Source of the DNA: an uncultured Frankiaceae bacterium
Lineage (GTDB): Bacteria; Actinomycetota; Actinomycetes; JAFAQI01
NCBI GenBank assembly: GCA_964510285.1
Contig: CAZEAM010000138.1
Coordinates: forward strand, 1 to 41,498
DNA length: 41,498 bases
Direction: 5' to 3'
Part shown: in pieces, positions 1 through 41,498 of the stretch
Layout: every line of letters begins with the position of its first letter
How positions within the stretch are numbered: the first letter of the stretch is position 1
The notes under the pieces: generated by a model
Told to the model about the DNA's origin: nothing
Seen by the model: only the letters and a program-made list of their open reading frames with translations
Databases searched by the model: none
Translations under genes and position numbers: made by a program

Positions 1-712
1 TCACCAGGTACCCGCCGGGGATCGCGGCGTTGTACAGGCCGATCTTGCCGGACAGGTGGAAGGCCGGCGAGACCGCGTAGTACGGCTCGCGGTCACCGAT
101 CAGGTCGGCCGGCAGGATCAGCGGCGACTGGTACAGCTCGCCCCACGGGACGAGCACGCCCTTCGACGGCCCGGTAGTGCCGGACGTGTAGATCATCGCC
201 GCGACGTCCCAGTAGTCCGGCCCGGGGAGGTCCGAGGCCGGGTCGGCGGAGAGGAACTCCTCGCCTCGAACCACCCGGAACGGCAGGTCCGGCAGGTCGC
301 CGTCGGCGTCCGGGACGACCACCGTCTCGAGCAGCTTCAGGTCGTCGGCGACCAAGGTCAGCCGGTCGACGTACCGCTGCGCGATGACCAGTGCGCGAGC
401 CTGGGAGTTCTCGATCAGGTAGCGCAAGGTCTCGCCGCGGTACATGTTGTTGGCGGGTACCTCGACCGCGCGCAGCCATGACGTGCCGAGCCAGGCGAGG
501 TAGGCCTCGATCGAGTTCGGCAGCATCGTGACGACGTGGTCACCGGCGTCGACGCCGAGCGCTCGCAGCCCGCCGGCCCAGCGCTGGAACTCGGTGTGCA
601 GGCCGGACCAGGTGAGGGTGCGACCGGCGACGTCGAGCATCGCCGTCTCGTCCGGGCGCTCCGCGGCCAGCGCGGCGATCCGGTGGGGAAGAACTTTGTC
701 GCGGTCGATCAC
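1..712 (-). CDS. AMP-dependent acyl-CoA synthetase/ligase, N-terminal part (3' end lies beyond the left window edge)
   Basis: Absent from the ORF track because it runs off the edge. My reverse-strand translation from GTG at 712 reads VIDRDKVLPHRIAALAAERPDETAMLDVAGRTLTW...AAMIYTSGTTGPSKGVLVPWGELYQ, which contains the AMP-binding motif YTSGTTGxxKG. AGGGAG lies 7 nt upstream of the GTG. The gene follows the enoyl-CoA hydratase on the same strand. Confidence 0.85.
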   Translation of the reverse strand, partial: MIDRDKVLPHRIAALAAERPDETAMLDVAGRTLTWSGLHTEFQRWAGGLRALGVDAGDHVVTMLPNSIEAYLAWLGTSWLRAVEVPANNMYRGETLRYLIENSQARALVIAQRYVDRLTLVADDLKLLETVVVPDADGDLPDLPFRVVRGEEFLSADPASDLPGPDYWDVAAMIYTSGTTGPSKGVLVPWGELYQSPLILPADLIGDREPYYAVSPAFHLSGKIGLYNAAIPGGYLV

Positions 713-725
713 CGAGCCGCTCCCT

Positions 726-1580
726 TCAGTCTTCCCAAACCGTCTCAGGAAACGCCGCGTGCTTCGAGCCCTTCCAGGCCGGCGCGCGCTTCTCCATGAA
801 CGACGTCACGCCTTCGGCCGCATCGGCCTGGGCGCCCGACCACCAGACCAGCTTGGTTTCGAGAGCCATCGCCGAGTTGCGGTCGTGGTGCTCGAGGAAC
901 CGGTTGACCAGCGCCTTCGTCGCCGCGACCGCTCCCGGTGCGGTGTTGGCGGCGAGGTCACGGGCATAGTCCTGCGCGGCCGCGAGCACCTGGTCGGCCG
1001 GGTAGGCCGTCAAGGCGAGGCCGTACTCGACCGCCTCATTGCCGTTGAACATGCGGCCCGACATCAGCAGGTCGAGGGCTCTGGTCGCACCGACTATGCG
1101 CGGCAACGTCCAGGTGACGCTGGCGTCGGGCACCACGCCGCGCCGTACGAAGTTGAAGCCGAGCTTCGCTTCTTCCGCGACGAAGCGGACGTCGAACATG
1201 GTGGTGATCGTGAGGCCCACGCCGACGGCGGCTCCGTTGATCGCCGCGACCACCGGCGTTCGCATCCGCCAGAACGCGGAACGGTCGGCGATCCGGTCCG
1301 AGTCGATCTTGAAGGTCTCGTCGTGGGTCTTGTGCGCGCTGTCGCCGAACACGTCCTCGGCGCCGTCGGTCAGGTCCATCCCGCCGCAGAACGCGCGGCC
1401 TGCTCCGGTGACCACGATCACCCGGACGTCCTCGTCGGCTTCGCACTTCCACATCGCCTCGTGGAACTCGCCGTCCATCTTCCAGTTGAACGAGTTGAGC
1501 TTCTCTGGGCGGTTGAGGGTGACCGTCGCCACCCCGTCGACGATGTCGACGAGCACGGTTTCGTACGACGAGTCGGTCAT
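726..1580 (-). CDS. enoyl-CoA hydratase/isomerase (crotonase superfamily)
   Basis: 284-aa ORF with the crotonase signature VATVTLNRPEKLNSF...VIVVTGAGRAFCGGMDL. AGGAG lies 5 nt upstream of ATG 1580. Confidence 0.9.
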   Translation of the reverse strand: MTDSSYETVLVDIVDGVATVTLNRPEKLNSFNWKMDGEFHEAMWKCEADEDVRVIVVTGAGRAFCGGMDLTDGAEDVFGDSAHKTHDETFKIDSDRIADRSAFWRMRTPVVAAINGAAVGVGLTITTMFDVRFVAEEAKLGFNFVRRGVVPDASVTWTLPRIVGATRALDLLMSGRMFNGNEAVEYGLALTAYPADQVLAAAQDYARDLAANTAPGAVAATKALVNRFLEHHDRNSAMALETKLVWWSGAQADAAEGVTSFMEKRAPAWKGSKHAAFPETVWED

Positions 1581-1602
1581 CGATGCTCCTGGTCTGGTCT
1601 GC

Positions 1603-2031
1603 TCAGGCCACGGGACTGAAGGCGAAAGTGAGGATGTCGTTGCCCTCCGGGTTGCGGCGGTAGGGCACGACGACGAGTTCCATCTCCATGCCGATGTGCA
1701 GCGCGCTCACGTCGGCGGTGGTCAGCCGGGTCTCGACCTTCACTTCGCCGGGCAGCTCGACGTACCCGACGCCGTACGGCACGAACTCCTCCGCCGTCTC
1801 GGTACCGGCGTACGGCGGGTTCTTCGGCAAGAACTCCTGTGTCGTGAAGGTCCAGAGCTTGCCGCGTCGGGGGAGCAGCGTCTCGTCCATCCGTTCGGAC
1901 GGGCAGCGGGGGCAGGTCGCCTGGGCCGGGAAGGTAGTGACACCGCAGTCGGGGCACTTGGCGCCGATCAGCCGCGGCTCGTCCGAAGGCCATGTGAACA
2001 GCCCCTCGGCCACGGGAACCTGCGCGGTCAT
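1603..2031 (-). CDS. Zn-ribbon/OB-fold acyl-CoA-associated protein (DUF35 family)
   Basis: 142-aa ORF with a four-Cys ribbon CPDCGVTTFPAQATCPRCPS followed by an OB-fold-like C-terminal half. GGAAGGA SD precedes ATG 2031. First gene of the minus-strand operon 2031->1. Confidence 0.85.
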   Translation of the reverse strand: MTAQVPVAEGLFTWPSDEPRLIGAKCPDCGVTTFPAQATCPRCPSERMDETLLPRRGKLWTFTTQEFLPKNPPYAGTETAEEFVPYGVGYVELPGEVKVETRLTTADVSALHIGMEMELVVVPYRRNPEGNDILTFAFSPVA

Positions 2032-2095
2032 CGCCGTCCTTCCACGATGCGGGAAGCATACCCTGGATGTGAGCCTCTGTTAACATACGACGGCG

Positions 2096-2851
2096 ATGGT
2101 TGACCTCGTCTCCGACTTCGTCGCGGAGAGCGGCGCGTTGGATGAGCTGCTGTCGACGCTGTCCGACGACGAATGGCTCACCCCGACTCCCGCCGAGGGT
2201 TGGGACATCCGGGATTCGGTGACGCACGTCGCGTTCGCCAACGAGATCGCCGACGAGATCGCACGGACCGGGCGCAGCGGGTTCATGGAGGCAGCGCTTG
2301 CGGGCGGCTCGCTCGCCGCGCTCGAGCGCGAGCACCTCGACCGTGGCCGTCGAATGCCCCCGGAGGAGGTGCTGGCCTGGTGGCGCGACACGGTGCGAGT
2401 GCTCGCCGAGTCGGTGCGAGACGTGCCGCACTCCGCCCGCCTGCCGTGGGGTCCGATGACGATGGGCATCACCTCGTTCATGACCGGGCGGCTCATGGAG
2501 ACCTGGGCGCACGGGCTCGACTGCTTCGACGCCGTCGGTCGTGTATCGGTCGATAGGGACCGGCTGCACCACGTGGCGTATCTCGGGCTGAGCAGCCTGC
2601 CGTACGCGTTCATGTCGCGCGGCCTCCCGGCGCCGGGGGGTGTGCAGCTGGTGCTCGAGGCTCCGAACGGCACGACGTGGCGGCTCGGTCGTGAGTCGGC
2701 GCCGACCGTGATCGAAGGAACGGCCGGCGACTGGTGTCGCGCGGCGGTGCATCGTGACCGGCGCGGTGAGCGAGAGCGGCTGCGCGGAACGGGCGTGGAT
2801 GCGGCCGCGGTGATCGCCAACGTCCAGGCCTACCTCGCCGCGCCGGCCTGA
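2096..2851 (+). CDS. DinB/mycothiol-dependent maleylpyruvate-isomerase-like N-terminal domain protein (TIGR03084-like)
   Basis: 251-aa ORF. The N-terminus ...DEWLTPTPAEGWDIRDSVTHVAF... matches my memory of the actinobacterial MDMPI_N/TIGR03084 family. GC3-rich frame. Confidence 0.7.
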   Translation: MVDLVSDFVAESGALDELLSTLSDDEWLTPTPAEGWDIRDSVTHVAFANEIADEIARTGRSGFMEAALAGGSLAALEREHLDRGRRMPPEEVLAWWRDTVRVLAESVRDVPHSARLPWGPMTMGITSFMTGRLMETWAHGLDCFDAVGRVSVDRDRLHHVAYLGLSSLPYAFMSRGLPAPGGVQLVLEAPNGTTWRLGRESAPTVIEGTAGDWCRAAVHRDRRGERERLRGTGVDAAAVIANVQAYLAAPA

Positions 2852-2909
2852 CCGGCAAGGTTGTCAGGTTCCCAGCGCGCTGTGGCGGCGTGAGCACCTG
2901 ACAGCTTCG

Positions 2910-3695
2910 TTAGTCGCCGTTGAACGAGGGATTGCGCTTCGCCAGGAAGGCGGCGATGCCTTCGCGGCCGTCGGGGGTACCCGCGGCCTTGCTCAGCTCG
3001 GTCGCCTCGACCGCGAGCCGTTCTTCGTAGGTGACGTCGTACGTCGTGCGTAGCAGTCGCTTCGTCACGCCGAGGGCCCGGGTGGGCGCAGTCGCGAGCG
3101 TCGCGACCACGGACTCCACGGCGGCGTCGAGCTCGCCGTCGGGGACTACTGTCGTGACGATGCCGATGCGCTCTGCTTCGGCACTGTCGATGACCCGACT
3201 GGTCAGCGCGAGCTCTTGCGCCTTGCGCAGCCCGACCAGTCGCGGCAGGTTCCAGCTGGTGCCGCCGTCCGGGGTGAGCCCGATCGCGCTGTAAGCGAAG
3301 GCGAACTTCGTGGACGCCGCAGCGACGACGATGTCGCTCGCGCAGACCAGGCCCAGACCGGCTCCGGCGGCCGAGCCCCTGACTGCCGCGACGATGGGGG
3401 CGTCGATACGTGCCAGCACGGCCAGCGCCGCGTGCAGGTGTCTGGTCACGTCGTTGAGGTGCTCGGGCAGGTCGTCTCCGACCGCGGCGAATGACTTCAG
3501 GTCGCCACCGCCGCAGAAGGCCGGGCCGGCGCCACTGAGCAGCACCACTCGTACGCCGTCTTCGGAACTGAGACGCGTGGCTGCTTCGTCGAGCGCACGG
3601 GCCACCGCGAGATCGATCGTGTTGAGCCGCTCGGGCCGGTTCAGGGTGAGCCGGGCCACGCCGCCGGCCACCTCGAGCGAGACCGGAGTGCTCAT
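2910..3695 (-). CDS. enoyl-CoA hydratase/isomerase
   Basis: Coding part of track ORF 2910..4496, taken from internal ATG 3695 (MSTPVSLEVAGGVARLTLNRPERLNTI...VVLLSGAGPAFCGGGDL). The ATG overlaps the upstream ACAD stop in an ATGA. The Arg-rich upstream extension looks non-coding. Confidence 0.9.
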   Translation of the reverse strand: MSTPVSLEVAGGVARLTLNRPERLNTIDLAVARALDEAATRLSSEDGVRVVLLSGAGPAFCGGGDLKSFAAVGDDLPEHLNDVTRHLHAALAVLARIDAPIVAAVRGSAAGAGLGLVCASDIVVAAASTKFAFAYSAIGLTPDGGTSWNLPRLVGLRKAQELALTSRVIDSAEAERIGIVTTVVPDGELDAAVESVVATLATAPTRALGVTKRLLRTTYDVTYEERLAVEATELSKAAGTPDGREGIAAFLAKRNPSFNGD

Positions 3696-4906
3696 CGCGG
3701 TTGCAGCTTCCAGGGCTGGTCCTTGTCGGCGCGCGGCTCGGGTGGCAGCTTGAGCACGCGTTCGCCCAGGATGTTGCGCATGATGTCCGTCGTCCCGCCA
3801 CCGATCGACGTACCGCGGGTGACGAGATAGCAGCGAGGCACGTCGACGTCGTCCCGCTCGCCCAGCGCGCCGGCGTCCCCGCCCATCGCGGTCGCCTGCA
3901 CCATCTCGTAGCTGCCGGTCACCAGGCCGGCGGGGCCGGCGAGCCGCATGCACAGGTCCCAGATGCGTTGCTGGTTGAGCGCCATTGACAGCTTGGTCGT
4001 CGAGTTCTCCGGCCCGGGGACGCCGCGTTCGAGGTTCTCGCGCGCCCGCATCGCGGTGAGTCGCACGACCTCGGTCTCCACCCACACCTTCAGCAGGTCG
4101 TCGCGCAGCACCGGGTCGCGATCGACGTCGGACCGCTCGCTCCAGAGCCGCACGGCCTGACGAATGGGCCCGCCGCCCTGCTCGTTGACCGAAAGCCCGG
4201 AGAGCGCGAGCCGCTCGTTCATGAGCGTCGTGACGGCCACCGTCCAGCCCTTTCCCACCGGGCCGATCCGGGCGCTGTCCGGGATCCGGACGTCGGTGAA
4301 GTAGACCTCGTTGAACTCCGCGTCGCCGGTGATCTGGCGCAGCGGCCGGACCTCGACGCCGGGCGAGTGCATGTCGACGACGAAGTAGGTCAGCCCCTCG
4401 TGCTTGGGAACGTCCGGATCGGTGCGAGCCAGCAGCAGCCCCCATCGAGCGATGTGCGCGAGCGTCGTCCAGACCTTCTGTCCGTTGACGATCCACTCGT
4501 CTCCGTCGCGCACGGCGGTCGTCGACAGCGATGCGACGTCGCTACCGGCTCCCGGCTCGCTGAACAGCTGACACCAGATCTCGTCGCAGCGGAACAACGG
4601 GCGCAACAGGCGGTCCTGCAGCTCTTCGCTCGCCCACGTGACCAGGGTCGGCCCGGCCATCCCGACTCCCATGAAGTTGCGGAAGGTGTTGGTGGGCGCC
4701 CCGGCTGCCCGCAACGCGTCGTCGACGAGTGACTGCAGCCGCGGGTCGACACCCAAGCCGCCACGGCCGACCGGGAACTGGACCCAGGCCAGACCTGCGT
4801 CGAACTGGGCGCCCCAGAAGTCCTCATCCGTCATCCGGCTCGGCGGACAGTCGGCGATGAGCCGCTCTACCGCCGCCCGCACCTGGTCGCGTTCCGCGCT
4901 GTCCAT
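3692..4906 (-). CDS. acyl-CoA dehydrogenase family protein
   Basis: Coding part of ORF 3692..5392, from ATG 4906 (MDSAERDQVRAAVERL...). Shows ACAD motifs CQLFSEPGAGSDVASL, DGDEWIVNGQKVWTT and GGGTTDIMRNILGERVL. GAGGGG SD upstream. Confidence 0.9.
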   Translation of the reverse strand: MDSAERDQVRAAVERLIADCPPSRMTDEDFWGAQFDAGLAWVQFPVGRGGLGVDPRLQSLVDDALRAAGAPTNTFRNFMGVGMAGPTLVTWASEELQDRLLRPLFRCDEIWCQLFSEPGAGSDVASLSTTAVRDGDEWIVNGQKVWTTLAHIARWGLLLARTDPDVPKHEGLTYFVVDMHSPGVEVRPLRQITGDAEFNEVYFTDVRIPDSARIGPVGKGWTVAVTTLMNERLALSGLSVNEQGGGPIRQAVRLWSERSDVDRDPVLRDDLLKVWVETEVVRLTAMRARENLERGVPGPENSTTKLSMALNQQRIWDLCMRLAGPAGLVTGSYEMVQATAMGGDAGALGERDDVDVPRCYLVTRGTSIGGGTTDIMRNILGERVLKLPPEPRADKDQPWKLQPR

Positions 4907-4967
4907 GGCCCCTCGAAGAGATACGATGCCGCTGATGTTAACGGCCGTTCGCACGTGAGGAGCCGCG

Positions 4968-6434
4968 ATGCCGGGGTCGGGGCCGCGCCGCCAGAGGTGG
5001 GCGCTGTTGGCAGTCACCTCGCTGGTCGCTGTCGGCTGCGGCTCGACGATCCAGGAGCGCGCCGAGACCACCGCCGCGCAAGGGGGTAACGGGCTGGCGC
5101 CCGTCGTGGCCCCGCCCCCGCCGACCACCGCGGCAGTTGCGCCGACGGTTGCGCCTCCGGTCACCGGTGCCCCGAGCACGGGCCCGGCCAGCGGTACGCC
5201 GGGGGTCGTCGCGCCGGCGTCCACGGCCGCGACGAGCTTCCCGACCGGTACCGCCTCCGCCCTTGGGCCTCCCTCGCGTGGCGTGTCCGCAAAGACGATC
5301 TCGATCGGAATCCAGACGTTCGAAGGCTTCAACAAGGCCGGCCAGGCCCTGGGCATCTCCGCGGGCCTGCCGACCGCCGAGACCCAGGCCAACGCGCAGC
5401 GTGTCGTCGACTACCTCAACAAGCACGGCGGGATCGCCGGGCGAAAGGTCGTCCCCGTCTTCCACGACACGAACATCGACTCGGCGAACAGCTTCGATGC
5501 CGACGCGCAGGCGACCTGTTCGGCATTCACCGAAGACCACCACGTGTTCGCGGTCGTGACACCGGAGATCTTCGATCACGACACGCTGATGTCGTGCCTG
5601 TCGCAGCACGCGACCCCGCTGCTCGCGAACAGCGTGAACATCTACGACCAGGCCTACGCAAACCGCTACCCGAACCTCTTCTACGACTCCGCGGCGATCT
5701 TCGGCGACCGGTGGGCGCCGTTCGTCAACGCGCTCGTCGCCAGGCACTTCTTCCCGAAGACCGCGAAGATCGGCATCGTGCGCGGGACTTGGCCCGAGGA
5801 CATCGTGACCACCCAGAAGATCGTGTCGGCGCTGAAGTCCCACGGCCTATCGGTGCGTGACAACGTCGGCGTCGACGACGAGGTCAGCACGCCGGACGTC
5901 GCGCATGTGCTGTCGACGATGCTGAGCATCCAGCTGAGGTTCCGCAGCGAGGGGATCAACTACGTCCTGTTCGAGAAGGGCCCGGTGTTCCCCTACGGCT
6001 TCATGGTGGCGGCACAGACGCAGGGCTACTTCCCGCACTACGCGATGACCAGCCAGGCGAACCTCGACTTCCTGCAGGCCAACGCATCGAGCACACAGCT
6101 GCGCAACGCGGCCGGCGTCACCTTCTCCGGGCTGCCCAGCCACCACATGGTGAACGCCGCCACGAAGGTCTGCCACTCGATCGGGCCCAGTGTCAGCAGC
6201 TACTGCGGACCGTTGCTCCTCCTCGCCGCGGCGGCGAAGAAGGCACCGGTCCTCAACCCGGCCGGGCTCGGCGAGGGCTTCAAGGCCTTGGGCCGCAGCT
6301 TCACGTCGCCGCAGACGCTGGCTACCGACTTCGCCCGCCACTACCAGGACGGCGGCGCGGCCATGCGGACGTTCGGGTGGGACGGCGCCTGCCACTGCTT
6401 CAACTACACGGGTGGGATCCAGCGAATCCCGTAG
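4968..6434 (+). CDS. lipoprotein, probable type-1 periplasmic solute-binding protein with a Pro/Thr/Ala-rich linker
   Basis: 488-aa ORF with a signal peptide plus lipobox (LLAVTSLVAVGC), then a ~70-aa PT/A-rich low-complexity linker and a globular domain of alternating beta/alpha character. GAGGAG SD upstream. The fold assignment is tentative. Confidence 0.75.
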   Translation: MPGSGPRRQRWALLAVTSLVAVGCGSTIQERAETTAAQGGNGLAPVVAPPPPTTAAVAPTVAPPVTGAPSTGPASGTPGVVAPASTAATSFPTGTASALGPPSRGVSAKTISIGIQTFEGFNKAGQALGISAGLPTAETQANAQRVVDYLNKHGGIAGRKVVPVFHDTNIDSANSFDADAQATCSAFTEDHHVFAVVTPEIFDHDTLMSCLSQHATPLLANSVNIYDQAYANRYPNLFYDSAAIFGDRWAPFVNALVARHFFPKTAKIGIVRGTWPEDIVTTQKIVSALKSHGLSVRDNVGVDDEVSTPDVAHVLSTMLSIQLRFRSEGINYVLFEKGPVFPYGFMVAAQTQGYFPHYAMTSQANLDFLQANASSTQLRNAAGVTFSGLPSHHMVNAATKVCHSIGPSVSSYCGPLLLLAAAAKKAPVLNPAGLGEGFKALGRSFTSPQTLATDFARHYQDGGAAMRTFGWDGACHCFNYTGGIQRIP

Positions 6435-6454
6435 CCGGATCTCTCGCGGCCGGC

Positions 6455-7108
6455 CTAGCGGCGCCGCGTGCGCGCCGTACGGGGAAGGCCGAGCGCGTCG
6501 ATGACCATGTCCTCGACCAACTCGGCCAGCGCCTGCTTGTCGAGGGGCGTCTTCCCGCTGACGGCACCGATGCACAGCGACGCGGCGCCCCGCACCATCA
6601 CGTGGGCCGCCTCCGGGCTCAGCTCCTTGCGGGTCTGAAGCAGCGCGTCCTCCCACAGCTCCCGATGCCGCCGGTCGTAGCGGTCGACCCATCGGCGGGT
6701 GGCGGGCGTGAGATGACGGCGTTCGCGAACGCCCATCACCGTGAGGTCCGGGTTCTCGATGGCCAGCGACACGAAGCTGCGCACGAGCTGGCACAGCCGC
6801 GCGTTCGGGTCCGGGTTCTGGTCGACCACCCGGTTGACCTGCTCCACGGCCCTCGCGCCTGCCTCGAGGACGGCGACTTCGAGGATCTCCTGCTTGTTCG
6901 CGAAGTGGCGGTAGATGCCGGGCCCGGTGATCCCGGTCGCCGCGCCGATGTCGTTCATGCTGGTCGCGTCGTACCCGCGCTCGTGGAACAGCTTCAGCGC
7001 CGCCCGCAGGATCTGGTCGCGGCGCTGTGGTCTGCGCTTCGGCGAACCCGGGGCCGGTGGCAGTTCCGGGCGGTCGAGCGCAGGCTCGGGAGACCCGGTG
7101 CGCGGCAC
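6455..7108 (-). CDS. TetR/AcrR family transcriptional regulator
   Basis: 217-aa ORF with a TetR HTH region RRDQILRAALKLFHERGYDATSMNDIGAATGITGPGIYRHFANKQEIL. Divergent from the aldehyde dehydrogenase operon. The start (GTG 7108) is uncertain. Confidence 0.85.
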   Translation of the reverse strand: MPRTGSPEPALDRPELPPAPGSPKRRPQRRDQILRAALKLFHERGYDATSMNDIGAATGITGPGIYRHFANKQEILEVAVLEAGARAVEQVNRVVDQNPDPNARLCQLVRSFVSLAIENPDLTVMGVRERRHLTPATRRWVDRYDRRHRELWEDALLQTRKELSPEAAHVMVRGAASLCIGAVSGKTPLDKQALAELVEDMVIDALGLPRTARTRRR

Positions 7109-7199
7109 GGCCTGATCGTAAGCGCTGATTCACGTTTGTGTCTGCGGAATGCCCCCGAGGGGTCGGCCGCTCCGCCCACCGCCCTACAGCGGAGACGGG

Positions 7200-7215
7200 T
7201 CTGACGACCCGTCAG
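7200..7215. promoter_or_regulatory. operator-like palindrome, distal copy (TCTGACG-ACC-CGTCAG)
   Basis: Inverted repeat read directly. Same core as the sites at 14656, 16378, 31573 and 35970. Confidence 0.5.
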
Positions 7216-7257
7216 CACGTCCGCCGACCCCGCCCACCGCCCTACAGCGGAGACGGG

Positions 7258-7274
7258 TCTGACGACCCGTCAGA
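7258..7274. promoter_or_regulatory. operator-like palindrome, middle copy (TCTGACG-ACC-CGTCAGA)
   Basis: Inverted repeat read directly. Confidence 0.5.
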
Positions 7275-7314
7275 CGTCCGCCGACCCCGCCCACCGCCCT
7301 ACAGCGGAGACGGG

Positions 7315-7337
7315 TCTGACGACCCGTCAGATATCTT
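7315..7337. promoter_or_regulatory. operator-like palindrome (TCTGACGACCCGTCAGATA) overlapping a -10-like TATCTT hexamer
   Basis: TATCTT (7332..7337) fits TANNNT and ends 6 nt before GTG 7344. This geometry suggests a leaderless transcript. Confidence 0.55.
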
Positions 7338-7343
7338 CACTGG

Positions 7344-8807
7344 GTGCCTCGTGACCGTGCTTATCGGCTGTTCATCGGCGGCGAGTGGGTGGAGCCGGAC
7401 AACGGCTACTACGACGTCATCAACCCAGCCGACGAGTCGGTCGTCGGTCGTGCCCCGGAGGCGAGCAAGCAGCAGGTGTACGACGCCGCGGCGGCTGCGA
7501 AGGCCGCGTTGCCGGCCTGGTCGGCGACCAAGCCGGAGGAACGCGCCGAGATCCTGAACCGGGTGGTCGAGGTCATCGGCAAGCACGCCGACGAGTACGC
7601 CGAGATCGCCCAGGCCGAGACGGGCGCGACCTCGGCGACGGTGAAGTCGCTGCAGGTCAACGTGGCGATGCAGCGGTTCCGGCGCTACGCGCAGGGTGCC
7701 CTCGAGTCCAACCAGATCCCGCTGCCGCCCACGGTGAGCGAGTCGACGCCGCTGTCGAAGGGTGGGCTCACCGGCGCGCTGGTGATCCGGCAGCCGGTCG
7801 GCGTGGTCACCTGCATCACGTCGTACAACAACCCATGGGCCAACCCGTCGGGCAAGATCGCGCCGGCTCTCGCGATGGGCAACACCCTCGTGGTCAAGCC
7901 CGCCCCGCAGGATCCGCTGTCGGTCGTCCTGATGACCGAGGCGCTCGAGGAGGCCGGGCTGCCCCCCGGCGTGGTCAACCTGATCAACGGCCAGGCGGTC
8001 GAGGTCGGACAGGCATCCGTCGACTCCCCGGACGTCGACATGGTCAGCTTCACGGGCAGCACCCAGGTCGGCCGAGCGATCGGCGCCGCGGCCGGTGGGC
8101 AGATGAAGCGCGTCCTGATGGAACTCGGCGGCAAGGGCGCCGCGATCGTCTTCGAAGACGCCAACCTGCAGGCCGCGATCGGCGCGATCGGGACGACGTT
8201 CTCCTTCTACTCCGGTCAGATCTGCACCGCGCCGACCCGCGTCTACGCCCACGCATCGGTCTACGACCAGGTGGTCGACGGGCTCACCAAGTACGCGACG
8301 GCGCTGAAGGTCGGGGATCCCACCGCGCCGGACACGGTCGTCGGCCCGGTCATCTCCGCCGTGCATCGCGACCGGGTGGAGGGCTACGTCGCGAAGGGCA
8401 AGGAGGAGGGCGCGACGTTGCTCGCGGGTGGCGAGCGCCCGGCCATCGACGCGGGCTTCTACGTCGCACCGACGCTGTTCGCGGACTGCCGCAACGACAT
8501 GTCGATCGTGCGCGTAGAGATCTTCGGTCCGGTCGTCTCGGTGGTGAAGTTCGATAGCGAGGAGGAGGCGATCGCGCTCGCGAACGACTCCGACTACGGC
8601 CTGATCAACTACGTCTGGACGGCGGACCTCGCGCGTGGTTACCGGGTCGCGAAGCAGCTGCAGTCCGGCACCGTCGACCTCAACACCGTCACCCAGCAGA
8701 TGGAGGCGCCGTTCGGCGGCTTCAAGCAGAGCGGCGTGGGGCGCGACCGCGGCTCGTTCGGCCTGCACGCCTACAGCGAGATGCAAGCGATCGTCTGGCC
8801 CGGCTGA
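7344..8807 (+). CDS. NAD(P)-dependent aldehyde dehydrogenase
   Basis: 487-aa ORF (GTG start) with ALDH motifs LFIGGEWVEP, VLMELGGKGAAIVF and FYSGQICTAPTR (catalytic Cys). Confidence 0.92.
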   Translation: MPRDRAYRLFIGGEWVEPDNGYYDVINPADESVVGRAPEASKQQVYDAAAAAKAALPAWSATKPEERAEILNRVVEVIGKHADEYAEIAQAETGATSATVKSLQVNVAMQRFRRYAQGALESNQIPLPPTVSESTPLSKGGLTGALVIRQPVGVVTCITSYNNPWANPSGKIAPALAMGNTLVVKPAPQDPLSVVLMTEALEEAGLPPGVVNLINGQAVEVGQASVDSPDVDMVSFTGSTQVGRAIGAAAGGQMKRVLMELGGKGAAIVFEDANLQAAIGAIGTTFSFYSGQICTAPTRVYAHASVYDQVVDGLTKYATALKVGDPTAPDTVVGPVISAVHRDRVEGYVAKGKEEGATLLAGGERPAIDAGFYVAPTLFADCRNDMSIVRVEIFGPVVSVVKFDSEEEAIALANDSDYGLINYVWTADLARGYRVAKQLQSGTVDLNTVTQQMEAPFGGFKQSGVGRDRGSFGLHAYSEMQAIVWPG

Positions 8808-8835
8808 TCGTCAACCCGAGTTGGTAAGGAGCGCC

Positions 8836-9891
8836 ATGCGCGGCGTTGTGTACGACGGCACCGGCTACCAGGTCGTCGACGACCTGTCGGTGAAGGACCC
8901 CGGTCCGGGCGAGGTCGCGGTGCGGATCCACTCGGCGGGGCTCTGCCACAGTGACCTGTCGGTGATCAACGGCACCATTCCATTCCCGACGCCGGTGGTC
9001 CTCGGGCACGAGGGCGCGGGCGTCGTCGAGGCGGTCGGGTCCGGCGTCACATCCGTGAGGGAAGGGGACCACGTCGTCCTGTCCACGCTGGGCAACTGCG
9101 GCGCGTGCCAGTACTGCGACGCCGGCAAGCCGACGATGTGCCGTTCGACCTTCGGCGGCCGGCCGCAGCCGTTCACGTGGAAGGGCGAGGCGGCGTACGC
9201 CTTCGCCAACGCGTCGGTGTTCTCCGAGCAGACGGTGGTGAAGGCCAACCAGGCGGTGCCGATCCCGAAGGACGTGCCACTCGACGCGGCGTCGCTGGTC
9301 GGCTGCGGCGTGCTCACCGGCGTCGGTGCCGTGCTCCAGCGCGCACGGGTTCCCGAAGGCGCCAGTGCGCTGGTCATCGGGGTTGGTGGGATCGGCCTCA
9401 ACGTGATCCAGGGCCTCGCGCTGGCCGGCGCGTCGACGATCATCGCGGTCGACACCAACCCGTTGAAGAAGGAGATCGCCGCGACCTTCGGTGCCACCCA
9501 CTTCATCGAGAGCACCGAGGGGGTGAAGGAGGTCGCACCCAACGGGGTCGACTTCGCCTTCGAGTGCGTAGGACACGTCAAGCTGATCCGCGCCGCGATC
9601 GACCTGCTCGACTGGGGCGGGACCGCGGTCATGCTCGGCGTGCCGGGCTTCGCCGACGAGGCGTCGTTCAACGTCTCGTCCATGTACCTGGACAAGGGCG
9701 TGCTCGGCTGCCGGTACTGCACGTCGCAGCCGCAGCGTGACATCCGCCGGTACGTCGAGCTGTACCAGCAGGGACGGCTCAAGCTCGACGAGCTGGTCTC
9801 GGCGAGGTACCCGCTCGGCGATATCACGAAGGCGGTCCACGCGATGGAGTCCGGCGAGCTGGCCGCCCGCGGCGTACTCGCGATCGCCTAG
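8836..9891 (+). CDS. Zn-dependent alcohol dehydrogenase (MDR family, class III/mycothiol-type-like)
   Basis: Internal ATG 8836 of ORF 8635..9891, preceded by AAGGAG. Motifs GLCHSDLS, GHEGAGVVEAVG, CGACQYCDAGKPTMC and VIGVGGIGLNV. Confidence 0.9.
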   Translation: MRGVVYDGTGYQVVDDLSVKDPGPGEVAVRIHSAGLCHSDLSVINGTIPFPTPVVLGHEGAGVVEAVGSGVTSVREGDHVVLSTLGNCGACQYCDAGKPTMCRSTFGGRPQPFTWKGEAAYAFANASVFSEQTVVKANQAVPIPKDVPLDAASLVGCGVLTGVGAVLQRARVPEGASALVIGVGGIGLNVIQGLALAGASTIIAVDTNPLKKEIAATFGATHFIESTEGVKEVAPNGVDFAFECVGHVKLIRAAIDLLDWGGTAVMLGVPGFADEASFNVSSMYLDKGVLGCRYCTSQPQRDIRRYVELYQQGRLKLDELVSARYPLGDITKAVHAMESGELAARGVLAIA

Positions 9892-9904
9892 GGGAGGCTG
9901 CCGA

Positions 9905-10546
9905 GTGCCGGTCGACGTAGCGGCGCTCGTCGACCCCGGCCACACGGCGGTCGTCACGAGCGAGTGCCAGAACAGCGTCGTGGGCTCGCAGTCGATGCTG
10001 CCCGAGCTCGCGGACGCGGCTGCGGCAACCGTCGTCCCCAACGGCGCCCGGGTCTGCACGGCGGCCCGGGCGGTGGGCGCCTCGGTCGTGCACTGCGTCG
10101 CCGGGCGGCGACCCGACGACCGCGGATCGAACAGCAACGCCCGGCTGTTCGGCGCGGTGTTGAAGTCGCCCGTCGTCCCGTTGCTCGGCACGATGGCGAC
10201 CGAGGTGATCGAAGAGTTCGGGCGGGCCGACAGCGACCTGGTGCTGTCCCGGATCCACGGGCTGAGTCCGATGGCGGGCACCGACCTCGACCCGGTTCTC
10301 CGCAACCTCGGGGTGTCCACGATCGTCGTGGTCGGAGTGTCGGTGAACGTTGCGATCAGCAACCTGGTGATGGACGCGGTGAATCGCTCCTACCAGGTCG
10401 TGGTGGTCCGCGACGCCGTCTGCGGCGTACCGCCGGCGTACGCCGACGCGGTCCTCGACAACACGCTGTCGCTACTCGCAACCGTGATCACGACCGACGA
10501 GCTGCTGGGTCACTGGGCGAGCTGGCGTCGTACTGATCGGAAGTAG
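9905..10546 (+). CDS. isochorismatase-family hydrolase
   Basis: GTG 9905 within ORF 9737..10546, sequence VPVDVAALVDPGHTAVVTSECQNSVV...IVVVGVSVNVAISNLVMDA. Shows the isochorismatase-like beta-strand pattern. The usual N-V-C-V nucleophile position reads NVAI, so there is no Cys. The 3' end overlaps the convergent DUF1990 gene by 37 nt. Confidence 0.75.
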   Translation: MPVDVAALVDPGHTAVVTSECQNSVVGSQSMLPELADAAAATVVPNGARVCTAARAVGASVVHCVAGRRPDDRGSNSNARLFGAVLKSPVVPLLGTMATEVIEEFGRADSDLVLSRIHGLSPMAGTDLDPVLRNLGVSTIVVVGVSVNVAISNLVMDAVNRSYQVVVVRDAVCGVPPAYADAVLDNTLSLLATVITTDELLGHWASWRRTDRK

Positions 10547-11058
10547 CTGCGCAGCGCGATCTGTTGCAGCAACAGGGAGACCGGCCCCACCACCTTGACC
10601 ATGCGGGATCCGGGCCGCGAGAACGCGACCACCTCGAGCCAGACCCGGTCGTCGTCGAGGGTTACCAGGAACGCCTCCTCGCCCGATTCCGGATGGTCCG
10701 GGAGCGTCCCGTAGCCGAAGCCGCGCCGTCGTGGCTCATCGACGACGTAGAGCTCCCGGCTCGGTATGACGAGACCGATCCGCCCCCCGGCGGCGAGCAC
10801 CGCCGTGCGGCCCTCGGCGGCGGGCCCGCCGGCGGCGACTGTCAGGCCCGAGCCGCGATGCATGTCCCAGCCGAGGACGATCTCGCAGGCGCGCCGGAAG
10901 TCCTGCTCGCCCTTTCCGACCTCTCGGCGAAGCCGGGTGTGGTGGTAGCCGCCGGGCAGCGCCGGGCTGCGGGTCGCGCCGACCTCGGCATAGGTGAGAT
11001 CGCGACTTTCGTACTCGGCAAGCAGGGCGGTGAGTCGATGGGTGTTGGCGAGGCGCAC
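10510..11058 (-). CDS. DUF1990 family protein
   Basis: 182-aa ORF. The LTYAEVGATR motif and overall length match my memory of DUF1990. Confidence 0.7.
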   Translation of the reverse strand: MRLANTHRLTALLAEYESRDLTYAEVGATRSPALPGGYHHTRLRREVGKGEQDFRRACEIVLGWDMHRGSGLTVAAGGPAAEGRTAVLAAGGRIGLVIPSRELYVVDEPRRRGFGYGTLPDHPESGEEAFLVTLDDDRVWLEVVAFSRPGSRMVKVVGPVSLLLQQIALRSYFRSVRRQLAQ

Positions 11059-11067
11059 CCGATCTAC

Positions 11068-11907
11068 CTACCCCGTGAGCCAGTCGACGATCATCTTGTT
11101 CACTTCGGCCGGCTTCTCGACGTGCAGGAAGTGGCCGGCGCCGTCGATGATGTCGACCCGCGACTCCGCGGACAGGTGCTGCTCGGTCCCGGTGATGCCG
11201 TCGACGGCGAAGCACCCGTCGGCGTTGCCGTGCAGGTAGAGCGTGGGGTGCGGGGGCGACTGGTCGCCCCCGCCCGCGGTGAACATCGCCCGGTAGTAGC
11301 CGATCGCCGCGGAGAGGTTTTCGGGTCCGCGCAGCGCGTCCTTCACGTGCGCCAGGTCTTCGGCCCCGTCGTATCCCGGCGACCAGTCGGCCCACAGCTT
11401 CTCGATGAACAGCAGGTCGTCCGCACCGACGACCACCTCGGCGAACGGGGTCTGGAAGAGCATCACGTAGAAGCTGCGCTTGAGCTGCTCGTAGCGCATG
11501 AAGGCGCTCGCCGCGATGCCCGGCGGCGGCACCGCGATCGTGACCAGCCGACGCCACCGCTCGGGTGCGATCGCGGCCGCGTTGTAGGTCATCATCGCGC
11601 CCCAGTCGTGCCCGACCAGCACCGCGTCGCTCCCGCCACCGAGCGCATCGTGCAGGGCGTTGACGTCGACCGCGAGCGTTGCCGCCGAGTAGTCACCGTC
11701 GGCGGGGACTACCGTCGGCGCGTAGCCGCGCAGCCAGGGCGCGACGGCGCGGTACCCGGCCGCGGCGAGGTCGGGAAGCAGGTGCCGCCAGGTGTGCGCG
11801 GAGTCGGGGAACCCGTGCAGGCACAGCGCGAGCGGGCCGTCCGCGCCGCAGGTGAGCGCACCGAAGGTCAGGCCGTTCGCCTCGACCGTGGTCTGCGTGA
11901 TCTGCAT
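11068..11907 (-). CDS. alpha/beta hydrolase (epoxide-hydrolase-like)
   Basis: 279-aa ORF with LCLHGFPDSAHTWRHL and the nucleophile elbow VGHDWGA. Confidence 0.85.
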   Translation of the reverse strand: MQITQTTVEANGLTFGALTCGADGPLALCLHGFPDSAHTWRHLLPDLAAAGYRAVAPWLRGYAPTVVPADGDYSAATLAVDVNALHDALGGGSDAVLVGHDWGAMMTYNAAAIAPERWRRLVTIAVPPPGIAASAFMRYEQLKRSFYVMLFQTPFAEVVVGADDLLFIEKLWADWSPGYDGAEDLAHVKDALRGPENLSAAIGYYRAMFTAGGGDQSPPHPTLYLHGNADGCFAVDGITGTEQHLSAESRVDIIDGAGHFLHVEKPAEVNKMIVDWLTG

Positions 11908-11912
11908 GCCGT

Positions 11913-11919
11913 TACCGTA
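11913..11919. promoter_or_regulatory. overlapping face-to-face -10-like hexamers (TACCGT on the + strand, TACGGT on the - strand)
   Basis: Both hexamers fit TANNNT. Each ends exactly 6 nt before its start codon (GTG 11925 on +, ATG 11907 on -) inside a 17-bp divergent intergenic gap. Confidence 0.4.
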
Positions 11920-11924
11920 GCGAC

Positions 11925-13085
11925 GTGGACCTGCGCTTCTCGGCCGAGGACGAGGCGTTCCGCGACGAAGTGCGGACCTGGCTGAACGAGCATCTGGTCG
12001 GCGAGTTCGCCCAGGTCGCAGACGCGGGTGGTCCCGGTCGAGAGCACGAAGGGGTCGAGGTCCGCCGCGCCTGGGAGAAGGTGCTCGGCGAGGCCGACTG
12101 GTCGTGCATCGGCTGGCCGAAACCGTACGGCCGCGGCGCGACCCTCATGCAGCAGGTGATCTTCGCCGAGGAGTACGCCGCATCGGGCGCCCCGCACCGG
12201 ATCAACCATTTCGGCGAGAACCTGCTCGGCCCGACGCTGATCGAATGCGGCAACGAGGAGCAGAAGCAGCGCTTCCTGCCGAAGATCAAGCTCGGCGAGG
12301 AGCTGTGGTGCCAGGGCTACTCCGAGCCGGGCGCCGGATCGGACCTCGCCGGTGTGAAGACCAAGGCGGTCCGCGACGGCGACGAGTGGGTCATCACCGG
12401 CCAGAAGGTGTGGACCTCCCTCGCCCACATCGCCGACTGGTGCTTCGTGGTGACCCGGACCGACCCGGACTCCACCCGGCACGCGGGGCTGTCCTACCTG
12501 TTGGTGCCGATGCATCAGGACGGCATCGAGATCCGGCCGATCGTGCAGATGACCGGCGGCGCGGAGTTCAACGAGGTCTTCTTCGACGGCGCCCGCACCG
12601 CCGCCGACAACGTCGTGGGCGAGGTCGGTGACGGCTGGCGGGTGGCGATGGCCACGCTCGGCTACGAGCGGGGCGTGGCGACGCTCGCCCAGCAGATCGG
12701 TTTCGCGCGTGAGCTGGAGCAGGTCATCGATCTGGCGAAGCAGACCGGGGCCGTCGACGACCCGATCCTCGCCGACCGGCTCACCCAGGCCTGGATCGAG
12801 CTGAAGGTGATGCGCTATACCGCGCTGCGCATGCTCTCTACCGACAAGCCGGGTGCGGAAGCCTCGGTGTCGAAACTGATGTGGGCGCCCTGGCACCAGC
12901 GGCTGGGTGAGCTGTCGATGGCAGTTCGGGGAGCCGCCGCGCTCGAGACGGATGCCACGACCGGTGAGCTCGACGACCTGCAGCGGCTGTTCCTGTTCAG
13001 CCGTGCGGACACGATCTACGGCGGCTCCAACGAGATCCAGCGCGACATCCTCGCCCGCCGGATGCTCGGCCTGCCACGGGCGTAG
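11925..13085 (+). CDS. acyl-CoA dehydrogenase family protein
   Basis: 386-aa ORF (GTG start) with motifs CQGYSEPGAGSDLAGV, DGDEWVITGQKVWTS and IYGGSNEIQRDILARRMLGLP. Confidence 0.92.
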   Translation: MDLRFSAEDEAFRDEVRTWLNEHLVGEFAQVADAGGPGREHEGVEVRRAWEKVLGEADWSCIGWPKPYGRGATLMQQVIFAEEYAASGAPHRINHFGENLLGPTLIECGNEEQKQRFLPKIKLGEELWCQGYSEPGAGSDLAGVKTKAVRDGDEWVITGQKVWTSLAHIADWCFVVTRTDPDSTRHAGLSYLLVPMHQDGIEIRPIVQMTGGAEFNEVFFDGARTAADNVVGEVGDGWRVAMATLGYERGVATLAQQIGFARELEQVIDLAKQTGAVDDPILADRLTQAWIELKVMRYTALRMLSTDKPGAEASVSKLMWAPWHQRLGELSMAVRGAAALETDATTGELDDLQRLFLFSRADTIYGGSNEIQRDILARRMLGLPRA

Positions 13086-13183
13086 CGCCGTACCGGCGGG
13101 GTGTCAGCGGCTCCCGTGGCAGAACCGGGCAAATCGTGCTTCCCTAGTGGTGACGGGGTTGGTGACATTCTCAGGCAGGCGTG

Positions 13184-13378
13184 ATGAAGCGGTTCATGAT
13201 CGTGGTGGCAACCGCCACCGTCGCTGCGGGCGGCGTGGCGATCCCGGCGACCGCGAGTGCGGCCGCCGCACACCACCACAAGCATCACGCCAGGGCGAAC
13301 AACATCCAGCGTCACCCGTGCGAGGGGCTCGGCATCGACCTCGCGCTCGGCTCGATCAACATCTGCGTCCCGCTTTAG
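13184..13378 (+). CDS. small secreted His-rich, two-Cys peptide (hypothetical)
   Basis: 64 aa from ATG 13184 (GTG 13181 is an alternative start). Signal peptide MKRFMIVVATATVAAGGVAIPATASA, then AAAHHHKHHARANNIQRHPCEGLGIDLALGSINICVPL. GC3-rich codons, weak SD. Confidence 0.5.
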   Translation: MKRFMIVVATATVAAGGVAIPATASAAAAHHHKHHARANNIQRHPCEGLGIDLALGSINICVPL

Positions 13379-13475
13379 CCCCGCCCGGCGGTGTCCGCTT
13401 GGTGACCGCCGCTTGCTCCGAGCGCCCGCGCAGCGCCGAGCGCGAACAGTCCAGCCGCCCCCCGCGGCATCGGGG

Positions 13476-14636
<1,161 letters not shown>

Positions 14637-14655
14637 GCCCCAGAGGCTACCGAAG

Positions 14656-14676
14656 GACCTGACGCGGCGTCAGATT
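14656..14676. promoter_or_regulatory. operator-like palindrome (GACCTGACG-CGG-CGTCAGATT)
   Basis: Perfect CTGACG-N3-CGTCAG core in the divergent thiolase/fucosidase intergenic region. On the minus strand, TAGCCT (14649..14644) lies 7 nt before thiolase ATG 14636. Confidence 0.45.
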
Positions 14677-14729
14677 CGCGCCGACCATCGCCGGCAGGTG
14701 CCGGCGCCGCCGCTGATGAACGATTCCGG

Positions 14730-16292
14730 ATGGGGAGCGGGCGGGAACCCGGGAGTCACGCGGTCGGTCGCCGTGAGCTGCTCGCGGGGAGCCTGGGTGG
14801 CGGCCTCGCGCTTGTCGCAGGCGGCCGGGCGCGGGCCACGGCGGCACCGCGCCGCGGGCCGCGGTACCGGTACGCGCCGAGCCCCGCGTCGCTCGCTGAG
14901 CACCCGTTGCCCGACTGGTGGCGCGACGCCAAGTTCGGCGTCTTCGTCCACTGGGGCGTCTACTCGGTGCCGGCCTGGGCGCCGACGAACTGGTTGTTGA
15001 ACCTCGCCGAGTGGTACTGGCGCTTCCAGTCCTTGGCCGGCACGCCGTACTGGAAGCACCATCTCGAGACCTACGGCGCGAACCTCGTGTACGACGACTT
15101 CATCCCGCACTTCCGCGCCCAGCGCTACGACCCGGCCGGCTGGGCCGACCTGTTCCGCGACGCGGGCGCGCGCTACTTCATCCTCACGACGAAGCACCAC
15201 GACGGGTTCGCGCTGTTCCCGTCGGCGGGCAGCCGCCGCAACGCCGCGGCGATGGGCCCGCGCCGCGACCTGGTCGGGCCGCTCGTCAGCGCAGCCCGCA
15301 AGCGCGACCTGAAAGTGGGCTTGTACTACTCGGTGCCGGAGTGGTTCAACCCGGCGCCTCATCTGCAGCTGACGCTTGATCGGGTGACCGCCGGGCTCGG
15401 TGGCGGGACCGACGCCCTGGTCACCCAGGCGGTCGACGCGGCGGTGTTCAACCAGGGCGGTCCCTCGAACGCCTACACCCTGCTTCCCGTGCCGTACCGC
15501 GGCTACCGCTGGGTGGCCGACTACGCGCACTTCGAGCGCGCGCAGCTGCGCGAGCTGATCCGCCGCTACCACCCGGACGAGATCTGGGCCGACATCGGCG
15601 GCCCGGAGGACTACTTCCGAGGCAACGAGACCATCGCGGCGTTCTACAACCAGGCCGAGACCCACAACCCGGACGGTGTGGTCGTCAACGACCGCTTCGG
15701 CGACTACCGCACCCACCACGACTACGTGGTCATCGAGAACGGAGGCTCCTACGGACTCGGCGACTACACCGGCGGGCCGAGCGAGACGGTCCGGACGATG
15801 GGTACCTCGTGGGGTTTCAACCAGGCTGAGCACGACTACGCGCCCGTGGAGACCTTCGTCCGTGAACTGGTCAACGCGGTCGCCAACAACTCCAACTACG
15901 TCCTCAACATCGGGCCTCGTGCGGACGGCACGATCGCCGAGCCGCTGGTCAACCGGCTGAAGGGGATCGGCGACTGGCTCGAGATCAACGGCGAAGCGAT
16001 CTACGCGACCCGGACATGGACGAGGCCGGGGGCGGGCGCGGTCCGCTACACGATCGGGAAGCACGGCAGGCGCTACGTCATTGCGCTGGGCTGGCCCGGC
16101 AGGGAGCTCGTCATCGACGGGCCCGCGCCGATCCCCGATCACGCGAAGATCGTCCTGCTGGGATCCGATGGTCGCCCGTTGCGCTGGCGGCGGTCGGGGT
16201 CCACGGTCCGGATCACGATGCCCGCCGGCGGCAACCTCCCACGCGCGACTCGCAGCAGGCACGCGTTCGCCTTCCGCATCTCGCCCGACTGA
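14730..16292 (+). CDS. alpha-L-fucosidase (GH29) with a Tat-type signal
   Basis: Internal ATG 14730 of ORF 14154..16292 (MGSGREPGSHAVGRRELLAGSLGGGLALVAGG). GH29 signature DAKFGVFVHWGVYSVPAWAP. The upstream part of the track ORF overlaps the thiolase antisense strand. Confidence 0.85.
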   Translation: MGSGREPGSHAVGRRELLAGSLGGGLALVAGGRARATAAPRRGPRYRYAPSPASLAEHPLPDWWRDAKFGVFVHWGVYSVPAWAPTNWLLNLAEWYWRFQSLAGTPYWKHHLETYGANLVYDDFIPHFRAQRYDPAGWADLFRDAGARYFILTTKHHDGFALFPSAGSRRNAAAMGPRRDLVGPLVSAARKRDLKVGLYYSVPEWFNPAPHLQLTLDRVTAGLGGGTDALVTQAVDAAVFNQGGPSNAYTLLPVPYRGYRWVADYAHFERAQLRELIRRYHPDEIWADIGGPEDYFRGNETIAAFYNQAETHNPDGVVVNDRFGDYRTHHDYVVIENGGSYGLGDYTGGPSETVRTMGTSWGFNQAEHDYAPVETFVRELVNAVANNSNYVLNIGPRADGTIAEPLVNRLKGIGDWLEINGEAIYATRTWTRPGAGAVRYTIGKHGRRYVIALGWPGRELVIDGPAPIPDHAKIVLLGSDGRPLRWRRSGSTVRITMPAGGNLPRATRSRHAFAFRISPD

Positions 16293-16293
16293 T

Positions 16294-16377
16294 CCGAAGT
16301 AGCACACGAAGCCCGCTCGCGGCCGGTGGTTCCCGCTCCGTGTGGCGCGCGCGGGCGGACTTTGTGTGCTACTTCGG
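16294..16377. repeat. 84-bp element with 18-19 bp terminal inverted repeats (CCGAAGTAGCACACGAAG...ACTTTGTGTGCTACTTCGG), copy 1
   Basis: Arms read directly, with one G-T position. The GC-rich interior is partly self-complementary. Starts 2 nt after the fucosidase stop and abuts the operator at 16378. Confidence 0.8.
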
Positions 16378-16402
16378 TATCTGACGGGTCGTCAGATATC
16401 GT
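16378..16402. promoter_or_regulatory. perfect operator palindrome TATCTGACG-GGT-CGTCAGATA overlapping a -10-like TATCGT hexamer
   Basis: Two 9-bp arms are perfect reverse complements. TATCGT (16397..16402) ends 7 nt before GTG 16410. Confidence 0.6.
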
Positions 16403-16409
16403 CCCGCGA

Positions 16410-17564
16410 GTGGACCTGACCGAGCCTGCCGAGCTTGCTGCGTTCCGCGGCGAGGCTCGCGAGTGGCTGCGGTCCCACGTCCCCGCGACCCCGCTGCCGT
16501 CGCTGGACACCGAGGCCGGGTTCGCCGCCCACCGGGAGTGGGAGCTCGAGATGTACGACGCCCGCTGGGGGGTCGTCACGTGGCCCGAGCAGTACGGCGG
16601 GCGCGGCGCCGGGCTGCTCGAATGGCTGGTCTTCGAGGAGGAGTACTGGGCGGCCGGCGCGCCGGTCCGGGTCAGCCAGAACGGCATCTTCCTGCTCGCC
16701 CCGACGATCTTCGAGTACGGCACGCAGGCGCAGAAGGACCGCTTCCTCACACCGATGGCGAAGGCCGACGAGGTGTGGGCGCAGGGCTGGTCCGAGCCGG
16801 GCTCCGGTAGCGATCTGGCGTCGCTGCGGTCGAAAGCCGAGCGGGTCGACGGCGGCTGGCGGCTGTCCGGTCAGAAGACGTGGTCCACGCGCGCGGTCTA
16901 CGCCGACTGGATGTTCGGGCTGTTCCGCTCCGACCCGGCCTCCGAGCGACACCGTGGGCTCACCTACTTCCTTCTGCCGCTGTCGGCCGAGGGCGTGACC
17001 GTCCGCCCGATCCGCCAACTCGACGGCGAACCCGGCTTCGCCGAGGTGTTCTTCGACCAAGTGTTCGTCCCCGACGAGCACGTACTCGGCGGTGTCGGCG
17101 AAGGGTGGAAGGTCGCGATGTCGACCACCACGTCGGAGCGCGGTCTGACACTGCGGTCGCCGGGCCGGTTCATGGCCGCTGCCGACCGGCTCGTCGACCT
17201 GTACGCCGCCACCCGCGACCTGGACCCGGACGCCGCGGTGGCGGCGCGCGACGACGTCGTACAGGCCTGGATGGACGCCGACGCCTACCGCCTCTACGTC
17301 CTCGGCACCGCACTGAAGGCGCTCGGCGGCGAGTCGATCGGCGCGGAGTCGAGCGCCAACAAGCTGTTCTGGTCGCAGCTCGACGTGTCGCTGCACGAGA
17401 CAGCGCTCGCGATGCTCGGCGAGCGCGGGACGCTCGAGGCCGACCCGGTCTGCGGGCCGTGGCTCGACGGTTACGAGTTCTCGCTGGCCGGCCCGATCTA
17501 CGCCGGCACCAACGAGGTGCAGCGCAACGTGATCGCCGAGCGGGTGCTGGGCCTGCCGCGATGA
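16410..17564 (+). CDS. acyl-CoA dehydrogenase family protein (alpha-type subunit, catalytic Glu present)
   Basis: GTG 16410 within ORF 16326..17564 (VDLTEPAELAAFRGEAREWL). Motifs QGWSEPGSGSDLASL, GGWRLSGQKTWST and IYAGTNEVQRNVIAERVLGLP. Confidence 0.88.
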   Translation: MDLTEPAELAAFRGEAREWLRSHVPATPLPSLDTEAGFAAHREWELEMYDARWGVVTWPEQYGGRGAGLLEWLVFEEEYWAAGAPVRVSQNGIFLLAPTIFEYGTQAQKDRFLTPMAKADEVWAQGWSEPGSGSDLASLRSKAERVDGGWRLSGQKTWSTRAVYADWMFGLFRSDPASERHRGLTYFLLPLSAEGVTVRPIRQLDGEPGFAEVFFDQVFVPDEHVLGGVGEGWKVAMSTTTSERGLTLRSPGRFMAAADRLVDLYAATRDLDPDAAVAARDDVVQAWMDADAYRLYVLGTALKALGGESIGAESSANKLFWSQLDVSLHETALAMLGERGTLEADPVCGPWLDGYEFSLAGPIYAGTNEVQRNVIAERVLGLPR

Positions 17565-18559
17565 GGCTCGCCGCGGACCAGGACGCGCTCGACTTCGCGG
17601 AGAGCATCGCGGAGCTGCTCGCCGACGTCGCCGACGCTGCGGCGTTGCGGGCGGCGTGGGACGACCCCGACGGCCGAATCCCGGGGGTGTGGAAGCGGCT
17701 CGCCGAGACCGGCCTGCTCGGGCTGACCGTCCCCGAGCAGTACGGCGGGTCCGGCGCCGATCTCACCACGTTGCTGCCGGCGCTGATCGAGCTCGGTCGC
17801 GCCGCACTTCCCGAGCCGGTGGTGGAGACCGTCGTCGGGGCGACGCTCCTGGCGCGTTGCGGCGGCGACCTGGCCGCGCAGTGGCTGCCCCGCGTCGTTG
17901 CGGGTGACGCCGTCATCGCGGTCGGCCTTGGACCCGGCTCGCTGATCAGCGCGGCGCCGTGGGCGGATCTGGTGCTGGTGCAGCGGCCTGACGGGACGGT
18001 TGTCGCCGCGCCGCGCGAAGCTGCGTCGCTGACCGAGCACGCGTCGGTCGACCGCGGCATGCGGTTTGCCTCGGTTGCGGCTGATGACGGCGCGGCGTTG
18101 ACCGGTGCCGACCCCGGTCCGGTGTTCGATCTCGGTGCCGTCGCCTACGCGGCGCTGTTGACCGGCGGGGCGAGGGCGATGCTCGAGATGAGCGTTGACT
18201 ATGCCCGGCAGCGGGAGCAGTTCGGCGTACCGATCGGTTCGTTCCAGGCCATCAAGCACCAGCTCGCCAACGTGTATGTCGGCACCGTCTTCGCCTTGCC
18301 GGTCGTGGCGCGCGGCGCGTGGTCCGTGGCGCACGACGTCCCGACGCGCAGTCGCGACGCCTCGCACGCAAAGCACATCGCGACGGTGTCGGCACAACAG
18401 GCGGCGCGCACCGCGCTTCAGGTGCACGCCGGGATCGGCTACACCTACGAGCACGACCTGCACATGTGGATGAAGCGGACCTGGACGCTGTCCTCGCTGT
18501 GGGGGACCGCGGCCTGGCACAAAGCGCGAGTAGCGAAAGCAGTTTTGGAGGACGCATGA
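17561..18559 (+). CDS. acyl-CoA dehydrogenase family protein (beta-type subunit, catalytic-base motif absent)
   Basis: ATG 17561 overlaps the upstream stop (ATGA). MRLAADQDALDFAESIAELL...GLLGLTVPEQYGGSGADL...REQFGVPIGSFQAIKHQLA...LQVHAGIGYTYEHDLHMWMKR. No G-T-x-E motif near the C-terminus. Confidence 0.8.
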   Translation: MRLAADQDALDFAESIAELLADVADAAALRAAWDDPDGRIPGVWKRLAETGLLGLTVPEQYGGSGADLTTLLPALIELGRAALPEPVVETVVGATLLARCGGDLAAQWLPRVVAGDAVIAVGLGPGSLISAAPWADLVLVQRPDGTVVAAPREAASLTEHASVDRGMRFASVAADDGAALTGADPGPVFDLGAVAYAALLTGGARAMLEMSVDYARQREQFGVPIGSFQAIKHQLANVYVGTVFALPVVARGAWSVAHDVPTRSRDASHAKHIATVSAQQAARTALQVHAGIGYTYEHDLHMWMKRTWTLSSLWGTAAWHKARVAKAVLEDA

Positions 18560-19779
18560 GTGCGCCGTTGGCGGGGATGCGCGTCGTCGAGTGCTCGATG
18601 CTTGGGCCGGCCGCGATCACGAGCGCCCTTGTCGACCTCGGCGCAGAGGTGATCAAGGTCGAGCCGGCCGCCGGTGACTACATCCGGCAGATGACCTGGC
18701 CGATCGTCGAGGGCGTCTCCCTCATGCACCTGCATCTCAACCGCGGCAAGAAGAGCATCACTCTCGACCTGCGCAGCGACGACGGCAAGCAGGTCTTCCG
18801 GGACCTCGCCAAGGACGCCGACGTCGTCGTCGAAGCGATGCGGCCCGGTGCGCTGGAGCGGCTCGGGATCGGGCCGACCGACCTGCGGGAACGCAGCCCG
18901 AAGCTGGTGTTCGCCAGCATCTCCGGGTACGGCGGCACCGGCCCGTACAAGGACTACCCGAGCCACGGCATCGCCTACGACACCTGGGCCGGGATCGTCA
19001 CGCCGCACGTCGATGATGAGGGCTTCACCTACATTCCGGAGCACGTCAGCATCGGGATCTTCGCCGCACCTCTCTATGGCGCCCTCGCGATCCTCGCCGC
19101 CGTGATCCGCGCCAGGGCCACCGGCGAGGGCGCGGAACTCGAGCTCGCCCAGTCCGACTGCGCGGCGGCGTTCGACTGGTACCGCAGCGAGACCTACCGC
19201 GCCTACGAGCGCCCGGAGTCCGAGGTCACGGGCAACCCGAGCGACAACTACGAACGCCGCGCCCCCGGCACCGCCGGCATGAAGGAAGGCGTCCGCTACC
19301 AGATCTACGCGAGCGCGGACGGGCACGTGCTGTTCATGGCGAGCGAGCAGGCGTTCTGGAAGAACTTCTGCGAGGGCGTCGGCCGGATGGATCTGTTCGA
19401 GAAGTGGCCGGGCTCGACGTACGCCGACCACGCCCGCGGCAACCGCGACCTGCAGGCCGAGCTGCGCGACATCTTCGCGACCAAGACGTCGGCGGAGTGG
19501 ATGGAGTTCGGCGGACGGGTCAACACCCCGATCGCACCGGTGAACACCCCGAAGACGCTGGCCGACGACCCGCAGTTCGCCGACCGTTTGGGCTGGCTGC
19601 CGGCCGAGCGGCTCGGCGCCGACCAGCTCGGCTTCCCGGTGCGCTTCGTAGGGGAGGAGCTGCCGGTGCCGGAGAAGGCGCCCACGGTCGGCGAGCACAC
19701 GTACGACGTGCTGCGCGCGGTGTGCGACTACGACGACGAGCAGATCGCGACGCTTCGCAGGTCGGGAGTCCTCGGATGA
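18556..19779 (+). CDS. family III CoA-transferase (CaiB/BaiF-like)
   Basis: ATG 18556 overlaps the upstream stop (ATGA). MSAPLAGMRVVECSMLGPAAITSALVDLGAEVIKVEP...LNRGKKSITLDL...VVVEAMRPGALERLG is typical of the family. Confidence 0.88.
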   Translation: MSAPLAGMRVVECSMLGPAAITSALVDLGAEVIKVEPAAGDYIRQMTWPIVEGVSLMHLHLNRGKKSITLDLRSDDGKQVFRDLAKDADVVVEAMRPGALERLGIGPTDLRERSPKLVFASISGYGGTGPYKDYPSHGIAYDTWAGIVTPHVDDEGFTYIPEHVSIGIFAAPLYGALAILAAVIRARATGEGAELELAQSDCAAAFDWYRSETYRAYERPESEVTGNPSDNYERRAPGTAGMKEGVRYQIYASADGHVLFMASEQAFWKNFCEGVGRMDLFEKWPGSTYADHARGNRDLQAELRDIFATKTSAEWMEFGGRVNTPIAPVNTPKTLADDPQFADRLGWLPAERLGADQLGFPVRFVGEELPVPEKAPTVGEHTYDVLRAVCDYDDEQIATLRRSGVLG

Positions 19780-21308
19780 CCGACGGGCTCCCGCGGAGCA
19801 TCCCGGCGCTGATGCTGCAGGCCGGTCGTGAGCACCGCGACGAAGAGGCGGTCGTCGACGGCGACCGCCGGGTGACGTTCGGCGAGCTCGCACACGTCTC
19901 CCTGAGTGCGGCCGCGGAGTGCATCCGCCGCGGTGTCGAGCCCGGTGACCGGGTCGGCATCTGGGCTCCCAACACCCTCGACTGGGTGGTCGCCGCGCTC
20001 GGCACGCTGGCGGCTGGCGGAGTCCTGGTGCCGCTGAACACGCGCTACAAGGGCGAGGAGGCGAACTGGATCCTCGACCGCAGCGGCGCGAAGCTGTGCT
20101 TCGTCTCACCACCCTTCCTCGGCAACGACTATCCCGCGATGCTCGGTGAGCGGCCGGGTGCGGTCCTCCTCGAGCCGTCCCTGTGGGAGGCGGGCCCGAC
20201 CCGCGAGGTGCACGACCGGATCGACGCGGTCGGCCCCGACGACACCGGCGACCTGATCTTCACCTCGGGCACGACCGGTAAGCCGAAGGGGGTCGTCACC
20301 ACGCAGGCGCAGACGATCAAGGTCTTCGACACCTGGTCGCGCATCGTCGGTGTGCGGGAGGGCGACCGCTACCTCGTCGTCAACCCGTTCTTCCACACCT
20401 TCGGGTACAAGGCCGGCATCATCGCCTGCCTGTTGCGCGGGGCGACGATCGTGCCGCAGCCGGTGTTCGACGTTCCTGCAGTGCTGGATCTCATCGAGCG
20501 CGAGAAGATCACGGTGCTGCCCGGGCCGCCGACGCTCTACCAGTCGATCCTCGACTTCCCGGATCGTGAGCAGCGCGACCTCTCCTCGCTCCGTCTCATC
20601 GTCACCGGCGCCGCCGTCGTACCGGTCGTGCTCATCGAGCGGCTCCGTGACGAGCTGGCCGTCGAGACGATCCTCACGGCGTACGGGCTGACCGAGGCGA
20701 CCGGCACCGTCACCATGTGCCGGCAGGGCGACGACGCCGAGACGATTGCCACCACCTCCGGTCGCGCGATCCCCGACACCGAGGTGCGGATCGTCGACGA
20801 GGCGGGCAACGCCGTCGCGACCGGCGAGCCGGGTGAGGTCGTGGTCCGCGGCTACAACGTGATGAAGGGCTACTACGAGGATCCCGAGGCGACTGCGCAG
20901 ACCATCGACGCGGACGGCTGGCTGCACACCGGCGACATCGGTGTGATGGACGCCGAGGGCAATGTCCGGATCACCGACCGGCTCAAGGACATGTACGTCG
21001 TCGGCGGCTTCAACGCCTATCCCGCGGAGGTCGAGCAGACTCTGGCCCGGCACGAGGCGGTCGCGGAATGTGCGGTGGTCGGCGTGCCCGACGAGCGCCT
21101 CGGCGAGGTCGGGCTGGCGTTCGTCGTGGCGCGACCCGGCATGACCGTCGATCCGGAGGAGATCGTGGCGTGGTGCCGGGAACGCATGGCGAACTTCAAG
21201 GCACCGCGTACGGTGCAGGTCGTGGACGCACTGCCGCGCAACGCCTCGGGCAAGGTCATGAAGTTCGAGCTGCGCAACTCGGTGGTGGGTAGGAGTGCGT
21301 CGGCGTGA
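19776..21308 (+). CDS. AMP-dependent acyl-CoA synthetase
   Basis: ATG 19776 overlaps the upstream stop (ATGA). Motifs FTSGTTGKPKGV, GYGLTE-like AYGLTEATG, GWLHTGDIGVMD and a C-terminal SGKVMK. Confidence 0.9.
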   Translation: MTDGLPRSIPALMLQAGREHRDEEAVVDGDRRVTFGELAHVSLSAAAECIRRGVEPGDRVGIWAPNTLDWVVAALGTLAAGGVLVPLNTRYKGEEANWILDRSGAKLCFVSPPFLGNDYPAMLGERPGAVLLEPSLWEAGPTREVHDRIDAVGPDDTGDLIFTSGTTGKPKGVVTTQAQTIKVFDTWSRIVGVREGDRYLVVNPFFHTFGYKAGIIACLLRGATIVPQPVFDVPAVLDLIEREKITVLPGPPTLYQSILDFPDREQRDLSSLRLIVTGAAVVPVVLIERLRDELAVETILTAYGLTEATGTVTMCRQGDDAETIATTSGRAIPDTEVRIVDEAGNAVATGEPGEVVVRGYNVMKGYYEDPEATAQTIDADGWLHTGDIGVMDAEGNVRITDRLKDMYVVGGFNAYPAEVEQTLARHEAVAECAVVGVPDERLGEVGLAFVVARPGMTVDPEEIVAWCRERMANFKAPRTVQVVDALPRNASGKVMKFELRNSVVGRSASA

Positions 21309-22489
21309 CCGATATCGATCCCAAGCACTTCCGCCGGGTGCTGGGGCACTTCCCGACCGGCGTCGCGGTGATCACCGGAACCGACGCGGACGGCAGGCCC
21401 GGCGGCCTCGCGATCGGCTCCTTCACGTCGGTGTCGCTGGACCCACCGCTGGTCGCCTTCATGCCCGACAAGAACTCCAGCACCTGGCCGCGGATCCGGG
21501 ACGCCGGGAGCTTCTGCGTCAACATCCTCGGGTCCGACCAGGAGGAGGTGTGCCGGACCTTCGCGGTGAGTGGGGGCGACAAGTTCGCGGACCTCACCTG
21601 GAAGCCGGCCGGCTCCGGAGCGCCGATCCTCGACGGCGTACTCGCATGGATCGACTGCGACCTCGAGGTCGTGCATGAAGCCGGTGACCACTACATCGTG
21701 ATCGGGCGGGTGCGTGAGCTCGACGCGGCCGGTACGACGCTGCCGCTGGTGTTCTTCCAAGGCGGGTACGGCCGGTTCTCCTCGCTTTCGCTGGCCGCCT
21801 GGGAGTCCGATCTCGCGTTGCAGATGCGCTCGGCCGACCTCGCCCGCCCGCACATGGAGGCGCTTGCCGCGGAGCTCGACATCGAATGCGTCGCAAGCGC
21901 GATCGTCGGCCCCGACATGGTCCTGCTCGCCCGCGCCGGCCGGCTGCCCACCGGGTCGCTGCCGACCGCGGTCGGCCAGCGGATCCCCTTCGAGCCCCCG
22001 GTCGGCACGGCGTTCGTCGCGTGGGCACCCGAGTCGGCGCAGCGGGCCTGGCTGGACCGGATGGACAAGAACGCGCCGCCCGAGATGCTCGACGCGCTGC
22101 ACCGCACCCTGGCCGAGGTGCGCGAGCACGGCTACTCAGTGGGGCGCGGCCATCGCTGGCACGAGCAGGCCGCGCAGGTGATGGCACGTCCCGACCCGAC
22201 CGTCGACCAGGAGGCGACCACCGAGCAGCTGCACCAGCTGATCGGCCTGCTGCCCGCGGACTACGAGTCGCCGATCGCGAAGTCCGGGGACGCCCGTACC
22301 GTCTCCACACCGGTGTTCGGCCCGGGTGGCGTCGTCGTGATGGTGCTGTCCGCCGTACTCACCGGTGCGCCGTCGATGGCTGGTGACGAGTCACCACTGT
22401 CCGACCTCGACTTCACCGTCGCGCGGCTGCGAACCGCTGCCACTGCTGTCACCGAGGCGCTGCACGGCGCCGCACCCGAGGGGGTCTGA
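21305..22489 (+). CDS. flavin reductase domain fused to an IclR-type C-terminal effector-binding domain (no HTH)
   Basis: GTG 21305 overlaps the upstream stop (GTGA). Residues ~1-160 are flavin-reductase-like (FRRVLGHFPTGVAVITG...GSFTSVSLDPPLVAF...GDHYIVIGRV). Residues ~170-385 resemble IclR_C (ARPHMEALAAELDIECVASAIVG..., LAEVREHGYSVGRG, TVSTPVFGPGGVVVMVLSAV). Confidence 0.8.
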   Translation: MTDIDPKHFRRVLGHFPTGVAVITGTDADGRPGGLAIGSFTSVSLDPPLVAFMPDKNSSTWPRIRDAGSFCVNILGSDQEEVCRTFAVSGGDKFADLTWKPAGSGAPILDGVLAWIDCDLEVVHEAGDHYIVIGRVRELDAAGTTLPLVFFQGGYGRFSSLSLAAWESDLALQMRSADLARPHMEALAAELDIECVASAIVGPDMVLLARAGRLPTGSLPTAVGQRIPFEPPVGTAFVAWAPESAQRAWLDRMDKNAPPEMLDALHRTLAEVREHGYSVGRGHRWHEQAAQVMARPDPTVDQEATTEQLHQLIGLLPADYESPIAKSGDARTVSTPVFGPGGVVVMVLSAVLTGAPSMAGDESPLSDLDFTVARLRTAATAVTEALHGAAPEGV

Positions 22490-22493
22490 CCGG

Positions 22494-23015
22494 ATGTACG
22501 TCAACGCTCACGCGGTCGACTACGCGTCGTTGTTCCTGCGCGCGGCGCTCGGCGTCACCATGCTCGCGCACGGCTACAACCACATGTTCGGCGGCGGCAA
22601 GCTGCCCGGCACCGCGCGCTGGTTCGAGTCGATCGGGATCCGGCCGGGATGGCTGCACGCCCGGCTCGCGACCTTCACCGAGCTCGGCGTGGCCCCGCTG
22701 CTGTTCCTCGGCCTGCTCACGCCGCTCGCCGCGGCCGGCGTGATCGGTGTGATGCTGGTCGCGCTGATCAGCAACCACCTCAAGAACGGCTACTTCATCT
22801 TCCGGCCGGGTGAGGGGTATGAGTACGTCTTGTTCATCACGCTCACTGCGTTCGGTCTCGGCGCCCTCGGCGGCGGCAAGGTGTCGTTGGACAACGCGCT
22901 CGACATCGGCAGCTGGATGTACGGCGGCAAGGGTCTCGCGATCTGCCTGATCGGCGTGGCCGGCGCCCTCCTACTGCTGGCCACCTGCTGGCGCCCGGAG
23001 AAGAAGGCCGACTGA
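22494..23015 (+). CDS. DoxX family membrane protein
   Basis: ATG 22494 lies 4 nt after the upstream stop. 173 aa with about four hydrophobic helices (LFLRAALGVTMLAHGYNHMFGGGKL...IISNHLKNGYF pattern). Confidence 0.8.
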   Translation: MYVNAHAVDYASLFLRAALGVTMLAHGYNHMFGGGKLPGTARWFESIGIRPGWLHARLATFTELGVAPLLFLGLLTPLAAAGVIGVMLVALISNHLKNGYFIFRPGEGYEYVLFITLTAFGLGALGGGKVSLDNALDIGSWMYGGKGLAICLIGVAGALLLLATCWRPEKKAD

Positions 23016-23037
23016 CCTCGGTCGCCCGATAGACAAC

Positions 23038-23060
23038 TTACGTTACGAGTTGTAATGTAA
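23038..23060. promoter_or_regulatory. AT-rich inverted repeat TTACGTTAC-N5-GTAATGTAA (candidate operator/promoter)
   Basis: 8 of 9 arm positions are complementary. Nested ACAACT/AGTTGT repeat. Contains TAATGT (TANNNT). Lies 59 bp upstream of LLM ATG 23119 in an otherwise GC-rich region. Confidence 0.35.
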
Positions 23061-23118
23061 CTCCGACAGCCCCACCGGACAGCCTCACTCGATACCGCGA
23101 CGGAGACGGAGCAGCCTG

Positions 23119-24243
23119 ATGGAGTTCGGCCTATTCATCCAGAACTACGTGCCCAACAGCCGCCGCGAAGTCGACCCGGACGCCGAGCATCACGCGATCC
23201 ATGAGGACATCGAGGCGGTCATCGCGGCCGACAAGGCGGGCTTCAAGTTCGTCTGGCTGACCGAGCACCACTTCCTCGACGAGTACTCCCACCTGTCCGC
23301 CAACGACGTCGTTGCCGGCTACCTCGCCGCGAAGACCGAGCGGATCCACATCGGCGGCGGCATCTTCAACCCGCTGCCCGCGGTGAACCACCCGGCGAAG
23401 CTCGCCGAGCGGGTCAACTATCTCGACCAGATCACTCACGGCCGGGTCGAGTTCGGCACCGGGCGCGGCGCGGGCAGCCACGAGATCCTCGGCTTCCTCG
23501 ACCACCTCGGGATCACCGACACCAACCAGACGAAGGAGATCTGGGAGGACGTCATCCGGGAGTTCCCGAAGATGTTCACCCAGGACACCTACGAGGGCTA
23601 CAAGGGCAAGTACTGGTCATTGCCGCCCCGCAAGATCCTGCCGCGTCCCTACGGCAAGGGGCACGCGCCGCTCTGGTACGCCGCCGGCAACCCGCCGTCG
23701 TATGAGATGGCCGGCCGCATGGGCATGGGCGTGCTCGGGTTCTCTTTGGACCGGTGGGACAAGGTCGAGAAGCTGCGCAAGTCCTACAAGGACGGCATCG
23801 CCAACGCCGAGCCGGTCGGCGCCTTCGTCAACGACAACATCATGTCGTGCATCGCGGCGTACGTCGCCGAGGACAAGGAGACGGCGTTCCAGTCATACGT
23901 CGACTCGAAGCCGAACTATTTGGTGTCCAACGTCTACCGCTACCACGACACGTTCCCGGCGCCGGAGTGGGTGCCGAAGTGGCCGGAGACGCTGCCCGAG
24001 CCCGACCTCGAGACCGCAGCGATGGCCGCCGAGTTCGGCGGCGTGGTGCTCGGTGACCCGGACATGGCGCTCGAGCAGTGCAAGCGCTGGGAGTCCACCG
24101 GCATCGACCAGCTGGTGTTCGGCATCGGTCCGGCGAAGATCGAGGACACGATCCGCACCATTGAGCTGCTCGGCAAGTACGTCATCCCGAAGATCGACAC
24201 CGACCCGGTCGTGTCGACGACCCGCTACCGGGAAAGCGCGTAA
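23119..24243 (+). CDS. LLM-class (luciferase-like) flavin-dependent oxidoreductase/monooxygenase
   Basis: 374-aa ORF MEFGLFIQNYVP...AGFKFVWLTEHHFLDEYSHLS...GRVEFGTGRGAG, a typical luciferase-like TIM-barrel N-terminus. Confidence 0.88.
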   Translation: MEFGLFIQNYVPNSRREVDPDAEHHAIHEDIEAVIAADKAGFKFVWLTEHHFLDEYSHLSANDVVAGYLAAKTERIHIGGGIFNPLPAVNHPAKLAERVNYLDQITHGRVEFGTGRGAGSHEILGFLDHLGITDTNQTKEIWEDVIREFPKMFTQDTYEGYKGKYWSLPPRKILPRPYGKGHAPLWYAAGNPPSYEMAGRMGMGVLGFSLDRWDKVEKLRKSYKDGIANAEPVGAFVNDNIMSCIAAYVAEDKETAFQSYVDSKPNYLVSNVYRYHDTFPAPEWVPKWPETLPEPDLETAAMAAEFGGVVLGDPDMALEQCKRWESTGIDQLVFGIGPAKIEDTIRTIELLGKYVIPKIDTDPVVSTTRYRESA

Positions 24244-24250
24244 TCCCGCC

Positions 24251-24300
24251 GGTTTGTGAGCCGCTGAGTACAGTCCGCTGTATCTAGCGGTTCACAAACC
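24251..24300 (+). other. 15-bp-stem hairpin (GGTTTGTGAGCCGCT / AGCGGTTCACAAACC, 20-nt loop) between the LLM stop and the next RBS
   Basis: Arms are complementary except for one G-U. No U tract follows. The 3' arm ends directly at AAGGGGGG, the SD of the gene starting at 24313. Confidence 0.45.
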
Positions 24301-24312
24301 AAGGGGGGCGTC

Positions 24313-24981
24313 GTGACCGAACCACCGACCGGCGGGCAGCCGCCGGAGCCTGCTGGACCGCCGAGCTACCAGGTCCCGCCGCCGGGCGAGAGCGCTGCGC
24401 CGCCCGTGCCGCCCCCGCCCCCTGCGCCGCCGGTTCCGCCACCTCCTCCGCCGCCCGTGGCAATGCCGCCGCCACCCCCGCCTCCGGGCTACGCGATGGC
24501 TCCTCCGGCAGGCGGTGTGGTGGGCAAGGTCGTCCGGACCAGCGCCGAGGGGTTCTGGTACACCTTGTTCTGCATCTTCTTCGGCGCGGCGTACCTAGCG
24601 AAGGTGCCGGGCAAGAAGGCGCTCAACGACGCGGGTCATGCGCAGATGACTGGTGCCGAGAAGTTCTGGTACGTCGTCGAATGCCTGATGTTCGGCGGCG
24701 GGTACTTCGCGAAGGTCTCCGCGAAGAAGGCGATGAGCGAGGTCGGCATCGCGCAGATGACCGAAGGTGAGCAGACCTGGTACACGATCCTCTGCATTGC
24801 CTGCGGCGCGGGCTACTTCGGCAAGGTGCCGTGGAAGAAGGCGTTCAACGAGATGGGGATGACGCCGCTCACGGGCGCGGAGAACTTCTGGTACGTAATC
24901 CTGTGTCTGAGCTACGGCAACGGCTACTTCCAGAAGACCTTCCACAAGAAGGCGCTCAGCGAGTCGCCGCACTTCCAGTAG
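24313..24981 (+). CDS. hypothetical protein: polyproline N-terminus plus 4 x 37-aa aromatic/Cys repeats
   Basis: 222-aa ORF (GTG start, AAGGGGGG SD). Residues 4-66 are Pro-rich. The W-Y dipeptide falls at residues 82, 119, 156 and 193, an exact 37-aa (111-bp) period. GC3-rich frame. I do not recognise the family. Confidence 0.7.
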   Translation: MTEPPTGGQPPEPAGPPSYQVPPPGESAAPPVPPPPPAPPVPPPPPPPVAMPPPPPPPGYAMAPPAGGVVGKVVRTSAEGFWYTLFCIFFGAAYLAKVPGKKALNDAGHAQMTGAEKFWYVVECLMFGGGYFAKVSAKKAMSEVGIAQMTEGEQTWYTILCIACGAGYFGKVPWKKAFNEMGMTPLTGAENFWYVILCLSYGNGYFQKTFHKKALSESPHFQ

Positions 24982-25015
24982 CGGCTTCGGACGCGAGTGG
25001 CGCGACCGCGATCAC

Positions 25016-25077
25016 CGCGAACTTGCACTTTCATCCCGTTTTGCGCTGAGAAACGGTAGCAATTCGCAAGTTCGGCG
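25016..25077. repeat. 62-bp palindromic intergenic element, copy 1 (CGCGAACTTGCAC...CCCGTTT..AAACGG...GCAAGTTCGGCG)
   Basis: Outer 9-10 bp and inner 6-7 bp stems read directly. Lies 35 nt after the stop at 24981. Confidence 0.8.
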
Positions 25078-25092
25078 GACTAGCAAGTCCTG

Positions 25093-25107
25093 ATTCGACA
25101 GTCGAAT
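25093..25107. promoter_or_regulatory. perfect 15-bp palindrome ATTCGAC-A-GTCGAAT (candidate operator)
   Basis: Read directly, 35 bp upstream of ATG 25142. TAGCGT (25130..25135, TANNNT) ends 6 nt before the ATG. Confidence 0.3.
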
Positions 25108-25141
25108 ATTGCGCCACGTCGGGCGGGTCTAGCGTTAGGTC

Positions 25142-26014
25142 ATGGATCTTGGCGTACATGTTTCGCAGTTCACCTGGCCGGGCGGGCCGGAGCAGCTCGC
25201 CGCCGACCTGACCAACGTGGCTACCGAAGCCGACAGCCTCGGCTTCACGAAGCTGTCCGTGATGGACCACGTCTTCCAGATCATGGTGCTCGGCCCGCCC
25301 GAGCACGAGATGCTCGAGGCCTACACCACCCTCGGCTACCTGGCGGCGCGCACCCAGCGGATCAAGCTGCTCGCCTGGGTGACGGCGACGGTCTACCGCT
25401 CGCCGGGACTGCTCGCGAAGGCGGTGACGACCCTCGACGTGCTCTCCGGCGGTCGCGCCTACCTCGGCATCGGCGCGGCGTGGAACGAGGAGGAGTCCAA
25501 GGGCCTCGGCCTGCACTTCCCGCCGACCGCTGAGCGCTTCGAACGGCTCGAGGAGACGCTGCAGATCTGCCTGCAGATGTGGAGCGACAACGACGGGCCG
25601 TTCAACGGCAAGCACTACCAGCTCGATCGCACCCTCAACTCGCCGCAGGCGCTGTCCAAGCCCCACCCGCCGATCCTGATCGGGGGCGGGGGCGAGAAGA
25701 AGACGCTGCGCCTCGTCGCGCAGTACGCCGACGCGTGCAACCTGTTCGCCGGCCCCGACGCCAGCCACAAGCTCGACGTACTCCGCCAGCACTGCGCCGA
25801 CCTCGGCCGCGACTACGACACGATCGAGAAGACCGTCATGGGTCCCCTCGATCCCGGCAAGGACGGCGAGAACGTCGACTCGCTGCTCGAGTCGATGCGC
25901 AAGCTTCACGATCTCGGCTTCACCCACTACCACGGCACGGTGCCGAACGTTTCCTCCATCAGGCCGCTCGAGATCCTCGCCGAACGCGTCATGCCCGAGG
26001 CCGCCAAGTTCTGA
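25142..26014 (+). CDS. LLM-class F420-dependent oxidoreductase (TIGR03560-like)
   Basis: 290-aa ORF MDLGVHVSQFTWPGG...LGFTKLSVMDHVFQ...LEAYTTLGYLAARTQRIKL...LSGGRAYLGIGAAWNEEE. Confidence 0.85.
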   Translation: MDLGVHVSQFTWPGGPEQLAADLTNVATEADSLGFTKLSVMDHVFQIMVLGPPEHEMLEAYTTLGYLAARTQRIKLLAWVTATVYRSPGLLAKAVTTLDVLSGGRAYLGIGAAWNEEESKGLGLHFPPTAERFERLEETLQICLQMWSDNDGPFNGKHYQLDRTLNSPQALSKPHPPILIGGGGEKKTLRLVAQYADACNLFAGPDASHKLDVLRQHCADLGRDYDTIEKTVMGPLDPGKDGENVDSLLESMRKLHDLGFTHYHGTVPNVSSIRPLEILAERVMPEAAKF

Positions 26015-26080
26015 ACCTGCGGAACCGCCGCTCGTCGGCTGGCGTCCAACCTGCGATCGTTACCGAGGGGGAGGTACGCC

Positions 26081-26590
26081 ATGCGCGGTATCCAGGTGTC
26101 CACAGTCGTCATCTCTGCCGCGATGGCGGCGCTGGCCGGAATGCCACACGCGCTCGCCACTGATGCGCCATCAGTCCTGACTGGCGGCGGACACGGCAGG
26201 TTTCACGTCAGACCGAACAACCTCCCCGACACCGGTACACAGCGGATCGTTCGCGGTCACGGGCACTTCTCGATCGGCGCCGCCAAGATCCGCGGCGTGG
26301 TCAGCGCGCCGGGCTTCGTCCGCGAAGGATCGTGCGGCGTGTCGCTGCGCCTGGCTACCGACACCGGGACGCTCAAGATCGTGGGCCACAGTCAGGTGCG
26401 CTCACGCGACGGGGACCAGCCGATCTGCGACGGGCACGACTTCCGGTTCCGCTTCCACACCGCGAATGCGAGGGGGGCCCTAGCCGAAGCCGACTACCGG
26501 GGTGTCGGGATCCTCGACCTCGAGGACGCATCGAACGAAGCGGTCGACCGCGGAACGTTCAAGGTCCTGCTCCGGGTACCGCGCGACTAA
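26081..26590 (+). CDS. secreted hypothetical protein
   Basis: 169-aa ORF with signal peptide MRGIQVSTVVISAAMAALAGMPHALA and a GGGGGAGG SD. Third-position GC is visibly lower than in neighbouring genes. No family recognised. Confidence 0.6.
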   Translation: MRGIQVSTVVISAAMAALAGMPHALATDAPSVLTGGGHGRFHVRPNNLPDTGTQRIVRGHGHFSIGAAKIRGVVSAPGFVREGSCGVSLRLATDTGTLKIVGHSQVRSRDGDQPICDGHDFRFRFHTANARGALAEADYRGVGILDLEDASNEAVDRGTFKVLLRVPRD

Positions 26591-26644
26591 CCGAAGGTTG
26601 GCCGTGGTTGCGACCGCGATAGCCCGTGCACGCCGACAGGCTCG

Positions 26645-27388
26645 TCAGCCGGCGGTGATGCCGTTGTCGCTGGAGATGATCGCACCGTGGATGTTTTTCG
26701 CCTCGTCGGAGGCGAGGAAGCAGAACAACGCGGCGATGTCCTCCGGCTTGGCGAAGCCGCGCGGGCTCGTGTAGCGGCCGATCAGATCCCAGTCGACGTC
26801 GTCAGGCATCTGGAAGCCACGGATCAGGGCGGTGTCCGTGCCGCCGGGCGCGATCGCCACCACCCGCAGCGGTTTCTTCAGGTACTCCATCGCGAGTGAC
26901 TTGGTCAGCTGTACGACGGCGCCCTTCGTCATCGTGTACACGACCGAGAACGCCTGTCCCATGAGACCAGCGTTCGACGCGATGTTGATCACTACGCCCT
27001 TCGTCTCGAGCAGGTGGGGGATCGCTGCCTGGGCCATGAAGAAGTAGGCGTCGACGTTGACCGCGAACATCTGCCGGTAGGCCGCTTCGGTGACGTCGGT
27101 GAAGTGCTCGTTACGCCCGATGCCGGCGATGTTGCCGAGGATGTCGAGCCGTCCGTGCCGACCGACCGCTTCGGAGACCGCCGCCTGGCACTCGGTGACG
27201 ACCGTGAGATCAGTCGGTCGGATCACCACGTTGTCACCGCCGAGCTCGGCGGTCTCCTTGAGCCGCCTCTCGTCGATGTCGAGCGCGAAGACTGTGGCGC
27301 CCTCGGCCGCGAGTCGCAAGGTCGTCGCCCGGCCGATGCCCGAGCCGGCGCCGGTGATGATCGCCGTCTTCCCCTCGAACCGCGTCAT
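26645..27388 (-). CDS. short-chain dehydrogenase/reductase (SDR)
   Basis: Internal ATG 27388 of ORF 26645..27544 (MTRFEGKTAIITGAGSGIGRA), with the YTMTKGAV (YxxxK) motif. The ATG overlaps the upstream thioesterase stop (ATGA). Confidence 0.9.
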   Translation of the reverse strand: MTRFEGKTAIITGAGSGIGRATTLRLAAEGATVFALDIDERRLKETAELGGDNVVIRPTDLTVVTECQAAVSEAVGRHGRLDILGNIAGIGRNEHFTDVTEAAYRQMFAVNVDAYFFMAQAAIPHLLETKGVVINIASNAGLMGQAFSVVYTMTKGAVVQLTKSLAMEYLKKPLRVVAIAPGGTDTALIRGFQMPDDVDWDLIGRYTSPRGFAKPEDIAALFCFLASDEAKNIHGAIISSDNGITAG

Positions 27389-28065
27389 TCCGTGGTCCCT
27401 CCCGCCGGCTGTCCGAAGATGCCGAGATAGTCCTGGCCCGGGCGCGGCGCGATGAACAGCCCGTGCGCCTCGCTGATCAACACGCCGTCGAGGTGGCAGG
27501 TGCCGCGAATCCAGCGTTTGCGTCCCTCGATCGACTCGATCCAACCGCGCAGCTCGAGCTCGCGGTTCAACGGGGTCGGCTTGCGGTAGTCGACGTGCAG
27601 GAACGCGGTGAACCCGGGCTGGAGCTGGACGAACCCGAGCAGCTCGTCGAACATCGCCGCGACGAAGCCCCCATGACAGTGGCCGGGCGGGCCTTCGTAC
27701 GCCGGGCCGAAGGTAACGCTGGCTTCGACGTGGTAGTCGTCCGGTCCGTCATCGACGACCCACATTGAAAGCGGCGGCGCGATCGGGTTGGCCATCCCGG
27801 ACAGTGGGCTGTGGTTGACGAAGTCGCGCGGCTGCAAGCCGGCTTCGCTGATCTCCCACGATTTCGACCGCTGGGGCAGGTCCTCGAGGGTGTCCGCGAA
27901 CTGGTTCGCCGCCTCGGCGGCTCGGTCGAGCTGCTCGGCGGGTGGCCGTACGACGACGAGCTTGGCGATGATCCGGCGCATCGCGTCGGCGAGCCGTTGG
28001 GCGGCCGCCTTGTCCTCGTCGAGCTGCTGCTCGCTGTCAGCGCCGCGGTGCACGTCCTCTGACAA
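27385..28065 (-). CDS. PaaI-family hotdog-fold thioesterase
   Basis: 226-aa ORF. The C-terminal half has GPPGHCHGGFVAAMFDELLG, typical of PaaI/DUF4442-type hotdog proteins, preceded by a long acidic N-terminal extension. Confidence 0.75.
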   Translation of the reverse strand: MSEDVHRGADSEQQLDEDKAAAQRLADAMRRIIAKLVVVRPPAEQLDRAAEAANQFADTLEDLPQRSKSWEISEAGLQPRDFVNHSPLSGMANPIAPPLSMWVVDDGPDDYHVEASVTFGPAYEGPPGHCHGGFVAAMFDELLGFVQLQPGFTAFLHVDYRKPTPLNRELELRGWIESIEGRKRWIRGTCHLDGVLISEAHGLFIAPRPGQDYLGIFGQPAGGTTE

Positions 28066-28069
28066 TGTC

Positions 28070-28876
28070 TCAGTCCTTGAAGTCCGGCGGGCGCTTGTCT
28101 TTGCGCGCCGTGATCGCCTCTTCGAAGTTACGTGTCGTGAGGCGGACGTAGAGCTGGGAGAGCCCTTCGTTGCGCATGTGCCCTGAAAGGCTTCCGCCGT
28201 CCAGGCTGGCCGCGAGCATGCGTTTGGTCAGCTCGATGCCCGGCCGGCTGAACCCGGTGATGCGCTCGGCGACGTCGTAGCAGGTGGCCAGCAGCTCGCC
28301 GTCGGGTGCCGTGTGGGATGCGAGCCCGATCGCCTTGGCCTCGGCGGCGTCGACGTCGCGACCGGTCAGCATGATGTCGGCCGCGCGCACCGCGCCGACG
28401 GCTCGCGGCAGCAGATATGACAGGCCCAGCTCGGTGGCGGTCAGCCCGTTGTTGATCCCCGCGGCCCGGAAGTACGCCGACTCGCCTGCTACGACCAGGT
28501 CACAGGCGAGGGCGAGACAGAAACCACCGCCGATCGCCGGGCCATTGACCGCGGCGATCACCGGTTGGTGCATCGTCCGCACCGTCGTGATGACCCGTTC
28601 GAGCAGCTCCATCGACCGCAGCGCGATGGTCGGCAGGGTGAGCCCCTCGATGTCCGGAACCCGGCCGGGGTTCTCCAGATCGGCACCGGAGCAGAACGCG
28701 CCGCCCGCGCCGGTCAGCACGACGGCGCGGATGTCGTTGTCCGCGCTGATCCGTTCCAGTTCCTCGCGCAGCGGGATCATCACGTCGAACGCCATCGCGT
28801 TCATCCGGTCGGGCCGGTTCAGCGTGACGAGGGCGACGTGCGGGCGCGGCCGCTCGACCGAGACGAAGTCGGTCAT
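28070..28876 (-). CDS. enoyl-CoA hydratase/isomerase
   Basis: Internal ATG 28876 of ORF 28070..29020 (MTDFVSVERPRPHVALVTLNRPDRMNAM...VVLTGAGGAFCSGADL). Confidence 0.9.
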   Translation of the reverse strand: MTDFVSVERPRPHVALVTLNRPDRMNAMAFDVMIPLREELERISADNDIRAVVLTGAGGAFCSGADLENPGRVPDIEGLTLPTIALRSMELLERVITTVRTMHQPVIAAVNGPAIGGGFCLALACDLVVAGESAYFRAAGINNGLTATELGLSYLLPRAVGAVRAADIMLTGRDVDAAEAKAIGLASHTAPDGELLATCYDVAERITGFSRPGIELTKRMLAASLDGGSLSGHMRNEGLSQLYVRLTTRNFEEAITARKDKRPPDFKD

Positions 28877-28893
28877 CAGGTGGTCGTCACCGC

Positions 28894-29349
28894 TCAGCCG
28901 CTGAGCGGGGTGTCGGTCAGACCGACCACGGAGTAGCACCGGGTTGCGGCGCGGGAGGCGAACCGCCATCCGTCGGCGGTCTCGACGAACTCGTCGTCGT
29001 ACCAGAGCCCGATCAGCCATGCCTGCTGGGTGCCGTCCTTCTGGTCCATGACCATCGGGTTGTGGCAGGAGGTGCGGGCCGTCGCGGTATGTGCGTTGAG
29101 CGTGATTAACGGGAGCCCCATCATGTGCTGGGTTCGCGCGAACAGCGCGAGGTTGCCCTTGAGGAACTCCTTCATCTCGGCGAGGCCGGCGTTGGGACCG
29201 CCGAAGCTCGAGAAGTCGAGGTGGGCGTCGGCCGTGAACAGGTGGTCCAGCGCATCGAGATCCCCGCTGTCCACCAGCGCCGGATAGGTGGCGATCAGGT
29301 TCTGGATCGCGAGCGTGTCGGCGACCGCCTCGAGGTTGATGTGCGCCAC
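28894..29349 (-). CDS. NTF2-like (SnoaL_4) family protein
   Basis: Track ORF 28894..29388. I prefer GTG 29349 (VAHINLEAVADTLAIQNLIATYPALVDSGDLDALDHLFT), 2 nt after the upstream stop. ATG 29388 would overlap the synthetase by 37 nt. Confidence 0.7.
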   Translation of the reverse strand: MAHINLEAVADTLAIQNLIATYPALVDSGDLDALDHLFTADAHLDFSSFGGPNAGLAEMKEFLKGNLALFARTQHMMGLPLITLNAHTATARTSCHNPMVMDQKDGTQQAWLIGLWYDDEFVETADGWRFASRAATRCYSVVGLTDTPLSG

Positions 29350-29351
29350 GT

Positions 29352-30974
29352 CTAGTTCCCCTCTGTCATCGCGATCTTCTTGGCCCACGCGTAGTCGGGC
29401 TTGCCCGCCGGCGTTCGTTCGACCTTGTCGACGAGCACGAGGGCCCGCGGCAGCTTGTAGCCGGCGAGGGACTCGCGAGCGTGTTGTTGCAGCGCATCGA
29501 GCGTCGCAGCCTGGCCTCGGGCGGCGGCGACGACTGCCACGACCTGCTCACCCCATCGCTCGTCCGGTACGCCGACCACGACGACGTCGGCTACCGCGTC
29601 ATTCGTCATCAGTACCGCCTCGACCTCTTCGGGGTAGACCTTCTCTCCGCCGGTGTTGATCGAGGTGGACCCGCGGCCGAGCAGTACGACGGTGCCGTCC
29701 TCGGCGACGGTGGCGTTGTCGCCGGGCAACACCCACCGCTCCCCGTCGATGACGAGGAAGGTCGCCCGGGTCTTCGCCTCGTCCTTGTAGTAGCCGATCG
29801 GCACGAAGCCCTTGCGGGCCAGCCTGCCAACTTGGCCGGATCCGGGCTGCACCGGCTTGCCGGCGTCATCGAGTACCTGGGTCTGTGCGTTGACGGTGAA
29901 CGTCGGCTCGGTTGTCGTGTCGCCGGTGACGTGCAGCTTGCTGCCGACGATGCCGGTTTCCGAGGAGCCGAACCCGTCGACCACCATGAGTGACGGGAGC
30001 AGCTCGGTCAGTCTGGCTTTGGCTCGCGTCGACAGGCGCGCCCCCCCGGATCCAATGACGATCAGTGACGACGCGTCGAACGGATGCCCGCTGTCGCGCG
30101 CCGCTGCAAACGCGTCGGCGAGCGGACGTGCCATCGCGTCCCCGACGATCGTGAGGATGTTGACGCGCTCCGTCGCGACGAGGCTCCAGATCCCGTCGGC
30201 GTCGAACGGCCCTTGAGGCGGGAACACGACGCGACCACCGGCGAACAGCGAATGGAAGACGCCCCACTGCGCGCTCACGTGCATGAGCGGTGGCGTGGTG
30301 AGGATCGTTCCGCCGGTCTCGGGAATCCGCTCGACGAGCTCTTCGGGCGTTGCGATGAAGTTGCCCGACTGGAAGACGTCGCCCCCGCCCATGGCTGCGA
30401 AGAAGATGTCCTCCTGCCGCCACACGACGCCCTTGGGTAGGCCCGTCGTGCCGCCCGTGTACGCGATGTAGCGGTCGTCGCCGGTGCGTTCCGAACCGTC
30501 CGGTCGGGCCGGGTCCGCGCCGGCCAGCGCGGTCTCGTAGTCGAGAGAGTCGGGCGCGAGCTCGGCACCTGAGTTCTCCGCGACGACGATCAGGTTGCGG
30601 ACGGTCTCTGCCTTCGGAAAGACCGCGGCGACCCGTGGGGCGAACTGCTGGTGGTGGATCACGGCGACCAGGTCGGCATCGTCGTACAGGTGGCGCAGCT
30701 CGCCCTCGACGTACCGGAAGTTGACGTTCACCGGTACCGCGCCGATCTTGAATGCCGCGAGCATCCCCTCGATGTACTCCGACCCGTTGAGCAGCTGCAG
30801 GCCGATGTGCTCGCCGCGTTCGACCCCCAGGTCGGTGAGGGCGTTCGCCAGCCGGTTGGCACGGTCGTCGAGCTGGGCGAAGGTCAGGCGCCGGGCGGGG
30901 GAGACGATGACCTCACGGTCCGGGACAGCGTCAGCGACTCGCTCGAACAGGTCAGCGAGGTTGAAGCCGGACAA
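29352..30974 (-). CDS. AMP-dependent acyl-CoA synthetase
   Basis: 540-aa ORF with a TTG start and GGAGGA 4 nt upstream. Motif YTGGTTGLPKGVVW and N-terminus MSGFNLADLFERVADAVPDREV, typical of long FadD-like ligases. Confidence 0.9.
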   Translation of the reverse strand: MSGFNLADLFERVADAVPDREVIVSPARRLTFAQLDDRANRLANALTDLGVERGEHIGLQLLNGSEYIEGMLAAFKIGAVPVNVNFRYVEGELRHLYDDADLVAVIHHQQFAPRVAAVFPKAETVRNLIVVAENSGAELAPDSLDYETALAGADPARPDGSERTGDDRYIAYTGGTTGLPKGVVWRQEDIFFAAMGGGDVFQSGNFIATPEELVERIPETGGTILTTPPLMHVSAQWGVFHSLFAGGRVVFPPQGPFDADGIWSLVATERVNILTIVGDAMARPLADAFAAARDSGHPFDASSLIVIGSGGARLSTRAKARLTELLPSLMVVDGFGSSETGIVGSKLHVTGDTTTEPTFTVNAQTQVLDDAGKPVQPGSGQVGRLARKGFVPIGYYKDEAKTRATFLVIDGERWVLPGDNATVAEDGTVVLLGRGSTSINTGGEKVYPEEVEAVLMTNDAVADVVVVGVPDERWGEQVVAVVAAARGQAATLDALQQHARESLAGYKLPRALVLVDKVERTPAGKPDYAWAKKIAMTEGN

Positions 30975-31022
30975 CCGATCCTCCGGGACGACAAGGGGGT
31001 GTCCCGGACTATACGGGCGGCG

Positions 31023-31511
31023 CTAGCAGCCAGGGATCTTGGTGCCGCCCGCGCCCAGCTGCACGAGCGTGCAAAACGTCGACTGCGACACCTTCCACCG
31101 GCCGTCCTGCAGCACCGCCTGGCCGGTCGCTTTCGGCAGCAGGACGCTGCCGTGGCTGAGCAGGTTGTAGGTGACGGTCGCGGCGGTGGGGCTCGTGAAG
31201 TCGACGCCGAGGACCTTCGCGTCCTCGGTGATCTTCTGCTTGCGCTGGATCTTGGCGGCCACCTTGATCGCCGCGCCGAGCCGGCTGCCGTTCTCGAGCA
31301 GCTGCGCCGCCGCTTTCGGATCGGTTCCGGTGTGGAAGAAGGTCTGCCACGTCGTGGTGATGGCGGCCGTCGCGGCGGCTTGGTCGGACGGTGCGGTGGC
31401 ACCTGCGTAGTGGTGCTCGGGCGTTGTGCTGGCCGGTCCGCCGCTGCTGCCTCCGCAACCCGCGATGGTGAGAATGGCGGCGACCGCAAGCACCGGGTAA
31501 ACGGTTCTCAT
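31023..31511 (-). CDS. lipoprotein (hypothetical)
   Basis: 162-aa ORF with signal peptide plus lipobox VLAVAAILTIAGC and a Gly/Ser linker. No further family recognised. Confidence 0.7.
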   Translation of the reverse strand: MRTVYPVLAVAAILTIAGCGGSSGGPASTTPEHHYAGATAPSDQAAATAAITTTWQTFFHTGTDPKAAAQLLENGSRLGAAIKVAAKIQRKQKITEDAKVLGVDFTSPTAATVTYNLLSHGSVLLPKATGQAVLQDGRWKVSQSTFCTLVQLGAGGTKIPGC

Positions 31512-31572
31512 GCGCCGAACGTAGCCAGGCGTCGTGATCTCGGGCAGAGGCTAACGACCCCACTCGGGACAA

Positions 31573-31594
31573 ATCTGACGGGTCGTCACATAAT
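31573..31594. promoter_or_regulatory. operator-like palindrome ATCTGACGGGTCGTCACAT overlapping a -10-like CATAAT hexamer
   Basis: One arm mismatch relative to the site at 16378. CATAAT (31589..31594) ends 6 nt before ATG 31601. Confidence 0.55.
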
Positions 31595-31600
31595 GGCGCC

Positions 31601-33049
31601 ATGACCTCATACGACCAGCTGCTGATCGGTGGAAAGTGGGTCGCTCCGTCGACCAGCCAGACCTTCGAGGTGCGTTCGCCCGCGACGCTCGAGGTTGTCG
31701 GCACCGTCCCGGAGGGGGTCGAGGCCGACATCGACGCAGCGGTCGCAGCGGCGCGGCATGCGTTCGACCACGGACCATGGCCGACCACTCCGCCGACCGA
31801 GCGGGCAACGGTGCTCGCGAAGTTCGCCGACCTGCTCGCCGAGCGGATCGAGGACTACAAGTCCGTCATCTCCTCCGAGATGGGCGCGCCGCCCACCACG
31901 GTCGAGATGATGATGTACACCCCGGCCAAGGGCGCGCTCGACGTCTTCACCGGCCTCGCCGAGACCTTCCCCTGGGAGGAGCAGCGCAGCGGCGCTTTCG
32001 GCATCAGCAAGGTGCGCCGCGAGCCGGTCGGCGTGGTGGCCGCGATCATCCCTTGGAACGTGCCGCTGTTCATCGCGGTCAACAAGGTCATCCCGGCGTT
32101 GCTCGCCGGCTGCACCGTCGTCCTGAAGCCCGCGCCCGAGACGCCGATCGACTCGCTGATGCTCGGCGGGCTGCTGGTGGAGGCCGGGCTGCCCGAAGGC
32201 GTGATCTCCGTCGTACCGGCCGACCGTGCGGTCAGCGAGTACCTGGTCACCCATCCCGGCGTCGACAAGGTCTCGTTCACCGGCTCGACGGCGGCTGGCC
32301 GCCGGGTCGGGTCGCTTGCGACGGAGCGGTTGAAGCGGGTCTCGCTCGAGCTCGGCGGCAAGTCCGCGGCGATCCTGCTCGACGATGTCGACCTCGCTTC
32401 GAGCGCGTTCATGATCGCGTTCTCCGGGCTGATGAACTCCGGCCAGGCATGCGTCGCGCAGACCCGCATCCTCGCCCCGCGAAACCGCTACGACGAGATC
32501 ACCGAGGCGATCACCGAGGCGGCCAAGATGTTCGTCGTCGGCGACCCGTCGGACCCCGCCACACAGCTCGGCCCGCTGGTTGCCGAGCGGCAGCGCGACC
32601 GGGTCGAGGGCTACATCGAGAAAGGCAAGGCCGAGGGCGCCCGCCTGGTGCTCGACGGCACCCGGCCCGCAGGCTTGGACACCGGCTGGTACGTCGCACC
32701 GACCGTCTTCGCTGACGTCGACAACAAGATGACGATCGCCCAGGAGGAGATCTTCGGCCCGGTGTTGTCGCTGCTGCCGTACGACACCGAGGAAGAGGCG
32801 GTCGCGATCGCCAACGACAGCGATTTCGGGCTTGCCGGATCGGTGTGGACGCAGGATGTCGACCACGGGTACGAGATCGCGACCAGGGTGCGCACCGGTA
32901 CGTACGGCATCAACTGGTACGCCTTCGACATGGGCTCGCCGTTCGGCGGCTACAAGTGCTCCGGCATCGGCCGCGAGGATGGTCCCGAGGGGCTGGCAGC
33001 CTTCTGTGAGCTCAAGTCGATCCTCATGCCCATGGGCTACACGGGCTGA
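31601..33049 (+). CDS. NAD(P)-dependent aldehyde dehydrogenase
   Basis: 482-aa ORF with LLIGGKWVAP, VSLELGGKSAAILL and NSGQACVAQTR (catalytic Cys). Confidence 0.92.
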   Translation: MTSYDQLLIGGKWVAPSTSQTFEVRSPATLEVVGTVPEGVEADIDAAVAAARHAFDHGPWPTTPPTERATVLAKFADLLAERIEDYKSVISSEMGAPPTTVEMMMYTPAKGALDVFTGLAETFPWEEQRSGAFGISKVRREPVGVVAAIIPWNVPLFIAVNKVIPALLAGCTVVLKPAPETPIDSLMLGGLLVEAGLPEGVISVVPADRAVSEYLVTHPGVDKVSFTGSTAAGRRVGSLATERLKRVSLELGGKSAAILLDDVDLASSAFMIAFSGLMNSGQACVAQTRILAPRNRYDEITEAITEAAKMFVVGDPSDPATQLGPLVAERQRDRVEGYIEKGKAEGARLVLDGTRPAGLDTGWYVAPTVFADVDNKMTIAQEEIFGPVLSLLPYDTEEEAVAIANDSDFGLAGSVWTQDVDHGYEIATRVRTGTYGINWYAFDMGSPFGGYKCSGIGREDGPEGLAAFCELKSILMPMGYTG

Positions 33050-33059
33050 CGTCCTTTCG

Positions 33060-33142
33060 CCGAAGTAGCACACAAAGTCGGCCTGAGCGGGTCCGTGCAC
33101 GCTCGCGCGGGACGCGTTGAGGGCACTTTGTGTGCTACTCCG
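33060..33142. repeat. 84-bp-class element with terminal inverted repeats (CCGAAGTAGCACACAAAGT...ACTTTGTGTGCTACTCCG), copy 2
   Basis: Arms read directly, with one mismatch. Lies 10 nt after the ALDH stop and 5 nt before ATG 33148. Confidence 0.8.
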
Positions 33143-33147
33143 AACAC

Positions 33148-33450
33148 ATGGCTACCTTCGTATTCCGGCTGATCGCCCCGCGCCCCGACTTCGCGCTGAC
33201 CCTGAGTGACGAGGAACGCGAGATCATGGGGCAGCACGCGGCGTACTGGCAGCCGCGCGTGGAGGCCGGCGAGTTTGTCGTGTTCGGCCCGGTGCTCGAC
33301 GGCAACGGCTCGTGGGGGCTCGGCGTGATCGAGGCCGACGACGAGGACGAGTTGCGCACCTTCGCGGCGGGCGACCCGGCGGTGACCTCGGGCGTCGCGA
33401 CGGTCGAGATCGGCTCGATGCTCCGCGGGTACGTCCGCCCCCGCTCCTAG
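33148..33450 (+). CDS. YciI family protein
   Basis: ATG 33148 within ORF 33130..33450. 100 aa: MATFVFRLIAPRPDF...HAAYWQPRVEAGEFVVFGPVLD...FAAGDPAV, a YciI-like pattern. Confidence 0.75.
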   Translation: MATFVFRLIAPRPDFALTLSDEEREIMGQHAAYWQPRVEAGEFVVFGPVLDGNGSWGLGVIEADDEDELRTFAAGDPAVTSGVATVEIGSMLRGYVRPRS

Positions 33451-33455
33451 TCCCT

Positions 33456-33517
33456 CGCGAACTTGCACTTTCAGCCCGTTTTGGCGAGGAAAACGGTGGT
33501 TTCTTGCAACTTCGGCG
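33456..33517. repeat. 62-bp palindromic intergenic element, copy 2
   Basis: CGCGAACTTGCACTTTCAGCCCGTTTTGGCGAGGAAAACGGTGGTTTCTTGCAACTTCGGCG. Fills the gap between the convergent stops at 33450 (+) and 33521 (-). Confidence 0.8.
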
Positions 33518-33520
33518 TGG

Positions 33521-34543
33521 TCAGCCGTGGGGGAGGACGACGGCGCGGCCGTTGAGGGTGCCGGCTTTCAGGCGGTCGTAGGCCTCGACCACCTGGTCGA
33601 AGCCGAACTGCTCGACCTCCACGACGACCTCGCCGCTCTTCGCGAGCGCGATGACCTCGTGCAACTCGGTGATCGTCGCTCCCTGCGGGTTGAACAGGTC
33701 GGCGTCGTGGGCCCACGCGCCGTAGCGCACCTCGGCCGACCCGAACCCCTGTCCCACCAGACCGATCGCACCGGCCTTGGCCACGTTGCGCATCGACGCA
33801 CGGATCGTGGCGTCGCTGCCGACGAAGTCGAGGATGGCGTCGGCGCCACCGTCCCCGATCGCCTCGGCGAGCCGTTTCGACAGCCCCTCGCCCGCCTCAA
33901 GAACGTCGTGTGCGCCGAGCTCGCGGGCCGCCGCCATCCGCTCCGGCCGCGCCTCGACCGCCACGATCCGGGCGTTGGTCAGCATCCGCAACCACTGCAC
34001 GCCGTACGCGCCGAGTCCACCGACCCCGATCACGACGGCGGTCGAGTCGTCGTACAGCTTCGGCAGCACCTTCTTGACGGCGTGGTACGACGTGGCGCCG
34101 GCGTCCGTCAGCGGCGCCACCACCTTCGGGTCGAGCGCGCCGAGTGGCACGACCTGCCCGGCGCCGACCACGACGTACTCGGCGAGGCCGCCATCGAGGC
34201 CGAAGCCGCGACCGTGCCAGGTGTCGACGCAGTAGTTGTCCTGCCCGCGCCGGCACCAGCGGCAGCGGCCGCAGGGCGACATGCAGGCGACCGCGACCGG
34301 CTCGTCGGTTGCGAGGCCGTCCACGCCGTCACCGACCGCGTCGATCCATCCGGCGATCTCGTGGCCGAGGGTGAACGGCAGGTCGTAGGGCAGCAGCCCG
34401 GCCGGGGAGTCGAGGAAGATCACGTCGGAGTGGCAGAGCCCGACCCCGGCGATGCGCACCCTGACCTGATCCGGGCCGGGCTCGGGCACCGGAACCTCGT
34501 CGAAGTCCGCCCGTTGCCAGTCCAGGAGACGGTAGGCCCGCAT
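33521..34543 (-). CDS. Zn-dependent alcohol dehydrogenase (MDR family)
   Basis: Internal ATG 34543 of ORF 33521..34729 (MRAYRLLDWQRADFDEV). Motifs GLCHSDV, GHEIAGWIDAVG, CGRCRWCRRGQDNYC and VIGVGGLG. Confidence 0.88.
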   Translation of the reverse strand: MRAYRLLDWQRADFDEVPVPEPGPDQVRVRIAGVGLCHSDVIFLDSPAGLLPYDLPFTLGHEIAGWIDAVGDGVDGLATDEPVAVACMSPCGRCRWCRRGQDNYCVDTWHGRGFGLDGGLAEYVVVGAGQVVPLGALDPKVVAPLTDAGATSYHAVKKVLPKLYDDSTAVVIGVGGLGAYGVQWLRMLTNARIVAVEARPERMAAARELGAHDVLEAGEGLSKRLAEAIGDGGADAILDFVGSDATIRASMRNVAKAGAIGLVGQGFGSAEVRYGAWAHDADLFNPQGATITELHEVIALAKSGEVVVEVEQFGFDQVVEAYDRLKAGTLNGRAVVLPHG

Positions 34544-34569
34544 CGCGCCCTGCGCGTCGTTCGGCACGG

Positions 34570-35010
34570 CTACTGCTCGACGGGCAAGATGCTGATCCAG
34601 TTCACCCGCAGCTCGCGTCGCTTGAACCACCACAGGCCGCCTTCGCGCACGTACTCGTCGAGGTAGTACGCGAACATCACGTGGTCCTTGACGTTCGGCG
34701 GCACCCCGATCAGGTGGTGCGCTTCGCACCTGGCCTCGCCCGTGGCCCGGTCACCGGCGATCTCGACGACATGGCTGCCGATCGTGTGGTGCGTGTGGCT
34801 GTAGTCGCGGATCCGGTCGATCGCGCCCGCGATCTCGGCGCGGCCGCGGCGCAACGAGGTCGGGTCGGGCGAGTCCGGGTCGAGCCACATCGCGAACTCG
34901 CCGTCCTCGGTGAACAACCGGCCCACCGTCGCGCCATCACCGCGATCGGCGGCGGCGGCGTACCGCTCGACGAGCTGGCGGATCTCCCAGCTGGCCGCGA
35001 AGTCGATCAC
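34570..35010 (-). CDS. NTF2-like (SnoaL_4) family protein
   Basis: 146-aa ORF, EIRQLVERYAAAADRGDGATVGRLFTEDGEF. The ATG overlaps the upstream LLM stop by 4 nt. Confidence 0.75.
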   Translation of the reverse strand: MIDFAASWEIRQLVERYAAAADRGDGATVGRLFTEDGEFAMWLDPDSPDPTSLRRGRAEIAGAIDRIRDYSHTHHTIGSHVVEIAGDRATGEARCEAHHLIGVPPNVKDHVMFAYYLDEYVREGGLWWFKRRELRVNWISILPVEQ

Positions 35011-35894
35011 TTGGTTCCCTCCCGGAACGCCTTGCCGAGTGCCGACAGCGCCGCCGGCGCCTCGGCCAGTGTGGGGGCGAACGCGGCGAGGTTCACCGTC
35101 ACGTCGGTCACTCCGGCCGCGACCAGCTCAGGCACGGCACCCATTGTCGCGGTCGGGTCCGCAGCGCCGTCAGCACCCGTCACGGTCGGGGCGCGCATCT
35201 GGACATCGAGCGGCCGGCTGGCTGCTGCCGCCAGGCGGTCGGCGCCGTCGCGCACGTCCTGCAGCGTCGCGCCCATGATCGGGATCCAGCCGTCACCGAG
35301 ATCGACGATGCGCGCGAGCATCCGCGGGGTCAGCGTGCCGCCGAACCACACCGGCAACCGGGTCTGCACCGGCTGCGGCGAGCAAAACGTGTCGTCGAAG
35401 CGGACCGATCCGGACGCGTACGACGCGGGCAGCTGCGACCACAGCGCCCGGCAGGCCGCGATCGTGTCGTCGAGCAGCGCACCGCGCCGCGCGAAGTCGA
35501 GCCCGACGGCGTCGTACTCCTCACGCTGCCATCCGACGCCGACGCCGAGATCCACCCGCCCGCCGGACAACGCGTCGAGGGTCGCGACCTGCTTGGCGAG
35601 AAGGGCAGCGGGACGCAACGGCGCGATCAGGATCCCGGTCGAGAGCCGGAGCGTGGAGGTGACCGCGGCCATCGCGGTGAGTACGGTGAGCGGCTCGAGC
35701 CACGGTGCCTCGGGCGGCACCGGGAACCGTCCCCACGCATACGCGTCTGTGTTGCGCCCCATGACGACGTGGTCGACGACGACGATGCGGTCGACGCCCG
35801 CGTCCTCGGCGATCCGCGCCACGTCGACCAGTCCGCGCCAGTCGCCTCCGGACCAGCCGCCGAAGTTGGGGACTCCGACGCTCAACGTGACCAA
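35007..35894 (-). CDS. LLM-class F420-dependent oxidoreductase (TIGR03619-like)
   Basis: Track ORF 35007..35957. I prefer TTG 35894 (MVTLSVGVPNFGG...), with AGGGGG 5 nt upstream. TTG 35957 is the alternative. Motifs VDRIVVVDHV, LSGGRVDLGVGVGWQREEY. Confidence 0.78.
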   Translation of the reverse strand: MVTLSVGVPNFGGWSGGDWRGLVDVARIAEDAGVDRIVVVDHVVMGRNTDAYAWGRFPVPPEAPWLEPLTVLTAMAAVTSTLRLSTGILIAPLRPAALLAKQVATLDALSGGRVDLGVGVGWQREEYDAVGLDFARRGALLDDTIAACRALWSQLPASYASGSVRFDDTFCSPQPVQTRLPVWFGGTLTPRMLARIVDLGDGWIPIMGATLQDVRDGADRLAAAASRPLDVQMRAPTVTGADGAADPTATMGAVPELVAAGVTDVTVNLAAFAPTLAEAPAALSALGKAFREGTK

Positions 35895-35969
35895 CGAGAC
35901 CCCCTGAAGTGTGCGTGGGATTCGGGGTCCCCGCGGCGTCGGGTGCGAAGCGAACAACGTCGCGGGGAG

Positions 35970-35994
35970 TATCTGACACCCTTTCAGATATGGT
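35970..35994. promoter_or_regulatory. operator-like palindrome TATCTGA-CACCCTT-TCAGATA overlapping a -10-like TATGGT hexamer
   Basis: Perfect 7-bp arms with the same 17-bp core length as the other sites. Sits in the divergent LLM/acyl-CoA synthetase intergenic region. TATGGT lies at 35989..35994. Confidence 0.5.
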
Positions 35995-36031
35995 CGGACC
36001 AGGCCACAGCCCCACGTAATGGCACAGAGGA

Positions 36032-37618
36032 ATGGCGCCGATGTCGACCACCACTGACGACCTGCACAAGCCTGCTTTCATGCCCAACCTGCTGGTTGCG
36101 GCGCTCGCCCGGCACGCGGACAAGCCGGCCGTCTATCTGGGCGATGAGGTGCTCACGGCCTCGCAGGTCGCGGCGCAGATGAGCAAGTACGTGCAGGCCT
36201 TCGCCTCGCTCGGTATCGGTGCGCACCATCCGATTGCGATGCTGGCGAAGAACCGCCCCGAAGTGTTGTTCACGATGGGCGCCAACATGCTCACGCCGTG
36301 CCGCAGCACGTCGCTGCACCCGATGGGCTCCGCCGATGACCAGGCCTACGTCCTCGAGGACGCCGAGATCGAGACGCTGGTCTTCGACCCGAGTGCCTTC
36401 GAGGAGCGCGCGGCTGAGCTTCGCGACCGCGTCCCGGGGCTCAAGGCGTTGCTCTCGCTCGGCCCTTCCGAGGTCGGCATCGATCTGATCGCTCTCGCCG
36501 AGACCTTCGAACCGAAGCCGCTCGTCGCGCCGGACGTCGATGGCGAGGACATCAGCGGGTTCACCTACACCGGTGGTACGACGGGCGCCTCCAAGGGCGT
36601 CATGCAGACCTACCGCAGCGGCGCGACGCTCACCCAGATCCAGCTTGCCGAGTGGGAGTGGCCGGAGGAGACCCGGTTCCTGATCGCGACGCCTCTGTCG
36701 CATGCCGGCGCGGCGTTCTTCGTGCCGACCTTGTTGCGCGGGGGGAGCATCGTCGTACTTCCTGGGTTCGATCCCACCGCGGTGCTCGAGACGATCCAGA
36801 AGTACAAGATCACCGCGACCATGCTGGTCCCGACGATGCTCTACATCCTCATGGACCACCCGAAGATCGATGAGTACGACCTGTCGAGCCTCGAGACCGT
36901 CTACTACGGCGCTTCGGCGATCTCACCGACCCGGCTCAAAGAGGCGATCGAGAAGTTCGGGTCGATCTTCTTCCAGTTCTTCGGCCAGTCCGAGTGCGGC
37001 ATGACGATCTCGGTGCTGCGCAAGGGCGAGCACGACATCGACGACATGGCACGGCTTGCCACGTGCGGCCGCCCGGTGCCGTGGCTCAACGTCAAGCTGC
37101 TCGACGACGAGCTGAACGAGGTGCCCGACGGCGAGCCGGGCGAGATCTGCGTACGCGGACCGCTGGTGATGGCGGGCTACTGGAACAAGCCCGAGCAGAC
37201 CGCCGAGGCACTCGCCGGCGGCTGGCTGCACACCGGCGACATCGCGAAGAAGGACAGCCAGGGGTTCCTCACGATCGTCGACCGCAAGAAGGACATGATC
37301 GTGTCCGGCGGTTTCAACGTCTTCCCGCGCGAGATCGAGGACGTCGTCGGAACCCACCCCGCGGTCGCCCAGGTCGCGGTGATCGGAGTGCCGGACGACA
37401 AGTGGGGCGAAGCGGTGAAGGCGGTCGTCGTCCTGCGCCCGGGACAGACCGTGACGGAGCAGGAGATCTACGAGCTCGTGAAAGAGCGCAAGGGCGCGAC
37501 GCATGCTCCGAAGAGCGTGGACTTCGTCGAAGCCATCCCACTGTCGGCGCTCGGCAAGCCGGACAAGAAGGCGCTGCGCGCGCAGTACTGGGACAGCGGC
37601 AGCCGGATGGTGAACTAG
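36032..37618 (+). CDS. AMP-dependent acyl-CoA synthetase
   Basis: 528-aa ORF with motifs YTGGTTGASKGVM and GWLHTGDIAKKD. ATG 36041 has better GAGGA spacing, so the true start may be 9 nt downstream. Confidence 0.9.
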   Translation: MAPMSTTTDDLHKPAFMPNLLVAALARHADKPAVYLGDEVLTASQVAAQMSKYVQAFASLGIGAHHPIAMLAKNRPEVLFTMGANMLTPCRSTSLHPMGSADDQAYVLEDAEIETLVFDPSAFEERAAELRDRVPGLKALLSLGPSEVGIDLIALAETFEPKPLVAPDVDGEDISGFTYTGGTTGASKGVMQTYRSGATLTQIQLAEWEWPEETRFLIATPLSHAGAAFFVPTLLRGGSIVVLPGFDPTAVLETIQKYKITATMLVPTMLYILMDHPKIDEYDLSSLETVYYGASAISPTRLKEAIEKFGSIFFQFFGQSECGMTISVLRKGEHDIDDMARLATCGRPVPWLNVKLLDDELNEVPDGEPGEICVRGPLVMAGYWNKPEQTAEALAGGWLHTGDIAKKDSQGFLTIVDRKKDMIVSGGFNVFPREIEDVVGTHPAVAQVAVIGVPDDKWGEAVKAVVVLRPGQTVTEQEIYELVKERKGATHAPKSVDFVEAIPLSALGKPDKKALRAQYWDSGSRMVN

Positions 37619-38064
37619 CTCTCGGTCACCTGCAGCCGGAGATGATGAGAGAGATCGCCGACGTGGTCGACGGCGTAGCGGCGTTCGCGGAACTGCCACG
37701 TTCCGTCGTCGTCGCGTGCGAACCGGTCGTCGTAGCGTCCGCTCACGATCGGCTGGAAGGCGAAGCCGTCCAGGCCCTGGAACACGACGTACGACGACGA
37801 GCACGTCGCCGTGCCGGCCGTCTCGTCCACCTCGATCACCGGGTTCGCGGTCACGTGGCGGGTGCGTGGCGACCCGTCGTAGGTCAGCGTCTGGGCCTCC
37901 CACATCGCCTGTATCTGAGCCACGCCGGTCGCGAACACGTTGCCGTTGCCGTCCGCGAGCCGGCCGTCTGCGAACAGCGCGGCGAGTCCGGCGAAGTCGC
38001 CGGCGTCCATGCGCTCGCAGTAGCGGCCGAGCAGGTTGCGGATCTGTTCATGGGCGTCGGACAC
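37615..38064 (-). CDS. NTF2-like (SnoaL_4) family protein
   Basis: 149-aa ORF, IRNLLGRYCERMDAGDFAGLAALFADG. Its stop shares the CTAG tetranucleotide with the convergent synthetase stop. Confidence 0.75.
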   Translation of the reverse strand: MSDAHEQIRNLLGRYCERMDAGDFAGLAALFADGRLADGNGNVFATGVAQIQAMWEAQTLTYDGSPRTRHVTANPVIEVDETAGTATCSSSYVVFQGLDGFAFQPIVSGRYDDRFARDDDGTWQFRERRYAVDHVGDLSHHLRLQVTES

Positions 38065-38096
38065 ACTCCGCAGCCTGCCAGATCAGGTGCCGGGTG

Positions 38097-39599
38097 ATGT
38101 CCATGAACTTCGACCTGGTCGAGGAGGACGTGCTCGGCCACCGCATGACGGTGTTCAAGGACCGGCTTCGCTCGATGGCGGAACTGCTTGACCGGTCGTT
38201 GCAGTGGGCCGACCGCGAGTACATCGTCGACGGCGATCGGCGACTCACCTACGGCGAGCTCAACGAAGCGGTGGCGCGCGTGGCCGGCTACCTCCTCGAG
38301 CAAGGGGTTGCGAAGGGTGACCGGGTCGCCATCCTCGGCAAGAACTCGATCGAGTGGATCGTCACGTTCTGGGCGACCGTCTCGGTCGGCGCGATCGCCG
38401 TGGGCCTGAACGTGTGGTGGGCACGGGACGAGCTTGACTTCGCCCTCGCCGACTGCACGCCGAAGCTGCTGGTCGACGACATGGCGCCGATCACGGCGCT
38501 GCTCGACGGCCCCTCGGTGAAGCGGCCTGAGGTCGACATCGACGAGGACGACCCGGCGTTGATCCTCTACACGTCCGGCACCACCGGCCGTCCCAAAGGC
38601 GCTACCCACTCGCACCGCAACCTGATCTGTCTGGTGCAGGCGCAGCAGTGCGTGATCGCGGCGCGGGTACCTCCGGGCATCACGCTGCCGCCCTCTCGCG
38701 CGCTCACCAGCACGCCGCTGTTCCACGTGTCCGGCCTGCACAGCGGTGCCATCGCCTGTCTGGGCGCCGGAAACACGACCGTTTGGCCGGACGGCAAGTT
38801 CGACCCGGTCTCGACGCTGAAGGTGATCGAGCGCGAGCGTTGCACCACGTGGACGACGATGCCCACCACGTTGTGGCGGGTGCTGCACGAGCCCACCGCG
38901 AAGTCCTTCGACACGTCGTCGTTGATGCACATCGGGGGCGGCGGAGCGGCGTGGTCCGCTGCGCTGCAGCAGGCGATCCGGGACACCTTCGGCGAGCACA
39001 TCAGCTGGGGGATCGGCTATGGGCAGACGGAGGCGTGCGGGCTGTCGACCACGTCCACCTTCGCCGAGCTGCAGGAGCACCCCGACACGGTGGGCCGCCC
39101 GGTGCCCACCGTGGAGCTCAAGGTCGACGACGCCGGCGAGATCTTCCTGCGCGGCCCGATGGTGATGCTCGGGTACTGGGGCAACCAGGCCGCGACCGAC
39201 GCAGTCATCGGCGCGGACCGCTGGCTGCGCACCGGCGACCTCGGCGAGATTCGCGACGGCCTGCTGTTCCTCTCGACGCGGCGCACCGACCTCATCCTGC
39301 GCGGTGCCGAGAACGTGTATCCGGCCGAGATCGAGAACTGCCTGGAGGGCCACCCCGGGGTCGATGAGGTGGTCGTGGTCGGGTTGCCCGACGACGAGTT
39401 CGGACAGATCGTCGGTGCGGTAGTTGTCCCTGCCGAAGGGGAGGATCTCGACGTGGGCGACCTCTCGGCGTACGTGAAGGAGCGGCTCGCGTACTTCAAG
39501 GTGCCGAACCGCTGGGTGATCACCCGCGAGCCACTTCCACGGACCGCAACTGGCAAAGTAGTGCGCGCCGAAGTCATGGATCGGTTCCAGGAGTCCTAG
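38097..39599 (+). CDS. AMP-dependent acyl-CoA synthetase
   Basis: ATG 38097 (MSMNFDLVEEDVLGHRM) within ORF 37716..39599. Motifs YTSGTTGRPKGATHSH, GYGQTEA and RWLRTGDLGE. Confidence 0.88.
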   Translation: MSMNFDLVEEDVLGHRMTVFKDRLRSMAELLDRSLQWADREYIVDGDRRLTYGELNEAVARVAGYLLEQGVAKGDRVAILGKNSIEWIVTFWATVSVGAIAVGLNVWWARDELDFALADCTPKLLVDDMAPITALLDGPSVKRPEVDIDEDDPALILYTSGTTGRPKGATHSHRNLICLVQAQQCVIAARVPPGITLPPSRALTSTPLFHVSGLHSGAIACLGAGNTTVWPDGKFDPVSTLKVIERERCTTWTTMPTTLWRVLHEPTAKSFDTSSLMHIGGGGAAWSAALQQAIRDTFGEHISWGIGYGQTEACGLSTTSTFAELQEHPDTVGRPVPTVELKVDDAGEIFLRGPMVMLGYWGNQAATDAVIGADRWLRTGDLGEIRDGLLFLSTRRTDLILRGAENVYPAEIENCLEGHPGVDEVVVVGLPDDEFGQIVGAVVVPAEGEDLDVGDLSAYVKERLAYFKVPNRWVITREPLPRTATGKVVRAEVMDRFQES

Positions 39600-40442
39600 A
39601 TGGCATACCCCCCGCCCAACTACCCGCTCACGCCGGCTGGCGTCGACGACTACCCGGTGAAGGTCGGCTCGATGCTGCTGACGCTGGTCGACCCGCACAA
39701 GGGCTTCGAGAGCGCATACAACCGCTGGTACGAGCGGGACCACTTCTACGCCGGGTGCATGGAAGGGCCGTGGCAGATCGCCGGCTCGCGCTGGGTGGCC
39801 ACCCGCGAGATGAAGAACCTGCGCTGGGGCGGCAGCGCCGTCGCCGACCCGATCGATGCCGGCTCGTACGTCGCGATCTACTGGGTCGAGGCAGGTCACC
39901 ACAAGGACTGGGACGACTGGGCGCTGCCGCAGGTGCAGCAGCTCTACGCCGACGGCCGCGGCTTCGGCGAGCGGTCGCACGTGCACACCGCCACGTTCGA
40001 CCACGTCGGGGCGATGTACCGCGACGCAGACCCGGTGCCGATCGAGCTCGCGCTCGACCACCACTACGACGGCATCGTCTGCGTCTGGCTGGACGGGCAC
40101 AACGGGTTGGACGCTGCGGCTCTCCACGAACGGATCCGGCTCAGCGACGCGACCAAGGAGCTGTTCGCAGGGTCGGACATCGAGATCGTGTCGTCCTGGA
40201 CGCCGCGGCCGGAGTTCCGCAACTCCCGGGACAACGCGCCGATGGCGCTCGGCTCGCCCGGCGGGCAGGAGAACCGGCTGTGCCAGGTCGCGTTCGTCGG
40301 CGGCGACGTCCGCGCGTCGATCGACTGGTTCCGCGCCTACACGAAGGCGCTCGAAGAGCTGGGCCTCGCGGACACACTTCTCGTCGCGCCGTTCCTGCGC
40401 ACCATCGTCGGAACGGACACCTACGTCGACCAGCTCTGGTAG
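39600..40442 (+). CDS. conserved-looking hypothetical protein (possible tandem alpha+beta barrel, family not recognised)
   Basis: 280-aa ORF whose ATG directly abuts the upstream TAG (39597..39599). GC3-rich. The two halves both open with a hydrophobic strand (MLLTLVDPHKGFESAYNRWYERDHF / IVCVWLDGHNGLDAAALHERI). Confidence 0.65.
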   Translation: MAYPPPNYPLTPAGVDDYPVKVGSMLLTLVDPHKGFESAYNRWYERDHFYAGCMEGPWQIAGSRWVATREMKNLRWGGSAVADPIDAGSYVAIYWVEAGHHKDWDDWALPQVQQLYADGRGFGERSHVHTATFDHVGAMYRDADPVPIELALDHHYDGIVCVWLDGHNGLDAAALHERIRLSDATKELFAGSDIEIVSSWTPRPEFRNSRDNAPMALGSPGGQENRLCQVAFVGGDVRASIDWFRAYTKALEELGLADTLLVAPFLRTIVGTDTYVDQLW

Positions 40443-40652
40443 GTCGTCCGGCGGAACGCCCCCTCGCGGCTCGGTCGTCGGGCGGAACGCCCGCTTAGGT
40501 CGTCGGGCGGAACGCCCGCTCGCGGCTCGGTCGTCGGGCGAACGCCCCCTCGCGGCTCGGGGAAAAGTCGCCGCTTCGCGGCGATGTTTCCCACGCCGCT
40601 CGGTGGGCGTTCCGCCCTCCGACTCTGCGAGGTGCGTTCCGCCCTCCTGCGG
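40442..40652. repeat. repeat array: 4 direct copies of a 25-31 bp unit (GGTCGTCGGGCGGAACGCCC[GCT/CCT]CGCGGCTC) plus 2 inverted copies of its GGGCGGAACGCCC core
   Basis: Direct units at 40442-40472, 40473-40497, 40498-40528 and 40529-40558. Inverted cores at 40605-40623 and 40632-40652. Units are contiguous, with no spacers. Confidence 0.85.
40561..40591. terminator. candidate bidirectional intrinsic terminator hairpin (GGAAAAGTCGCCGC-TTC-GCGGCGATGTTTCC)
   Basis: GC stem of 7-8 bp, extended by GGAAA/TTTCC (an A-tract 5' and a T-tract 3'). Located between the direct and inverted repeat blocks. Confidence 0.4.
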
Positions 40653-40783
40653 GGTTGCCGGAAATCGTCCTTGGCCATCGGGTTATCCCCCGAGGTTGTC
40701 CCGGGCTGTGGGCAACGTCACACGAGAAATTTGCTTGCAGGGGATGATCTGAGCGCGTTTGCTTGCTTTAGTTAGCAGAGAAC

Positions 40784-40797
40784 TAGAACGTGTTCTC
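40784..40797. promoter_or_regulatory. KstR-type TetR operator-like box TAGAACGTGTTCTC
   Basis: Matches TnnAACnnGTTnnA at every defined position except the last. AGAAC/GTTCT arms are perfect. Lies 22 bp upstream of ATG 40819. Confidence 0.45.
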
Positions 40798-40818
40798 CCA
40801 CAAGGAGTGAGGTGCACC

Positions 40819-41226
40819 ATGGCTCGACACACCCGAGCCGACCTGCGCAAGCTGCCGGTCTTCGCCGGCCTGTCCCGTCGCGCGATCGCGCGCGTCGACG
40901 CGTTGCTCACGCCGGTCGAGTTCCATGACGGCGACGTCCTCTGCGAAGAGGGCAGGCTCGGCCGCGAGGCCTTCATCATCGTCAACGGCGAGGTCGAGGT
41001 CAGCCGCGCTGACGAGCATCTGGCGACCCTGGCCTCCGGCGCGGTGGTCGGGGAGATGGCGCTGCTCGGCCACGCCCCTCGTAACGCGACGGTCACGGCG
41101 GCCGGTGACGTCGAGGCCCTCGTCATGAGCGCCCAGGAGTTCGCGAGCATCCTCGCCGAGCCGGAGGTCGCCTTCGAGGTCCACCGCGTCGCCGAGTCCC
41201 GCAAGGGCGTCCTCACCGCCGCCTGA
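40819..41226 (+). CDS. stand-alone cyclic-nucleotide-binding domain protein
   Basis: ATG 40819 within ORF 40759..41226, with AAGGAG 11 nt upstream. LPVFAGLSRRAIARV...FIIVNGEVEV...VVGEMALLGHAPRNATVTA (FGE-AL...R-A-T motif). 135 aa with no HTH. Confidence 0.85.
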   Translation: MARHTRADLRKLPVFAGLSRRAIARVDALLTPVEFHDGDVLCEEGRLGREAFIIVNGEVEVSRADEHLATLASGAVVGEMALLGHAPRNATVTAAGDVEALVMSAQEFASILAEPEVAFEVHRVAESRKGVLTAA

Positions 41227-41232
41227 CGACCT

Positions 41233-41294
41233 CGCCGAACTTGCAGGAATCAACGCTTTCGCGCTCGTTTTCGGTTGGATTGTGCAAGTTCGCG
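41233..41294. repeat. 62-bp palindromic intergenic element, copy 3 (inverted orientation)
   Basis: The reverse complement reads CGCGAACTTGCACAATCCAACCGAAAACGAGCGCGAAAGCGTTGATTCCTGCAAGTTCGGCG. Perfect 10-bp outer stem. Sits between the convergent stops at 41226 (+) and 41297 (-). Confidence 0.8.
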
Positions 41295-41296
41295 GA

Positions 41297-41498
41297 TCAG
41301 CGCCAGGCGAACACGGGTTGCTCGAAGTGGGCGACCCGGGTCGTCCGGCCGTGCAGTGCAAGCTCGCGAAACTGGTAGACGACCGCCGCCGTCGGCGCGT
41401 GGATCCAGGCGCCCAGCATGGGCAGCCGGATGATCGGGTCCGGTGACTCCGGGATCGAGGCGAACATCGGGTCGACGTCGTAGTCGCCGGCATGCGCG
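41297..41498 (-). CDS. hypothetical protein, C-terminal fragment (5' end beyond the right window edge)
   Basis: Absent from the ORF track because no start lies in the window. My reverse-strand translation ends ...[66 protein letters not shown], with TGA at 41299..41297. GC3-rich with balanced composition, unlike the Arg/Pro-rich track ORF 40783..41493. Confidence 0.5.

Follow-up and report, generated by a model that had tools for sequence, protein, structure and literature searches.

KstR and KstR2, which act in cholesterol catabolism in Mycobacterium and Rhodococcus, are TetR-family repressors with a short palindromic operator at many promoters of lipid/steroid-type gene clusters; their sites overlap promoters and their regulons were defined by motif and conservation. 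The M. tuberculosis repressor Mce3R (Rv1963c) controls operons of lipid metabolism, the products of which include acyl-CoA dehydrogenase (ACAD) pairs, an LLM monooxygenase and a flavin reductase. It is a 406-residue double TetR protein that recognizes 25 bp nonpalindromic sites (PMC11667970). BkaR, also called Fad35R (Rv2506), of the same organism binds DNA as a single-domain TetR dimer; its palindromic site lies in its own divergent promoter and recurs at a few promoters of acyl-CoA metabolism (PMC3920632). The target of a TetR protein is commonly reached from a divergent intergenic region, usually shorter than 200 bp, in which a palindromic site of about 15–28 bp is found (PMC3511530).

We analysed a 41 498-nucleotide stretch of metagenomic DNA (the window), in which the palindrome (TA)TCTGAC-N5-GTCAGA(TA) is present in seven copies across five intergenic regions. 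The layout resembles that of KstR and KstR2 in the regulator family, the short palindrome, the overlap of sites with promoters and the definition of the regulon by motif and conservation. ACADs, a thiolase, FadD ligases, ChsH2-like proteins and an HsaB-like reductase are gene content common to the window and the KstR/KstR2 regulons. The features are listed below; PWM scores are from a matrix trained solely on related contigs, with the window loci left out, and ALDH denotes aldehyde dehydrogenase.

6455–7108, minus strand: TetR-family regulator of 217 residues, candidate repressor (Pfam TetR_N 7.9e-18, TetR_C_24 9.5e-8)
7172–7331: 57 bp tandem repeat, 2.8 copies, one operator copy per unit (TRF score 311, 99% matches)
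7198–7218: operator copy 3, GGTCTGACGACCCGTCAGCAC, farthest from ALDH and nearest the TetR gene (one core mismatch, 17.8 PWM bits)
7256–7276: operator copy 2, GGTCTGACGACCCGTCAGACG (exact core, 20.6 PWM bits)
7313–7333: operator copy 1, abutting the −10-like TATCTT (7332–7337) of the ALDH operon (exact core, 28.9 PWM bits)
7344–10546, plus strand: target operon of ALDH (7344–8807), Zn alcohol dehydrogenase (8836–9891) and isochorismatase-like hydrolase (9905–10546) (Pfam)
13476–14636, minus strand: target thiolase (Pfam; NCBIfam PRK07801, 708 bits), with TAGCCT (14644–14649) 7 nt before its ATG
14656–14676: operator GACCTGACGCGGCGTCAGATT between thiolase and fucosidase (one mismatch, 24.6 PWM bits)
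14730–16292, plus strand: alpha-L-fucosidase with a twin-arginine signal, inserted between two operators (Pfam 3.5e-93)
16378–16398: perfect 21 bp operator TATCTGACGGGTCGTCAGATA, overlapping the −10-like TATCGT (16397–16402) (36 PWM bits)
16410–23015, plus strand: target operon of PimC-like ACAD, partner ACAD, family III CoA-transferase, acyl-CoA synthetase, flavin reductase–IclR_C fusion and DoxX (Pfam, NCBIfam)
26645–31511, minus strand: possible divergent target operon of six genes (Pfam)
31572–31592: operator AATCTGACGGGTCGTCACATA, overlapping the −10-like CATAAT (31589–31594) of the second ALDH; one half reads GTCACA (one mismatch, 29.2 PWM bits)
31601–33450, plus strand: target second ALDH (31601–33049) and YCII-domain gene (33130–33450) (Pfam)
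33521–35894, minus strand: divergent target operon of F420-type LLM oxidoreductase (TIGR03619, 222 bits; cutoff 167), SnoaL-like protein and Zn-ADH (Pfam)
35970–35990: operator variant TATCTGACACCCTTTCAGATA, followed by TATGGT (35989–35994) (30.4 PWM bits)
36032–37618, plus strand: target FadD8-like acyl-CoA ligase (NCBIfam FadD8, 743 bits, under the cutoff of 875)

The TetR protein contains a TetR_N helix-turn-helix (PF00440) at residues 33–77 and an all-helical C-terminal ligand-binding/dimerization domain (PF17932, TetR_C_24; 32.7 bits against a cutoff of 26.4). Its best PDB match is Mce3R (9b7y; E-value 3.5e-32), both halves of which align, and among solved structures BkaR/Fad35R (4g12) comes next by sequence (E-value 6.4e-21, 170 residues aligned); most of the TetR protein is covered by its alignments with Fad35R and with either half of Mce3R. 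In contrast to Mce3R, the protein is a single module with a symmetric site, and the Mce3R probes lack TCTGAC/GTCAGA, the motif occurring only in the scrambled controls (PMC11667970). Judged from the sequences, the match to BkaR is one of homology and not of orthology. The BkaR core GTTA-N-T-N4-A-N-TAAC (PMC3920632) differs from TCTGAC-N5-GTCAGA, and its targets belong to branched-chain keto-acid metabolism, unlike those found here. The scores also speak against orthology to KstR (NCBIfam KstR 30.8 bits versus a cutoff of 280; E-value 6e-10 to the KstR2 PDB entry), and, as a further difference from those systems, ring-degrading steroid genes were not seen in the window. The initial suggestion that the motif matches neither the KstR box TnnAACnnGTTnnA nor the KstR2 box AnCAAGnnCTTGnT was borne out, with no such boxes in the window. 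Assignment to the SACE_7040 family regulators (NF050111) was rejected at 123.4 bits, under the curated cutoff of 250. As in the TetR/tetA paradigm, divergent genes run from a short common intergenic region (L096, L098 and L099), but the targets are enzymes and not an efflux pump, the promoters are apparently leaderless, the −10 elements touch the operator ends and many targets are unlinked. The pair of operator and regulator is a fresh example of a well known type of switch and leaves the general concept of TetR regulation unchanged. Since the operator is unlike that of every characterized mycobacterial lipid regulator, it could serve to locate the remaining members of the regulon in these genomes and offer a clue to the substrate. 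A literature search for the motif string together with TetR, of incomplete coverage, returned only primers and unrelated papers and no earlier description, and the main text of the mycobacterial TetR survey of Balhana et al. (2015) contains no TCTGA/TCAGA string.

The operator sites are present far above chance and lie only in promoters; orthologous promoters retain them, and they accompany the TetR gene. All seven copies proposed by the sequence-only reading are present at their positions in the five intergenic regions, and that at 16378–16398 is indeed a perfect 9+3+9 palindrome. Intergenic DNA makes up 5.75% of the window and contains every one of the seven sites, as had been claimed (p of about 6e-7, taking five independent loci). 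The exact core occurs at 7258, 7315 and 16380, against a shuffle expectation of 0.01 for the window, and allowing two mismatches gives eight matches (7200, 7258, 7315, 14658, 16380, 31574, 35972 and 28058) where 1.97 are expected. The match at 28058, with two mismatches and 2.0 PWM bits, is mostly coding DNA at a gene junction within an operon; it is probably due to chance and was not counted as an operator. The seven sites score 17.8–36 PWM bits, against 6.7 for the best of the remaining window positions and 14 bits for the 95th percentile of shuffle maxima; in 1.38 Mb of unrelated loci just two matches with at most one mismatch were found. In the aligned operators the half-sites are constant and the central spacer is variable, with the second base of the half-site being C in 72 of 74. 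Outside the flanking TA the information content is at most 0.4 bits, so that conservation is limited to 21 bp. The similarity of the TCTGA half-site to TGTGA, the GTCACA half of the site at 31572 and a cNMP-binding ORF at 40759–41226 would suit a CRP/FNR-type site for a cyclic nucleotide-binding regulator. This is nevertheless the least probable explanation that we considered: the spacing is N7 and not N6, the near-invariant C departs from the CRP half-site, the cNMP-binding ORF carries no helix-turn-helix domain and CRP sites are not normally restricted to one catabolic cluster.

Conservation, which had been proposed as a check, was assessed in related loci that were fetched by protein similarity and not by motif; the counts are sites per distinct promoter examined. 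The operator was found upstream of ALDH1 in 8/8 promoters (each time abutting a −10-like hexamer), the thiolase in 6/6, ACAD16 in 5/5, ACAD11/hydrolase in 7/8, ALDH2 in 3/3 and the FadD8-like ligase in 14/14. The ACAD11/hydrolase operator, which relatives carry between a second dehydrogenase gene and a hydrolase gene, is missing in the window, and additional targets exist beyond the window. Some observations would be compatible with a nonregulatory palindrome that settles between genes, such as a REP- or MITE-like repeat, a hairpin terminator or a recombination site: the palindrome can fold as a 7–9 bp hairpin, one operator copy has been multiplied by a tandem repeat and assemblies break at the palindrome. 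We regard this as very improbable because the flanks diverge at orthologous promoters but the operator stays at a set distance from −10 hexamers and start codons, the palindromes lie upstream of genes and not 3′ of them and have no T-run, no conserved element longer than 21 bp is present, and the spacer varies between constant half-sites. An Rfam scan of the window gave no match.

All of the promoter hexamers first picked out by eye proved to be correct: TATCTT lies 6 nt before GTG 7344, TATCGT 7 nt before GTG 16410 and CATAAT 6 nt before ATG 31601, while TATGGT and the minus-strand TAGCCT are placed as listed above. At orthologous promoters the operator usually precedes the start codon by 12–13 or by 21–22 nt, a bimodal distribution. 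The sequence-only reading had also proposed that a repressor would occlude the −10 element of mostly leaderless transcripts. This stands in so far as relatives conserve a TANNNT hexamer 6–7 nt ahead of the start codon and Shine–Dalgarno sequences are present at internal operon genes and absent from first genes, from which we infer that the first genes are mostly transcribed without leaders. It does not extend to the window ligase (36032), which has a leader of about 30 nt, or to the LLM gene, the start of which is about 80 nt from the site. In the comparison of promoters, leaders of 35–67 nt were seen for the ligase (here and in two relatives) and for ALDH2 (in two relatives), and the hydrolase promoter of the relatives has no TANNNT hexamer.

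The palindrome is, in our judgement, quite probably the operator of the TetR repressor encoded at 6455–7108, a reading drawn from comparative sequence analysis. One dimer would occupy each 17–21 bp site, the TCTGAC/GTCAGA half-site centres being about 11 bp apart, and each site would abut a TANNNT −10 element or precede it by one helical turn. Sitting at or near the −10 element of first genes that are mostly leaderless, the bound repressor would block RNA polymerase; release would be by a ligand, probably an acyl-CoA or other pathway intermediate, so that the protein is predicted to bind, to repress when bound and to be induced by ligand. The window regulon would comprise roughly 20–24 genes, including two aldehyde dehydrogenases, two alcohol dehydrogenase-containing operons, the thiolase, the PimCD-like ACAD operon, acyl-CoA ligases and the F420-type oxidoreductase. 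It provides a regulator, an operator and about two dozen candidate targets for an uncharacterized catabolic pathway, the outline of which (alcohol/aldehyde oxidation, CoA activation and β-oxidation-like steps) suggests fatty acid-type breakdown in a soil Mycobacteriales clade known solely from metagenomes.

Genomic context links the regulator to the motif. As had been supposed, the TetR protein is the sole helix-turn-helix protein that Pfam finds in the window. Its gene adjoins the ALDH site in every relative, and the motif is present at the neighbouring ALDH promoter of each recovered orthologue locus. The orthologues in syntenic loci are 74–91% identical, and across 13 orthologue clusters (72–91% full-length identity) the DNA-binding residues 28–80 are nearly invariant. 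A scan of GTDB by exact peptide words, which may have missed intermediates, returned four species-level MAGs at 74–91% identity and nothing further above 41%. A 17–21 bp palindrome lies between the TetR and ALDH genes in the window and in all relatives, and in most contigs the intergenic region (55–113 bp) is within the 200 bp rule (PMC3511530).

The operator could instead be genuine and bound by a regulator encoded elsewhere, a TetR paralogue or a MerR-type activator, with the TetR protein at 6455–7108 merely being regulated or recognizing another site such as the GTGAAC box, which is conserved upstream of TetR genes of orthologues and paralogues alike. Paralogues at 43–49% identity have a nearly identical recognition helix (GITGPGIYRHF) and no such palindrome nearby, and therefore the assignment of TetR to the operator rests on gene context and not on a protein–DNA code. 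Homologues at 36–46% identity, next to ABC-transporter or other genes, have no motif with at most one mismatch nearby. Many ligase/LLM contigs have no TetR gene within 10 kb of the site, the window TetR gene itself being 29 kb away, and an operator between −35 and −10 would also suit spacer binding of the MerR type. Against this, all recovered TetR orthologue loci carry the motif at the adjacent ALDH promoter, the TetR DNA-binding domain is very strongly constrained, no MerR or other helix-turn-helix gene was found in the 41 kb, and a palindrome of 17–21 bp in a short divergent region is the standard TetR layout (PMC3511530). We therefore consider a regulator encoded elsewhere unlikely and continue with the TetR protein as the candidate repressor.

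The triple site at the ALDH promoter (7200–7331) is real, but its three copies are not independent; they are copies of the 57 bp tandem repeat. This origin was overlooked at first, as were the inserted fucosidase, the lost ancestral site and the targets beyond the window. The related locus L096 has a single unit homologous to the repeat, and two other assemblies end or switch partner within the distal copy; the copy number is uncertain. The TetR/ALDH intergenic region spans 55–113 bp in the relatives L001, L004 and L009; repeat expansion has brought it to 235 bp in the window. Autoregulation in this window is doubtful, the TetR start codon being 89 nt away from even the closest operator copy. 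A TACGAT hexamer is located 6 nt before the GTG start of the TetR gene. Synteny of the ALDH operon is kept in relatives, with Shine–Dalgarno sequences at the internal genes and none at the first gene.

About 20 distinct metagenome contigs carry the identical TATCTGACACCCTTTCAGATA variant, which accompanies the FadD8-like ligase gene wherever that gene occurs, and in most orthologous ligase promoters TATCGT precedes the ATG by 6 nt. Among named organisms the nearest ligase homologue (Rhodococcus/Nocardia, 68% identity) sits among different genes, and the promoter of the Rhodococcus homologue has no site; no cultured host came to light. LLM homologues without a ligase neighbour have no site with at most one mismatch. 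The LLM gene probably starts at TTG 35894 or 35885, candidates with a GGGGG Shine–Dalgarno sequence. The operator of the second ALDH is kept in L016 and L026. It is found 61 nt ahead of ATG 31511 and is placed equivalently in L016, making the divergent operon (a 162-residue unknown protein, acyl-CoA synthetase, SnoaL-like protein, enoyl-CoA hydratase, 4HBT thioesterase and SDR) a possible target, more weakly assigned than the plus-strand ALDH2.

Between thiolase and ACAD, the operators that the fucosidase separates in the window are found in one divergent promoter of 41–103 bp in relatives without this gene. In L096, L098 and L099 a single operator separates start codons 41–45 bp apart. We tentatively suggest, as a possibility just short of an even one, that the ancestral region was a minimal bidirectional switch of two back-to-back leaderless promoters sharing one 21 bp operator, followed by rapid lineage rewiring. 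Each −10 hexamer would start with the terminal TA of the common operator, and a single TetR dimer would silence thiolase and ACAD together. Rewiring would have involved operator duplication (L004), fucosidase insertion between the copies (the window and L002), the 57 bp operator-bearing tandem repeat at ALDH and outright deletion at ACAD11/hydrolase in the window. If true, this would amount to successive natural steps of regulatory rewiring within a clade of uncultured soil Mycobacteriales; the compact, apparently leaderless promoter–operator layout, visibly rearranged from one close relative to another, offers a neat example of promoter evolution. The operator at 14656–14676 is orthologous to the thiolase-proximal site of L002, and in the operon at 16410–23015 each gene start overlaps or abuts the preceding gene. 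The fucosidase, present in L002 and absent between thiolase and ACAD in L004, L096, L098 and L099, is possibly a passenger or an added target, with an operator 56 nt upstream.

The palindrome TCTGAC-N5-GTCAGA occurs three times without mismatch in the window (at 7258, 7315 and 16380), where 0.01 matches are expected from shuffles; allowing two mismatches raises the count to eight, against 1.97 expected. The window has a G+C content of 68.8%. Seven of the eight matches are the sites from which the sequence-only reading had proposed a TetR regulon, and the hexamers and distances that it quoted are all correct. On a gene map built from codon-position G+C, Pfam and orthologue lengths, 7/7 sites fall within the 5.75% of the window that is intergenic, as had been claimed. 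A weight matrix constructed from sites at other loci, with none from the window, scores the seven at 17.8–36 bits; the next-ranked position reaches 6.7 bits, and shuffle maxima have a 95th percentile of 14. The observation is confirmed with one adjustment: the three sites at 7200–7331 are present but are members of one 57-bp tandem repeat and not independent, so that the number of independent loci is five. The eighth match (28058) has two mismatches and was read as chance because it is mostly coding, sits where two genes meet and reaches no more than 2.0 bits.

Genes of the window, as assigned with Pfam and NCBIfam
6455–7108, minus strand: TetR
7344–10546: ALDH (ALDH1), Zn-ADH and isochorismatase-like hydrolase
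Upstream of the ACAD at 11925, minus strand: DUF1990 and alpha/beta hydrolase
11925–13085: ACAD (ACAD11)
13476–14636, minus strand: thiolase
14730–16292: alpha-L-fucosidase with a Tat signal
16410–23015: six-gene operon of PimC-like ACAD, partner ACAD, family III CoA-transferase, acyl-CoA synthetase, flavin reductase–IclR_C fusion and DoxX
After the operon ending at 23015 and before 26645: LLM oxidoreductases and genes without assignment
26645–31511, minus strand: operon of SDR, 4HBT thioesterase, enoyl-CoA hydratase, SnoaL-like protein, acyl-CoA synthetase and unknown protein
31601–33049: second ALDH (ALDH2), with a YCII gene
33521–35894, minus strand: operon of F420-type LLM, SnoaL-like protein and Zn-ADH
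36032–37618: FadD8-like ligase

Close relatives of the TetR (74–91% identity) come only from metagenomes and 'Mycobacteriales bacterium' MAGs; in GTDB, with one genome per species, it is found in four MAGs and the following hits have at most 41% identity. The contigs of the orthologues are syntenic, with the TetR divergent from ALDH-ADH-isochorismatase, followed by the hydrolase, ACAD, thiolase and, in some contigs, the ACAD pair. Among these loci, which were retrieved by protein similarity and not by the motif, the palindrome precedes ALDH1 in 8/8 distinct promoters, the thiolase in 6/6, the PimC-like ACAD in 5/5 and ALDH2 in 3/3. The comparison was widened by a metagenome scan with the LLM protein as query. 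About 20 distinct contigs have the exact variant TATCTGAAAGGGTGTCAGATA (the reverse complement of window 35970–35990), in each case where the FadD8-like ligase (75–94% identity) is near; LLM homologues with no such ligase nearby have no site at one mismatch or fewer. In locus L184 the ligase retains the site although the LLM operon has moved 3 kb off. A threshold of one mismatch gave two hits in 1.38 Mb of unrelated control loci, and the motif is missing from TetR paralogues (36–46% identity) in other contexts and from the promoter of a Rhodococcus ligase homologue (68% identity). The flanking TA and a central G/C are enriched, though absent from the search pattern, and the information content drops to 0.4 bits or less beyond 21 bp. 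Comparative genomics thus supports the interpretation, and the regulon prediction is solid and useful, is accompanied by neat promoter evolution and holds no conceptual surprise.

Spacing between the 17-mer core and the start codon, counted from the end of the core, has two modes (12–13 or 21–22 nt). Almost every ALDH1, thiolase, ACAD16 (the PimC-like ACAD) and ligase promoter carries a TANNNT hexamer 6–7 nt ahead of the start codon, and Shine–Dalgarno sequences are present at internal operon genes and absent at the first genes behind palindromes. In actinobacteria, TANNNT at this distance is the expected sign of leaderless transcripts. The operator would share its terminal TA with the −10 element or sit one helical turn upstream, both positions being typical of repression by occlusion. 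The proposed geometry, in which a repressor would occlude the −10 of mostly leaderless transcripts, is favored by its conservation in relatives. Exceptions are the ligase of the window, whose leader of some 30 nt contains a GAGGA Shine–Dalgarno sequence; the LLM gene, for which TTG 35894 or 35885, preceded by a GGGGG Shine–Dalgarno sequence, is the probable start; ALDH2, with leaders of 61–67 nt in two relatives; and hydrolase promoters without TANNNT in relatives.

Several promoter rearrangements had escaped the earlier reading. The triple site is a recent tandem expansion of a 57-bp unit (7172–7331; 2.8 copies of uncertain number, 99% identical), of which the related locus L096 has one homologous copy. 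In two independently made assemblies of nearly one and the same genome, the sequence ends or changes partner exactly in the distal copy: contig L181 ends at the distal operator copy (L181:1–50), and L180 (a MAG contig from GCA_035545595.1), which is 99.8% identical to window 3839–7215, there joins a KAS-III-like gene preceded by the operator, 9 nt, TAGGCT, 6 nt and GTG (L180:960–1075). This junction represents either a further promoter of the regulon or a chimera formed through the repeat. Between thiolase and ACAD, the start codons are 41–45 bp apart in L096, L098 and L099 and a lone operator abuts both −10 hexamers; in L004 a 103-bp region holds two operators, and in the window and L002 two operators flank the fucosidase gene. 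The fucosidase stop codon of the window is directly followed by an 84-nt hairpin (16294–16377; 14-bp outer arms; z = −6.8), which abuts the operator at 16378 and folds with the operator stem at −69 kcal/mol; it may be a terminator lacking a T-run that insulates the ACAD promoter. The operator of the ACAD11/hydrolase pair is present in 7/7 relatives and absent from the window (11908–11924), the one exception among eight promoters; here only 17 bp separate the two start codons, and a common palindromic TACCGTA provides a TANNNT 6 nt before each.

Contextual evidence suggests that the palindrome is bound by the TetR at 6455–7108, which is the sole protein of the window with a recognizable HTH, as had been noted. 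Its gene always adjoins the ALDH site, and the divergent TetR/ALDH intergenic region of 55–113 bp in L001, L004 and L009 falls in the range where TetR regulators control their neighbor (PMC3511530). Operator and TetR are separated by additional genes in L096 and L099, which run in the direction of the TetR, so that co-transcription from the operator-bearing promoter is possible; they encode a 444-residue ORF without annotation (L096:8593–9927) and a 212-residue ORF with a hydrophobic N-terminal stretch (L099:9280–9918). Residues 28–80 (the DNA-binding domain) hardly vary among 13 orthologue clusters, whose whole proteins are 72–91% identical. Paralogues of 43–49% identity have a near-identical recognition helix and no such site nearby; the ligase/LLM sites in other contigs have no TetR within 10 kb, and in the window it is 29 kb away. 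We infer binding and repression by this TetR, leaderless starts and a ligand. Separately, the TetR gene has a GTGAAC/GTGAAT box immediately upstream of its TACGAT-type hexamer (7121–7140, minus strand); the box recurs upstream of the TetR genes in L097, L098, L015, L012, L014 and L176 and is kept in orthologues and in the 43–49% paralogues without the palindrome.

The closest PDB matches of the TetR are Mce3R (both halves; E-value 3.5e-32), Fad35R/BkaR (6.4e-21) and KstR2 (6e-10). Mce3R sites are 25-bp and asymmetric, and its native probes lack the palindrome motif (PMC11667970), while the BkaR site, GTTA-N-T-N4-A-N-TAAC, also differs from the present operator (PMC3920632). The window has no KstR or KstR2 box, in agreement with the reported mismatch to both. 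The top NCBIfam model, that of the SACE_7040 family, reaches 123 bits, short of its cutoff of 250, and text searches found no prior description of the motif. The system would operate like KstR, KstR2 or BkaR, yet is no member of any named regulon, given these differing operators and the subthreshold score.

The enzyme set comprises ALDH/ADH pairs, F420-type and other LLM oxidoreductases with a flavin reductase, SnoaL-like proteins, several acyl-CoA ligases, PimCD-like ACADs, hydratases and a thiolase. This suggests a pathway from alcohol or aldehyde to acid, followed by CoA activation and β-oxidation-like processing, possibly of dicarboxylic or alicyclic acids. No substrate is assigned because the NCBIfam equivalog scores of the ALDHs, ACAD, CoA-transferase and reductase are all below cutoff. 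By analogy with KstR2 and Fad35R, our guess is that the inducer would be an acyl-CoA. The protein at 21305–22489 is a fusion of an HsaB-like flavin reductase with a C-terminal ligand-binding domain of the IclR type that lacks an HTH.

One more conserved operator separates an LLM and NUDIX operon from a divergent DUF35/SCP2-thiolase pair (L016:3367–3383; L184:16295–16311); by synteny, this target would fall outside the window, about 1 kb past its right end. The AT-rich palindrome TTACGTTAC-N5-GTAATGTAA (23037–23061) differs from the operator; it precedes the LLM gene at 23119 by 60 nt, is a candidate operator of another regulator and has no copy in any retrieved locus. Finally, GGTCGTCGGGCGGAACGCCC repeats (40442–40650) cluster in the 316-bp gap downstream of the gene that ends at 40442, with four to five direct and two inverted copies, each holding the small palindrome GGGCG-GAA-CGCCC.

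What the first reader, a model, noticed from the sequence alone, without database searches (positions are those of the whole stretch)
24313..24981. Unrecognised protein: polyproline N-terminus followed by four exact-period 37-aa W-Y/Cys/G-x-G-Y-F repeats
Seen:
- Residues 4-66 are about half proline (PPPPPAPPVPPPPPPPVAMPPPPPPP).
- Residues 78-222 are four tandem 37-aa repeats (111-bp DNA period, 24544-24978).
- The repeat consensus is [AG]E-x-[FT]-W-Y-x-[ILV]-x-C-[IL]-x-x-G-x-[AG]-Y-[FL]-x-K-[VT]-x-x-K-K-A-[LMF]-x-[DES].
- Each repeat has one invariant Cys, a 15-16 residue hydrophobic/aromatic segment and a KKA basic patch.
- The DNA copies have diverged at synonymous sites while the motif is kept, which argues for a translated, selected protein.

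I cannot assign it to any domain family from memory. The hydrophobic segments are short for transmembrane helices, so they could be re-entrant or interfacial helices, or an aromatic repeat fold. The gene sits between two LLM oxidoreductase genes and is bracketed by a large hairpin (24251-24300) and a 62-bp palindromic element (25016-25077). Any function, such as a membrane anchor or a proline-rich tail interacting with the aromatic repeats, is speculation.
Basis: partly seen in the sequence, partly recalled or inferred. Interest (0 to 1): 0.7.

Follow-up and report, generated by a model that had tools for sequence, protein, structure and literature searches.

The report
Unnamed actinobacterial 37-residue repeat protein
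This is a real, conserved gene for a protein with a polyproline head and four copies of a 37-residue aromatic, lysine-flanked helix motif; it belongs to a small, unnamed family seen so far only in actinobacteria, and it most likely sits in or on the cytoplasmic membrane, with its function still unknown.

Summary
ORF 24313-24981 (+) encodes 222 aa: residues 4-66 are 56% proline, followed by four exact 37-aa repeats (period-37 self-score 273; best of 2000 shuffles 27). The gene is real. GC3 is 0.87, a strong RBS precedes the start, and a syntenic ortholog in a Mycobacteriales MAG gives dN/dS 0.27.

No Pfam, NCBIfam, PHROG, PADLOC or PDB family matches. Two AlphaFold models are low-confidence and all-helical, with no Foldseek match. 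A TPR relationship was tested and rejected.

The repeat defines a narrow family: 293 clusters among 1.84 billion representatives. Named members are all Actinomycetota and all are labelled hypothetical. Most are about 90-aa proteins with two repeats. The window's form is an expanded four-repeat version with a polyproline N-terminus.

Sixteen consecutive uncharged, aromatic/Gly-rich positions are bounded by conserved Glu and Lys. Every repeat has a Lys-rich C-flank. In fusion proteins the repeats lie on the K/R-rich side of a separate canonical TM helix. Together these point to a membrane-embedded or membrane-bound module on the cytoplasmic side.

Whether the helices span the bilayer is unresolved. 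Gene context gives no functional clue. The flanking 62-nt palindrome is a dispersed repeat, not part of the gene. Moderate interest: a new domain family of unknown function.

The parts
24301..24308 (+). Shine-Dalgarno-like AAGGGGGG, 4 nt upstream of the GTG start
   Evidence: Read directly from the sequence. AAGGGG is also present before the ATG of the syntenic ortholog in L001.
24313..24981 (+). Coding sequence of 222 aa (GTG start, TAG stop): Pro-rich N-terminus plus four 37-aa repeats
   Evidence: ORF list. GC by codon position is 0.61/0.53/0.87. The ortholog N-terminus MSEQPPGG aligns with MTEPPTGG, and dN/dS is 0.27.
24322..24510 (+). Proline-rich low-complexity region (residues 4-66, 56% Pro, with runs of 5-7 Pro); predicted to have no regular secondary structure
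   Evidence: The L001 ortholog also has a Pro-rich N-terminus (longer, many indels). Other clades have Pro/Gln-rich N-termini, and the Streptomyces two-repeat members have none.
24535..24645 (+). Repeat 1 (residues 75-111): RTSAEGFWYTLFCIFFGAAYLAKVPGKKALNDAGHAQ
24646..24756 (+). Repeat 2 (residues 112-148): MTGAEKFWYVVECLMFGGGYFAKVSAKKAMSEVGIAQ
24757..24867 (+). Repeat 3 (residues 149-185): MTEGEQTWYTILCIACGAGYFGKVPWKKAFNEMGMTP
24868..24978 (+). Repeat 4 (residues 186-222): LTGAENFWYVILCLSYGNGYFQKTFHKKALSESPHFQ

Best explanation
The gene encodes a membrane-associated protein of an undescribed actinobacterial family, and the whole protein lies on the cytoplasmic side.

Each 37-aa repeat has two parts. 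The first is a short, uncharged, aromatic/Gly-rich helix (positions 7-22, F-W-Y-x-L-x-C-I-x-F-G-x-G-Y-F-A) that buries itself in the cytoplasmic leaflet or packs against its partner helix there. The second is a basic amphipathic helix (K-V-P-x-K-K-A-L-S-E) that lies at the lipid head-group level.

Two repeats make the structural module. The window's protein carries two such modules behind a disordered or PPII-like polyproline arm that projects into the cytoplasm. The likely role is a membrane tether or scaffold, or a sensor of lipid packing.

Shown: the gene is real and under purifying selection; the repeat architecture; the family and its distribution; the composition; the fusion architectures. 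Inferred: membrane location; same-side (monotopic) topology; any role.
For: (1) Real gene. GC3 is 0.87 and there is an RBS. The syntenic ortholog gives dN/dS 0.27 in both the N-terminal part and the repeats.

(2) Buried helix. In 527 distinct units, positions 7-22 carry at most 6% charged residues at any position, even at variable positions. They are bounded by E5 (89%) and K23 (100%). Aromatic content is 17% and GRAVY is +0.42 per unit.

(3) Interface-seeking but weakly TM-like. The Wimley-White interfacial sum is -7.1 kcal/mol per helix. Kyte-Doolittle 19-residue means are 0.94-1.13, and only 1.6% of units reach 1.6. The uncorrected Hessa sum is +7.5. DoxX TM helices in the same window score 1.58-2.45 and -1.9 to +3.6.

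(4) Same polarity in every repeat. The N-flank has 0.47 K+R and the C-flank 2.87 K+R. Every repeat index keeps 2.4-3.6 K+R in its C-flank. Alternating TM helices would put roughly three conserved Lys outside at every second repeat.

(5) Fusions. In seven longer relatives a separate canonical TM helix (KD 1.84-2.15 in the six that reach a 1.8 threshold) always follows the repeats. K+R is higher on the repeat side in 6 of 7, and four have Cys-containing C-terminal domains. N-terminal partners are DUF2510, a weak double zinc ribbon, or Pro/Gln-rich tails. No signal peptide is seen, apart from one suspected chimera, P0009.

(6) Copy number of 2, 3 or 4, with spacing of 37 within pairs and 37 or 42 between pairs.

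(7) AF2 predicts only helices, one long or kinked helix plus one short helix per repeat, and no confident tertiary fold.

(8) Positions 12 and 19 covary (i, i+7; z = 10.6 and 4.7), with Gly at one or the other. This indicates a small-residue packing face.
Against: - No experiment and no dedicated topology predictor was available.
- The helix has no charged face at all, whereas classical in-plane amphipathic helices do. Its hydrophobic moment is only 0.29.
- It has small-xxx-small patterns, and the 17 uncharged residues between E5 and K23 could span a thin bilayer. The Wimley-White octanol sum is slightly favourable at -3.4.
- AF2 drew continuous 18-21-residue helices in the four-repeat model.
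- Even copy numbers dominate: 234 proteins against 11 with three repeats. TM hairpins would also explain that.
- Both AF2 models are low-confidence (pLDDT 65-67).
- One metagenomic protein (P0009) has a signal peptide and a Cu/Zn-SOD fragment in front of the repeats. It sits on an 860-bp contig, and I judge it a probable assembly chimera without having checked.
Confidence: 0.45

Rival explanations
1. It is a small polytopic integral membrane protein. Each repeat contributes one short transmembrane helix, so two repeats form a TM hairpin (N-in, C-in) and the window protein has four TM helices. The KKALSE helices lie at both membrane surfaces and the polyproline tail is in the cytoplasm.
For: - There are 16-17 uncharged residues between conserved E5 and K23, with W/Y at one end and Y/F plus a snorkelling Lys at the other.
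- Small-xxx-small patterns and the Gly12/Gly19 covariation are typical of TM helix packing.
- The Wimley-White octanol sums are negative.
- AF2 gives continuous 18-21-residue helices in the four-repeat model.
- Copy number is nearly always even.
- The fusions would also work as 3- or 5-TM proteins with N-in and C-out topology.
Against: - Hydrophobicity is well below that of real TM helices in the same window and in the fusion partners.
- Every repeat has the same strong K/R bias at its C-flank. Any alternating topology would therefore expose about three conserved Lys outside at every second repeat, against the positive-inside rule.
- Apparently complete three-repeat members exist.
- The two-repeat AF2 model breaks the helix at F-G-x-G.
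Confidence: 0.3
2. It is a soluble (or self-assembling) alpha-helical repeat protein. The aromatic helices form a buried core and the basic helices form the surface, like a small alpha-solenoid or helical bundle, possibly oligomeric.
For: - The two-repeat AF2 model is helix-turn-helix per repeat, with pTM 0.48.
- The window's own repeat region has a GRAVY of only +0.04.
- Hydrophobicity is marginal for membrane insertion.
- Variable copy number is typical of solenoid repeats.
Against: - Sixteen consecutive positions are free of charge on every helix face in 527 units. That is not what exposed helices of soluble repeats look like.
- No similarity to TPR was found (hhalign probability 0.24%; no TPR or Sel1 Pfam hits at E<=10).
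- No PDB fold matches.
- AF2 gives no confident packing.
- The repeats recur next to a membrane anchor in fusion proteins.
Confidence: 0.12
3. It is a spurious ORF in GC-rich DNA, or a decaying pseudogene, with a repeat that is only a DNA-level feature.
For: - High-GC genomes produce many long chance ORFs; overlapping ORFs on the other strand are listed.
- The exact protein sequence is not in the 15-billion-protein collection.
Against: - GC3 is 0.87 in this frame and an RBS precedes the start.
- There are 804 homologous clusters at 90% identity and 293 at 50% identity.
- The syntenic ortholog gives dN/dS 0.27.
- The repeat is far better conserved as protein than as DNA, and TRF finds no 111-nt period.
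Confidence: 0.01

Closest known systems
In-plane lipid-packing-sensing helices (eukaryotic ALPS motifs; bacterial SpoVM-type small amphipathic helices). Comparison from general knowledge, not from a tool.
   Same: There is a bulky aromatic/hydrophobic face, and the opposite face is made of small uncharged residues (Ala, Gly, Gln, Ser, Asn) with almost no charges. The Wimley-White interfacial free energy is strongly favourable at -7 kcal/mol per helix. The location is on the cytoplasmic side.
   Different: There is no sequence relationship. The helix here is only 16-18 residues, occurs in exact 37-residue tandem units, and is followed by an invariant Lys-rich helix. It also has invariant W, Y, G and Y positions and a mostly conserved Cys, which ALPS motifs lack. 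Membrane binding is untested.
TPR / Sel1-like alpha-hairpin repeats
   Same: The repeat length is similar (37 against 34-36 residues). The strings look alike (AE-x-F-W-Y-x-L-G ... K-K-A-L-S-E against the TPR consensus AEAWYNLG ... QKALEL). The two-repeat AF2 model is helix-turn-helix per repeat.
   Different: The profile comparison with a consensus TPR gives 0.24% probability and aligns only 8 columns. No TPR or Sel1 Pfam model scores at E<=10. The W-to-KAL spacing differs by two residues. The helices lack the polar surface of TPRs. The best Foldseek hit, the TPR-like Fis1, has E = 1.2 and TM-score 0.24-0.39.
Small helical-hairpin membrane proteins that pack through small-xxx-small faces (for example ATP synthase c subunits). 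Comparison from general knowledge.
   Same: These are pairs of short hydrophobic helices rich in Gly and Ala. The module duplicates from two helices to four. Covariation places a Gly at alternative positions on one helix face.
   Different: There is no sequence or profile similarity to any solved structure. Hydrophobicity is much lower. Each helix carries the same flank-charge polarity, which is not expected for alternating TM helices.
Actinobacterial membrane proteins with cytoplasmic Pro-rich or DUF2510 N-termini
   Same: The architecture is a low-complexity Pro- or Pro/Gln-rich or DUF2510 N-terminus followed by a membrane-associated region. Three family members really do carry DUF2510 in front of the repeats.
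   Different: The window protein has no DUF2510 or any other Pfam domain. The membrane-associated part is this new 37-residue repeat rather than a known DUF.

Membership tests
Any curated protein family (Pfam-A, NCBIfam, PHROGs, PADLOC) | Score at or above the curated cut-off of a family model | tested here: not met
   Pfam gives 0 hits at E<=10 for the window protein. The only NCBIfam hit is a low-complexity match at E = 8.9. PHROGs has nothing below E = 0.02, and PADLOC finds nothing.
Pfam DUF7625 (PF24620) | Whole-protein score of at least 27 bits over the 95-position model | tested here: not met
   34 of 105 family members give sub-threshold hits, with a best E of 0.0015. In the rows inspected these score 14.6-18.9 bits and cover only 22-25 residues (model positions 38-62). 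The window protein gives no hit. This is a weak lead, not membership.
TPR-like repeats | 34-residue helix-turn-helix repeat matching the TPR profile or consensus | tested here: not met
   hhalign of the family profile against a consensus TPR triple repeat gives 0.24% probability. The period is 37. There are no TPR Pfam hits.
Classical polytopic membrane protein | Hydrophobic helices of about 19 or more residues at TM-level hydrophobicity | tested here: inconclusive
   KD19 is 0.95-1.39 in the window protein, against 1.58-2.45 for DoxX TM helices in the same window. Only 1.6% of family units reach 1.6. However, the Wimley-White octanol sums are mostly negative.
Classical polytopic membrane protein | Alternating loop charge (positive-inside rule) | tested here: not met
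   All repeat indices keep 2.4-3.6 K+R in the C-flank and about 0.2-0.6 in the N-flank. No loop class is depleted of Lys/Arg.
In-plane ALPS-like or SpoVM-like membrane-binding helix (functional class, not a homology family) | Amphipathic helix with a bulky hydrophobic face and a small, uncharged polar face | tested here: inconclusive
   The composition fits: charge is absent from positions 7-22 and small residues occupy positions 12, 15, 18, 19 and 22. But the hydrophobic moment is modest at 0.29 and the helix is short.
In-plane ALPS-like or SpoVM-like membrane-binding helix (functional class, not a homology family) | Demonstrated reversible binding to membranes or to curved membranes | not testable with these tools
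   This needs liposome flotation or binding assays, or localisation in cells.
The new family itself (37-residue W-Y/C/G-x-G-Y-F/K-x4-K-A repeat) | At least two tandem units with the invariant W8, Y9, G17, Y20, K23, K28 and A29 positions at 37-residue spacing | tested here: met
   The window protein has four units, each with all seven of these residues.

The most novel reading that the evidence does not exclude
The 37-residue unit is a previously undescribed membrane module. One version is a new monotopic or in-plane, lipid-binding or curvature-sensing repeat on the cytoplasmic leaflet of actinobacterial membranes. The other is a tandem array of single-helix units whose identical charge polarity makes any transmembrane topology 'frustrated'. 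The second version would be a natural snapshot of how antiparallel helix pairs and inverted repeats arise from duplication of a one-helix protein. In either version it would define a new fold or family with its own mode of membrane interaction, and the conserved Cys/Asn and Gly12/Gly19 positions would form a specific helix-helix or ligand site.
Probability: 0.2. Interest if true: 0.65.

Novelty: new variant of a known kind. Interest (0 to 1): 0.4.

Why it matters
The repeat defines a clean family that can be modelled, and none of the four libraries scanned here (Pfam-A, NCBIfam, PHROGs, PADLOC) covers it. It has at least 804 clusters at 90% identity and 293 at 50% identity. Named members are all Actinomycetota, including many cultured Streptomyces and Actinacidiphila.

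The family could be deposited as a new repeat/DUF model straight away.

If the module turns out to be a membrane-binding or membrane-embedded element with identical polarity in each copy, it adds a new type of bacterial membrane anchor or scaffold. The system is easy to study: the basic form is a 90-aa protein in culturable Streptomyces, and one native Cys per repeat gives ready-made probes for topology mapping.

For annotating this window, the finding turns a 'hypothetical protein' into 'Pro-rich, four-repeat member of a conserved actinobacterial membrane-associated family'. It also shows that the neighbouring palindrome is an unrelated dispersed element.

Tried and rejected
- **Curated libraries and solved structures.** Pfam, NCBIfam, PHROGs and PADLOC scans of the window protein and of family members gave nothing above cut-off. 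CAK-anch_MAT1, DUF7625 and DUF6693 gave only short sub-threshold matches. PDB sequence and profile searches gave nothing.
- **Structure.** Two AlphaFold2 runs, with 47- and 105-sequence alignments, gave pLDDT 65-67 and pTM 0.32 and 0.48. Foldseek against the PDB gave best E of about 1, so the matches are meaningless.
- **TPR.** This hypothesis came from the AE-x-WY-x-LG ... KAL resemblance. It was rejected by hhalign.
- **Guilt by association.** Ten contexts from different clades share no partner gene. The LLM neighbours are conserved only in the close MAG relative (L001). A NUDIX-SCP2-gene-DAO-LLM block is conserved only within one Actinacidiphila/Streptomyces subclade.
- **Mobile-element origin.** There are no relatives in 72,556 plasmid or 50,697 phage records.
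- **Known RNA elements.** Rfam at gathering thresholds found only tRNAs, in one homolog locus. No sigma-70-type promoter or canonical intrinsic terminator flanks the gene.
- **Helix orientation from covariation.** MI-APC on 228 two-repeat modules (Neff 94) gave intra-helix and in-register signals only. That is inconclusive.
- **DNA-level repeat.** TRF does not detect the 111-nt period.
- **Literature.** Searches for DUF2510, DUF7625 and generic descriptions found nothing relevant.
Full report

Yes. Window 24313-24981 (+) is an open reading frame of 222 codons starting with GTG. An AAGGGGGG Shine-Dalgarno-like sequence lies at 24301-24308, 4 nt upstream of the start. GC content by codon position is 0.61/0.53/0.87, the signature of a translated frame in a window that is 69% GC overall. 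The overlapping reverse-strand ORFs are the usual high-GC by-products.

Residues 4-66 are 55.6% proline, with runs of five to seven Pro. Residues 75-222 are four head-to-tail units of exactly 37 residues. The BLOSUM62 self-comparison scores 273 at offset 37, 205 at 74 and 89 at 111. The best offset in any of 2000 shuffles scored 27.

The copies are 43-57% identical as protein and 56-67% identical as DNA. Tandem Repeats Finder does not report the 111-nt period. So this is an old protein-level repeat, not a recent DNA duplication.

A six-frame motif scan finds only these four units in the window.

**2. Is it a real gene?**

A Mycobacteriales MAG contig (L001, DATAVE010000089.1) is syntenic with window 18199-26590. 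Its flavin reductase/IclR fusion, DoxX and two luciferase-like monooxygenases are 75-88% identical at the protein level, and the next ORF downstream (window 26081-26590) is 49% identical. A four-repeat, polyproline-headed ortholog sits in the same slot between the two LLM genes.

The Nei-Gojobori comparison gives dN/dS 0.27 for the repeats and 0.27 for the N-terminal part, at dS of about 1.0-1.35. The frame is therefore under purifying selection. It evolves faster than its neighbours: 65% identity in the repeat region against 75-88% for the four flanking enzyme and membrane genes. The alignment of the Pro-rich part is ambiguous, so its dN/dS value is approximate.

The exact sequence is absent from the 15-billion-protein collection.

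**3. What family is it?**

No curated library recognises it.
- Pfam-A gives no hit even at E<=10.
- NCBIfam gives only a low-complexity match at E = 8.9.
- PHROGs and PADLOC give nothing.
- The PDB gives nothing by sequence or by family profile.

A full-length search returned only 29 relatives. I suspected, without testing it, that polyproline words swamped the candidate list. A profile of the two-repeat module (alignment A2) found 804 clusters at 90% identity. An exhaustive HMMER scan of 1.84 billion 50%-identity representatives found 293 clusters at E<=1e-3, 224 at E<=1e-10 and 102 at E<=1e-30. The family is real but narrow.

Every source name is 'hypothetical' or 'uncharacterized', except one metagenomic label, 'HAMP domain-containing protein' on P0041, which has no Pfam support. 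Every named organism is an actinomycete: Streptomyces, Actinacidiphila, Tomitella, Trebonia, Streptosporangiaceae, Nocardioidaceae, and Frankiales and Mycobacteriales MAGs. There are no relatives in the plasmid or phage collections.

**4. Anatomy of the family**

The consensus unit is x-T-G-A-E-x-F-W-Y-V-L-x-C-I-x-F-G-A-G-Y-F-A-K-V-P-x-K-K-A-L-S-E-x-G-L-x-x. In 527 distinct units:
- W8, Y9, Y20, K23, K28 and A29 are at least 98% conserved.
- G17 is 97% conserved.
- E5 is 89% conserved.
- C13 is 86% conserved, with Asn as the usual alternative.

Among 283 stored members in which the motif scan found at least one unit, 208 have two repeats, 26 have four, 11 have three, and 38 have one; I take most of the last group to be fragments. 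The typical member is a protein of 78-130 aa. In Streptomyces it is about 90 aa, begins MAERQYLGQG and has no Pro-rich head.

Spacing is always 37 within the first and second pair. Between pairs it is 37 or 42. Two repeats are therefore the structural module, and the window's protein is a doubled module with an added polyproline N-terminus.

N-terminal extensions vary by clade: polyproline here and in L001, Pro/Gln-rich in a large metagenomic clade, and DUF2510 in three proteins.

**5. Physical character of the repeat**

Positions 7-22, sixteen in a row, carry at most 6% charged residues at any position. This holds even where the position is variable (entropy up to 2.6 bits). The substitutions stay hydrophobic or small. 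Exposed helices of soluble repeats do not look like this, so the segment is buried in lipid or in protein.

Hydrophobicity is marginal for a classical TM helix.
- 19-residue Kyte-Doolittle means are 0.94-1.13, and 1.6% of units reach 1.6.
- The uncorrected Hessa sum is +7.5 kcal/mol.
- The Wimley-White octanol sum is -3.4.
- The Wimley-White interfacial sum is -7.1.

As a benchmark from the same window, the four DoxX TM helices (22365-23015) score 1.58-2.45 on Kyte-Doolittle and -1.9 to +3.6 on the Hessa sum. The four repeat helices score 0.95-1.39 and +3.3 to +7.5.

Each unit has the same charge polarity: an acidic N-flank (0.47 K+R, 0.98 D+E) and a basic C-flank (2.87 K+R). All repeat indices keep 2.4-3.6 K+R in the C-flank.

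Covariation on 228 two-repeat modules (Neff 94) is strongest between positions 12 and 19 of the same repeat, with z = 10.6 in repeat 1 and 4.7 in repeat 2. A Gly sits at one position or the other, which is what a small-residue packing face on a continuous helix would give. No antiparallel inter-repeat pattern emerged.

**6. Structure prediction**

- AlphaFold2 on the window protein (47-sequence alignment) gave mean pLDDT 66.6 and pTM 0.32. The Pro-rich part has no regular secondary structure. Each repeat has a long helix of 13-21 residues and a short one of 7-9.
- AlphaFold2 on a 90-aa Streptomyces member (105 sequences) gave pLDDT 64.9 and pTM 0.48. Here each long helix breaks at F-G-x-G into a helix-turn-helix.
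- Foldseek against the PDB gave nothing for either model. Best E values were 1.1 and 1.2, with TM-scores of at most 0.41.

The models agree only that the protein is all-helical. They do not settle the fold.

**7. Fusion architectures**

These are the most informative evidence. Seven longer relatives (P0153, P0159, P0162, P0201, P0211, P0236, P0241) place two or four repeats N-terminal to a separate hydrophobic TM helix. Six of these helices reach KD19 1.84-2.15. All but P0201 continue into a C-terminal domain of 85-317 residues, and four of those domains contain 2-8 Cys.

K+R counts in the 15 residues before and after that helix are 3/1, 3/1, 1/1, 4/0, 2/0, 2/0 and 3/1. By the positive-inside rule (established knowledge), the repeat side is cytoplasmic.

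N-terminal partners are DUF2510 (P0159, P0211, P0152) and a weak, sub-threshold double zinc ribbon (P0201, E = 0.005).

One exception needs stating. P0009 carries a signal peptide and a fragment of Cu/Zn superoxide dismutase in front of the repeats. It is a single sequence on an 860-bp contig. I judge it an assembly chimera but did not verify this.

**8. Most likely mechanism**

Putting sections 5-7 together, the protein is membrane-associated on the cytoplasmic side. The aromatic/Gly helix of each unit is buried in the inner leaflet and/or against its partner helix. The K-V-P-x-K-K-A-L-S-E helix lies at the anionic head groups. Two units pair through the small-residue face. The polyproline arm projects into the cytoplasm.

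I put 0.45 on this same-side (monotopic or in-plane) model. I put 0.30 on the rival in which each long helix spans the bilayer, giving four TM helices.

The same-side model is favoured for four reasons:
- Identical charge polarity in every unit would force conserved lysines outside in any alternating topology.
- Hydrophobicity is low.
- Three-repeat members exist.
- The family adds a canonical TM helix when it needs to place a domain outside the cell.

The TM model is favoured by five observations:
- No face of the helix carries charge.
- Small-xxx-small patterns are present.
- The E5-K23 span is 17 residues.
- AF2 draws continuous helices in one model.
- Even copy numbers predominate.

A soluble aromatic-core repeat gets 0.12 and a spurious ORF 0.01.

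The biological role is not determined. I suggest a tether, a scaffold or a sensor of lipid packing. This is inference only.

**9. Context**

The gene lies between two LLM genes (23119-24243 and 25142-26014) in a block rich in lipid and CoA metabolism genes. That arrangement is shared only with L001. Elsewhere the family gene is usually monocistronic, with a 280-780-nt upstream gap, and the neighbours are unrelated:
- SmpB and TMEM175 (L035)
- a PNPOx-family gene and a sigma-70 gene (L036)
- a NUDIX-SCP2 / DAO-LLM block in one Actinacidiphila/Streptomyces subclade
- glutamine synthetase and GlnE in the main Streptomyces clade
- integrases or transposases in three others

An LLM gene lies within about 3 kb in three separate clades (window/L001, L002 and the Actinacidiphila-type subclade). 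LLM genes are very common in these genomes (general knowledge), so I give this little weight.

**10. The two flanking elements**

The upstream hairpin has 23-nt arms at 24251-24273 and 24278-24300. It folds at -40.5 kcal/mol (z = -8.4) and is unique in the window. It begins 8 nt after the LLM stop codon and ends 1 nt before the RBS.

L001 has a different, T-tailed, terminator-like hairpin at the same place. I therefore read both hairpins as 3'-end, terminator or stabiliser structures of the upstream gene, and not as part of the repeat gene. That reading is inference. The window's hairpin has no T-run, and the consensus scan found no terminator.

The 62-nt palindrome at 25016-25077 has a 77%-identical copy at 33456-33517 and a further reverse-strand copy near 41230-41310. 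L001 lacks it. It is a dispersed REP/MITE-like intergenic element.

**11. Comparison with known things, and novelty**

It is not a TPR. hhalign gives 0.24% probability, the period is 37, and no Pfam TPR model hits. It is not a member of any curated family. DUF7625 gives short sub-threshold matches in 34 of 105 members, which is a lead worth an HHpred test but is not membership.

Functionally it most resembles two classes: in-plane helices with a bulky hydrophobic face and a small uncharged face (ALPS- or SpoVM-like), and small Gly/Ala-packed helical hairpins. Both comparisons come from general knowledge, and neither is a homology claim.

The polyproline head is typical of Actinobacteria. Their proteomes carry more than one XPPX motif per protein, translated with an unmodified EF-P (bioRxiv 10.1101/2023.09.18.558224, read). 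Dependence of this particular protein on EF-P is inferred.

Overall this is a new, well-defined family of a broadly familiar kind: a small membrane-associated helical protein with a low-complexity cytoplasmic tail. It is interesting enough to model and test, but nothing yet points to an unusual mechanism.

Noticed in passing
window 25016-25077; 33456-33517; about 41230-41310 (- strand): A roughly 62-nt palindromic element (CGCGAACTTGCAC...CCGTTTT...AAAACGG...GCAAGTTCGGCG) occurs at least three times in intergenic DNA of this 41-kb window. The 25016 and 33456 copies are 77% identical. The syntenic spacer of L001 lacks it. It looks like a REP/MITE-like dispersed repeat.
   Followed up: partly
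window 24251-24300: A very stable near-perfect hairpin (23-nt arms, -40.5 kcal/mol, z = -8.4) sits between the LLM stop codon and the RBS of the repeat gene, with no T-run. The ortholog locus L001 has an unrelated T-tailed hairpin at the same position (about L001:4775-4820). It is probably a 3'-end structure of the upstream gene.
   Followed up: partly
L006-L028, about 200-230 nt upstream of the family gene (e.g. L011:5804-6015): The Streptomyces/Actinacidiphila two-repeat genes are preceded by a strongly conserved block. It has a promoter-like GTGACG-17 nt-TATGCT followed by a leader of about 200 nt. The leader contains a palindrome (GCTGGTCGTCA/TGACGACCAGC) with a UA-to-CG compensatory change in 4 of 14 sequences. 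Rfam has no match, and overall covariation is weak (-0.73). This may be an undescribed cis-regulatory leader. The window gene lacks it.
   Followed up: partly
window 7159-7330: Three tandem copies of a 57-nt unit (86-100% identical), each containing a GACGGGTC...GACCCGTC hairpin, lie in the intergenic region just upstream of the ORF that starts near 7320 (family D3).
   Followed up: no
window 40440-40540: Two copies of a 45-nt unit (96% identical, 56 nt apart) lie immediately after the ORF ending at 40442 (family D12).
   Followed up: no
window 26081-26590 (+): A 169-aa ORF with no Pfam match has an N-terminus that looks like a signal peptide (MRGIQVSTVVISAAMAALAGMPHALA). It is conserved in L001 at only 49% identity, much lower than its neighbours.
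   Followed up: no
window 21305-22489 (+): A single 394-aa ORF combines a flavin-reductase domain (residues 13-157) with an IclR C-terminal ligand-binding domain (residues 177-290). This is an unusual enzyme-regulator fusion, and it is 82% identical in L001.
   Followed up: no
P0009 (metagenomic homolog, 860-bp contig); also P0019, P0232, P0235, P0244: P0009 joins a signal peptide and a Cu/Zn-SOD fragment to four repeats. It is probably an assembly chimera, but if real it would contradict a cytoplasmic N-terminus. Several other metagenomic homologs look frameshifted within the last repeats.
   Followed up: no
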